Of a DNA stretch of 64,000 nt, positions 1 through 64,000 are shown one piece after another; position 1 is the stretch's first letter; each line of letters begins with the position of its first letter. The translations under genes and the position numbers were made by a program. Below the pieces are notes generated by a model. The model was not told the DNA's origin. It saw nothing but the letters and a program-made list of their open reading frames with translations, and ran no database searches. The stretch is from Chiloscyllium plagiosum (lineage: Eukaryota). The DNA lies in NCBI RefSeq assembly GCF_004010195.1, contig NC_057718.1, forward strand, positions 57,365,023 through 57,429,022, read 5' to 3'.

Positions 1-2227
1 GGTGTCAGTGGGGGTGCACTTTGAGGCCAGCGACCATAATAAAAGAAATGGATAGACCAGATCTAAAAGCTGAAGTTCTAAATTGGAGAAAGGCCAATTT
101 TGACAGGATTAGGCAAGAACTTTCGAAAGCTGATTGGGGGCAGATGTTCACAGGACGGCTGGAAAATGGGAAGCCTTCAGAGTCCAGAGAAAGTATATTC
201 CTGTCAGGATGAAAGGAAAGGCTGGTAGGTATAGGGAATGCTGGATGACTAAAGAAATTGAGTGTTTGGTTAAGAAAAAGAAGGAAGCATATGCAAGGTA
301 GAGACAGGATAGATCGAATGAATCCTTAGAAGAGTATAAAGGAAGTAGGAGTATACTTAAGAGGGAAATCAGGAGGGCAAAAAGGGGACATGAGGTAGCT
401 TTGGCAAATAGAATTTAAGGAGAATCCAAAGAGATTTTACAAATACATTAAGGACAAAAGGGTAACTAGGGAGAGAATAGGGCCCCTCAAAGATCAGCAA
501 GGCCGCCTTTGTGTGGAGCTGCAGAAAATGGGGGAAGATACTAAATGAGTATTTTGCATCAGTATTTACTGTGGAAAAGGATATGGAAGATATAGACTGT
601 AGGAAAATAGATGGTGACATCTTGAAAATGTCTAGATTACAGAGGAGGAAGTGCTGGATGTCTTGAAACTGGTAAAGGTGGATAAATTCCAGGACCTGAT
701 CAGGTGTGCCCGAGAACTCTGTGGGAAGCTAGAGAAGTGATTGCTGGGCCTCTTGCTGAGATATTTGCATCATCGATCGCCACAGATGAAGTGGCAGAAG
801 ACTGGAGGTTGGAAAAAATGGTGCCACTGTTTAAGAAGGGTGGTAAGGACAAGCCAGGGTTGTATAGACCAGTGAGCCTGACATCTGTGGTGGCAAGTTG
901 GTGGAGGGAATCCTGAGGGACAGGATGTACATGTATTTGGAAAGGCAAGGACTGATTAGGGATAGTCAACATGGCTTTGTGCATGGGAAATCATGTCTCA
1001 CAAAATTGATTGAGTTTTATCAAAAAGTAACAAAGAGGATTGATGAGGGCAGAGGGATAGAGGTGATCTATATGGACTTCAGTAAGGCGTTCAACAAGGT
1101 TCCCTATGGGAGACTGATTAGCAAGGTTAGATCTCATGGAATACAGGGAGAACTAGCCATGTGGATACAGAACTGACTGAAAGATAGAAGACAGAGGGTG
1201 GTGGCGGAGGGTTGTTTTTCAGATTGGAGGCCTGTGACCAGTAGAGTGCCAGGAGGATCGGTGCTAAGTTCTCTACTTTTTGTCATTTACATAAATGATT
1301 TGAATGCAAGCATAAGAGGTACAGTTAGTAAGTTTGCAGATGACACCAAAAAAATTGGAGGTGTAGTGGACAGCGAAGAGGATTACCTCGATTACAACAG
1401 GATCTTAACCAGATGGGCCAATGAGCTGAGAAGTGGCAGATGGAATTTAATTCAGATAAATGCAAGGTGCTTCATTTTGGGAAAGCAAATCTTAGCAGGA
1501 CTTATACACTTAATGGTAAGGTTCTAGGGAGTTTGCTGAACAAAGAGACCTTGGAGTGCAGATTCATAGCTTCTTGAAAGTGGAGTCGCAGGTAGATAGG
1601 ATAATGAAGACGGCGTTTGGTATGCTTTCTTTTATTGGTCAGAGTATTGAGTACAGGGGTTGGGAGGTCATGTTGCGGCTGTACAGGACATTGCTTAGGC
1701 CACTGTTGGAATATTGCGTGCAATTCTGGTCTTCTTCCTATTGGAAAGATGTTGTCAAACTTGAAACAGTTCAGAAAAGATGTACAAGGATGTTGCCAGG
1801 GTTGGAGGATCTGAGCTTTGGGAGAGGCTGAACAGGTTGGTGCTGTTTTCCCTGGAGCGTCGGAGGTTGAGGGGTGACCTTATAGAGGTTTACAAAATTG
1901 AGGGGCATGGATAGGGTAAATTGGCAAAGTCTTTTCCCTGGGGTCGGGGAGTCCAGAACTAGAGGTTTAGGGTCAGAGAGGAAAGATATAAAAGAGACCT
2001 AAGGGGCAACGTTTTCACACAGAGCGTGTTACGGCTATGGAATGAGCTGCCAGAGGAAGTGGTGGAGGCTGGTACAATTGCAACATTTAGATAGGTATAT
2101 GAATAGGAAGGGTTTGGAGTGTGCTGGCAGGTGGGACTGTTTTGGGTTGGGTTATCTGGTCAGCATGGACTGGTTGGACCGAAGGGTCTGTTTCCATGCT
2201 GTACATCTTTATGACTCTGACTCTATA
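1..2227 (+). mobile_element. CR1 LINE, ORF2 (RT) and 3' UTR, frameshifted; begins before the window
   Basis: [60 protein letters not shown]; tail tatgactctgactctat. Confidence 0.95.
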
Positions 2228-2495
2228 ATTGAACTTAATTCGCCCAGCTGCCGAGATAGGATTTAAATGTACCTCTCTAGAATATTCTTTCAGGTCTTTT
2301 AATTACTTGTACAGTCATCTTACCACTGTACTCTCTCTCTTGTTCTCACATCCTCAATCTGGATTTGTTTTATAATTTATATAACACGATTGCTTCAATT
2401 GGTCAATACTTCTTTGCCACATTCTACAACTACGACCTATGGTAGTCTACTCAGAAATGGTAGACGATGAACTTGATGGACTTGGCTATTCTTCA

Positions 2496-2715
2496 GAGAG
2501 AAAGTGAGGGCTGCAGATGCTGGAGATCAGAGCTGAAAATGTGTTGCTGGAAAAGCGCAGCAGGTCAGGCAGCATCCAAGGAACAGGAGAATCGACATTT
2601 CGGGCGTAAGTCCTTCTTCAGCCCTCCTGAAGAAGGGCTTATGCCCGAAACGTCGATTCTCCTGTTCCTTGGATGCTGCCTGACCTGCTGCGCTTTTCCA
2701 GCAACACATTTTCAG
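2496..2715. mobile_element. Penelope-derived fold-back mini-element with hammerhead cores on both strands
   Basis: 91-nt arms at 2531-2621 and 2627-2717 (3 mismatches); 15-bp TSD cttggctattcttca at 2481-2495 and 2716-2730; same sequence as the termini of the PLE at 50717-52444. Confidence 0.85.
2627..2654 (+). ncRNA. Minimal hammerhead ribozyme core (PLE type)
   Basis: CTGAAGA-A-GGGC-ttat-GCCC-GAAA-CGTC. Confidence 0.7.
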
Positions 2716-3052
2716 CTTGGCTATTCTTCATCCAGCCTCTACTGTACTACAATATTAATGTTCAAATAGCTCTTACAATTAGAATATGCATACGGCCTGT
2801 AGATGCAAATTTATTGAAACACTGATACACATGGATCATATGGCCTGCAGTTAACTCCTTGAGTGAGAATGGTTCCACCAATTTGAACAGACATTTCAAT
2901 GACCTCTGCATCGAGTCCTTGTTGAAGATTTTAAATATAACATTGTATCACATTTTCTACTATGTTAAATTTTGCTCGATAAATTGTGGGCTTTATTGAT
3001 CACAAGCATAGAGAATTTAGCTCTCTATATAATAAATACATGCAGATCATAC

Positions 3053-3110
3053 CTCTCAACAGTTCTTCTGTTTCAAGTCTGATTTTATTAATGGCATCAT
3101 CTCTTGAAAC
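3053..3110 (-). CDS. PNPT1: PNPT1 exon 11
   Basis: aag|[19 protein letters not shown]|gtatga. Confidence 0.95.
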
Positions 3111-6100
3111 CTTAAAGTGATAAATAATTTAGAATCATATTAATTTAAAAAGTCCAAATTAGATTGCTATTCATAATTAGTGTAATTTATAGTGACTTAC
3201 TTTGTCATAAGTGAAGTCTGAAAATACACCACGGACCTTCTCAGAAGCAAATCTGAAGAACAAAAGCAAATTATTTTACAGTCTCTTACAACATTTTATT
3301 GGATAAACTTCATTGGAGACTTGTTTTCTAATTGGAATATACACAAGTAATGTGCCTATTTAACAACATTATAAGTAAATTTCCCTTCCCTTCCCCTGCA
3401 TTCCCCCTCCTCACCCCAACCACTATTATGTAAGCAACAGTTAAGAACTCTTTAGAAAAACTGAGCACTCAAACCAGAAAACTTTATGAAAATACTGATT
3501 GCAATGATGGGGTTGCGGTGGTGAAGTACTGGGTCAGCTTTATATTTGAAATGGTCATTGCTTGAGGAATTGGAAATAACCAAAGAACCACTAAAGAGGT
3601 TCATTTTATTCATTTGATCTTTTGAAACAGATAATTTAAATTTTGGATAAGTCAAATTCAAACTTCTTGGCATTAATGGACATTAGACTCATCTACCAAC
3701 ATTAAAAATAACTTTTGGGAATATAAACAAAAACTTCATTGTACTATATTACATTCCTACATCACAAACTTTATAGCCCTGCTCGAAGGACTCCATAAAT
3801 TCAACTAATGAACATCAATATTCAGAACCAGAGTAGATTTATGGACATGTAAAGAAGCTTCATGAATAACATTTATGGAAAGGAGGCAAAAGAAAATACG
3901 ATAGTTATTAATCAACATTTTGGATCAGAATAACTTTAATCATTAGTATATTTTTGGGTTAAAAGTAAATTTGATATAAAAGAAATTTCCCTTATGGTTA
4001 CTAAATTGAAAATGTAATTTACATAATTCTACTACAAACCACAAGGGCAGGTAACAAATGATTTGTTGCGTGTGTTTGATGCCCATTTTGATTTTAAAAA
4101 TATACAATTTATTGTTTGTCAATCTTTTATAAATTTGTTATTTTTACTTTTGTGGAGTTCTCTTCCAGCTATATGTGTGGGACACAGATTCTCAGCCGAT
4201 AGAACATCCTTCAGACTTCACCAATTTTCCCATTTCCAGTGTATAACCAGTTTTGAGTATTCATACTTCATCAGTTCTTGATTATTTTCTCACTCCCTCT
4301 TGGATCTCCAAGTCAGAAACAACGTTCTGTTATCATACTTCTGTAGCCAATTGCTAGGAGGTGGTTTGAATGACAGGTGCACAAATCTACCCTGTTTGTT
4401 GCTTCTACATTCAGGACAGCGCTGATTTTGAAAACATCTTTTGGACGGATTTCTAAATATAAATTTAGACATGCAAGAAACATATGGATCTCAACAGATT
4501 GGATTAACACAGTCTGAACCATGAAAGTGAATGTGGAGGCTATTCTGTACAATCGCACTCAGATGGCTTTACTGCTGCAGAACCTATTACTTATACAGTA
4601 AGTGCACAATATCATTAGATGGTAGTTGGAAGACTTCTTTGCTCAAACTCTCACGTGTTAAAGCAGCATATGAACATTCCTCTTTTCCAAAATAAAGCAC
4701 ATGGTCAGTGCTTTGAACCTCTGGTGAGCAATATCAGGAGTTTTCTGACACAAACCTAGAGGCCGCCAAGCCATGATATAGTGGTTTGCAGCACCATCAT
4801 GGTATTTGGCTCAATCGTGTACATTCACTCCTCTAAACAAGTTCTCCTGAAGATGTCGACAATAAGTAAAATATAACTGGAAGAGAACTCCACAAAAGTA
4901 AAAATAACAAATTTATAAAAGATTGACAAACAATAAATTGTATATTTTTAAAATCAAAAGGATAATTGCATGCCATTAAGCTCAAGCAATTTAGAGTTAC
5001 GAAGAAATGCCACACATTGAGTATAATTTCATCTTCTGCAATTATTTCACACTTCATAGTCTTAGTAGTATATTGTGCCCTAGGTTAGTCACCCAGTACT
5101 GATTGTCACAGCATTCTTTAACTTCTGTGGAAGACCCTTCTGACTTCTTTTTGCAACCTTGTGGATATAGTTCATCCATTTTCATGAAGATTTGCAATTC
5201 TCACCAATCAAGAATTCCGGACTTACTGTCTTGCATATTCTACTATTTCTGCAGGAGGAACAAATATCTTCTGAGGTGTCCTTTTTGGATTTCCGTGTTC
5301 TTTAGCTAGCTGTTGAATGGCCAATATGATTTGTTGCGTGTGTTTGATGCCCATTTTGATAGCGTGACAGAAGTCCTGTTGCAACACATTCTCCGCTGCT
5401 GCGTCCATCATGACTAGTAAATAGAAAAAAAATGAACTGATTAATTTAATTGATTTCCTTAAAGGTCATGACAACTACCTATGAAATACCTTTATTAGAG
5501 CTTGTTTTCAAAATTTTTTGAAGTATGAGCATTACTTATTGCCAATATAAAAGGAATTAAAATGGGATTCAAATAAAGTTCAGCAGCCAAAAATCAACAA
5601 ACAAATTGACACCCCGCTCTACAGAGTTCAAAGTATTTTAAGTTTTTGCCAAATTTTAAGGCACTATGAGTAATATTATAACAGTAAACATTGCCAACGC
5701 GCCCCAAAATATAGCTCCTGTATGCAGGACTCTAAACCATGACAGAAATGATGTACACATTACGAAGCATACTGCACAACTATAAACATTGTTAGGTTTA
5801 CTTATGGTTCTATGCTACTATGTCTCCTTCTGAAAATGACCAGAGAGAAAAAGTTTCCAGCCCTCTAGGCCTTCCAGCTAGGGGCGGCACAGCGGCTCAG
5901 TGGTTAGCACTGCTACCTTCCAGTGCCAGGGACCGGGGTTTGATTCCGGTCTGTGTGGAGTTTGCACATTCGCCACGTGTCTGTGCTTTGGTTTCCTCCC
6001 ACAGTCCAAAAATGTGCAGGTTAGGTGGATAGGCATGATAATTAGCCCATAGCGTCTAGGGAATGCAGGCTAGGTGGATTAGATTAGATTAGATTCCCTA

Positions 6101-9100
6101 CAGTGTGGAAACAGGCCCTTTGGCTCAACAAGTCCACACCGACCCTCCGAAGAGCAACCCACCCACCTCTGACTAATGCACCTAACACTATGGGCAATTT
6201 AACATGACCAATTCACCTGACCTGCACATCTTTGGACTGTGGAGGAAACCGGAGCACTCAAAGGAAACCCACGCAGACACGGGGAGAATGTGCAAACTCC
6301 ACACAGACAGTTACCAGAGGCTGGAATCGAACCTGGAACTTTGGTGCTGTGAGGCAGCAATGCTAATCACTGAGACAGCGTGCCGTACCTAGTCATGGGA
6401 AATGCAAGGTTACAGGGATGGGGGAGCTGGGTTTGGGTGGGATGCTCTTCCATGTGTCAATTTGGATTTGATGGACCAAGTGGCCTGTTTCCACACTGTA
6501 CAATGCTATTAAATGAGGAAATTGAGTTAAGGCTACAAGGTGCCTTTCCACTGATTTATCTCTATTTCTTTTCTTCGTAGAAAGAATCACCCCGAAAAAC
6601 GTCAGGAGATCTGGAATTTATCATGCACAGTAAAAAGGCAATGAACTTCTGCACACTCTACAACACATGATATTTGAGCGTAAATCTTCTGCACAGATTA
6701 GCACCATTATTATAATGTGGTCTAGCAACCTTTCATGTGCATTATCCTTGTAATTAAAAGTCTTTCCTTGCTTAATGTATGCAACTTTAGAAACAAACAC
6801 AAACTGATTCATTAATATTAAATAAATGGACTGTGATACATTTTATACTTGTTACAAAAACATTAAATACCATAAAATGCAGCCGCACATCCCTGATGAA
6901 GCTTTTGGACTTTCAAAATAGAATAGTTAATATTAAAGCTGTTAGTAAACATGACAGTGTGTAAATATTTTACTGCATAAACATATTTTTGAATTGGCAG
7001 GGAACAGCTGATGAGTGAAGATCAAATCCTCACCAACTTGGCTATGAGGTCCACCAGCCAGTACCATGTTTAAAGTACTTAATGCCATCTCTTTTCGAGT
7101 TGGGTTAATCACAACTTCGCCATCCACAAGGCCAACCCTTACAGCACCTGAAAGGGGAATGCAGAATAGAGTGAGTGTCATTTTTAAACAACTGTTGTTG
7201 TTAGGCAGAAAGCAATACGATCCTGAAGGCATAGTATTGATGAAAAGTACAAGGCAGTAAATATTGCAGAGAACGCATACTAGCTTGTGGAAACAATAAC
7301 ACTTTCAGCTATATCAGTAGCTTATAGTTGGCTTATTGACAGATCTTTCTCACACAGGAACTTAAAGTCTAAATGCAGAGAGTCATAAAAGCAGCAGAGA
7401 ATGTCATTTGGCCTATTGAGTCCATGACTCTGTAGAGTAATCGGGGTCTCATTCTGTAATAACTACATTCATGTAACCCTGTAAGTTTATTTTTCTCAAA
7501 TGTCTATTCCATTTCTTTTTGGAATCATTCATAAGCTCCACTTCCATCACCTTTGTTGGCAGTCAATTCCAGGTCATTATCAATCATAAAACAAAGAGTG
7601 GAGGATGCTGGACATCTGAAACAAACACAATGAGAAATTGCTGGAGAAACTGAGCAGGTCTGGTGCCTTTTCTCTCCACAAGTACTACCATATCTGCTTA
7701 GTTTCTCCACCAACTTGTTTTTTTTTTGTTTCACTTCTCCCTATTTCTTCTGCCAAAGTGCACCACTTTACACTTTCCCTGCATAAACCTCAATCTGTCA
7801 ATCCATGGACTTTCTGTCCACTCCAGTTGATTAATATTTTCTTCACTGACTGTCACACTTCTAATTTGGCATCAATGGAAAACTTTGAAATTTTACTCTG
7901 TATTCCAATATCCAGCTTATTTAACGCATGTACTATCCTTTTTGCCATCCCCCAAACTGACACAGATCAGCCTCAATTTTGTTAAGTAGACTTTTGTAGT
8001 ACTTTGCTCAAACATTTTCTTAAAAATGTGTATGTACAGATCACTCATTTATAAACACGCACACCTACCAGTTTCCTCATCATCAACCTTTGTTACTTCG
8101 AAAATTAATTAGTCGAGCATGTTTTCCAATTTACAAAATCCATGCTGAATCAACTTTGACCTCTCCAAGTGCCTGTTGAGAGATTTTCTCTCACAATTAT
8201 CACTTCTAAAATCCTACTCACCATTTATGCCAGAATTCACTATTTATGCACCCTTTTTAATTGTCTCAGCCAATTTTCTATCTGGCCATGAAAAAGGGCT
8301 CTCGATTTGATACATTTACTTTTCACGCTTGTTCAAAGAAACTATGCTGCACCTGAACAATGCCTTCCTTACCACTCCCCAGTATCAGACCCAGCATTCT
8401 TATTTGAACCAAGTACATATTTCTCCAGAAAGTTCTCCTGAATACATTGAGAATAACATTATTCAAATTGTAATTTGGGTAATTAAAGTCCCTCCAATAT
8501 CAATTTTCTGCCTTCTCATACAAATCTGCAATCTCCCTGCTGATGTGTTCCTTTCAGTCTGTGTCTCTCACTAATTTGCTCTATTTGAAGGCTACAAAAT
8601 ACTTCCAATAGAGAGTGAACATACCATTTTTGCTTCTCAGCACTAACCAAATGGATTCTGTCCTTTGCCCTTCAAGGCCATTGGCTATTTGCCCCATGAC
8701 AATATCTTCCAAACCAATACTGCCACCCCACCTACCATTTTAACTTCAATACTTTTTATGAACTTTGATCCTTGAATACGAAGCTCCCAATATTCACCAT
8801 ATTAAGATTCTGTTAGTGCTACACATTCCATTTCCATGCAAATACTTGTCTGTGCTCACTTCTGCACCACACTTGGTGCATTTACATACATACACTGCAA
8901 ACCTATCTTTGCATTCCTTGTAGCTCTCCTTATTCTGCTTCAAAAACATTACTTTCTTCTCTAGTCCATTATGTACCATAATCTTCTTATCTGCTTCTAT
9001 ATTTTGGTGCTCCTCTCCTTGACCCTCTTTAACAACATATGTAAACTGTTGCATGAGGGCATTGGCCCCCTGTTGGTTGAAATGCAAGTATACTTTTCAA

Positions 9101-12100
9101 ATAGATGGTTCCTTCTGTGAAATGGTCCCAAGACCAAGCATCTGAAGCCCTTGCTTCGACATTTTGCCTGAAGGCATACCTTTATATTCCCAGTCTCACA
9201 ACTCTGCTCAGCAGTGCATTCTATAAAGTATCCTCCTTAGGCAGTCCCAGGGGATTCAGCATGACTCACGTATGCTCGGGTTTGATGCTTTCGGAGATGG
9301 TTAATGAGTCCGATGTGCAATCTGTAGGTTCAGCCACATGTGAAGTAAGTGGCACTTAAAACGCAGACAAATTAAGTATTGAGGCTTGTGCATTCTGACA
9401 CCTTGATTGGCCTCTTCATGTTACTGTTGAAGTTTCTCAAAGCATTCAGTGCCTTTCAAAACAAACCTTCTTCATTTTGACAAAGACTCCCATAAATTTG
9501 AGGGAATGTTTGATCTCTTCAGGGATGTCCTCAACACATGCCTTAATGCATCTGCTGCACTCCTGTGAATCTCTAGGCAGTACTGAGTTTGAAGAAGAGG
9601 AATTGCTTCAGGAGGTTTGGTGTTGAGTGCATAAATGCCACGTCCTGCTCAGCAGACTGTGTTAAGTTATTACAACTGCCACGCTCAACATGCTTGTTTG
9701 GGTGTGGATGCTGCTGTTGGACTGCTTTTCTTGTCACTGGATTTAGAGAACATTACATAGCTACCACTGGTGACACTTCTACAGTGTTTTCAGGTGCTTG
9801 CAGTAAGCTGTTAAGTCCCCTGAAACATATAGCATGGGGATCACTGCTGACTGCTAAAACACTGCTTTCATCTTCAGCTTGAGACCTTGGTCATCAAATG
9901 CTCTTTCCCAGGTGGCCAAAGGCTGAACTTGCTTAGGGAATGATCAAGATCAAGATCCTACTTTTTAAAACTTCCTATCTTCTGAAAATCTGACAGTCGG
10001 ACCCCAATACATACTCACTTTAAGTCACTGGTATCAGTGTGAACAAGTAGGGGGATCAATGGTTATAGGGGAAGGGCAAGAAAATGTAAGCAAGGAGTGT
10101 CGGATCCACCATGATCCCAGTGAATGGCAGAGAAAGCTCAAGGGGACAAGAGGGCTACTAACTCTGGTTCACTCCTTCCAAGTCCCTACCCCACAGAATA
10201 TTCTGTGCTCTTTCTATGATATTCTTTAACTCCACCTGGGAGGCAATAAATCTTGTTGGATTTATGATAGCTACAGAGATGTCCACCAGTGCCCCTAACC
10301 ATGGAATCTCAAACAGTTTACCCCTCTCCTTGACAATTAATGAATGCCTCAAGGCCATTCCCAGCAACCTCAGAAGTCAAGTACCAGCTTGAAAGACTTC
10401 CTACTCTTCTGGATTGTCAATTTACTGTTCTGAACTTTCTCTGCCAGTAGGGTGACCATTATTTTGAATATATAATCCAGGAAAATATTATCCTCTCTGA
10501 TGGTCTGCAGTGATTGTAGCTGTCATTTAAACTTGGGCCCTCCCAACACACATGAAATGTCCTCAGGTCCCTATATGATGCAGTAATTGCAAGCAAGAGG
10601 TCTTTATCCATAAATCATTGAAATAAAATCTGTTCCTTCTTTGAAAATATACTTAATGCTTTGTATAAGCTAATAAATCAACATTATGCTTTTAGCATCT
10701 ACTCCCTTTGTAAGGACGAAGAAGGCAATTCATTTATTATTTTCTCATTATTTGAGAAGTTTGTTGAGAAAATGAATGAATAAACTGCTTCTATATAATG
10801 CTAATGTTGCATTGAATTGCCAGATTATGTTCCTGTAGACCACTTTATTGCCCTATTTGGACAATTTGCAAAACTATTTTCATGAGCAGTTGCTGACAAG
10901 ACTTGGAACTTGCTTTATGAATGCATTTGTAAATATCATGTGGCATCTTAATAGCTAAGAGCACAGTTTGCATTACCGTCAATACAACATTTCAGATTAC
11001 AAACACAGGTTGACTTCAGAAGTCTTGCTTTAAAGTTTACCCACCTATAGGACCATTCCATGGTACGTCAGACAATGCCAAGGCTGCAGAGGCTGTCAAA
11101 ATAGAATGGAAAAGTTAGAGCATGGAAATTCTGGTACGTATGAAAATATAGCAGCCCAAATGTTCACAATGAAAAAAATACATTGTGGATACGTAAAAAT
11201 CATATGAAAACAATCAGCAAATCACATTTCAGTGTTTTCAGAAAGTTGCCGTAAACTGTAATAGCGAGTGCTTAAAATGGTCATACTTTGCCAACCTGAA
11301 AAGTAGTGCAACAACTTCTCCCTCAAAACTTGAGCTACAACTACAGATCGAACTTTAGAGTTATGACTCAAAAATAGATGCCGCTGGTAGTATGAGAAAC
11401 TTGAAGTGAAATGTTATCGTAAGCATGTAGAGTTTTTACACTGAAGACAATTGATAATTTCAGTACAACTTGTACCTTTTCTAAAGAAAGTGCATCCCTC
11501 CCACCAATCTTGTGTTTCAGCTCAAATTCATTTACACACCTGTTGATGGCAGATCTGACATGAACCTATGCAATTCAGTTGGGTTTTAATCAGCAATTGG
11601 ATAATATTTTGCTTTAAAAACTTTTCTGCATTATAGCTGAATGTGATAACCTGGTAAAGTTTAAATAATTCCACTGAAAATAAGTTTATCATAAAAATAA
11701 GTATTAAATTGTAGCATCATCTACAGCTAACTTGATTTTAAAAACGATCAAAATGATTCTTATAATAATTATTTTTTCATAAAGTTTAGATAAAACGGAA
11801 TTAAATTCAAATTTGGTCTTGATTTTGTCATTATTTTGGGTTATGGAAATATTCAGAAAATCATGATGACAACAACAAAGGCCAGAGTGTTTTGTTGCAA
11901 CTTTAAAGCAGTGTGTGACTTTTCCATCAGATATTAAGAGCAACACTAAAATTCAAGATTTAAAACTCTGATGGTATATGCTCAGACAGATTCGTAATGG
12001 AATTTTAGTGGCTATATGGGTAGGGGTGATGGTGGAAATCAACAACCAAGTTTTAAGTCTACAATTGGTTGTTGCATCAGCACGAAAAAAACAAAACACC

Positions 12101-15100
12101 AAAATCTGCTTATCTTAATTCTTAAAATACTAAAATTGCTTCATCACCTCCTATAAAAGGCTCAAAACTATTAAACTTTTTACCTCCCTCAGTCTTTCCC
12201 TCTTCCTACAACCTTTAGGTTGGCAGCCCTTAATGACTTCTTCCTGCTTTATCTCATCTTCTGTCTTACATCTTGGTAGTATCCTGCACTGTGGGCCTCG
12301 GCCCTTTATCTAGATTTCTTAATATAAATAAAAAGGAATGTAAAAGGTGGGAAAACAATTAAATAATTAAAAAATACAAGCTGAGTAGTACAATTATACT
12401 TTTTTCTATTTAGGGACACTGGGATGAATCTTGTTTAAATATGCAAGAGTGCCAAGTTAGCTTCACAGCATAGAAGCAAATTGCTTTGACCAATAGATCT
12501 GTGGCTAGTGTTTATACTCTACACAAGCCTCCTTCCACTTTATTTTGTCTCACCCTAACATACTTCTATGCTTCTATTCCTCTTGTTTCATGCACTTATC
12601 TAGCTTCCACTTAAATGCACCCAAGCTATTCACCTCAAATCACCCCATGTAGCAGCAAGTTTGATATCCTCACCATTGTACTAGTCTATACCAAGGTCGC
12701 AGGTTTTACAGGTTCACAGAACAAAGTTTCATAGAGATGTACAGCACGGAAACAGACCCTCATCCTCGATAACAAGAACTATGTATTGCTGATACTGCAG
12801 TTAAGTGTTGAAGATGTTTTCTTTAAAATCTCCTTTGTCAAGGAGCAATTTGAAATAACACGTTGCAAGGAATTGTGTGTGACTTGGAGATGATGTTTCA
12901 ATAATACTGCTAGTCGTCTCTGTAAGACCATAAGGAATAGGTGCAGGAGTAGGCCAATCGGCCCTTTGAGCCCACTCTGCCATTCAATAAGATTATGGCT
13001 GATCTTTTCATGGTCTCAGTTTCACTTACCTCTCACTATAACCCTTAAATTCCTTTACTGTACAAAAAAAAAATCTATCTTAGCTTTAAAAACATTCCAT
13101 GAGGAAGTCTCAACTACTTCATTTGGCATGGAATTCCACAGATTCATAACCATCTTCCTTGATAATAGATTCAAGCATTTTCCCCATTACAGAAGTAGAC
13201 CTGTAGATTCACCATAACCCCTTCACTACAACTGGGTCAAAATTCTGGAAATCCTTTCTCAATATCATCATGGTCCATCCCCAAAGTAATCAATAACAAG
13301 GTATGTTGTTTACGTACCTCCATTTATTGCAAGTACATCAGGATCATTGACACCATCCACTGCGATGAGGTTACAAACAATCTTAAACAAATGAAAGAAT
13401 CATACCTTCAGTCTAAAACCTGGATTATAAATATTTCTGCAAACAAATGTGGCATGTGGATGTAAGTTTGCTCGTTGAGCTGGGAGGCTACATCATCAGG
13501 AAATTACACCACCAACCCAAGGAAACCTAAACACAAATAAAAAGTGGGCCATACTACCAGTGCTTCACCGGAGGCTAACTGATGATGTTACCTAGTATGG
13601 TGATGAAACATTTGAAAACGAACCTTCCAGCTCAGCAAGCAAACTTACATTCAGAGTAACCTGAGCTACAAATCTTCTCAAAACTTGCTAAATGTGATAC
13701 GTTTTGATCATCAATAGCAGGCTATTCCAAAGAGGCTGCAAAAAGGGGGGAGAAGATGAAATATGACAGTATGCTAGCTACTAATATAAAAAGATGATTG
13801 CAAGAGATTTCTTAGATATGCAAAAAAGGTAAGAGAGCGCCACAAGTCGACATTGGACAAATGGAAAATGAAGCTAGAGAAGTAGAAATAAGGAACAAAG
13901 AAACGGTGGAGAAATTGAGTAGATCCTATGCATCTGTATTCATAGTGGAAGACATCAACAGCATACAAAAACTTCCAGAGTATCAGGGGGGCAGAGGGGA
14001 GTGTAGTGGTCATCACTAAGGAGAAGGTGCTGGGGAGGCTGAAGGATCTGAAGGTGGATAAAACACACAGACAAAATGAACTACATGCCAGAATTCTCAA
14101 GGAGATAGCTGAAGAGATTGTAGAGACATTTGATGGTGACCTTTCAGGAATCACTGGAGTCAGGGAGGTCTCCAGAGAACTGTAAAATGGTTGATGTAGC
14201 ACTCTTGTTTAAGAAAAGGAGGGAGACAGAAGACTATAGGCTGGTTAGCCTGACCTTGGTTATTGGTTATTTTAGAATCCATTATTAAAGACAGGATTGT
14301 GGAGTGCTTGGAAGTACATGGTAACAGTGCTAAGCCAGCATGGCTTTATCAAGGGTGGTTATTTCTGATAAATCTGTTATAATTCTTTGAGGAGACAATG
14401 AGCAAGTTAAACAAAGGAAGCCAGTGAATGTGATCTATTTGAATTTCCAGAAGGTCTTTACCAAGATGCCGCGCAAGAGACTGCCAAATATGATATGGGT
14501 CCATGGTGTTAGGGGTGAGGAACTGGCATGGATAGAGTAATGGTTGACTGGTAGAAGGCAGAGACTAAGTATAAAAGGGTCTTTTTCAGGATGGCAGCCA
14601 GTGATTAGCAGAGTTCCAAAGGGGTCTGTATTGCACCAGAACAATTCAAGTTGTGAAGATCTAGATGAAGGAACTGTGGGCATTATTGCTAAGTTTGCAG
14701 ATGACACAAAGGTAGTTGGAGGGACAGGCAGTGTTGAGGAAGCAGGAAGGCTACAGAAGGGCTTGAGACAGGCTGGGAAAGTGGGCGAAGTGGTAGATGG
14801 AATACAATGTGAGAACGTGTGAGGTCATGCACTTTGACAGGAAGACGACAGGATAGACTATTTTCTAAATGGGGGAAGGCTTCAGAAATCCGAAGCATAA
14901 AGGGTCTTGGAAATCCTTGTTCAAGATTCTCTTAAGGTTAACATGCAGGTTCAGTTGGCAGTTAGGGAGGCGAATGGAATGTTAGCATTCATTTCAAGAG
15001 GGCTAGAATACAACAGCAGAGATGCACTGCTTAGGTTGTATAAGGTTCTGGTCAGACTCCTTTTGAAACATTGTGAGCAGTTTTGGGCCCTGTACCTAAG

Positions 15101-18100
15101 GAAGGATTTGCTGGCTTTGAAGGGAGTCCAGACGAGGTTCAGGATGAAGGACGTGCCGAATAAGGAGTTGTGGAGGACTCTTGCTCTGTACTCAGAGGTT
15201 AGAAGGATGAGATGGGCTCTGGCAAAATTACAATGCTGAGAGGCCTGGACAGAGTGGTATGTAGAAATGTTTCCATTATTTTGAGAGTCTGAACCCAATA
15301 ACAACCTCAGAATGAAGGGATGACCCTTTAGAACTTAGATAAGGAGAAATTTCTTCAGCCAGAAGGTGATGGATCTGTGGAACTTGTTGCTGCAAAAGAT
15401 AGGGTCTTGATTGTTCAGGGGATCAAGGGCTACAGGGATAAGGCAAGATAATGGGGTTGAGAAACATATTAGCTAGGATCCAATGGCAAAACAAGTTCAA
15501 TGGATTTAATTCTGCACCCAAACCTTGTGGACTACATACTTTTAGAAACACTCTAAAAGTCAAATAAATTATTAATATGATACTAACAGCCATGTTAAAA
15601 ATTAACTACATTACAAATTAACATTGACTATTTAAAATTAATACAATTTATTACAATTATATGAACAATGAACAAGAAACAACATTGTAACAATAAGCAA
15701 AATAACTACAGGAGCTTCACATACAATTGTGCAGCTATTAAAGTTTCATTGACGTTCATTGTTCCAGTCACGATTTTAAAATAATATAAATTTTGCTTAC
15801 AGCATTTACAGCTTGTTTAAATATAGATATTTCAACCAAAGCAATTAGGCAAAATACAAATTTGGCAAATGTGTTCAAAGTAGCATTTTCCAAAATGTCT
15901 CAGTTGTTAATTTTATCCATTATTTACCTGTGTATCATAAAAGTAGCCTGAAGGAAACAATGGCCTGATCGAACGGTCTGAAGAAGCAACAGAAAACAAA
16001 TAATTTACAATGCTGAACACATTTACAATTATGAAAGCCTTGGAAAACAAGCCTATATTTTCATCATGTGCCTGCCTTTCCAAGCCTTTTTGGTTTACCT
16101 TCTGAATTTGAAATGTAAACTGCTTTCTCTCCACAGATGCTACTAGATATGCTGAGTTTCTCCAGCTCACTGTTATTGCATGGTTTTCCTTCAACTTGAC
16201 AAATGGGGAAACATTGTCTGAACTGGGCCAAAGACTTCAAGAAATGTGGTATTAAGTGCTACTCTGGATTTGCTGATCAGAGGCACCTTTCAACTACTCT
16301 CCATGCTTACTACTTATGTTTCTCTTTGTTAAAATACCAACTAGGAACAAAAATGCTAATGCACTGAGGACAACTAACTGTTTGCTGGCCAGAAGTAGTA
16401 ATTCTCATTGGGTCAATGGATTCACAAACAAGGGTAATTACCTTTCAAACCAGGCATTTTTATAATTCAATCCAAATACTTTTAACATGTTCCATAAAAT
16501 GCATGGACCACATTTCAGCCAAACAACATCATGTAACATTTTAAAATATTTCTACTCGTAAAGTAAAGCTTCTGTAGATATTAGAAATGGAAACAAGTCA
16601 AAATACTTTACTAGAAAATATTCATCCTTACGGTCAAGGGATGGCAAAATATAAAATTGTTGCTGCAAGTACCATAAGCTATTTTTAGAAATGAATCTGA
16701 AAAAAAATTGCACAATAAGCCTATTCTGCATTAGATGATCTTACCAATTATTCTGCTGGTCAAAATCTCATTATCTGTGTAGCCCATTTCTCTTCGTAAA
16801 TAGGTTGTTGGTATTCTTCCTGCAGCAGCAGCTTTTTGACGGTAATCAACCTATTAAGAAAAGTCTGTTAGTCTCCAGCAGATTCTACAATATCAACCAG
16901 ATATTAAATGTTAAGAAAAACTTACCACCAATGGCATAAATTGAGATGCAGTAGGCTTTGTCTTGCTGACAGCTGTAACCATCACTGATGTCTCTCCTAA
17001 CTTCATGATGAGAAAACTAAAGTTAGCAGTTTAAAATCCAAAAGGCTTTTTTCCAAATGATCAACTCAGCAAACAAATATTAACATATTCACATTAGTTT
17101 ACATTTTTTTCACAATTCTACTGTGAATCATTTACAGTTTTCTTATCCTTCAATACTCTACTTCAAAATGGCTGTTCCTTATGATCAGACAGCTGAGTTC
17201 ATAGTTGGGCAAGCTGATACAATACTATTCATCAATCAGCTCAGCAGAGTGTTTTAATGAAATTCATTTCCAGCAGAGCAAGGAATTAACCTTAAGGCTG
17301 CACACTGACCCAAGGGTGTTGCAATCGACTGTATATTTCATTCTGACAACAATAGAGGAGGTGCTTAATGCAAGGTTTTTGATAGTTCACTGAAGAAACT
17401 TTGAGGGATCATTGAAGAGACCATATCAGGAGTTCTACAGTTAGATGTATTGCTTGGAAAGCAGCTGAACTACATAGCCCCACGTAGAGTGCTGACTTAG
17501 GAGTTATGAAAAGCTCAATGGTTCTGTGTGTTTAGAACCCTGGGGAACAAATTCTAGGAATTAATAAAGAGCCAAATTTTGGACTCAGAAGTATTCCCAG
17601 GGAGCTGAGTAAGTGGGAAAGTCACTGGCTCTGTACAACAGGAAGCTGAGATGCACTGGGCAGAAGTCTATGAGCATTAATATTTCACTGCAACTGAGAG
17701 TAAGAATTGAAAAGCTTAGAACAGTATTTGTTTGAAGAAATGGGACAAGATTAGAACCTGGGGTGGGTGGTGCACAGGTTTAACACTGGATCATTGAATC
17801 TAGCTTTTAGTGAATAGCTCACATTCTGCTTGTGAACAACTATTAGAGTGCAGTTTTGGAACCTGATCGGCTATAAGTGGGCAGCATGGTGGATCAGTGG
17901 TTAGCACTGCTGCCTCACAGCGCCAGCGACCCGGGTTCAAGCCCAGCCTTGGGCGACTGTCTGTGTGGAGTTTGCACATTCTCCCAGTGTTTGTGTGGGT
18001 TTTCTCCCACAGTCCAAAGATGAGCAGGTTAGGAGAATTGGTCATGCTAAATTGCCCATAGAGTTAGGTGCATTAGTCAGGGGTAAACATGGGGAATGGG

Positions 18101-21100
18101 TCTGGGTGGGTTACTCTTCAGAGGGTCAGTGTGGACTAGTTGGGCCGACGTGCCTGTTTCCACACTGTAGGGAATCTAATTTAATCTATAATGAGAGCAG
18201 TAGCTCATGTAGTCCATTATGGTGTAGTTAGAGGGGATGTTTTAAGGCCAGATTTGCAAAAGTGAAGAATTGTGATTGCTTTTGAAGTTTAGTGAGATTT
18301 ATGAACCACTATTTCAATAATGTCAAAGGGGGAATTGCTAAGAAATCTGTGGGATCTGTCTAGATTACATTTGCTATTTAATGAATGCTTTGGGGCATTT
18401 AATCACAGGTTAAATTGGATATTAGAATATAAATTGCGTATGGATTGCAGATTACATTACTTTGTAATACTGTATAGTCAAGCTCGTTGTTCGTTTTTGT
18501 CAAGAAAAAGAAAGAAGCATATGACAGGGACAGACAGCAGAGATCTTGTGAATCCTTAGAGTATAGAGGCAGTAGGAAAATACTTAAGAGGAAAAACAGG
18601 ACAGCAAAAAGGGGACATGAGATAGCGTTGGCAAATAAGGTTAAGGAGAATCCAAAGGGATTTTATAAATACATTAAGGACAAAAGGGTAACCAGGGAGA
18701 GAATACGGCCCCTCAAAGATCACAAAGACAGCCTGTGTGTGGAACTGCAGGAGATGGGGAAGATACTAAATGAGTATTTTGCATCAGTGTTTACTGTGGA
18801 AATAGACATGGAAGGTAGAGAATGTGGGGAAATAGATGGGGACATCTTGAAAAATATCCATATTACAGAGGTTGTAGTGCTGGAAGTCTTATAATGCATA
18901 AAGATAGATAACTCCCCAGGACCTGATCAAGTGTACCCTAGAACTCTGACAGAAGCTAGGGAAGTAATTGCTGCGCCCCTTGCTGAGATATATGTATCAC
19001 TGATAGACACAGGCGAGGTGCTGGAAGACTGGAAGTTCGCTAACATGGTGCCACTGTTTAAGAAAGGAGATAAGGGAAAGCCAGGGATCTATAGAACGGT
19101 GAGCCTGACGTCAGTGGTGGGCAAGTTGCTGGAGGGAATCCTGAGGGTCAATGATTTACATGTTTTGGAAAGGCAAGGACTGATTAGGGATATAGTCAAC
19201 ATGACTTTGTCCGTGGGAAATCATGTCTCACTAACTTGATTGAGTTTTTTGAAGTAGTAACAAAGAGGATTGATGAGGGCAGAGCAGTGGAAGTGATCTT
19301 TATGGACTTCAGTAAGGCATTCAACCAAGTTCCTCACAGTAGGCTGGTTAGCAAGGTTAGTTATATGGAATACAGGGAGAACCAACCATTTAGAGACAGA
19401 AGGTGGTGGTGCAGGGTTGCTTTTCAGACTGGAGGCCTGTGACCAGTGTTGTGCCACAAGGATCGGTGGTGGGTCTACTACTTTTTGTCATTTATATAAA
19501 TTATTTGAATGTGAACATAGGAGGTAAAGTTACTAAGTTTGCAGATGACACCAAAACTGGAGATGTATCAGAGAGTGAAGAAGGTTACCTCGGAGTGCAA
19601 CGGGATCTTGATCAGTTGGGCCAATGGGCTGAGGAGTGGCAAATGGAGTTTAATTTAGATAAACTTTGCAAAGGCAAATCAGGGCAGGACTTATACACTT
19701 AATGGTAAGGTCCTGGTAAGTGTTACTGAACAAAGAGACCTTGGGGTGGAGGTTCATAGTTCCTTGCAAGATGCCTCATGGCATTTGGTATACTTTCTTT
19801 TATTGGTCAGGGGAGAGAGTACAGGAGTTGGGAGGTCATATTGCTGCTGTACAGGACATTGCTTAGGGCACTTCTGGAATGTTGTGTGCGATTCTGGTCT
19901 CCCTCCGATCGGAAGGATGTTGTGAAACTTGAAAGGGCTCAGAAAAGATTTACAAGGGTGTTGCCAGAATTGGAGGATTGAGCTATAGGGAGAGGCTGAA
20001 CAGGCTGGGGCTATTTTTCCTGGAACGTCGGAGGCTGAGGGGTGACCTTATAGAGGTTTACAAAATCATGAGGGACATGAACAGGGGAAATAGAAAACAG
20101 TCTTTTCCCTGGGGCGGGGAAGTCCAGAACTAGAGGGCATAGGTTTGGGGTGAGAGGGGAAAGATATAAAAGGGACCCATGAGGCAACCTACTCATGCAA
20201 AGGATGGTGTGTGTATGGAATGAGCTGTCAGAGGAAGTGATGGAGGCTGATACCTTTGAAATGTTGTAATTGTATCTGGATGGGTACATGAATAGGAAGG
20301 GTTTAAGGGGGATATGGGTCAGGTGTTGGCAAATGGGACCAGATTAGTTCAGGATATCTGGTCGGCATGGACGAGTTGGGCTGAAGGGTCTGTTTCCGTG
20401 CTGTACATCTCTGTGACTTCATGTTGACTAAAGGTTGTGGTACAGATGAGCAAGGGTAAAAGAAAACCAAATATTCGGCATCATTTCTATATAGACAGAA
20501 TTGAAAAGTAGGAAAGCTAAATCAAACCTGTATTAAACTATGGTTCGAACATATGCTGTGTGCATTGTTGGTTGTCATAAATCGGACACGAGGTACTGGA
20601 GAGACTGTAAAGAAGATTTAAAAAGATTGTACCATAAATGCATAGCTTAACATATCAGGAAAGAGTTGACAGGTTGAATACCTTGAGAAAAGACAGCTGA
20701 GAGAATTCTAAATAAAGGTCTTTAAAATTGTGAAAGGTTTTGATAGAGTGGATATAGAGAGAATGTTTCCTCTTGCGGGGAAGAATATAGCTGGATGCTG
20801 AAAGGTAAAATAGAGAGAAAGAAATCCAATATCAAAAAGAGTGATAAGAATGTGAATTTGCTCCATTTGATTGACGAGAATATCAAAGCATATAAAAAGT
20901 GAATAAACTGTAACAAAGATATTTTTAGAGAAGAAAAAGGAAGAAGTTTGAGTCAAGTATAAACATTGATATGAACTATATGTACTGAATGACTTGTTGC
21001 TGTGCCATATATCCAATGAATGCGTTGTTACACCGTGTAGGAGGCATTAGCATTGTAGAAAGTAGGGTTTATGAATACTCATGGTCATTTGACACCCAAA

Positions 21101-24100
21101 GATTGATGCAATATATTGGATTCAACTTTTATCTAGTTTCTACATCCATAATTTAATGATTTTTAAAAAAAAAACGTTCTCTTATAGTACCTAAATAAGT
21201 AACATCTACTTTGATTTTGGAGTTTTCCCACATCAAGAGATACATGAACCGGACAAAGCTTGTTTCTTTCTGGGACAAATAGCTAGTTTATAACCTGAGT
21301 TCCACATCAAACATGGCTGATCAAAGAGATTTTCATGCACTAACAGTCTGCCACAGATTTATGGGGAAACTTTGATCATGTTGCTCACATGTACTTTCCA
21401 AGACCACCAATGTATGGAGTGGTACTTGAACATGGAGCTTCTAGTTCAGAGTACAAGATATACCTACTGTGCCACAGGATCACCAAATCATACTGAAATT
21501 TCAATGCCTCAATTCCCTACTGGTTAGGGGCAAGTCAGTCAAACTCTATACAGACATCCTAAAAAATAGTTTACCTGCACCAAAGCACATCCATCTGCAA
21601 ATCTGGCAAGCTTCCCTGTGGAGATTTCAAGCTTTCTATCGAAACAAAGAAATGAAACATCGTAAGTAAAACAATATTTCTCTTTAGTATATTACAATCT
21701 TATTTGGGATATCATAATGTTTAGGATAATAATTTGTCATGGGAACTTCTCACTCATCTTTATTAAACAAAACAATTATAGGAATAAATCTATCAATCAA
21801 CTTAAATGATAGTTTTAAAATACACCATTAATTGATAAAATCAAAATGCAAAAGCTAGCTTCTAAAATCCTACCACCAATTTTCATTTGGTTCTTTTAAA
21901 GACAAAAGGCCTTGCTACAGACAAGAAGGTGGGCAAGAGACCTGCTGTCTTGTCTCCAGAACTATCCACAAACCGTTGCATTTTCAAGACAGAAAACAAC
22001 ACAACTGCCAACTGTAGGTGGGAATCATGCACGTTCTTCCTCAACACTCCCTTGAGCACAAATTGAGAATGAAAACTCAATTTGAGAAACACGAATACAA
22101 ACCCATTTCCTATTTTAGCAAGTATTTGGGCATTGAATCAATTCTCAAATTTATTTTCCAACTGTTAAGTCCAGCAAAATTGTCTAGTTGTCCTGGGCCA
22201 TTAAACAATGTTCCTTCAACTAAAATGTCTCATTTCATTGTCTAAAATCAGAAATCAACACCTTCAAGAATATAACTGGTGTTATCGCGCCAAATAAGCT
22301 AACCTTGTTATATATACTTAGTGCAGGAACATTGGTTCATGTTGGGCTTGGTCGGCCTTCCAGTTTGTAGACTCAATTTCCAATCTATGTCATGGGATAA
22401 GAATTAGAACAGGAATGTAAATACTCACACCCATTCCAAAATAAAAACATTGCTTGTTACAGCACTCCAACTACTTCCTAGATTTAGGACAATGACTGTT
22501 AGAAGACAAGTGGGCTGCATTGTCCTTAATGGAGTTGAACTGCTTGAATGTTATTGGAGCTGCATTCATCCTATTGAGTAAGGAGCTTTCAGTTACACTT
22601 CAGATTTATGCCTTGTAAACTGTTGACAGGTTTTGGGGAATTAGGTGGTGAGTTAATCATCACAAAACTTCTAGCTTTTACTGCTATGGCATTAATATGG
22701 CTGGTCCATACTAGAGTAAGGTAATGGCGTTGAATGTCAAGGCGGATAGGTTTTCTTCTTTGGAAACTTGTGAGAAAAATTTACTTGAAATTTATTAACC
22801 TGAGGCTGTACTTTGGCCAGGGCTTACAGACTATGAACTCAGACTACTTTGCCTGAGGAGCTGTGAATAGCATTGAACACTGCAATTATCACTGAGTATC
22901 CCCACTTTATTGATCTTATACATCTCTATAAATGAGCATCTACGGTGAGCATTGCTCTTGATGTGGTTTCCTCTACACTGGGGAGACAGGATACCAACTT
23001 GGGGAATGTTTCGGAGAACATCTTCGGGACACACATACACGAAACAACCCCACAGCCCTGAGGCCGAACACTTTAACTCCCCTCCCACTCCGCCAAGGAC
23101 ATGCAAGTCCTGGGCCTCCTCCACCTCCATACCCTAGCCACCTAACACCTGGAGGAAGAACGCCTCATCTTTCACCTTGGGACCCTCCAACCACACAGGA
23201 TCAATGTTGATTTCACTAGTTTCTTCAATATCTCTCCTTGCACCTTTATTCCATATCCAACTCGGCACTGCCCTCTTGAACTGTCCTATTTGTCCATCTT
23301 CTTTCCCACCTATCTGCTCCACCCTCCTCTCCAAACTTTCACCCTCACCCTCCACCTTCATCTACCTACCAGCTATCTTCCTCTGAGCCCCACATACCAC
23401 CCACCCTTATTTATCTCTCAGTCCCCTTGGGCCATCAGCCCATTCCTGATGAAGAGCTCATGCTCGAAACAGCAACTCTCCAGCTCCTCGGACGCTGCCT
23501 GACCGGCTGTGCTTTTCCAGCACCACACATTTTGACTCTGATTTCCAGCATCTGTAGTCCTGACTTTCTCCTAGTTGATTTCTAAGGGCTGTTGAGATTC
23601 AACTACATTGATATTAGTTTGAAATCACGAACGCCAGATTAGCTGAAGGTAGTGCCTTTAATTAAATAGACAGATGCATTGATCATGTTATCAACAATCC
23701 AGTTTATTGTGGGAAAGGAATTCCTGTCTCCTGATTATTAATTCAGATCTCTGGATTACTAGATGAATAGTGTGACCACTTGCAATTGCTCCTTGTCATG
23801 AACTGAACTACTGAAAGTGAAAAAGCTTCTGAGGATAGTATTATCTTCCCTGAGTGAAGTCAAATATGGCCTCATCTCCATTTCTTCTTCATATCAGGAC
23901 CAGTAATCTTTTGCTCTTTAATACTTTCCCTAAACGTAGGTTACATTCACACTGTAGAATCATTACGAGTCCATTCTGACACCACATACAATACAAGTGG
24001 CAGCTCAAAGCTGAGTTAGCACAGAACTAAATGTGGTGAAGCAATCTGGAGGAGGGAGTTTTACTCCCAACTCACTCCAGAAGCAATGTGGGCTACACAC

Positions 24101-27100
24101 AATGAAATTCATTGAAAACTAAAAACTGCTTTTCAACTTTTTTTTTGTGCGGCCGGTTTGTTGGAGTGGCATTGAAAGGCAAGTTTACCCACTAGCTGTG
24201 TATTTTGAACTTTGGTGATAAATCATTGCTTAATCTACAGACTCTGCCACAAGTGAAGCAGGTGGTGCTTCATGTATTGGATAGGTGGGTTGATTGGAGG
24301 TTGTGCACTCTATCCAATACCTCAACTTCACCTCTGTTCATTCCTGACAAAGTCACAATGTGTTTGGTACAAGCAAGTGCCACTTGCTAAGAATTATCAA
24401 TGATAGAAGGTATCATTTTGCTGATGGGACAACAATTTTTTAAATTGGTTTTGCCTTTTTGTGGTTAAAACATACCTGGACAATTTTCCCCATTGCAAGG
24501 TAGGTGCCAGTGTTGTTATTGAGCAGGAAAAAAGTGGTGAGGGCACACTTGGTTTAGGTACCTTAGGTATATTAAAGGAAAAAGAACAACGAGAGAGAGA
24601 ATAGGGCCCCTCAAGTGGATGAGTATTCGTAGAATTGCAGGAGATGGGTGACGTTCTCAATGAATATTTCTCCTTTGTGTTTACCATGGAGAAAGAAAGG
24701 ACATGAAGACTTGGGAACTTGGGGAAGTTAGTGGCGATTGTTGAGGACAGTCCATATTACAGGAGGAGGAGGAGCTGGATGTATTAGAATGTATGAAAGT
24801 GGATAAATCGCCTAGTCCTGACAAGATATATCCAAGAACACCGCAAAAGGCTAGAGAAGAAATTGCTAATTGGCTAATAGTTTTCCATCATTGCTAGCCA
24901 CGGGTGAGGTCCTGGAAGACTGGAGGGTAATGAATGTTATGCCCTTATTCAAGAAGGGCTGCAAAGAAAAGCCTGGGAACTATAAACCAGTAAGTTTAAC
25001 ATCGGTGATGACTAAGGTACTCGAGTAGACTGAGGGATAAGATATACATATATTTGGAATAACAGCGTTTGATTAGAAGTAAGCATGGCTTTGTGAGTAG
25101 GAGATCATACCTCATGAATTTGTTAGAGTTCTTTGATGAAGTGACTGGGAGGGTTGATGCGGGCAGGGTGGTAGATGTAGTCTATATGGATTTTAGTAAG
25201 GCCTTTGATAAGGGTCCGCATGGTAGGCTGCTCTGGAAGATTAGATCACATGGAATCCAGGGCATCCAATCCATGAAACTGGACACAAAATTGGCTTGAT
25301 GGTAGAAAGCAGAGGGTAATAGTGGAAGGTACTTATCGATTGGAGGCCTCTGATTGCTGGAGTGCCTTAGGGGTCAGTGCTGGGCCTACTACTCTGTTAT
25401 CTATATCAACGATTTGGATGAGAATGTACAAGGCATGATTAGTATGTTTGATAATGACACTAAAATAGCAGGTATTGTGGATAGTGAGGAAGATTATCAG
25501 AAATTACAGCAGACCTTGATCAGCTGGGGAAGTAGCTGAGAAATAGCAAATAGAGTTCAATATAGATAAGTGTGAGGTCTTGCATTTTGGAAAGTCAAAT
25601 CAAGGTAGGAGTTCATGGCGAATGGTAGGGCCTTAGGAGTGTAGTAGAACAGAGGGATCTTGAAATTCTGGTTCACAGTTCTCTGAAAGTGGAGTCACAG
25701 GCAGACAGGGCAGTGAAGGTAGAATTTGGCACACAGGCACTCATTAGCCAGGGCACTGAGTATAGAAGGTGGGAAGTTATCTTGCAGTTATACAGGATGT
25801 TGGTGAGGTCACACTTCGAGTATTGTGTTCAGCTTTGGTCACTTTGCTAGAAGAAGAATGTTATTAAACTGAAAAGACTGCAGAAGAAATTTACAATGAT
25901 GTCTGGATTCAATGATCTGAGTTATAGGGAGAGGTTTGTCAAACTAGGACTATTTTCTTTAGAGCGTAGTAGGCTGAGAGGGGACCTTATAGAGACATAC
26001 AAGATCATGAGAGGCATGGATAGGGTGAATGCACTCAGTCTTTTTCCCAGGGTTGGGGAAGAGTGGGCTGGAGGGCATCAGTTTAAACTTACTGGGGAAA
26101 GAATAAAAAGGAACCTCGGGGCAACATTTTTTTTTTAAACATAGAGGGTGGTACGTGTATGGAATGAGCTGCTAGCAGAAGTGGTTGAAGTGGGTACATT
26201 AACAACATTTAAAAGGCATTTGGACAAATACATGGATAGGAAAGGTTTAGAGCGATATGGGCCAAGTGTAAGGAAATAGGGCTAGCATGGATGGATATTT
26301 TGGTCAGCATGGATCAATTAGGGCCAAAAAGGGCTTTTTTCAGGCTGTAGGACTCTGACTCTATGACCTGGTTTTGGAGCACAACTCAAGGACTACAATT
26401 GGAATGCGGTCATGGTCCATAGCTTGCACCCAATACATTCAGCCATTCTTGATATCATATGGAATGAACTGAATTATCTGAAGATCTAATGCTGAGGATC
26501 TCAGCCTCTTGCACAGAAATGCTGGGCTCCCTCATCAATGAAGATGAGAATATTTATGGAGCTTCCTTCTCCTGTTTGTTGTTTAATTGTCCACATTCTT
26601 TGTAATTTTCAATTTCAGAGAAGTGACTGCTCAGCCATTGATATATTCAAGATAAGAGTGGTAGATTTTTGGGCACTGAGGGAATTCAAAGATATTCAGG
26701 AAATTGGAGGGGACACACAAAAAATGTTTAATGGTGGAACAAATTAAGGGCCAAATTGGTGCTTCCATTCTTATTTCTTTTCTTGTGCTCTATGTACAGA
26801 ATATAAAAATTAAAATGTAATTGCACATTTATATAAAGTTGTACACAATAAAAAGGATAAACTTCATCAACTTCCCTGCTAGCCCTTATTCCAAATTTAA
26901 GGCCTTTGCTTCAGTGCTACCTCACTTTCAACCACAATGTAAAATTCTATCATATTGTGGCCACTCATCCCTACAGGTTCTTTTGCACTACACAACACAA
27001 AATTTAAAATAGCCAGTCCTCAAACAGGCTCCTCACCATACTTTTCTCGAAAATCGATCTCTAACAGTTCAGATGCCATCCTCAACGCTTATGCTCAATT

Positions 27101-28959
27101 GGTTTACCCAATCTGTATGCAGATTGAATTCATCCATGATAACTGGGTTGCATGTACTTCATGTTTCTCGCCCTATTATTGATTACATACCCTAGACTTG
27201 TTTTTGGTGGCCTATATAAATTACTCTAATCAATATCTGCTGCTCCTTGCTGTTTCTGAGCTCCACTCGAATGGGTTCCATTGTTCTTCTGATCTGAGAT
27301 CCTTCCTTACTAACGTACTGATGCCAACCAGTTATCATCAGCACAAATCCTCCTTCTTCTTTTTGCTCGTCATAACTGGACTCTGATTCCCAATCGTCAT
27401 CACCAGGCAGCCATGATTCTACAATGGTAGTTAGATCATAACATTTAAATCTAATCATGTCTTTTAATCATCTACTATATTGCAAACACCGCATGCATTA
27501 GATGGCCCTTAAGTTGGTCTTTTTGACATCATGCAGCACTCAAAGCTTAGTCAGTGCTTGGCTTTGTTTTACCTGCCTTCTAGTTTCCCTAGCACTTTTA
27601 CGACTTTCTATTACTAAGTTTATTTCCTTTGAATTTGGGTTTCTCTTCAGGTCTCCACCTCCTCACAAGCCTGTTCAAATCCATCCTAACAGCATTAGCA
27701 AATTTCCCCATGAGGGTATTAGTCTCATTTTTGCTTAGATGAAACCCATACAACTTGCTCCAGAACTGGCCCCCAAGCCTCAGAAATCTGATTCTTTCCT
27801 CCTTACACTAGTTTTTCAGCCACATGTTAAATCAATCAATCCTCCTGTTCTTATATTAACTCACACATGACACTTGGAGCTATCCTGAATTTCTGCTAGA
27901 GGGCCTGCTTCTTAATTTTCAAACTCTCAAACCTGCTCCCAGGAACTCAACTGTCTTCTTTCTGATGTTACTGGCACCAATGTGGAACACAACAGCTGAC
28001 TGATTCCCTTCCCCAGAAGGATGTCCTGCAGCTGCTCCAGGATATCCTTCATCCTGGATTTAGCAAGACAACACACTATCCTTTAATGCAGCAGAAAGGA
28101 ATGCCATTCTCTTTTCCTACTGCCCTTCCATCTGTCACCAACACTCAACCCCTCCCAAAAAAAAGCCAAAATGCCCAAGGTGCAATGGATTTAGTTCTGG
28201 CTGCATTTTCCTGAAGAACCACTGCCCTCACCAGATCCAAAATGAAATGCTGATTAACAAGCAGAATAGACTCAAGAGATCCCTACATTCTCCTATAGTG
28301 CCTGATGGTCACCCATTCCTTCATATCTGCATGCTTCTAACCTGTGGAGACGCCAACTTCAATTCATGTTATCCACATAGTCCTCTCCCTCATGGGTGTA
28401 CAACAGTGACGCCAGACGATGCGCAAGTTCCAAAACTCAGTACGCATGGTATGTTCATGACTCCATAAACAACCTGATGTTTGACCCAGCTTACCTTCCA
28501 TCCCAGAACTCAAAATAAAAACTCCTGAGCTGTCCCACGCAATTTCGGATTTCCAGCATTTGCAGTTCCTTCTTTTGTTTTATACTAGCCCAGCAGTATC
28601 TACCCATTTCTGTATTAGAACTTCTCAAGGTCACTAATAAAGCAAACGGCCGCTGCCCTGGATAGGATCGTCCCCGGGCCTTAGCGCTGACCATTCTGTG
28701 GAACCACTCTTGCCCCGTCCTTTCATCGGGGACACATGTGACAAGCTCACCTACTGCTGCCCTGATCCACCGAAACTCGTCCCAGGACGGTGTTGCTGGC
28801 CCATAGTTGTTGATGAGCTCGTCTCACCGGCTGCCGCCCCGGTCCCGAGCACAACTTCCATAAAAACGGAGTCCCATGCGTGGACCCTCTCTCAGGTAAA
28901 AACCTGCAGAATCTGCGAAACATCAGCAACTTCATGTCTACGGCACAGGGCGCCGCCAT
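3053..28959 (-). CDS. PNPT1: Polyribonucleotide nucleotidyltransferase 1, mitochondrial (PNPase); spliced CDS, exons 1-11, 3'-partial (continues past the window start)
   Basis: Eleven exons (209, 61, 75, 106, 50, 64, 48, 114, 187, 52, 58 nt) have GT-AG boundaries and compatible phases. They translate to PNPase RNase PH domain 1 ([15 protein letters not shown]...[14 protein letters not shown]...[13 protein letters not shown]...WNGPIGAVRVG...) and the start of the alpha-helical domain. Confidence 0.97.
3201..3252 (-). CDS. PNPT1: PNPT1 exon 10
   Basis: cag|[17 protein letters not shown]|gtaagt. Confidence 0.95.
4086..4959. repeat. 83-bp perfect inverted repeat (4086-4168 vs 4877-4959) in PNPT1 intron 9
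   Basis: Direct base-by-base comparison; two ORF-track translations share the peptide [27 protein letters not shown] on opposite strands. Confidence 0.95.
5227..5413 (-). CDS. PNPT1: PNPT1 exon 9
   Basis: tag|[30 protein letters not shown]...EIVEYARQ|gtaagt. Confidence 0.97.
5881..6500 (+). mobile_element. tRNA-derived V-SINE (HE1-like), interrupted by a second copy in opposite orientation (about 6079-6387)
   Basis: Pol III A-box-like ggctcagtggttagc; V-domain tgtgtggagtttgcaca...cccacagtccaaa; CR1-like tail cctgtttccacactgta; the inner copy is the reverse complement. Confidence 0.85.
7034..7147 (-). CDS. PNPT1: PNPT1 exon 8
   Basis: cag|[38 protein letters not shown]|gtgagg. Confidence 0.97.
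9250..9950 (-). mobile_element. Degenerate RTE-like LINE 3' fragment
   Basis: Minus strand near 9290-9315 reads HIGLINHL, resembling the RTE C-terminal IGLxSH motif; heavily decayed. Confidence 0.4.
11045..11092 (-). CDS. PNPT1: PNPT1 exon 7
   Basis: cag|[16 protein letters not shown]|gtgggt. Confidence 0.96.
   Translation of the reverse strand, partial: PLQPWHCLTYHGMVL
12925..13150 (-). mobile_element. CR1-type LINE 3' end fragment
   Basis: ggagtaggccaatcggccctttgagccc...ggaattccacagattc is the reverse complement of a CR1 3' terminus. Confidence 0.6.
13318..13381 (-). CDS. PNPT1: PNPT1 exon 6
   Basis: aag|[21 protein letters not shown]|gtacgt. Confidence 0.96.
13456..13690 (+). mobile_element. 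Second Penelope-like terminal fragment with an inverted end and a decayed hammerhead core
   Basis: 13456-13488 is inverted relative to 13623-13653; CTGATGA-T-GTTACC-tagtat-GGTGAT-GAAAC at 13579-13609. Confidence 0.6.
13730..15530 (+). mobile_element. Degenerate CR1 LINE ORF2
   Basis: [45 protein letters not shown]. Confidence 0.9.
15928..15977 (-). CDS. PNPT1: PNPT1 exon 5
   Basis: cag|[17 protein letters not shown]|gtaaat. Confidence 0.97.
16745..16850 (-). CDS. PNPT1: PNPT1 exon 4
   Basis: tag|[35 protein letters not shown]|gtaag. Confidence 0.97.
16926..17000 (-). CDS. PNPT1: PNPT1 exon 3
   Basis: aag|[25 protein letters not shown]|gtaag. Confidence 0.96.
17879..18185 (+). mobile_element. 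V-SINE (HE1-like)
   Basis: tRNA-like head with A and B boxes (cagtggttagc, ggttcaagccc), V-domain and CR1-like tail. Confidence 0.88.
18495..20421 (+). mobile_element. CR1 LINE, 5'-truncated ORF2 and 3' UTR
   Basis: RT motifs MDFSKAF, VPQGSV, KFADDTK; close relative of the copy at 1-2227. Confidence 0.95.
20500..21010 (+). mobile_element. Old CR1 3' fragment
   Basis: Decayed similarity to the CR1 ORF2 C-terminus (ggtctttaaaattgtgaaaggttttgatagagtggata). Confidence 0.55.
21575..21635 (-). CDS. PNPT1: PNPT1 exon 2
   Basis: tag|A AAG CTT GAA ATC...GTG CAG|gtaaac; [20 protein letters not shown]. Confidence 0.96.
22915..23572 (+). mobile_element. Penelope-like element 3' fragment (GIY-YIG remnant and terminal repeat with hammerhead core)
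   Basis: GFLYTGETG and AEHFNSP motifs; CTGATGA-A-GAGC-tcat-GCTC-GAAAC at 23446. Confidence 0.8.
24565..26366 (+). mobile_element. CR1 LINE, 5'-truncated ORF2 and 3' UTR
   Basis: [39 protein letters not shown]; tail gactctgactctatga. Confidence 0.93.
27185..28100 (-). mobile_element. Old CR1 ORF1/endonuclease fragment
   Basis: [11 protein letters not shown]...[18 protein letters not shown] (APE endonuclease-like). Confidence 0.6.
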
Positions 28960-29140
28960 GACACACACCTCCCTATAAACCCCTCTGTGATTGGTTCGTT
29001 CACTCCCAGTGAAACCTTAGCAACACCTCCACTCTCCGTCGGTCTTTCATTTTCTATTTCCCCAGTTTTTAATTTGTTTCTTATGTGTATTTTTCCAGAG
29101 AATGAAATACTATGAAATAGGAAAATTCAACTTCCGGTTT
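28640..29140 (-). promoter_or_regulatory. PNPT1 promoter region: CpG-rich exon 1, CCAAT box, ETS/GABP-like site
   Basis: CpG density is high compared with the rest of the window. AACCAATCAC (NF-Y type) on the minus strand at 28987-28996; ACTTCCGG at 29130-29137. Confidence 0.6.
28751..28959 (-). CDS. PNPT1: PNPT1 coding exon 1 (mitochondrial presequence)
   Basis: ATG at 28959 in gtc[27 protein letters not shown]...[10 protein letters not shown]; donor AG|GTGAGC in phase 2, compatible with exon 2; CpG-rich. Confidence 0.88.
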
Positions 29141-29348
29141 TCAATTTAGAGCGATAGAGACGTGTTACTCCTGATATTTGTTACCCAAATTTTATTTGCT
29201 GATCGTTTTGTGGAATTTCACTGTAAATGTCATCTCACAGGTATTTTAAGCTATCTCAGCTCGTAGTAGTAATATTATCAGAAAATAATTATAAGTAAGC
29301 AGTCATTAGGGCAGTTGTTACGTAGTTTAAAAATAGTAAAGTATTAAC

Positions 29349-29580
29349 GTGTGGAGTTTGCACATTCTCCCCGTGTCTGTGTGGGTTTTCTCCAGCGCTC
29401 AGGTTTCCTCCCACAGTCCAAAGATGTGCAGGTTAGATGGATTGGCTGTGGGAAATGGAGGGTTACAGGGATAGGGTAGCGGGGTGAATCTGGTTGGGAA
29501 GCTCTTCAGAGAATTGGTGTGGACCTTTTTAGCCAAATAGTCTGTTTCCATACTGTAGGGATTCTGTGATTCAATTCTAT
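29349..29580 (+). mobile_element. 5'-truncated V-SINE
   Basis: V-domain and tail present, tRNA head missing. Confidence 0.8.
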
Positions 29581-29649
29581 AAAATATGGAGCCTTCTGAG
29601 GCATGAAATTTTCAATGATAAAAGTTTAAGATAAAAGTGAATCATACTC

Positions 29650-29968
29650 TTAGAATCATAGAGATGTACAGCACAGAAACAGACCCTTCAGTCCAACTCG
29701 TCCTTGCCGCCCAGGTATCCTTAATTAATCATTTGCCAGCACTTGGCCCATATCCCACTAAACCTTTCCCATTCATATACCCATCCAGATGCCTTTTAAA
29801 TGCTGTAATTGTACCAGCCTTCACCATTTCATCTGGCTGCACATTCCATTCACACACCACCTTCTGCGTGGAAAGATTACCCTATTAAATATTTCCCTTT
29901 TAGGTCCCTTTTAAATATTTCCCCTCTCACTCTAAACCTATGCCCCCCAGTTCTGGACTCCCCCATCT
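29650..29968 (-). mobile_element. CR1 3' end
   Basis: Reverse complement resembles 1945-2225. Confidence 0.85.
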
Positions 29969-30419
29969 GAAAAATTGTGAGCTCACTCTCCAACTTGTGC
30001 TTCAGGCCATTGATAGTGACTTGGCTAATTGAAAAGCTGTTCACTTTCTCACAATAATAGGCTCTCATGTAAATAGTCTGTCCATTGTACAAGTGACTTA
30101 ATAATTATGTCATCTTCAAATTGTCAAACAAGGCATTTCAAGCATCTGCTACAGAACATGCTACATCATTTGCAAAACTATTAGCATTAACGTTTATTGG
30201 AAACAATGCGACTGAACTGTCGCCACTTCTTTCCCGCAAAGTGAGATCTATGGATACAGATGGAAATCAAAAACAAAGGTCAGCTGTAAATTAAAGTTTG
30301 AAAGGTGTGAGGTGTTATTTTGTAGGAATTTTTACATAAGGGTCCAACCTTTTATTATTGCTTCCATCCCATCAAAGTCCACATGTACTTGGACATATCT
30401 AGATTTGTCTTTTAAGAGC

Positions 30420-31760
30420 AGAATCCATAAAGACTGGTAGCATTGTTCCCATGAATCATCGACCCTTGTCCATCTAAATGGTGGTGGTCATGTATTTGGA
30501 AGGTGTCTAAGGAGAAAGTGAGGACTGCAGATGCTGGAGAGCAGAGCTGAAAACATGTTGCTGGAAAAGCGCAGCAGGTCGTTTCGGGATTCCTGAAGAA
30601 GGGCTCATGCCTGAAACGTCGATTCTCCTGCTCCTTGGATGCTGCCTGACCTGCTGTGCTTTTCCAGCAACACGTTTTCAGCAAATGTCTAAGGAACCTT
30701 GGTGAGTACAATGCACCTTGTGGTACACATTGCTGATACTGAGCATTGATGGTGGAGGGAGTGAATCTTTGTGGATGTAGTATCAATCAAACAGGCTGCT
30801 TCCTCCTGGATGCAGCCTGTCAATTTTCTGGAGTGTTGTGGAGCTGCAGTAATCAAGTAAATTGGGGAGTATTTCATCAAACTCTTGACTTATGTCTTGT
30901 AGATGGTGAAAAGGCTTTAGAGAGCGAGGAGGTGAGTTACTCAATATGGGAGTTTTAACCTCTGGCTCTTATAGCCTTGTATTATAGGGTGTTGATAGTA
31001 GGGAATTCAGTGTTGGTAATGCCATTGAAAGCCAATGGATGATGGTGAGATTCTGTCTTCTTTGAGATGGTCATTGACTGGTATTTGTGTGGTGTCAATG
31101 GTATTTGTCACTTTTCAGCCCTGGATATTGTCCAAGTCCAGCTGTATTGGGCTTAGAATACTTCAATATCCATTAAGTTGTAAGTGGTGCTGAACATTGT
31201 ACATCCATTAGTTAACATCCCATATCTCACTTTATGATGCAGGGAAAGTCATTGATGAAGCAGCTGAAGATGGTTGGGAGAAGGACATTACCCTGAGGAA
31301 TGCCTACAGACATGTCGAGGAGCTGAGATGATTGACCTCCAACAATTAGAATAATCTTCCCTTGTGACAGATAGGAATCCCCCAACCAGTAGAGTTTGTC
31401 CCTGATTCGCATTGGCTTTTTACTAGGGCTCCTTGATGCAACATTTGATCAAATGTAGCCATGATGTCAAGGGTAGTGAATCTTACCTCACCTCTGGAAC
31501 TCAGCTCTTCTGTCCAGAATTGAATAAAGGCTGTAATAAGATCAGTGGTCTAGCAGAACTCAATCTAAGCACTAGTGAGCAAGTTATTATTTGGTAAGCG
31601 CTGCTTAATAGCACTGTTGATGACCCCTTACATAACTTTACTGATGATCAGGTCTGATAGGATCTTAAATAGCCAGGTTGGATTTATCCATTTTTTTTGT
31701 GTACTGGACAAACCTGGGCAATTTTCTTCATTGTTGGGTGGATACCAGAGTTCTAGATGC
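30420..31760 (-). mobile_element. Decayed LINE of a second family (CR1/L2 group); RT remnant
   Basis: IVGGQSSQ...GIPQGNVLLPTIFSCFIND. Related pieces at about 22490-22910(-), 32530-33240(-), 34628-35110(-), 37030-37885(+), 48530-48860(+) and 57250-58140(-). Confidence 0.7.
30514..30685. mobile_element. Penelope-derived fold-back mini-element
   Basis: Inverted arms; hammerhead core at 30593; TSD tgtctaagga at 30504-30513 and 30686-30695. Confidence 0.8.
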
Positions 31761-32201
31761 CAATGTTGCTCTCCATTAAAAAGTAACTATGCTTCAGAAA
31801 TTACTGACTATTAAAAGCTTTGAAAGATTGTGAGGCTGTGAAAGTGAGATACAGAAGGACTTTTTTATGCATGTATGCAATAGTGCATGTAAAAGAATTT
31901 TCAAGATTACTTTCAAGGAAGGATTGGGGAATTAACGTAAAAAAAATTAACTAAGGCGGACAAAAAGACAAAATTGAACTGGAGATGAGTCAAAAGACAT
32001 TTTCTTTAATCGTGCTTCACTGATTGTGAATGTCACTGGCTAGGCAGCATTTATTGCTCATCTCTAATTGTCCTTGTGGAGGTTGTGGTGAGCTACTTTC
32101 TTGAACTCCTACAGAGCAGGTAACTCACAGTGCTGTTAGGAAGGGGGTTGAAGGATTTTGGTCTAGCAGTAGTGACAGAGTGAAAATATAGTTTCACTAT
32201 A

Positions 32202-32522
32202 GGGGCGGCACAGTGGTTAGCACTGCTGCCTCACAACGCCAAGGACCTGGCGACTGTGTGGAGTTTGCACTTTGTCCCCATGTCTGCATGGTTTCCCCCA
32301 GGTGCTCCGGTTTCCTTCCACAGTCCAAAGATGTGCAGGTTAGGTGAATTGGCCATACTTAAATTGTACATAGTGTTCAGGGATGTGCAGGTTGGGTGCA
32401 TTAGTCAGGGGTAAATGTAGGGTAATAGAGTAGGGTAATTGGTTTGGATGGGTTACTCTTTGGAGGGTCGGTGTGGACTTGTTGGGCCGAAGGGCCTGTT
32501 TCCACACTGTAGGGATTCTATG
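32202..32522 (+). mobile_element. V-SINE (HE1-like)
   Basis: gggcggcacagtggttagc head, V-domain, CR1-like tail. Confidence 0.85.
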
Positions 32523-32712
32523 GATAGTTCCAAATCAGAATGGTGTGTCGGTTGGATGGAAACTACTAGGTGGGTGTGCTTCCGTGCTTTTGCTGCTTCT
32601 GCTTTTCTAGGTGGTCAAAGTCACAGGTTTGGAAGGTGCTATTGAAGAGCCTTGTAAATGTTACAAATGTCTGCCAGCTGTGGAGGGAGTGATAGATGGG
32701 ATACTAATCAAG

Positions 32713-32902
32713 TTTAGAGTGGTGCTGGAAAAGCACAGCAGGTTAGGCAGCATCCGAGGTGCAGGAAAATCTACGTTTCGGGCATTTCCTGATGAAGGGC
32801 TTTTGCCCGAAACGTTGATTTTCCTGCTCCTCAGATGTTGACTGAACTGCTATGCTTTTCCAGCACCACTCTAATCCAGCATCTGCAGTCCTCACTTTTG
32901 TC
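32713..32902. mobile_element. Penelope-derived fold-back mini-element
   Basis: Inverted arms; hammerhead core at 32789; TSD tactaatcaag at 32702-32712 and 32903-32913. Confidence 0.8.
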
Positions 32903-33247
32903 TACTAATCAAGCAGGCTGCTCTGTCCTCAATGATGTCAAGCTTATTCAGTGTTTTGTGACGAGTGTTCCTTCACACTGACTTGTACCTCATAGACAGT
33001 GACAGGCATTGAAAACTTGGGAGGGGAGTCACTCACTGCAGGATTCCTAGCCTCTGAATTGCTCTTGTAGCCACAGTATTTATATGGCTGGTCCATTTTA
33101 GTTTCTGTTCAATGATAACCCTCATGATGTTGTAAGTAGCGGATTCACTGATGATGATACCATTGAATGTCAAGGGGAGATGATTAGATTCTCTCTTGTT
33201 GGCGATGGTCATTGCCTGGGACTTGTAAGGCATACATGTTACTTATC

Positions 33248-34610
33248 TTTGAGGAGAAAGTGAGGACTGCAGATGCTGGAGATCAGAGCTGAAAATGTGT
33301 TGCTGGAAAAGCACAGCAGGTCAGGCAGCATCCAAAGAGCAGGAGAATCGACGTTTCGGGCATGAGCCCTTCTTCAGGAATGAGGAAAGTGTGCCCAGCA
33401 GGCTAAATAAAAGGTAGGGAGGAGGGACTTGGGGGAGGGGTGCTGGAAATGTGATAGGTGGAAGGAGGTTAAGGTGAGGGTGATAGGCTGGAGTGGGGAT
33501 GGGGGCGGAGAGGTCAGGAAGAAGATTGCAGGTTAGGAAAGTGGTGCTGAGTTCGAGGGTTGGCCTGCTGGGCACACTTTCCTCATTCCTGAAGAAGGGC
33601 TCATGCCCGAAACGTCGATTCTCCTGCTCCTTGGATGCTGCCTGACCTGCTGTGCTTTTCCAGCAACACATTTTCAGCTNNNNNNNNNNNNNNNNNNNNN
33701 NNNNNNNNNNNNNNNNNNNNNNNNNNNNNNNNNNNNNNNNNNNNNNNNNNNNNNNNNNNNNNNNNNNNNNNNNNNNNNNNNNNNNNNNNNNNNNNNNNNN
33801 NNNNNNNNNNNNNNNNNNNNNNNNNNNNNNNNNNNNNNNNNNNNNNNNNNNNNNNNNNNNNNNNNNNNNNNNNNNNNNNNNNNNNNNNNNNNNNNNNNNN
33901 NNNNNNNNNNNNNNNNNNNNNNNNNNNNNNNNNNNNNNNNNNNNNNNNNNNNNNNNNNNNNNNNNNNNNNNNNNNNNNNNNNNNNNNNNNNNNNNNNNNN
34001 NNNNNNNNNNNNNNNNNNNNNNNNNNNNNNNNNNNNNNNNNNNNNNNNNNNNNNNNNNNNNNNNNNNNNNNNNNNNNNNNNNNNNNNNNNNNNNNNNNNN
34101 NNNNNNNNNNNNNNNNNNNNNNNNNNNNNNNNNNNNNNNNNNNNNNNNNNNNNNNNNNNNNNNNNNNNNNNNNNNNNNNNNNNNNNNNNNNNNNNNNNNN
34201 NNNNNNNNNNNNNNNNNNNNNNNNNNNNNNNNNNNNNNNNNNNNNNNNNNNNNNNNNNNNNNNNNNNNNNNNNNNNNNNNNNNNNNNNNNNNNNNNNNNN
34301 NNNNNNNNNNNNNNNNNNNNNNNNNNNNNNNNNNNNNNNNNNCCCTCGAACTCAGCACCGCCTTCCTAACCTGCAATCTTCTTCCTGACCTCTCCGCCCC
34401 CACCCCCACTCCCGCCTATCACCCTCACCTTGACCTCCTTCCACCTATCACATTTCCAACGCCCCTCCCCCAAGTCCCTCCTCCCTACCTTTTATTTAGC
34501 CTGCTGGGCACACTTTCCTCATTCCTGAAGAAGGGCTTATGCCCGAAACGTCGATTCTCCTGTTCCTTGGATGCTGCCTGACCTGCTGTGCTTTTCCAGC
34601 AACACATTTT
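33248..34610. mobile_element. Penelope-derived inverted element spanning the assembly gap; three intact hammerhead cores
   Basis: Cores at 33350-33377(-), 33589-33616(+) and 34525-34552(+); TSD catacatgttacttatc at 33231-33247 and 34611-34627. Confidence 0.8.
33680..34342. other. Assembly gap (663 N)
   Basis: Run of N. Confidence 1.
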
Positions 34611-36017
34611 CATACATGTTACTTATCAGTCCAACCCTGAATGTTGCCTAAATTTTGCAGCATATGGTCACAGGCAGCTTTGGTATCTGAAGAGTCATGA
34701 ATGGTGCTAAACATTGTGCAGTCAACAGCAGACATCCCCGTTTCTGACCTTACGATGGAAAAAAGGTAATTGTTGAAACAACTGAAGATGGCTGGGCCTA
34801 GGACACTGTCTAGAAAAGCTTCTGCAATGATGTCCGGGACTGAAAGCAATGATCTCCAATAATCACAATCCTACACCAACCTCTTTTGTGTTAGGTTTGA
34901 ATCCAACCATTGGAGAGTAACCTCTTTTCCCCCTCCTTCCATTCCTGTTGATTAATTTTTCTAGGGCTCCTTGAAGCCATACTCGGTGAAGTGCTGCCTT
35001 GATATCAAGGGCAGTCACCCTCACTTTACATCTGGAGGTCAGTTCTTTCGTCCATGTTTAGACAAAGGCTTTAATGAGATCAAGAGCTTAGTCACTCTGT
35101 GGAACCCAAACTCATGTCATCTGAAAAGTAATGAAACAAAAATGAAAATTAATAGAATGACAGAATGAATATCAGAGAAGTGAAAAAGTAATAAGAAACA
35201 GGATTAAATATTGATTTGGAAGCAAACAGTATTTAATATAAAACTTCTGACTGCTCATTGTTAACTTTAAATATGTTTCTCACATGAAAATCCAATGACC
35301 ACTGGGAATGTTCACTTCCATCTGCCAAATTTACTTTCTGCTTTTGTAGCAATGCACCGTGCAAGAAGATTGGCTGCTTTCTATACTTTTTGCTTTTGAT
35401 CATCTTTTTCAGCAATGTGTTCTACCCCAATGTGGAAAATGTCAAATATCAATGCTATCCCAATCTGTTAAAAACAGCATTTCATTGGTACATTTAAAAG
35501 AAAATATCAATGTGTTCCCTAGGAACTTGTCAAGTTGCAGGTTTCATTAAATCTTTCTTTCCTAACTAGTTCTGCTGTTCACCACCCCGCTCCAGCCCAC
35601 ATTTCTGTTACTCTTAAATTCCACAAGATGGCACTGTTATAACATTTTATTAGTTCAAAAGTTGAACACAACACAATTAAGACACAATTTATCAGATCGT
35701 GAGTTAGAAAACAGAGTACAAATAGATTTCTAAAATATTTTTGGACTCAATTGGTTGCCAAGAAAATATATTAAAAACTACTAATGTTGGAAATTACATC
35801 CATTATGACTATGACTAAGGCAAGTTTCCCTCACCTTTTATCAACTTTTCTCCAGCCTTTGACACAGTTGATTACACCAACCTCATCCAACACCTTTACA
35901 CTGGGAGGCTGCAAATGCCTCTATTTTAATTGTAGCCCAAGAATCACCAGCAATGTATTCTGTTTTCACTTCCACACATTCACTTCTGGTGTTCTCCAAA
36001 AATTTGGTGTTCCAAAT

Positions 36018-36130
36018 GGACGGCAGGACAGCTCAGTAGTTAGCACTGTTACCTCACAGCACTAGGGACCTAGGTTTGATCCTAGCCTTGGGTGACTATC
36101 TGCGTGGAGTTTGCACATTCTTCCTGTATC
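36018..36130 (+). mobile_element. V-SINE 5' fragment
   Basis: tRNA-like head and start of the V-domain. Confidence 0.7.
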
Positions 36131-38779
36131 TCAACTAATACCTTACTTTGAAAATGCTCATCCTTGTTTCCATATCCATCCGAGACTTGACCCTACCATT
36201 TCTCTAGTCTGTTCCAGTATAATAGACATTCCAGATACTAACGCAGCTTTAATTCTTGAACATTCCTGATTTTAACTGGTCCACCACTGTTCCATCATTT
36301 CAGTTGCTGAGGTCCTAAATACTGGAATTCCCTCCATAAACCTTTCAATTCTCTACATCATGTTTTCCTCCTGTAGGGGATTCCTTAAAATCTAAAACCT
36401 ACCCCTTTCAATAAGCTTTTTGTTATCTGCACTAACATCTTATTCGGGGGCTTTGTGTATATTTTGTTTAATATCACTTCTGTGAAGGGCCATCCATTGC
36501 TTTCTAAGGCAGAGAGTTCCAAGGTCATAGACCTCGTTGAGAGTAAAAAAAAAATCACCTCTACCCTAAATGGGCAAATCCTAAATTCTAAATAGTATGC
36601 CATAATCTTAGGCTCACCTACAAGAGGAAACATCCTTTCCACATCCACCAGGTCAAGACTGTTCAAGACCTTATCTTGGGTTGAACCTCCACAATCCAGC
36701 AGTCTTGAGACTGGCAACTGCTGTGGTTCATCACCCTCCGTACTTCCAGTTTTCTGAAGATCCCACAGTGCTTCTGCTTTTTTTTTAAGAGGATGCATTT
36801 TACACTACAGAAGAGAACATTTTTGAGAATTTAAATGCTGTAAAGGCAGTTAGAAGCATAACAAGCAGAGTTCCTGACATGTAACTACTGTAAAGGGAGC
36901 TCCCAGTATTTAAGAACTGAAAAGGAATTTCAAAGAGCAGCAGGCAAGCATTCCAGCAGTTAACTACTGATAGGCAGTTTAATAAGCAATGGGAGTTCAC
37001 AGCTATGGATCACCTGAAAACTTTCTCTGTCATAAGATCAGATGTGGTAATGTTCGCTGATGGTTGCACAATGTTCAGCACTATTTAGGACTCCACAGAT
37101 TCTGAAGCAGTCCATGTTCAAATGCAACAAGATCTGGACGATAGACTTTGGCTAACAAATGGTAAGTAATATTTGCAGAACACAAATGCCACAGGAATGA
37201 CCATCTCCGATAAGAGACACCTAATCACTGCCCTTTGGTAAAGCCATTGAATATCACTGAACCCTGCACTACCAAAATCCTGGGGTTTCGATTGACCTGA
37301 CTTAACTGGACTTCCGTCAGACACAGTAGCTACAACAGCAGGTGAGGGGTCAGGGACACTGTAGCTAGTAACTCACCTCTTGATTTCCCAAAGTCTATTC
37401 ACCATCTACAAGGCATCAGGGACAAGGAGTGTGATGGAATACTCCCCACTTGCATGGATGGGTACAGCTCCACCAACACTTAAGCGGCTTGATACCGCCC
37501 AGGACAAATTGGGTGCTTGATTGGTACCATGTCCACAAGCATCCATTACTGCATGTCTACTTTCTACAAGATGCACTTCAGAAATTTATCAAAGATCCTT
37601 CAACAACACCTTCCAAACACACAAAGACTTCATCAGGAAGGACAAGGGCAGCAAATACATGGAAACACCATCACCTGCAAGTTCCCCTCAAAGTCACTCG
37701 CCATCCCGACTTGGAAAATATTGTCTTTCCTTCACTGCTGAGTCAAAATCCTGGAATTACCTCCTTAAAGGCATTTTGGGACTACCTACAGCATATGGAC
37801 TAGAGCGGTTCAAGAAAGCAGCTCATTACCAGCTTCTCAAGGGCAACGAGGGACAGGAATAAATGCCCACGTCCCACGAGTGAAAACAAAACACATTTTA
37901 AAGAGTAGACAGCAAGCGAGAATTCCCATGATTTAACACCTGTCACAGTTCCTGGTATTTAACCATTTAACTGTTTGAAATGGCATCAGAGAAAACAATG
38001 CAGTGGAAATGCATCGCTATCTGTACAGCAAAAGATTGAATTATTGAAAAAATTAGAAATGTATACATTGGTACAGGCCTGTTTCAGGCTTTCAATCACA
38101 CGCTGTGGTCTTCCACAGTGTGTGATTGAAAGATGAAAAAGGATAATATCTTTAGCAAACAAAAACAGAAATCACTCAAGAAACTCAGCAGGTTTAGCAA
38201 AATCTATGGAAAGAAAGCAGAGTTGATGTTTTGAGTCTGGTGATTCTTTATCAGAACTGTTAGTAACTAGGAAAAAGTGATATTTATGCTGAAGCCGAAA
38301 TGGGGAGGGTGGGGGTGGTAGGGGAGGTGAGCAGATAATTGGACTTGGTGCTGAGAGAGAGAGAGAGACTTGAAAGGCGTAGGTAAACAAGGTGGTTATG
38401 GATAACAGGCCAGGACAGAAGAGAAGCTGAGTTGAAAAAAACAGAAGAGGTCAAATCTGTATATAAAATACAATATAAACTTCTTTAAAGAAAGACCAAA
38501 ATACTTGAGACTAGCCCACTGTAAGATTGTTTCAGGGTGATTCCTCACCAGCCCCCTAAAGCTGACCGTGATGTACAACAATCCCATGGATGAATAGCTT
38601 ATCAAGGGTCATACTAGAAGTCCTTTGTATGTGTAGTGACTTCAGGTTATTAGAAGAAATGGGAGTGGAGAAAGAAATGGTTTAAAAACTCTGACATGTG
38701 ACTTCCCTTTCTCTGGTTTGGCAAAGGCCCGATCCTGAGCTGTAAAATAGAAGTACAACCTGGAGCAGCATCAAGTCAA

Positions 38780-39290
38780 TTTTCACCATTCTCTACTCCA
38801 ATGGAATCAAGTCAAGTTTGTCCAAGTGTTCCTCATAAGACAACCTACTTATTCCAGTTGTCATTATAGTAAACTTCCTCTGAACTACCTCTAATGCATT
38901 TATTTCCTTCCTTAAAGAAGGAGACCAAAACTGCATATAATATTTGAGTTGTAGTCTCATCAAATCCCCGTATAACTGAAGCATAACATTCTTGTGTTTG
39001 TGTTCAATTCATGGTCCTTCATTACATGCTGCATCTGCAAACTAACCTTTTGTGACTCCGGCACTAGAATACAGAGATCCCTCTGCACCTTGGAATTCTG
39101 CAGTCATTTTCCACTTAAGTGATACCCTTTTTTATTGTTTCTGCTAATGTGAACCATTTTCCAACATTAAAAACCTGGCAGATGGAGTGTACCTATTCAC
39201 TCAACCTATCCATATCCATCTGCAACCCTCATATGTACTTTCCTACCTACATTGGTGACATCTGCAAATTTAGCAACCATGCCTTTGCTC
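38780..39290 (-). mobile_element. Old CR1 ORF2 fragment
   Basis: LQLYGDLMRLQLKYYMQFWSP...LEVVQRKFT. Confidence 0.7.
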
Positions 39291-40522
39291 TCCTCACTTA
39301 CAATGACACCCTCCTTTTCCTGACCATTGACCAAATCAGAGCCCTCTGTACTAACGGATATACGAAAATCATAAGTAAGAGTTTGTGAGTCTCTTAGTAT
39401 TCATGATTAATTAATTATTTATGTCAGTATTATCAACATATGCCTGGATAAATATGATCACTTTACTGAGTTGTGGAAGTTGATGGAAGGAAAAATTGAT
39501 CAGGATTGCAACAAGTAGGTGTTACTACTGAGACGAGAGGAATGTGCTCGTTATTAAGCCCCACTACTCTATTATGATGTGGAGGTTAACCCCTCTGTTA
39601 ATTAAAAGTAAACACCCAGAAAAGCTTGCCTTGCCTCATAATCTGTTAAAATGTGAGTGACAGAGAACTCCTAATTTCCATTACTTAAATAACAATTTAT
39701 TTTCCTAACTCTAATAGCAAATACTAAACAAAACACAATGAGCAAATTCAAGTCCCCTTTTTCTTAACTACTTCTTATCTGATCCAACTCTATAAAAATG
39801 CTGTTCCAACAAACACACTTATTAAACATTACATTAACTTAATCTCAAGTCCACACAGCTTCTGTCTTCCCAGCTGTCTTCAATCTTCCATCTGCTGATC
39901 TCCCTGGGTCAACTTCTTTCTTTTTACATCTCTATGACTCTATGAATATGTTTTACAGGAAAAGGTACCTTTCGATAGAGAATGCTTTCTTATTTCTTTG
40001 CTAGCAAGATGTTAAATTGGCAGCTGCTCTCCCTCTAATTTTCAAAATGCCGGGTTTATATACTCCACATGGCACATTAAATTCTTATAATTTGATTGGT
40101 TTCCAGGTGTTAAAACAATTAAATTCAAATTCCATTAGCTTCTGGTATCCTGGGCATAACTTAAACTAATTGGTTAAATTTGAATTGTTGTCAAAACAGC
40201 AACCAAAACTCAGGTAAACATTTAACAGCCAATTTGTTACATGTATGCATTTTGGAATAGTCCGTCTCCCAGCTTTTCCATTCGGACAGCTGAGTCTGCA
40301 CTTTTAAGGTTACTTCAATATTCAAAAAACACTCTCTATTTTAAAGTGAACACACATGCTTTCAACTTCGTAATGACTCCTTGATTTGCACCATTAGTAT
40401 AAATGTTTCGATCTAATCACCAAAATGGCATATTATTTTCCCCTTAGGTATTGCCATCTAGAATAAAAGAGACATTCACCAGGTTCTTTCACAAACTCAA
40501 AATTAATTCCTTTACTTCAAAA

Positions 40523-40805
40523 TGGGCAGCATGGAAGCTCAGTGGTTAGCACTGCTGCCTGACAACACCAGGGACCCGGGTTCAATTCTAGCATTCGGCG
40601 ACTGTCAGCGTGGGTTTCCTCCCACAATCCAAAGATGTGCAGGTTAAGTGAATTGGCCATGCTGAATTGCCCATTCAGGGATGTGTAGGTTAGGTGCATG
40701 AGTCAGGGATAAGTGTAGGGGAATGGGTCTGAATGGGATACTCTTCTGAGAGTCGGTGTGGACATGTTTGGCCAAAGGGCCTGTTTCCACACAGTAAGGA
40801 TTCTG
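40523..40805 (+). mobile_element. V-SINE (HE1-like)
   Basis: tRNA head, partial V-domain and tail. Confidence 0.85.
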
Positions 40806-43800
40806 ATTATTAAAAAAAAACTAAAGAAATTTCTCAATGCGTGTGGCCAAACTGGTTAACATCTAAACTATAATCCAGAATTAGGATGATATCCCTTTAT
40901 TAATTCTAAACAAACCCTTGTTTCACATAAAGGACAGCAAAGACTCAGCAGAGATGATATTTTGAAAGGGTCAAAAGACTCACTGTTATTTGCCAAAGGT
41001 CAGGAAAACAAAAGATAGGATTTGACAAATTCTCACAGTATACCGGGTATTTTGCTGACAAAATTGAATTGCTGACATAGACTGGTGGAAGATCTTCCAG
41101 GCAAGCTTCAGCTTTGATAGAAATCAAGCTGATTCCAAGAGTTTGAAAAGCAGTCACAACTCAGTGTTTCGGGGTTTATGAGGTAGTCTAATATTGAGAT
41201 GTGAGAACTTTATCCTGTTCTCAATTACTTCAACCAAGAGAGACTGAGAGATGAGTAACTCACTACTAACTCTGGTGGCTTTCTTCTTTCCTTCTGACTC
41301 CCTAGGTTTTTTGAATCAGTAGCCAAGACTGGAAAGGATTGTTAGGCAACTATCAGAACGGGGGCCCAATAATCTTTTTCGAAGCCAAGTCTTTCAGCAA
41401 TAAACCCTATCTCTGATTTCTCTAAAAGTCTTGCTTGGCTGTTTTCCAAATCACTTAACCTTCAGTAATTAGCATGAGGAACATAGTCATATTTAACTTA
41501 ACCTAATTTCCAAAAGAAAACATGCCCTTCTCCCTTGGTAAAAACCTTGTTTAATCTAGAAAGTGTCTAAACAGTTCAATATGTTCCAGGTGCTCACATA
41601 ATCTATAAATATAAATATGTAGTCCCAACATGCCTGCACCCTTAGGAAATGAAGTACCATTTCCAGATTATGATGTAGACATGAAAACATATACAAAACA
41701 AAAACACTAAAGTTTAGAATACAAAGTCCACATTTTTATTTCCTTTGTTTTGGCTGATGGACTAAAAATGGGAAGATTCTGCTTTAAATCAAGGGAACAA
41801 TGTAGAGGTGGTTGTAGTCTTAAAACCCATGATCATTGGAGCAACCTGTGAGTTATGTATAATGCTACTTTTCCCTGGAACAGTGAGAGTATAAACAGAT
41901 ATCAAGGAGATGGTGGGATGATTGCTTGGCTTCAGTGTTCTGATTGATTGCTATGTAGGTGACCTTGGCTTATATGGAGCAGGTGGAGCAAAGAATCACC
42001 TTGCTTCTAGAGAGAAAGCATAACAAGAACTCTCTTCTGTGGTGATGTATTAGCAAGTCTCCAGTAACAGCTGGCTGACTTTATTTCAACTTATTCTGCC
42101 AATGCCCAGTTGAGGGAGGAATAAAACACCTTCAAAGACAATGAAAGGATGAATGAAAGAAAAGATCAGTTTTTGAACAACTTTATTTCAACAGCAAAGA
42201 ACTGAAAAGGAATTGAAAGGAAGAGAAGGAAAGAAACTCATCAAATCCTGTGGTCCAGACTGGTGCTCCTGACTAGCTTATTCTGATTTTTCTTTCTTTT
42301 TTCACATTGATATACATATTTTACATGTCTATCTTTTGTGAATTGTGGGAGGGAGGGACTTAAGACAGGAAAGAATTTAAGTTGCAGAGTTAGCAATAAG
42401 TTAGCAATTCAAATTTCCTAATTGCCATTGGTTAAAGACAATTTTTTGTAATAAACATTTATTTTCTTGTTAAACATGGAAACCCATTGAATCTTTTAGC
42501 CTGAGTTTGTCAGTCAGGCAAATTGGGAACTTTTAATAGCTTAACCAAATATTTTCACATTTGTGACGATTTCAGAAATAGTGGACTTTTATTTCCAGCA
42601 CTGTGCCCGAGTAAGCCATGATAACACTTATATTAATTTATCCTTATTCGCTCTTTATACAAAATCCATATAGTCTATTGTCATCTTATTAATTTCCAAA
42701 TGATTCCAATATTATTGCATTATTGACAGTGCATCAGGAATGATGTTATCCTTCCCAGTAAAATTAACAATCTTTGTTATGTGGCTGAGTTAGCAAAAGC
42801 TTCTGAAACAGTCTAGCATTTGATTTTTAAGCTTTTCTACAAAGGCCAAGTGATTTATGTTCAGATGTATTTACATTATTTTGCAGTTATGATAGATGTA
42901 AATTTGAATATGTTTAAGAGTTTGTAACAATCCTAGGGTTTCTTTTTTATACTGTACACTATTTAATGATGATTTAAGTTTTTTAGTTCTGGCTTATCTA
43001 TGCTCGATTCATCTGCTTGTAGTTATTCTACCCCATCCCAAAATCACTGGCAATAATGGTCGTTTTAAAGGGTTTAGTGCAGTTAGAGGAAACCAACGCT
43101 GGTTCATTTGTTAAGATTATCTACAGCTTTTCAAAAGCTGTTAGGCACTCTTTTACCACATTGCCTTTACCTGCTTTTGCACTAATCCTATAGTGGAGCT
43201 ATTATGGTGTTGAAATTTGCCAAAAACTCAACAGAAGCCACGCAGGCCCATGTATCCACGATGTCCCATTTAACGTTTGGAATGGGGAATTCCGTCAAAG
43301 GCTTTACTTTCACTGTAAAGCCTTTCACTGTCCATTGCAACATGTCCTTTTCCTTACAACGTGTGATACATAAGTCACCCACATTTACATGATTACACTC
43401 TTGGCAAGATCTATATTAAATCAGGTAACTGTAGCTGTTTAGATGACACTTACAATTGTTTTACATGTTCCCCCCAAGTGTTGCTGTATGCTATACATCA
43501 TCTAAGTAAATCACACAATTACGAACACAAATTACAACTTGGTTCATGAGTCTTTGGCAAGTAGTGGATTGGCAAGTAGCATTTTAAAACCCAAATGGTA
43601 TGGCTTGACATTGATAAAACCCATTTGTGGCACAAAATCTAATCTCTCCTTTGAACTTTATTTCAATGACACTTGCCACTCCAGACTTAAGCAAAAAAAA
43701 GTGCTATTTTATTGATGTAGATTTCCCTATAGCTACCACAGGTCTAGCTAAACCTATACACCCTAGTTTATAACAATAGATGTCCTTAAACTCTATAAGT

Positions 43801-44555
43801 AATCTAATTAGATCCTCCCATTTTCATTCCTGTTTGAACTGGAATATGATGTTCAATTGTCCCATTATTGCAATATTAGCTAACTGAATAACAGGTGATT
43901 CAATTTGTGAATTATCTATGTCTCTTTCTGCCTCGCTCTCATTTTCTATGGTATCCTCCACTATTCCTTCTTCCTGACATTCTTGCTCCTTCTTACCTTC
44001 TTCCAATGGGCTATCATTTCATCTTTTTGAAATGGCAAAACTGACTCCTTTTCCTGTGATCTGGAGTATTTATCAGATAAATTCACTACTAACTTTGTTA
44101 ATTACATTGTATGGATCAATGAAACTTATTTTTCAAGTTTGTCCCTGTAAAAGTAACAATACTAATATTTCATTCCCTTTTTGTAATGTTCTGGTTTCAG
44201 CATGTTTATCTGACCATCCTTTCATCTTTGCCTGTGGAGTTTCTTTAATGCTCCCATGCTACTTTGAAGATTCTATCCAGCATTTCTAATCACATGGCCA
44301 TTAATTAAACCTAATAGATTAATTTGGTAAGTCTCTGGTAGCAAAAACAGAAAATCCAGACCTTTGTTCCTATTGTATAGATATTCTTGACCATTTACTT
44401 TAATCATTATCTTGAGACAATGACAATGCCTCTCTAAAGGTCCCTTTGTCTGTGGATGATACACTGTGTATTCAGTTCTTATGCCCAGGTTACATATTGT
44501 GTCTTAAAAAATTGTGCCTGAAATTGGAATCTTAATCTGGCTGTTTCTATTGGTA

Positions 44556-44815
44556 GGCGAAAGTGAGGACTGCAGATGCTGGAGATCAGAGTCAAGATTA
44601 GAGTGGTGCTGGAAAAGCACAGCAGGTCAGGCAGCATCCGAGGAGCAGGAAAATCAGGCAAAAGCCCTTCATCAGGAATGGTGCTGTACGGTGGCTCAGT
44701 GGTTATCACTGCTGTCTCACAGTGCCAGGGATCTGGGTCCAATTCCATCCGTGGGTGACTGTCTGTGTGGAGCTTACACGTTCTGACTGCGTCTGTGTGG
44801 GTTTTCTTTGGGTGC
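44556..44815. mobile_element. Penelope terminal fragment plus V-SINE head nested in the Gypsy integrase
   Basis: aaagtgaggactgcagatgctggag...cccttcatcaggaat followed by cggtggctcagtggttatc. Confidence 0.75.
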
Positions 44816-45271
44816 AAGACTGATTAATCCAGCTTCTCTTTGGATTTCTCAAATACCCATCAGATTATTCTCTCCATATTAACATGTTTCTATTGGTAGC
44901 CTATAATGAAGAAAAAGTAAAGTTGATTTTTCCACTATTACTTGAACTGTGATTGTCCTCAAAGGGATGGCTTTTGGGAACTGTGTTGTCATATCTATAA
45001 TAGTTAAGATATACTGGGTCTCCTGCTTTTCGTTTTTAGTAATGGTCTCTGCAGTCTACTTACACCCTATTAGACAGTTCCTCCAAACTGATACAAATAT
45101 TATAAGTACTGGTTTGGTTATATGTTTTGGTTTTCCCACCGATTGGCATGTCTTGCCTGTTTCAGAAACCTGCACTGTGTCTTTGTGAACATCAGTAAAA
45201 GTGTCTGTTCATTGATGCTTGAGTTTTCTGCACTTCTGCATATTCTGCCAAATGACACCCTCCAGTTTCCT

Positions 45272-45593
45272 CAGATTTCTCCAGTTTCCTCATTTCCCAT
45301 CCCCACATCTTGTCTCAGTCCCAACCCTCGAACTCAGCACCACCTTCCTAACCTGCAATCTTCTTCCTGACCTCTCCGCCCCCACTCCCACTCCGGCCTA
45401 TCACCCTCACCTTAACCTCCTTCCACCTGTCGCATTTCCAACGCCCCTCCCCCAAGTCCCTCCTCCCTACCTTTTATCTTAGCCTGCTTGGCACATTCTC
45501 CTCATTCCTGAAGAAGGGCTCATGCCTGAAATGTCGATTTTCCTGCTCCTTGGATGCTGCCTGACCTGCGCTTTTCCAGCAACACATTTTCAG
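45272..45593 (+). mobile_element. Penelope terminal repeat with hammerhead core (45508), inserted at the Gypsy protease
   Basis: Near-identical to 34343-34610. Confidence 0.8.
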
Positions 45594-46670
45594 CCCTGTC
45601 TCCCTGAATACAGTTATGGGTTTAACTGTAGCTTTGAGGAACAATGGATTGCTTTTCCTATTGACAAGAATCATTTAAATTTCTCATTTATCTTATTCAT
45701 CTCTCCTGCACTCCCCAGCAGTGTTGTTCTTTAGTCTCCCAGTTATAGTTAAAGCTACAATTGGAGTCTTTGTATTTTCATTCTGCAATACTTTTTCCGA
45801 GTAGCTCTTATGAAGCAGTAAATCCCGATTTTCCACATAACTTCCAACCTCCTGAAAGAATGTGTTGCACTTTGTTACAAAGTCAACTCTAGGTCTTTGA
45901 TTTTCACTCAGCACCTTCCTTTCTGGCCTAAGAGGGATTTCTGAAGGCATTCCGAGCTGTCCCTTCCTTTTACTCTCCCACCTTACCTCCTTCTCAGTTC
46001 TATGGTATAACAGAACAAAGCTCTAATTTTATGGATCAACTGATAGTTATCAGCCATCTCTGCTGCCTAATTAACTTCAGCATGAATTGTCATGACTGGA
46101 GGAAGAGAAGTTTTAATTTCTTTTAACGAAAATAATTTCTCTGAGATCTACATATGTGACATTTACTTCTAATGCCCTTCTCCAATGGTCAAAATTACTT
46201 TTCTTTAACCTTTAAAAAACAGTCTAGGTTAAGCAAATCTGTTTCATTATGATTCAAAACTTTTGCCTGCATGCTTCAGGAACTAACTTATACTCACAAA
46301 GAATAGCCTTTTGTATTGCACCATGATCCGTAGAAACCCCTTCTGAAAGTGTTGCATCTACTTGTCAACGTCTATGCATGAGCAGTGCTCAGTTTTGTTA
46401 CCTCCTCAAATGAAATGAAGAATACCTCCAAGTCCTTTTCCTTAAATTTTGGTAGGTCTTGTAACATTTAAACATCTGAGACTTTGGGTTAAGGTAGAAC
46501 TTTTCTCTGCATTTCAGCTTTTGTTCTTTAACTGTAAAGCAGTATTCTCTTTTTGATTCCCTCTCTTCATTCTTTGCACTCTCTTGAAATTCTAGTTCCA
46601 GTCTCCCATGTTCCACTTCACTCTCATGTGCTTGTTCTTGTTCTCCTTCAAGTTCAAGATTTAAAATAAA

Positions 46671-46958
46671 ATTGCAATGCTTCTGCCTTTTCTTTTCCTG
46701 CTTTTGAAATTTCATTTCTAACTGCTTAATTTCTTTTTCGTGCTCAAGCTACTTTAACTGTAACATGAGGTCTAGTGAGTTTTCTTCATGGAGTGCCGTC
46801 ACTAGCGGTGTTCCGCAAGGATCTGTTTGTCATTGCTGTTTGTCATTATTGCAATGCTTCTGCCTTTTCTTTTCCTGCTTTTGAAATTTCATTTCTAACT
46901 GCTTAATTTCTTTTTCGTGCTCAAGCTACTTTAACTGTAACATGAGGTCTAGTGAGTT
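46671..46958 (+). repeat. 111-bp direct repeat flanking a 66-bp CR1 RT fragment
   Basis: 46671-46781 is identical to 46848-46958; spacer encodes SWSAVTSGVPQGSV. Confidence 0.92.
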
Positions 46959-47559
46959 ATCTCTCACAATTTTCCAGTGCCCTCTTCACTGTATATGCAC
47001 TACATACAGCACTATCCATGCGTTGTCAGGTGCAAGTTCTCCTGCTTCTGGGGCATTCCTGGACTCTCACTGTTAGCATCATGTATAAAGCATGCATGTG
47101 CACCAGGTCAAAATACTGGGAATTGGAAATAACCCTTTTCAGCAGATGTAATGGGGGTGAAATAAAAAGAAAAACTTCTGAGAGCGTGTATTTGGAACAG
47201 GTGAAATTTTTTAGGAAATAGATTACATTTTTAAATGTATTGCCACTTCACAGAATCGCCTGTCTGACCACAGCTACATGAATGAAACTACAGGTATTGC
47301 CCGTTCTTAATGCTATAGCATAGTACAGCCCTTTCTGAAGGAATTGTGTAGTTTCCCTGATGCCCAGTGCAGCATGACATTTTGTCTTTGTTGAATGTGG
47401 GAGTTATAAAGACTTTAAACAATTGTTAAAGTCAACTTTTATTAAACACAAAAGGAAAAGCAAACAAAATTGTTGCATTTACTTCTGGGACTAAACAGGG
47501 ATGCTTGCCTTTCAAATAATAACAAATTAACAGTCAATGAATGATGTCTTCACACAACT

Positions 47560-48480
47560 CACGTCTATTGGAATTGGATATCAATTAAGTGCTAATGGCT
47601 TGTTACCCCTGACACGGTACTACTCTGTCATGGTAAAACTGATGTCCCCTTACTGGATGCCTTCATCTTCCTTCATGGAAGACTCCCAACTCTTCAGCGT
47701 CCATCACATTTTCTCTTTGTCTGTTCCAGTTGTGCAGGTCACAGTATGCTAGGATTTTCCGGTTCCTCTGTCTGGGTGTACAGGCTTCAGAACCTCAACT
47801 TCAGGAGGCCCAATCATCTAGTTCACCATGGCCCTGGGTGAAGAATGTGTTGCTTTGTAGTTATACTTGGCTTCAGCCAAGGAGTTGCATGTCAAGAGTC
47901 ATTAGCCGTTGTTGCAGAGGGTAACCTTTGTCTCCCAGCAACCATCCTTGTAAAGGAATCCAGTGCTTGATATGATTCAGAAATCCGAGAGTGGTCAAGT
48001 ATATTGGCATCATGGCAGCTTCCAGGGTACCTGGGGCAGACCTCTGAGAGGTGATATCGATGATCACAGATAACAACTTATAAATTTACTGAAAGAAATT
48101 ATTTTCTATTGATAAACCCCGCTGCATCCTGATATAGAGCTCTCAAAATGATGAATACAGTCTGCAATATCCTACAAATAGGGAGAGTCTGCTATGTTGG
48201 CTAAGCCTACTCCTGAGCTGCAGTATTGACCTTGTCACAGAGGTGAGATGCGGTGGTGTGATCTTGCAGATGTTGCATCCACGACAGACTTGTTTAAAAA
48301 GAAAATTTGCCCATTCTGGGTATGGTGGCGACTATTTTCATTGCCATTGTACATTTTTAATTTGGATTCTGATGGCAAACAGCAGAGGCAGTGCTTCGCA
48401 GAGGCTATTACCAGTTCAACCTGTCAATCTAGGTGCTCCACCAGAACTTCAATGTTTTTTACTTGTGCTTCATGTTGACT
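47560..48480 (-). mobile_element. PIF/Harbinger DNA transposase remnant
   Basis: FINRK.F.SVNL.VVICDH, YPGSCHDANIL, WLLGDKGYPL..LMT, YN...H...R...IG.LLKLRF motifs, disrupted by stops and frameshifts. Confidence 0.85.
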
Positions 48481-48889
48481 CCATTATTTCTGAGCTTCCA
48501 CATCTTCTCATCTAGCCATTTAATTTCAGCCTTCATTCACCAAAGATCCTCAGACAGCACCTTCCAAACCCATGACCATTTCCCTCTAAAAGGACAAGGG
48601 GAGCAGATACTTGGGAACACCACAACCTGCAACCTCCAAGCCACTCACCATCCTCACTAGGAAAATACCATTGTTCGTTCACTGTCACTGGGTCAAAATC
48701 CTGAAATTCTCTCCCTAAGGGCTTTATGGGTCTACCTACAACACGTGGACTGCTGCGGTTCAAGAGGACAGCCCATTACCACCTTCTCAAAGGCAGCTAG
48801 GGTTTGGGATTAAATCCTGCCCAGCCAGTGATGCCCACATCCTACAAGTGAACAAAAAAATTCTCCACTTTACCCCTGAGCTCCAGGTA

Positions 48890-49063
48890 CAGAGAAACCT
48901 CGATTACCTGGCATTCAATTATCCCAATATTGGATTATCTCGTAAGATCGCAAGGTCCCGATGCTCAGCTAAACTATTTTATCCAGTATTCAATTATCTG
49001 GAATTCAATTAGCCAAGTGAAATACTCCCCGCCCGTATCCTTTGGATAATCGAAGTTCCTCAG
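48890..49063. mobile_element. Tc1/mariner (Tigger/pogo-like) MITE
   Basis: TA|cagagaaacctcgatta ... taatcgaagttcctcag|TA: imperfect TIRs and TA target duplication. Confidence 0.75.
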
Positions 49064-49516
49064 TATATCGTTTAGTTATGTCAACTATTGTGATGCACTG
49101 TATCTCCATCAAAGTCAGGGTAATGGTGACCACATTACAACCCTCCCTTATAACTCATGCCCTTCAATGCTCTATCCTCTTCCATTCTTAAGTGCTGAAT
49201 TGGCCCTCTCCCCCACCCTTTACAATTATTGTCACTTCAACATCCCAGAATTCTATTCCTACAAATTCCACAACTTGCCCACCACAGTAGTTGCCTTTGA
49301 TTATGCCCTTGACTTTCACTGAATAAACCCTCAGGATTGACCATGGTTGATTTGAAACAATAGACCTGACTGAGAACTGAACAGATCACCGACTGAGTTT
49401 GTGCAGCTCTCTGAGTTATTGCTAATCTCTGAATTGGTTGGACTTGACCTGGACATTGACTGTTGCCCAATCTCTGGACTGAAACTATACAGAATCCCTG
49501 TCCACTCCAAGTATCT

Positions 49517-49602
49517 CCTGTATTCCTGATGAAGGGCTTTTGCCCGAAACGTCGGGCTCCTCGGATGCTGCCTGAACTGCTGTGCTCTTCCAGCACCACT
49601 AA
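49517..49602 (+). mobile_element. 86-bp Penelope-derived insertion with an intact hammerhead core
   Basis: CTGATGA-A-GGGC-tttt-GCCC-GAAA-CGTC at 49526-49553; TSD tccactccaagtatct at 49501-49516 and 49603-49618. Confidence 0.8.
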
Positions 49603-50716
49603 TCCACTCCAAGTATCTGACAGGGCATGTCCAAGCCTCTGAACTAAGATCAGGCAGTGCCTTTAATGGACTGGTGGGACCGACAGACTGACAACATGAG
49701 TTGATGGAGGACTGCTCCCCTTAGACATTGGGGCATAGTAATTTGGTTGAAGCACATGCAGTGTGTTTGCCGAATAAACTGCTGGAACAGGCTGCAGTTG
49801 TGACATGATGTAGCAAGGTGCCCTATAGCAACATGTCCACCCACTTTTCTATGTCGACACCCATGACAAGATGCCTAGCTTTGTGCTTGCCCTAAAAAAC
49901 AAGGCGAAACAGAAGCACAGTGAGCCTCTAGATCTGAATAATGCCACAATATGCAAAAAGGGAAAGCAAGACAAGGCAGTGATGCTGTGAATATCCAAGT
50001 AGGTGTGAAAAGATTGAGCACTTTGATAACAAACTAATAACCCTGAGATTCACCTTGTTCCAATGTATGTGGTAGGTGCTTGCCCCTGTATGCAGAATGG
50101 CTTGCAGCAATATTGCAGTGAGGTCCATTGTGCAGTTTGAAGTAGTCAACATTATTATAAGTGAATGCCACGTAGATGTAGAATGGTTAGTGTGTGTCCG
50201 ATGCCAATCACGTACCATCAAAAGACCACCATGGCAGTCAAGAGACTGTGTGGACTTCCTGTCTCGAGGTGATTCCTCACAGGGCATTAGGGACTTAAGA
50301 AAGACTGTGATGTTTGAACTTTCAGCTTTATTTCTTTGTTCTTCAACTTAAAACTAAGAAGGTCTGTGATATGTAACTTTTAACCTTACTTCATATGTTT
50401 TACATTATACTATAATTACTGCAATGTTTAACTTTTAACTTTGTTCTAAATAATACTGTACCTAGGTACTTGTACCTAAGATGGCGCCTTGTGTAGCGAC
50501 ATTATACACTTTTCATTGTACTCCTGTATTTTTGTACTTGAGTACATGTGACAATAAAATCAAAATCACCTTAGATGAAGAATGCAGGCAGTTGCTGCCC
50601 ATGGAACATGCTCTAAGATGTTGGGGAATGCTGGTGAAGATGAAAGCCTGAAGACTCAAGTGGTGAGCTGCAGACAGCAGGTACCTGCTCAGACTTTTGT
50701 ATTGAGAATTATTGAT

Positions 50717-52444
50717 TCGGAGAAAGTGAAGACTGCAGATGTTGGAGATGGCATCAAGAGTGTAGTGCTGAAAAGGCGCAGCAGGTCAGGCAGCATCCGA
50801 GGAGCAGGAGAATCGACGTTTTGGGCAAGAGCCCTTCATCAGGAATGAGGCTTGTGAGCCGAGGGCGTAGAGAGATAAATGGGGTTGGGGGGAAGGTAGA
50901 TAGATAGATGGAGGTGGGGGTAATGGCGATAGGCTAGAGAGGATTGTGGAGAAGGTAGGTGGGAAGGAAGATGGACAGGTCGGACTGTTCATGAGGGCGG
51001 TGCTGAGTTGGAACGTTGGAACTAAGATAAGGCGAGAGAAGGAAATGGGGAAACTAGTGAAGTCCACATTGATGCCATGTGATTGGAGTGTCATAAGACG
51101 GAAGATGAGGCGTTCTTCCTCCTGGCGTCGGGTGGTTAGGGTGTGGCAGTAGAGGAGGCTTCAACACTTGGCGGAGTTGAAGTGTTCGGCCACAGGCCGG
51201 TGGGGTTGGTTGGAGATATTCTTTTGAAGTGCTCTGCAAGTAGGCGTCCTGTCTCCCCAACGTAGAGGAGACTGCATCGGGAGCAACAGATACAGTAAGT
51301 GACGTGTGGAAGTGCAGGTGAAACATTGGATGTGGAAGGCTCTTTTGGGGCTTTGGATGGAGGTGACAGGGGAGGTGTGGGCACAGGTTTTGCAATTCCT
51401 GCGGTGGCAAGGGAAGGTGCTGCGAGGGGAGGGTGAGTTGGTGGGGAGCATGGACTTGGCAAGGGAATCGCGGAAGGAATGGTCTTTATGGAAAGCGGAT
51501 AGAGGAGGGAAATATATCTCTGGTGGTGGGGTCTGTTTGTAGGTGGCAAAAATGGCAGAGCATGATGCGTTGTATACGGAGGTTGGTGGGGTGGAAGGTG
51601 AGGACCAGGGGGGTTCTGTCCATGTTGCAGTTGGAAGGGTGGGGTTTGAGGGCGGAGGTGCGGAAATTGGATGAGATGAGCTGGAGGGCATCATCGACCA
51701 CATGGTAGATTGTGGTCTTTGAAGAAGAAGGCCATGTGGTGTGTTCTATGGTGGAACTGGTCTTACTGGGAGCAGATGCGGCGGTGGTGGAGGAACTGGG
51801 AATAAGTGATAGTGTTTTTACAAGAGACAGGTTGGGAGGAGGTGTAGTCGAAATAGCTGTGGGAGTCGGTGGGTTTGTAGAAGATGTCTGTGTTGAGTCA
51901 GTCACCATTAGTGGAGATGGAGAGGTCCAGGAAAGGGAAGGGAGGAGTCTGAGATGGTCCAGGTGAACTTTAGGTCGAGGTAAAATGTGTGGGTGAAGTT
52001 GATGAACTGTTCAACCTCCTTGTGGGAGCACGAAGTGGCCCTGATGCAGTTATCAATGTAGCGGAGGAAAAGGTGGGGAATGGTGCCAGTGTAACTGTGG
52101 AAGATGGACTGTTCCACATAACTGACAAAGAGACAGGCATAGCTGGGGTCCATGTGGGTGCCCATAGCTACCCCTTTCATCTGGAGGAAGTGGGAGGATT
52201 CAAAGGCGAAATTATTGAGGGTGACAGTCCATCACCGACCTATCACCATTACCCCCACCTCCTATCACACTCTCAGCTACCCTCCCCTCCCAGTCCCACC
52301 TCCCCCCCCCTCCCATTTATCTTTCTACCCCTTCGCTCACAAGCCTAATTTCTGATGAAGGACTCTTGCCCAAAACGTCGATTCTCCTGCTACTCGGATG
52401 CTGCCTGACCTGCTGTGCCTCTCTAGCACCACACGTTGGACTGG
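50717..52444 (-). mobile_element. Penelope-like retroelement (RT and GIY-YIG), 5'-truncated, with an inverted pseudo-LTR
   Basis: KGVAMGTHMDPSYACLF...FLRYIDNC (RT); YCICCSRCSLLYVGETGRLLAEHF (GIY-YIG); inverted terminal copy at about 52225-52440; TSD gaattattgat at 50706-50716 and 52445-52455. Confidence 0.92.
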
Positions 52445-52489
52445 GAATTATTGATGCCTAGTTTCTCTCACTGCCTAGAAAAATAGCAA

Positions 52490-53483
52490 GCTGCATATAA
52501 GTGAGGTGGTCCAACAGGTATGAGATTCTTGCTCCCTGTGTGGGCAAGGAAAAGGTCTGCGGGGAGGGTGAGCCAACTGACCATGGCACCACGGTGCAGA
52601 AGGCCATTCAAGAGAGGGGAGCAAAAAGACAAGTGGTAGTTATAGGGGATCCTATAATTAGGGGGACAGTATTGTTTGCGAGTCGGATTAGGAATCCCAC
52701 ATGATGTGTTGCCTGCCCAGTGCCAGGGTGCAGGATATCTCTGACTGGCTTGAAAGACCACTGGAGCGGGAGGGGCAGGATCCAGTTGTGGTCCACGTTG
52801 GGACTAACAACATAGGCAAGGGTAGGATGGGGACCTGTTTGAGGATTATCGAGCACTAGGAACACAGTTAAGGAACAGGTCCTCAAGGGTCATAATCTCC
52901 AGCTTATTGCCTGAGCCATGTGCAAATTGACTTCGGGACAAGAAAATTAGGGAAGTAAACATATGGCTAAGGGAATGGTGTGGGAAAAAGGGGTTCCATT
53001 TCATGGGGCATTGGCATCAGATTTGGATCCGGGGGATCTGTATCAATGGGACAGTTTCCACCTGAACCGATCTGGAATCAGTGTTCTAGCGAAAAGGATA
53101 AACAGGGTGGTCACTACGACTTTAAACTTGTAACTCGAGGAGAAAGGGAAAGGGAAAGCAACAGGAAATACGGTGATAAATGAAAAGGTAAGTAGCAGGT
53201 TAGTATGTATGCAGGAGGGTTTAAGTTCAGGGCAGACTATGAAAGAAGCAAAAATGAAGGATAACTCAGGAGATATTAGAAATGTTGTGAATCATGACGG
53301 TAAAAAAACTGGCAGAAAGGCACTTTACCTGAATGCTTGTAGCATTCGTAACAAGGTTGATGAGTTAATGGCACAAATCATTGTGAACGAATATGATTTG
53401 ATAGCCATCACGGATATATGGTTGCAGAATGGTCATGACTGGGAATTAAATATCTAGGCATACCAGACTATTTGGAAGGACAG
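52490..53483 (+). mobile_element. CR1 ORF1 fragment and start of ORF2 endonuclease
   Basis: NRYEIL, VVVIGDPIIRG (SGNH esterase-like), LYLNACSIRNKVDEL...YDLIAITDIWL. Confidence 0.85.
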
Positions 53484-53519
53484 CTCTATGACTCTACCAT
53501 ATTGGTGCCAATGCCCAAT

Positions 53520-56500
53520 AAACACAGAAACAGACCCATCGGTCCAATCCCTCCATGCCGACCAGATATCCCAACCTAATCTAGTCCCAACTGCCAGCAC
53601 CCGGCCCATATCCCTCCAAACCCTTCTGATTCATTTACCCATCTAAATGCATCTTAAATGTTGCAATTATACCAGCATCCACCACTTCCTCTGGCAGGTC
53701 ATTCCACACATGTACCTCCCTCTGCGTGAAAAAGTTGCCCCTTAGGTCTCTTTTATATCTTTCCCTTCTCACCCTAAACCTACGCCCTCTAGTTCTGGAC
53801 TCCCCCACCCCAGGGAAAAGACTTTGTTTATTTATCCTATCCATGCCCCTCTATAAAGTCACCCTTCAGTCTCCGACGCTCCAGGTTTCCTTTCCCAAAA
53901 TGCAGCACATTTCATTCATCTGAATTAAACTCCATCTGCCACTTCTCAGCCTATTGGCCCGTCTGATCATGATCCCATTGTAATCTGAGGTAACCTTCTT
54001 TGCTGTCCACTACTCCTCCAATTTTGGTGTTATCTGCAAACTTACTAACTATACCTCTTATGCTCACATCCAAATCATTTATATAAATGATGAAAAGTAG
54101 TGGATCCAGGTTCCTTGTGGCACTCCACTGCTCACAGGCCTCCAGTCTGAAAAGCAACCCTCCACCAACACCCTCTGTCTTCTACCTTTGAGCCAGTTCT
54201 GTATCCAAATGGTTAGTTCTCCCTGTATTCCATGAGATCTAACCTTGCTAACTAGTCTCCCATGGGGAACCTTGTCGAACGTCTTGCTGAAGTCCATATA
54301 GATCATATCTACCACACTGCCCTCCTCAATCCTCTTTGTTATTTCGTCAAAAAACTCAATCAACTTTGTGAGACTTGATTTCCCATGCACAAAGCCATGT
54401 TGACTCTCCCTATTAAGTCCTTGCCTTTCCAAATACATGTACATCCTGTCCCTCAGGATTTCATCCAACAATTTGCCCACCATTGACGTCAGGCTCACTA
54501 GTCTATAGTTCCCTGACTTGTCCTTACCACCCTTCTTAAATAGTGGCACCACGTTAGCCAACCTCTAGTCTTCTGGCACCTCACCTGTGCCTATCGATGA
54601 TACAAATGTTTCAGTAAGAGACCCAGCAATCCCTTCCCTAGCTTCCCACAGAGTTCTCGGGTACAGCGAATTTATCCACTTTTGTGCATTTCAAGACATC
54701 TAGCACTTCCTCCTCTGTAACATGGACATTTTTAAAGATGTCACCATCTATTTCCCTGCATTCTATAACTACCATGTACTTTTCCACAGTAAATACAGAT
54801 GCCAAATACTCGTTTAGTATCTCCCCCATTTTCTGACGCTCCACACAAAGGCTGCCTTGCTGATCTTTGAGAGGCCCTATTCTCTCCCTAGTTACTCTTT
54901 TGTCTTTAATGTATTTGTAAAGACCCTTTGGATTATCCTTAATTCTATTTGCCAAAGCTATCTCATGTCCCTTTTTTGCCCTCCTGATTTCCCTCTTAAG
55001 TATACTCTTACTGCCTTTATACTCTTCTCAGGATTCACTCGATCTGTCCATACCTGACATATGCTTCTTTCGTTTTTGTAACCATACCCTCAATTTCTTT
55101 AGTCATCCAGCATTCCCTTTACCTACCAGCCTTCCCTTTCACCCTAACAGGAATATACTTGCTCTGGACTCTCGTTCTCTTATTTCTGAAGGCTTCCCAT
55201 TTTTCAGCCTTTACCTGCGAAAAAGGTAAAGGGAATATCACCCAATCAGCTTTTGGAAGTTCTTGCCTAATAGCAATTTCTTTTTCCAATTTAGAATTTC
55301 AGCTTTTAGATCTGGTTTATCCTTTTCCATCATTATTTTAAATCTAATAGAATTATGGTCGCTGGCCCCAAAGTGCCCCCCCCCCCCCCCCCTGACACCT
55401 CAGTCACCTGCCCTACCTTATTTCCCAAGAGTAGGTCAAGTTTTGCACCTTCTCTACTAGGTACATCCACGTACTGAATCAGAAAATGTTCTTGCACATA
55501 CTTAACAAATCCTCTCCATCTAAACCCTTAACACTATGGCAGTCCCAGTCTCTGTTTGGAAAGTTAAAATCACCTACCATAACCACCGTATTATTCTTAC
55601 TGATAACTGAGATCTCCTTACAAATTTGTTTCTCAATTTCCCTCTGACAATTATGGGTCTATAACACCATCCCAATAAGATGATCATCACTTTCTTATTC
55701 CTCAGCTCCATCCAAATAACTTCTCTGGATGTATTTCCGGGAATATCACCCCTCAGTACAGCTGTAATTCTATCCCTTATCAAAAACATCACTCCTCCTC
55801 CACTCTTGCCTCCCTTTCTATCCTTCCTATAGCATTTGTATCCTGGAACATTAAGCTGTCAGTCCTGCCCATCCCTGAGCCATGTTTCATAAATGCTATG
55901 TTATCCCAGTCCCATGTTCCTAACAATGCCCTGAGTTCATCTGCCTTCCCTGTTAGGCCCCTTGCAGCCAGTATATTAGTCCCCTTCCAATTCAGGTGCA
56001 ATCCGTCCTTCTTGTATAGGTCACTTGTACCCCAAAAGAGATTCCAATGATCCAAAAGTGTGAATCCTTCTCCCATACACCAGCTCCTCAGCCATGCATT
56101 CATCTGCTCTATCTTCCTATTCTTGCCTTCACTAGCTCTTAGCACCAGGAGTAATCCAGATATTACTACTCTTGAGGACCTCCTTTTTAAATTCCTGCCT
56201 AACTCTCTGTAATCTCCCTTCAGAATCTCAACCTTTTCCTTACTATGTTGTTGGTTCCAATGTGTACAATGACCTCCTGCTGGCCCCTCTCCCCTTTGAG
56301 AACATTCTGCACCGTCTCTGAGACATCCTTGATCCTGGCACTAGGGAAGCAACACACCATTCTGATTTTTCGCTGCTGGCCACAGAAACGTCAGTCTGTA
56401 CCTTGGTCTCGAGAATCCCCTAACACAATTGATCTCTTGGAACCCGACGTACTCCTCATTGCGTTAGAGCCAATCTCAAAACCAAAAGCTTGGCTGTTCG

Positions 56501-57050
56501 TGCTACATTCCCTTGAGAATCCATCACCCCCACATTTTCCAAAACAGCATACTTGTTTGAAATGGTGATAGCCACAGAAAACTCCTGCACTAACTGCCTA
56601 CCTCTCTTATCTTTCCTGGAGTTAATGCATCTACGTGACTGTATCTGTAACTTTCCCCCCTTCCTATTACTGCCATCCATCACATCCCTTGCTCTTGTAA
56701 ATTCCTCATTGCCTCTAACTGTCTTTCCAACCGATCCATTTGATCTGATAGGATTCGCAACCAATGGCATTTATTGCAGATATACTCCTCTGTAACTCAT
56801 AAACTCTCCCTAAACTCCCATATCTGACAAGAAGAGCATATCACTCTTCTAAAAGCCATTTTTGCTCCTTCACAATCTACAGACCCAGAAAATAACACTA
56901 TCTTATTCCTCTGCAAAACACTGCTCCAGTTTAAACTAATAGTTATGGCTTATATTTTAAGTTTAATCAAAAGACATATCTCAATAAAACATATAATTAA
57001 GAAAGAATCCACTCTACTCACTACTGCAGACTTACTGTAAGTCCAGGCTT
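53520..57050 (-). mobile_element. Near-full-length CR1 LINE (ORF1 zinc finger/esterase, ORF2 EN-RT) with internal deletions
   Basis: ORF1 ATG at about 56858 (VICSSCQIWE...CNKC; NKYAVL; DGLHLNWKGT); RT QHGFVHGKS, YMDFSKTFDKV, KFADNTK; 3' UTR. Confidence 0.93.
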
Positions 57051-58626
57051 AAATATTCACTTCTGTTTCTGTTCTGTGACTTCTCCCAAACAGGTTCCTC
57101 CAAGATTAGTTGTGAATTTCACTGTTTGTTAATTTTCCCAGACTCACTCTGATGTCCAGCGATACGTGAAATCAAACAGCAAAGGCAGTAACTATGCAGG
57201 TCTGCCAAAACAACAGTGCAGACATCAACGATTTTCAATAGGTTTTGCATTTTTTCGCATGTTTGTTGCTCATCTCTCATTGCCTTTCAAAAAGTAGTGG
57301 TGAACTGCCTTCTCGCACACTGCAGTCCAACTGATGTGGGCACATCCGGAGTGCTTGGAGAAAAAGAGTTTCAAGTTTATTGACCCAGCAATTGTGAAAG
57401 GGCCACAAGATAATTCCAAGTCAGGATAGTGTAAGCCTTGAAAGGGAAACAGTGGGTAGCATTTTTCCCCATATTTGTTAATGGGATATAGTCAGTGCTG
57501 GCTAGGGCAGCATTAATTGTCCTTGCCTAATTACCCAGAGGGCAATTAAGTGTCACCTACATTGCTGTGGATCTAGTAACATGTTGGTTAGACCAGAAAG
57601 GTTAGTAGATTTCCTTCCCTAGTGAACCAGGTGGGTTTCTACAAGAATTGACAGTGGTCACATAGTTGCCATTAGACTAAGCTTTGTATTCCAGATTTTT
57701 ATTAATTTCAAATTTCTGCATCTATCATGGTGGGATTCAAACTCAGAAAGGTGGTGTACCCATATATCTGCTGCCCTTGTTCTTCAAGGTGGTAGAGATT
57801 GTTGGTTTGGAATGTTCTGTCAAAGGAAACTTGATGACTTGCTTCAGTGTATCTTGTGCATAATAAACACTGCTTCCACTGTGCACTGGTGATGGGGTGA
57901 AAGTTAAATGGGCTGATATATCCTGGATGTTTTTGAGCTTCTTGTGTGCAGCTGCATCAACAACCCTATGTAGAGGATTACATCACAATAATGATTTGTT
58001 CCTTGTAGTTGGTGGGTGAGCTCTAAGGAGGTGTACTCTGCATCTCAGAATTCCCAGATTCTGCCTTCCCATCACAGTCACAGTATTTGCAAGGCTGGTT
58101 TAATTCAGTTTCTGATCAGTGATAACTTCTAGGATGTTGATATAATTGGCTTGTGGGATTCACTATTTTTAAATTCTATCAGTTTATAAAATAATTTAAC
58201 AAACTACTTCATTAATATATACAGGAAAATCTGCAAATTGATTACACACATTATACCTTTGTGAACGCCTGTAGTAAGATTTGGTGAACTCTTGCAATAA
58301 AAGTAATAACCTCTTGTTATAATGTGATGAACTCTATTTCTATGACTCTAAATGTCTTATGTATGGTGCTATAGTAACCAAGTTCATTTAAAATGATAAC
58401 AATATTCTTTCTTTTAAAAACTCACATCTATGAAGAAAGAAGGGTTTTGGGATTAATTCTGGGGAATGTGGGGAAATTCAGGTTAATTTTGTGGTGATCC
58501 TAGAATCCTAAGAGAATCTGATCCAGCGGGGTCTAGTAGTTTCGGCAGGAAGTCAGAGATTTGTAATGGTGGTGAAAAGGGTAGAGGTATGTGGACTGGA
58601 GGGGATGGAGTCAGAGACCTGTGCAG

Positions 58627-58940
58627 ATTAGATTACTTACAGTGTGGAAACAGGCCTTTTAGCCCAACAAGTCCACACCGACCCTCCGAAGAGCAATCCA
58701 CGCAGACCCATTCCCCTACATTTACCCCTTCACCTAACACTACAGGCAATTTAGCATGGCCAATTCACCTAACCTACACATTTTTAGACTGTGGGAGGAA
58801 ACCGGGGCACCCGGTGGAAACCCACGCAGACACGGGGAGAATATACAAACTTCACACAGACATTTGCCTGAGTTGGGAATTGAACCCGGCTCTTTGGCAC
58901 TGTGAGGCAGCAGTGCTAACCACTGTGCCACCGTGCCACC
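58627..58940 (-). mobile_element. Full-length V-SINE (HE1-like)
   Basis: Head ggtggcacggtggcacagtggttagc, B box gggttcaattccc, V-domain, tail. Confidence 0.88.
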
Positions 58941-60564
58941 CAGAAAGGAGATTGAAATTTGTGGTGGCTGGGTGGACGTATGAGGAGGAAGAGTGATGAG
59001 TGTCACACGCATCTGGGGGAATTGGATACCTGAGAATAGCATTGGAGGCTTTGGTGAATGCAGATCAGAGAAGTTCAGATAGATAGGGAGTGTCAAACCT
59101 TGGGGATGGGGGTTTGGAGACCTCAGGGAGGTTGGTGGTATTGTGTAACTGCCTGGTTACTGGTTTCTGACTGCTGAAGGTTAAAGCTTAGATGGGGTGT
59201 AAAAATAAGGCTCAGCAACCCCAGTACAATGTTTAAAGTACCAGCCACCTTCCTGGGAATGTGTCAACTTATTGCAGGTGCCCAAGCTGCATCAGCCATT
59301 AGTAAAATGGACAGGTTTGGATCAGTATTCATATTTTTAAAGCTCTAATTTCTGACCTGACCGAAACCCATTGATCTTTTGGGGTTAAAATTCTCCTGTA
59401 TAATTCTGATTGTAATTGTTGAACTGTCCCATTGAGTCTCCTTCAGATCTCACCTCCTATCTCCTATACCACACCAAAACAACACATTCAATACCTCAGA
59501 TTTTATCTCATTTTCTCCAGTGGTTATAGACATTGATCAATAATTTCAAATTTTGTTGTTTCCCTGGTAGATTATCCTAAAAAGTATTCATGTATTTTCA
59601 TTTGTTTTCTTTTTTATGGAATAATAAAAACTTGTATAAATTTATTTTCTTTATATTTCAGATGGTTGTCTACCCATTACATGTTAAATTGGCAATGTAT
59701 ATTTCATTCAAAGATTTTAGAATCTAATACTGTTATGTGTTGTTAAACCCAATAACTGCTTCTCCACCTGTTATTTTTCCTGTTTTGCTTGGCCCTCTCT
59801 ATCCCTTCACCAGAACTGAAATGATGAAACATTAATTATGCTGTCTATTTTACCAGTAGTTATCCCTCCATTACAATTGTTCTGAAACTGCCATCTTTCA
59901 TAAATGCACTTTTGTTTTCCTCAGCTGAAAATTTGCCTTCACCATGGTTGACAGCCATGTCTGTTCCAATCCTCAGTCACTTCCAACAACCATTTACCTG
60001 CTCAAACCACCTGCCACAAGTATAAAAGATACAAACCCTCGTTTCTGTCTTTTCATTTCTCTCTGTCCGGGATCCTAACATTTTCTTTCAGTTGTAAACG
60101 AGTTGAACTTCTTTTTAATATGCTGCATTCATCGCTATGGCGTGATCTCTTTTACATCAAAAATATTAAATGCAAGTTATGTGTTTGCTTTATAGAACAC
60201 CTCTGTTTGAACTGTAAATCTAATTGTGAACTCTCTGTCATGTTCCTTTAATTCTTTTGCATATACTGAGTCTGACCTCTCTGTATTCAGCCCCTACACT
60301 TTTTCACTAACTTCAATGTAAGCTAGAGCTGCAGCCTTTCGGACTTAACATTAAATACTACAAATCCACATGATGACTTCTCTCCTTTTATTGGGTAAAA
60401 TTGTTGGTAATTATTTTGCATTTTCCATTTACATCTCTTTCAAATCCATATGTTGGTTCTTTACTTGCTTTGGTAGCATCCATCTTAATCTTGCACCTAT
60501 TTTGTAATTTAATCTCATGTATCTTTGACTCTCTCACAGATCCACTTATTGTTCTTTCTTCACC

Positions 60565-60619
60565 TCCCCTTTTTCTGCTTAGATTCTTGCTTCCCCTTTT
60601 TCTGCTTAGATTCTTGCTT
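60565..60619. repeat. 27-bp exact tandem duplication
   Basis: tcccctttttctgcttagattcttgct x2. Confidence 0.9.
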
Positions 60620-61889
60620 AAAGCCAGATAGATCTCGAACTTTCAAATCAGCCTGAAATGTAACTGTTTCTCACTTCATAGTTGCTGTGTGGCTTGCTGA
60701 GTGTGAACAACATTTTCTGTTTATATTTCAGATTTCCAGCATCTGCTGTATTCTATTATTGTATTAATTTCTCATTCATCTTTTGAATGCTGACAAAACC
60801 TTTACAAATTTCTAGTTTTCTCCCAGAATTACAAAAGTGTGCTTTTGGTTTTGCCATGACTTTGTTTTTACCACCAGTCATGAGTCACAATTTTCATAAA
60901 TGTATTTACCAGAGGACATGGAAAAAATGCATCAAAATCTGAATGCTTCATGCAATCCATTCTCTTTTACCCCTTTGACAAAGTATATTTACTATCAGCA
61001 TTTGATTAAGACCAGCTACACAGACTTTGTAATTTAGCACGATCTTGGTTTGCAAAAGTTCTTATTCATGTAACCTTCATGCAACACCACCCCCACCAGC
61101 CCCTCCTGTTGTGAGAAGTTACAGAATTTTCCAACCCTTCCATTACGCTGTATTGTGTGGTTCTTCTGCAGTCATATCTCCAAGGAATTAAACAATCTTA
61201 ACACATTGCATAATGATGAACATGCCCAGAGTGCACATCACTCACATTGCCTCGAGGGATGTCGCAGCATGCCAACTTGGAAAAATGTAAAGAGAACACA
61301 ATCTGAAAACTATGACCTAGGGCAGGAGTGCTTGATCTCTGGGAAGCTATAATATAATTTTTTTTATTTTTAAAAAAGCTTTTTTTTTTAAGCATTGAAA
61401 GCAAAATCCCAAGTGTTCTGCAAAATTTCATAACCACGCCTTGAAACTTCCTTAAGGATAGAAATAAATGCAGTTATACAACTTGCCTGGATGTTGCCCT
61501 CTCCACCTTAAGAGAAACAAGTGAACCTGAGCAGTTTTTAATTTTGGAGAATACTTAAAAGGTTTGTCTACGCCTAGGGAACATGTATAAAAAAATCTGT
61601 TCCGTCAATGGCGCAAAGGAGAATTAAAACTTTTAAATGATTGAGTGCCCTGCTGAGTAAAACACTTTAGGCTGGATACACTGAACTGATGAATTTAGTG
61701 TGTTATTGTGCATAAACAGATTGAGTTCTCCATGTTTGTGCATCATCACAATTTGCTACAGAATGAGAAACAGGTAAAACACGTTTACACTGATATATTC
61801 GGGCTGAACCCGAGACACTACACGTGTAGTGTCTCCCACCCGTCCTCCTTCTTTAAACAAAATAAAAGAAGATTTGGTGTTAGTTTTTA

Positions 61890-63972
61890 TTTATTTATTC
61901 AATCTCTCTTGGCAATTTAGAGCAAAAGAGATCGAGGCTAGGGTGGTTGCCTGCTCCTGTTCCAGGATGTGGGAGGTAGGGGTCACCACTAGTATCCCTG
62001 CTGACTTTGCCTGTGAGAAGTGCACCCAACTCCAACTCCTCACAGACCATGTTAGGGAACTGGGGTTGGAGCTGGATAAACTTTAAATCATTTGGGAGGC
62101 TGAGGGAGTGATAGAGGCATTACTGGGAGGTAATCACAGCTAAGTTGCAGGACAAAGGTAGCTGGGCGGCTGTCAGGAAAGGAAATAGGCAGTCAGTGCA
62201 GGGACCCACTGAGGCTGTACCCCTCAACAATAAGTGTACAGTTTTGGATACTGTTGGTGGGGGGGAAATGACCTACCAGGGGAAAGCTTCAGTGGCAATG
62301 TCTCTTGCACTGAGCCTGGCTCTGTGGCTCAGAAGGGAAGGAGGGAGAATTGAAGAGCAATAGTGATAGGAGGTTCAATGCTGAGAGGAACAGACAGGAG
62401 ATTCAGTGATTGCAAATGATGGCATAGCGAGGAAAAGGGATGATGACTTGAAAAGAGAATATGGGGAGTTAGGTTGGAAGCTAAAAGGCAGAGCGAGCAG
62501 CATAGTAATCTCAGGATTGCTACCGGTGTCACAGGATAGTGAGGCTAGGAACAGAGAATGAGTACAGAAGAACACGTGGCTGCAGGGCTGGTGTAGGAGG
62601 GAGGGCTTCAGATATGTGGATTATTGGGATACCTTCTGGGGAAGTTGGAACCTGTACAAGGAAGATAGGTTGCACCAATTGGGCACCAATATCCTGGGCT
62701 GGAGGTTTGCTAGAACTCTTTGGGAACGTTTAAGCTAGTTTGGCAGAGGGTGGGAACCAGAGGATGTAGTAGTTAGTGAACAGCCAGATACAGCATGCAG
62801 TAAGTCTGTGAGGAGGGATAGACAGTTGATAGAACAAAGTTGCAGTCAGTATGATGGGTTGAAGTGTGTCTGTTTTAACGCAAGAAGTATCAGGAATAAG
62901 GGTGATGAACTCAGAGCATGGATCAGTACTTGGAACAATGATGTTGTGACCATTACATAGACTTGGATATCACAGGGCAGGAAAGGTTGTTGGATGTTCC
63001 AGGGTTTAGATGTTTCAAAGGAATACAGGAGTAGGTAAAAGAGGTTGGGGAGTGGCATTGCTAATCAAGGGTAGTATCACAGCTGCAGAAAGGGAGGTCA
63101 TCGAGGAGGGTTTGTCTACAGAGTCCATATGGGTGGAATCAGAAACCGGAAAGGAGCAGTCATTTTATTGGGAGTTTTCTACAGACCCCCTAGTAGCAAC
63201 AGAAACACAGAGGAGCGGATTGGCAAGCAGACTTTGGAAAGTTGCAGAGGTAACAGGGTTGTGGTCATGGGTGACTTTAACTTCCCTAATATTGATTGGA
63301 ACCGTCTTGTTCAAATAGTTAGGATGGAGCAGTTTTTGTCAGGTGTATTCAGGAAGGATTCCTGACTCAATATGTAGATAGGCTGACTAGAGGGGAGGTC
63401 ATATTGGATTCGGTGATAGTGATCTTAACTCCCTGACCTTTACGATAATCATGGAGAGAAATAGGAGCAGACTGTATGGGAAAGTATTTAATTGAGGGAG
63501 GGGGAATTGCAATGCTATTAGACAGGAACTGGGGCACCTAAATTGGGAACAGATGTTCTCAGGGAAATTCTCAGAGAAGCTATGGCTTTTCTCATTGGAT
63601 TGAAGAAGGATGAGAGCTGATTTGATAGAGGTGAAGAAGATGATGAGAGGCATAGATAGAGTGAATAGTCAGAGACTTTTTTCCCAGGGTAGAAATGGCT
63701 ATCACAAGGGGGCATAATCCAAAGGTGATTGGAGGAAGGTTTAGGGGAGATATCAGAGGTCACGGCTTTACACAGAGAGTGGTGGGTGTATGGAATGCAC
63801 TGCCAGCAGTGGTAGTACAGTCAGATACATAAGGGACATTTAAGCAACTCTTGAATAAGCTCATGGATGATAGTAAAATGAAGGATATGTAGGTCAGTTT
63901 GAGCTTAGAGTAGGATAAAAGGTCAGCACAACATCAAGGCCTGTACTATGCTGTATTGTTCTATATTCTATA
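61890..63972 (+). mobile_element. CR1 LINE with ORF1 and endonuclease joined directly to the 3' end (RT missing)
   Basis: VACSCSRMWE...CEKCTQLQ (ORF1); LGVFYRPPSS...VVMGDFNFPNIDW (APE); jumps at about 63575 to the ORF2 C-terminus and 3' UTR ending ttctatattctat. Confidence 0.85.
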
Positions 63973-64000
63973 ATTAAGATGTACAGAAAGGTGCAGGCAT

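Follow-up and report, generated by a model that had tools for sequence, protein, structure and literature searches.

The short hammerhead-bearing units scattered through a 64,000-nucleotide stretch of the Chiloscyllium plagiosum genome (the window, from whose first letter all positions are counted) are best explained as 5'-truncated fragments, in many cases inverted head to head, of a Penelope-like element (PLE) of Neptune type from this shark, lying between target-site duplications (TSDs), and likely remade at each insertion by a reverse transcriptase (RT) that primes inside the element RNA and runs off. We hold with considerable confidence that such stubs are a by-product rather than a self-copying family, and we lean towards the 5' end of the RNA as the cause of their shared 5' boundary. 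Within the element, +1 denotes the C of CTGA (hammerhead C3), and the predicted cleavage follows +28.

The parent element

On sequence grounds, the units derive from a PLE, probably of Neptune type. An older, C-type PLE lies on the minus strand at 50706..52455 and has an 11-bp TSD. Its main piece (50719-52231, minus) comprises a frameshifted RT core, the thumb, a CxxxxCxxC linker, a GIY-YIG piece and the tail, and adjoins an inverted tail-less arm (52232-52437, plus) starting at about −115. The main piece matches shark and ray proteins (49 hits, 46–81% identity) in collinear, frameshifted pieces. The window pieces gave zero Pfam hits on their own; the order of RT followed by a C-terminal GIY-YIG endonuclease (EN) is present in the relatives P0004 and P0006, with RVT_1 and GIY-YIG matches partly below the Pfam cut-offs. 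Alignment to P0004 places a C-x4-C-x2-C linker between RT and EN within 51164-51745 (minus). A zinc-finger-like CX2-5CxxC linker between RT and EN is described as a feature of endonuclease-bearing PLEs (PMC8557442), and it is this linker, together with the vertebrate host, that suggests the Neptune assignment.

Frameshifted and truncated at its 5' end, the copy at 50719-52231 belongs to an older subfamily and therefore cannot itself mobilise other units. The sequence-only reading of this DNA had proposed it as the mobiliser; dependence on an RT/GIY-YIG partner is supported, whereas this particular copy is ruled out in that role. Another older, 5'-truncated copy (22938..23572, plus) retains a GIY-YIG fragment, a decayed hammerhead at 23446 and the tail. 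In two old copies the endonuclease frame continues past the hammerhead and is first closed by a stop at about +55, and a long ORF starting at helix II is absent from the window copies. A search of three sequence collections returned no loci related to P0004, and a DNA pattern scan found 0 loci in viral contigs and 0 in metagenome contigs. The same kind of scan in named bacterial genomes returned nine single matches, which we take as chance.

Hammerhead motifs and insertions

The pattern CTGAWGA-N5-30-GAAAC has nine exact matches in the window against 0.81 expected, a count reached in 0 of 100 shuffles, and eight of them are sites already cited in the sequence-only reading. The ninth match, at 13579, belongs to another repeat family. 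All 12 cited positions were found in the sequence, and their description as intact or decayed is accurate: six keep the whole core through GTC (2627, 30593, 33589, 34525, 49526 and, on the minus strand, 33377), while the other six end in GTT (32789), have lost GTC (23446), carry a broken ACGT palindrome (45508 and, minus, 2621) or have G12 changed to A (52352 and, minus, 50842). Nine loci hold 15 hammerhead-region arms in total, a density of about 140 loci per Mb (9 in 63 kb).

The minus-strand motif at 33350..33381, with predicted cleavage after 33350, exemplifies the minimal hammerhead, having a short helix I, a CUGAAGA core, an unpaired A, a 4-bp helix II, GAAA and an ACGU palindrome. The features of PLE minimal hammerheads (CUGANGA, the extra base, a helix II with G10.1-C11.1, GAAA, palindromic ACGU and NUH) are present. 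Across the 15 arms helix II is paired at 96%, with one compensatory change; helix I amounts to three weak pairs, and the bases upstream of −4 contribute hardly any stable pairing. Covariation in the arm alignment did not exceed that of shuffles (90/500), and neither the window, at E ≤ 1, nor one arm, at E ≤ 10, matched an Rfam hammerhead. Rfam did return two weak microRNA-hairpin matches in the window and two weak, irrelevant matches with the single arm. In folding calculations the active hammerhead dimer reached −9.3 kcal/mol against −21.9 kcal/mol for a competing dimer and was not the lowest-energy form, and in fold-back RNAs the core is predicted to be buried within a near-perfect hairpin (−77 to −185 kcal/mol).

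Exact TSDs of 10–17 bp flank seven of the nine loci. Six are those claimed earlier, all exact at 15, 10, 11, 17, 16 and 11 bp, and the seventh, at 44542..44899, emerged from a wider search zone; by chance, an exact match of at least 10 bp occurs in 0.3% of 1944 random zone pairs. The search found none at 22938-23572 or 45274-45594. The four mini insertions, put earlier at 86–220 bp with three fold-backs among them, measure 220, 173, 197 and 85 bp, and three are indeed fold-backs. One A-type fold-back (2481..2730, TSDs 2481-2495 and 2716-2730) joins a tail-bearing minus arm (2498-2621, start +1) to a tail-less plus arm (2625-2717, start −2). Another (30504..30695, 10-bp TSD) pairs a tail-bearing minus arm (30510-30588, start +18), with a 30-nt deletion across the cleavage site, with a tail-less plus arm (30589-30682, start −4). 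The B-type fold-back at 32702..32913 (11-bp TSD) consists of a tail-less minus arm (32709-32785, start about +16) and a tail-bearing plus arm (32786-32905, start −3/−4). A complex A-type insertion (33231..34627, 17-bp TSD) spans a 663-base assembly gap (33680-34342), with a tail-bearing minus arm (33252-33563, start −186) and plus arms at 33560-33679 (start about −27) and 34343-34612 (tail-less).

At 44542..44899 (15-bp TSD, insert 44555-44884), a tail-bearing B-type stub on the minus strand (44555-44680, start −4/−5), with an 8-nt deletion abutting the cleavage site, stands head to head with the 5' end of a plus-strand SINE fragment (44681 to about 44815), after which come about 70 unique bases. 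The remaining loci are a 5'-truncated, tail-less A-type copy (45274..45594, plus, start about −232) and a single B-type stub (49501..49618, plus, 16-bp TSD), whose tail-less arm (49522-49606) begins at −4, preceded by a 5-nt filler, and lacks 7 nt immediately 3' of the cleavage site.

Taken together, the short arms do not form a group of their own. A single clade of all short arms was rejected (p-AU 0.0003), as was one of the three A-type short arms (p-AU 0.012), in a tree of 93 columns with one well-supported branch and with the A-type group named after the distances had been seen. A-type short arms nest among long copies: the arm at 2625-2717 differs from the long arm at 34343 at 1 of 82 sites and from the mini arm at 30589 at 5 of 82. 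All four B-type arms (three loci) are short and weakly grouped (74/78), with no long B-type partner in the window; hammerhead-spanning peptide searches, with 0, 1 and 6 hits, identified no long B-type copies, and three of the six look like repetitive chance matches.

Arm ends and the origin of the stubs

Two 3' end positions, about 35–45 nt apart, account for nearly all arms: seven of the 15 end at the tail (+121..+126), seven at +82..+96 and one at the assembly gap. Each of the five two-armed insertions with TSDs pairs one tail-bearing with one tail-less arm, inverted head to head. In contigs from each of the four sequencing runs, loose ends occur at +126/+125 and at +86/+82, and the flanks beyond them are unrelated (agreement 0.33–0.45). 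At the 5' side, five of the 14 defined arms, from five loci, start within −5..−2 of the hammerhead core. Under geometric truncation with a mean of 40, 80, 150 or 300 nt, a simple null model in which arms of one insertion are treated as independent although they are not, this cluster has P = 0.049, 0.005, 0.0005 or 0.00005. The other nine start at +1, +16, +18, −27, −115, −186, −232, −510 and −1389, and +28/29 is neither the first nor the last position of any arm. At every locus the fold-back junction is a different one. The minis do not each have unique breakpoints: single arms share two 3' sites and many have one 5' end, whereas whole fold-backs have no common junction.

In run X16, possibly an RNA run, at least 38 contigs have a loose end at −3; the −3/−4 edge is not among the six loose-end places listed for each of the three DNA-type runs. 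Outside the window, contigs also contain fold-back joints with one side at −3, as well as tandem joints that link −5 or −1 to the two 3' sites, and the edge recurs in the FOPNL isoform described below. The A at −4 lies within TCATTCC, present in both A and C copies. We take this motif to be initiator-like by a loose consensus, which has a background rate of 1.2% per base, and the same bases form hammerhead helix I. Within one TSD, a −4 stub end is joined to the SINE fragment at 44681, which starts from the natural 5' end of the SINE. Three of the four internal deletions of at least 7 nt bracket the cleavage site (P 0.006–0.02, post hoc), and contigs show zero indels there at 1% of depth. In X16, summed contig depth from hammerhead to tail exceeds that upstream 81-fold, against 6.9–8.8-fold in the three DNA-type runs; we draw nothing from these ratios, since depth in contigs does not allow parts of one stretch to be ranked and the upstream sequence diverges between subfamilies.

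The Anolis Poseidon enzyme nicks and extends both target strands, has two internal RT starts by which the tail is defined, and works on RNA that is not cleaved; it requires about 172 nt of ORF on the RNA (PMC11167929). Poseidon belongs to a different clade from the shark element. An internal promoter with a start inside the pseudo-LTR (pLTR) has also been reported (PMC2377424). In the shark, transcription would start at the A of TCATTCC, and RT, priming at the two known internal RNA sites, would likely run off the RNA 5' end. A cDNA primed at the tail, some 130 nt farther downstream, would be short and reach the template end; longer copies would depend on either a template jump or a tandem read-through RNA. 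Two such cDNAs, one per strand, would become linked head to head, one of them being trimmed. Snap-back self-priming could also produce fold-backs; two priming events fit better, because the two sides of the junctions share no clear homology and the partner arm ends at the second of the priming sites. With 0 of 14 arms starting at +29, we reject run-off at the cleavage site. The stubs would mostly be dead, as their ends lie at or before the tail. The proposed start, 4 nt upstream of the hammerhead, differs from that of the D. virilis PLE, about 120 nt upstream, where the hammerhead is described as beginning at the end of the 5' intron (PMC4209133).

The 5' boundary could instead reflect ordinary truncation, with RT stalling or being released where a long RNA carries the hammerhead fold or a bound protein, unrelated to the transcript start. 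Eight of the 14 5' ends fall inside −5..+18, around the hammerhead, including two partner arms that end in helix II (+16 and +18), and the Anolis ribozyme is protein-assisted (PMC11167929). The peak, however, is on the structure's far (5') side, which RT reaches only after traversing helix II; helix I is weak and pairing upstream of −4 is scant, and the SINE partner likewise ends at an RNA 5' end, in one case. We consider such a hotspot unlikely. Hardly more plausible is a SINE-like non-autonomous family in which a unit spanning −4 to the tail, about 130 nt long, is transcribed from stubs by its own internal promoter and re-inserted in trans by the PLE protein. The ends common to arms would suit it, as would the uniformly short B-type arms, its most plausible members; non-autonomous PLEs are described in Chlamydomonas (PMC8557442), and trans-mobilisation via pLTR sequences is reported for Adineta vaga (PMC3846280). 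The nesting of A-type stubs among long copies and the different junction of every fold-back speak against it, and the stubs lack the sequence 3' of the tail that the Anolis enzyme needs on its template (PMC11167929).

A retrozyme cycle, in which hammerheads cleave as dimers and monomers circularise before being copied into the genome, appears highly improbable. The six intact cores, the compensatory change in helix II and the deletions around the cleavage site are compatible with it, as are rare head-to-tail joints (a 132-nt unit in at least 4, 2 and 4 contigs of three runs, and an 87-nt unit in at least 4 of one run). Against it, tandem hammerhead arrays are absent from the window, and the motif is minimal rather than a canonical type I with a 6-bp helix I and loop-loop contact. 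The absence of ends at +28/29, the buried core, the disfavoured active dimer and the shuffle-level covariation point the same way. The units are indeed PLE-derived, independently inserted and equipped with a minimal PLE hammerhead, as their TSDs, motif features and kinship with long copies indicate. A distinct retrozyme-like family, as proposed earlier, is unsupported, because fixed 3' ends and an inverted arm are the published PLE integration product (PMC11167929; PMC8557442; PMC4209133), and the short arms are not one clade.

Building on run-off priming, we tentatively suggest, while thinking it rather doubtful, that the stubs record a PLE replication intermediate: an RNA starting 4 bases upstream of the hammerhead, a strong-stop-like cDNA, and an obligatory template jump for longer copies. 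Stubs would stem from failed jumps, tandem 132-nt units (proto-retrozymes) from jumps that return to the priming sites, and the cleavage-site deletions, as an in vivo ribozyme footprint, from jumps over cleaved RNA; foreign RNAs, e.g., SINE transcripts, could be captured likewise.

Relation to known elements

As described, endonuclease-bearing PLE insertions (PMC8557442; PMC3846280) share with the shark units an adjacent head-to-head inverted arm and a one-sided tail (30–40 bp in PLEs), as well as TSDs (10–17 bp here), RT followed by GIY-YIG, and a hammerhead near the 3' end. Their 5' truncation is described as variable, whereas about half of the shark arms are ≤130 nt and five have one 5' boundary. 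Poseidon of Anolis carolinensis (PAc) similarly has two 3' ends matching internal RT starts downstream of the hammerhead, uses both strands and lacks cleavage-site ends (PMC11167929); unlike PAc, the shark element has a Neptune-type CxxxxCxxC linker and no long ORF from helix II. The metazoan PLE minimal hammerheads described in PMC4209133 share the core, the extra base between 9 and 10.1, G10.1-C11.1, the palindromic 15.2-16.2 and a short helix I; unlike them, the shark helix II is only 4 bp, and no Rfam model matched the motif. The same source reports opposite-strand hammerhead pairs 100–700 bp apart and dispersed singles, probably truncated PLEs. Taken as a family claim, our observation is unremarkable: PLE ends that are truncated, inverted and equipped with minimal hammerheads have already been published. 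Non-LTR retrozymes, reported in one chondrichthyan genome, are likewise non-coding, PLE-pLTR-derived and hammerhead-bearing, but are described as head-to-tail tandem repeats giving circular RNA (PMC7229834; bioRxiv 10.64898/2026.07.22.740005), whereas the shark units are dispersed, single or inverted, with rare tandem joints. Among the papers that our literature search listed, there was none on this shark PLE family or on a fixed 5' boundary; the chondrichthyan retrozyme families that accompany the preprint bioRxiv 10.64898/2026.07.22.740005 may bear on whether the family is catalogued.

The value of the copies lies in what they may record of pseudo-LTR regeneration after internal priming and of in vivo hammerhead cleavage, both called open in the published accounts (PMC2377424; PMC4209133; PMC11167929). 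At about 140 loci per Mb, one shark genome would hold enough junctions to address both questions by counting. Stubs can also supply host exons, as in an annotated C. plagiosum FOPNL isoform, whose last residues correspond to an antisense tail followed by a sense arm from about −6..−3.

Arms and insertions in the window

The window seems to fall within introns of a gene resembling polynucleotide phosphorylase, and LINE and SINE pieces are abundant in it. An RNase_PH_C match falls within 6945-7304 on the minus strand, and 6942-7304 (minus) corresponds to an exon of this host gene, which we take to be PNPT1. The hammerhead motif is enriched, with 9 matches against 0.81 expected and none of 100 shuffles reaching this count. 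By BLAST, alignment and an nhmmer scan, we identified nine loci with 15 arms, i.e., 5'-truncated, hammerhead-bearing pieces of Penelope-like elements (PLEs), the short ones termed stubs; the remaining three of the 18 nhmmer hits are weak, older relatives. Exact target-site duplications (TSDs) of 10-17 bp flank seven of the nine loci, compared with a chance rate of 0.3% for matches of at least 10 bp among 1944 random zone pairs. The coordinates, TSD lengths and insertion sizes of the sequence-only reading proved correct, with an intact motif in 6 of the 12 sites it cited; it had overlooked the insertion at 44555-44884.

Eight arms belong to the A type and four to the B type, and three are older. 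Arm positions are counted from the C of CTGA (+1), which places the predicted hammerhead cleavage after +28. One insertion contains a 663-base assembly gap. At 33231-34627, arms within one TSD differ at the diagnostic sites +14 and +39, a difference that points either to two or more template RNAs in one insertion or to mixed haplotypes on the two sides of the gap.

Diverged older relatives of the same 3' region occur at 7600-7720, 16110-16170 and 38170-38300, where TSDs were sought and none was clear; 7637-7714 is a decayed hairpin, and a decayed hammerhead-like stretch lies at 38178-38258 (minus). The fold-back at 13463-13690 derives from a different repeat family. It has a possible 7-bp TSD and its own decayed minimal hammerhead (13579-13612) with a longer helix II, and probably represents a second PLE lineage that shares this pattern of insertion.

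3' ends and the parent element

Seven arms end at +121 to +126, seven at +82 to +96 and one at the gap, and each of the five two-armed insertions with a TSD combines an outer end of the first kind with one of the second. When contigs from four public runs are placed on 33200-33565 (about 116,000, 130,000, 144,000 and 12,000 records), the loose ends listed for every run include +126/+125 and +86/+82, and their flanks are unrelated. This end pattern is the PLE tail. In Anolis, the Poseidon protein nicks both strands and extends them, accepts uncleaved RNA and begins reverse transcription at two internal sites bounding the tail, and its template must carry the ORF's first 172 nt (PMC11167929). 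An adjacent inverted copy of PLEs has been described (PMC8557442; PMC3846280), and hammerhead pairs on opposite strands, 100-700 bp apart, were already noted together with dispersed single motifs, both as probably truncated PLEs (PMC4209133). The observation in the window is real and mostly accounted for by known PLE integration. Among the strand-changing joints listed from the contigs, the commonest connect 33251-33254 with 33292-33303 (up to 36 contigs per joint), linking the tail end to the tail-less end of an opposite-strand copy; such tail-to-tail junctions lacking intervening host DNA were not seen in the window.

The older-type copy at 50719-52231 (minus) encodes the RT core through the GIY-YIG region in frameshifted pieces collinear with the shark proteins P0001 and P0004. 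Its C-x4-C-x2-C linker is of the type that marks Neptune and Nematis PLEs (PMC8557442). Among 75 candidates for the RT fragment at 51908-52228 (minus), 49 were relatives, the named ones coming from Chiloscyllium, Rhincodon, Stegostoma, Hypanus and Mobula, which makes a bamboo-shark-like host likely. This long copy, earlier proposed to mobilise the mini units, is old and broken, and is therefore related to the mobiliser without being it. A second, shorter PLE copy occupies 22938-23572.

In two old copies (50786-51160, minus; 23146-23502, plus), the endonuclease frame remains open past a pyrimidine-rich tract and then the hammerhead, and both copies reach the same stop; the unnamed protein P0056 shows similar read-through. 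The ribozyme may be located in coding sequence. A splice-acceptor-like pyrimidine tract ending in AG lies at 23562-23575, just beyond the tail end. Another, also ending in AG, lies at about 33405-33415 (minus), approximately 27 nt upstream of the hammerhead, and coincides with the start of arm 33560.

A common 5' boundary

Of 14 arms, five begin at -5 to -2, as read by eye, and these come from five loci and belong to two subfamilies; under geometric truncation the probability of this clustering ranges from 0.049 to 0.00005, depending on the assumed mean length. Outside the window, 38 loose-ended contigs stop at -3 in run X16, which is guessed to be RNA, and the -3/-4 edge is absent among the loose ends listed, a minority of all, for the three DNA-type runs. 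The contigs also contain rare head-to-tail joints in which -5 or -1 is followed by one of the two priming sites. The end of a C. plagiosum FOPNL isoform also carries antisense tail followed by a sense arm from about -6 to -3. The annotated protein of this isoform (X3, P0050) thus closes with sequence from a PLE fold-back stub, a possible exonisation.

In A and C (older-type) copies, a heptamer resembling the initiator consensus has its central A at -4; the background is 1.2% per base. We infer that PLE RNA would begin at -4 and that reverse transcriptase primed at the tail would run off the RNA end there, which would explain the shared 5' end; a structural stop at this position is the main alternative. 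In D. virilis, Penelope is transcribed from an internal promoter whose start site falls within the pLTR, and it has an intron at 416-491 (PMC2377424); its hammerhead starts at the intron end (PMC4209133).

Probable by-products, ribozyme and a SINE chimera

The mini units had been read as a possible retrozyme-like family of their own. Their fold-back junctions are unlike each other, with partner arms beginning at +1, +18 and about +16, and joints listed from the run contigs also vary (-3 with +45, -3 with +31, -13 with +19). Arm 2625-2717 differs from the long arm 34343 at 1 of 82 sites and from the mini arm 30589 at 5 of 82. In a tree of 14 arms and 93 columns, omitting the left arm of 30510 as too short, a clade of the seven short arms was rejected (p-AU 0.0003); a clade of the three A-type short arms, a group named after the distances were seen, gave p-AU 0.012. 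With varying junctions and no short-arm clade, a separate family of mini units is not supported. What speaks against reading them as insertion by-products is the B type, a possible mini lineage of its own: its four arms are without exception short and form a weak group in the tree, and looking for long B copies gave no informative result. Unlike non-LTR retrozymes, which are defined by tandem arrays (PMC7229834; Li et al. preprint), the units in the window form no tandem array.

The shark motif matches the listed features of minimal PLE hammerheads, and no Rfam model matched it. Pairing in helix II reaches 96%, and one change there is compensatory; covariation is not above shuffles. Fold-back transcripts are predicted to form long hairpins burying the hammerhead core, and the active dimer is predicted at -9.3 kcal/mol versus -21.9 kcal/mol for a competing pairing. 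Dimer cleavage by PLE hammerheads was reported as weak (PMC4209133; PMC6765202), and of the 14 arms whose 5' end is defined, none begins at the cleavage site. Among the 15 arms there are four internal deletions of at least 7 nt, three of which (arms 44555, 49522 and the left arm of 30510) border on or cross the cleavage site (P 0.006-0.02 if deletions are placed at random, post hoc). A reasonable alternative for these is ordinary deletion at a CpG palindrome, because two of the three carry short microhomologies and the run contigs show no common indel at the cleavage site. A tentative and rather doubtful proposal treats the stubs as a record of strong-stop intermediates and of cleavage in vivo.

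At 44542-44899, a single 15-bp TSD surrounds both a stub and, attached to it head-to-head, a SINE fragment (within 44555-44884) that starts at the first bases of the SINE and lacks its 3' part. This insertion is possibly a SINE transcript captured by the PLE enzyme, and its joint, a single case, fits priming on a foreign RNA with run-off at its 5' end. About 70 unique bases also lie inside the same TSD.
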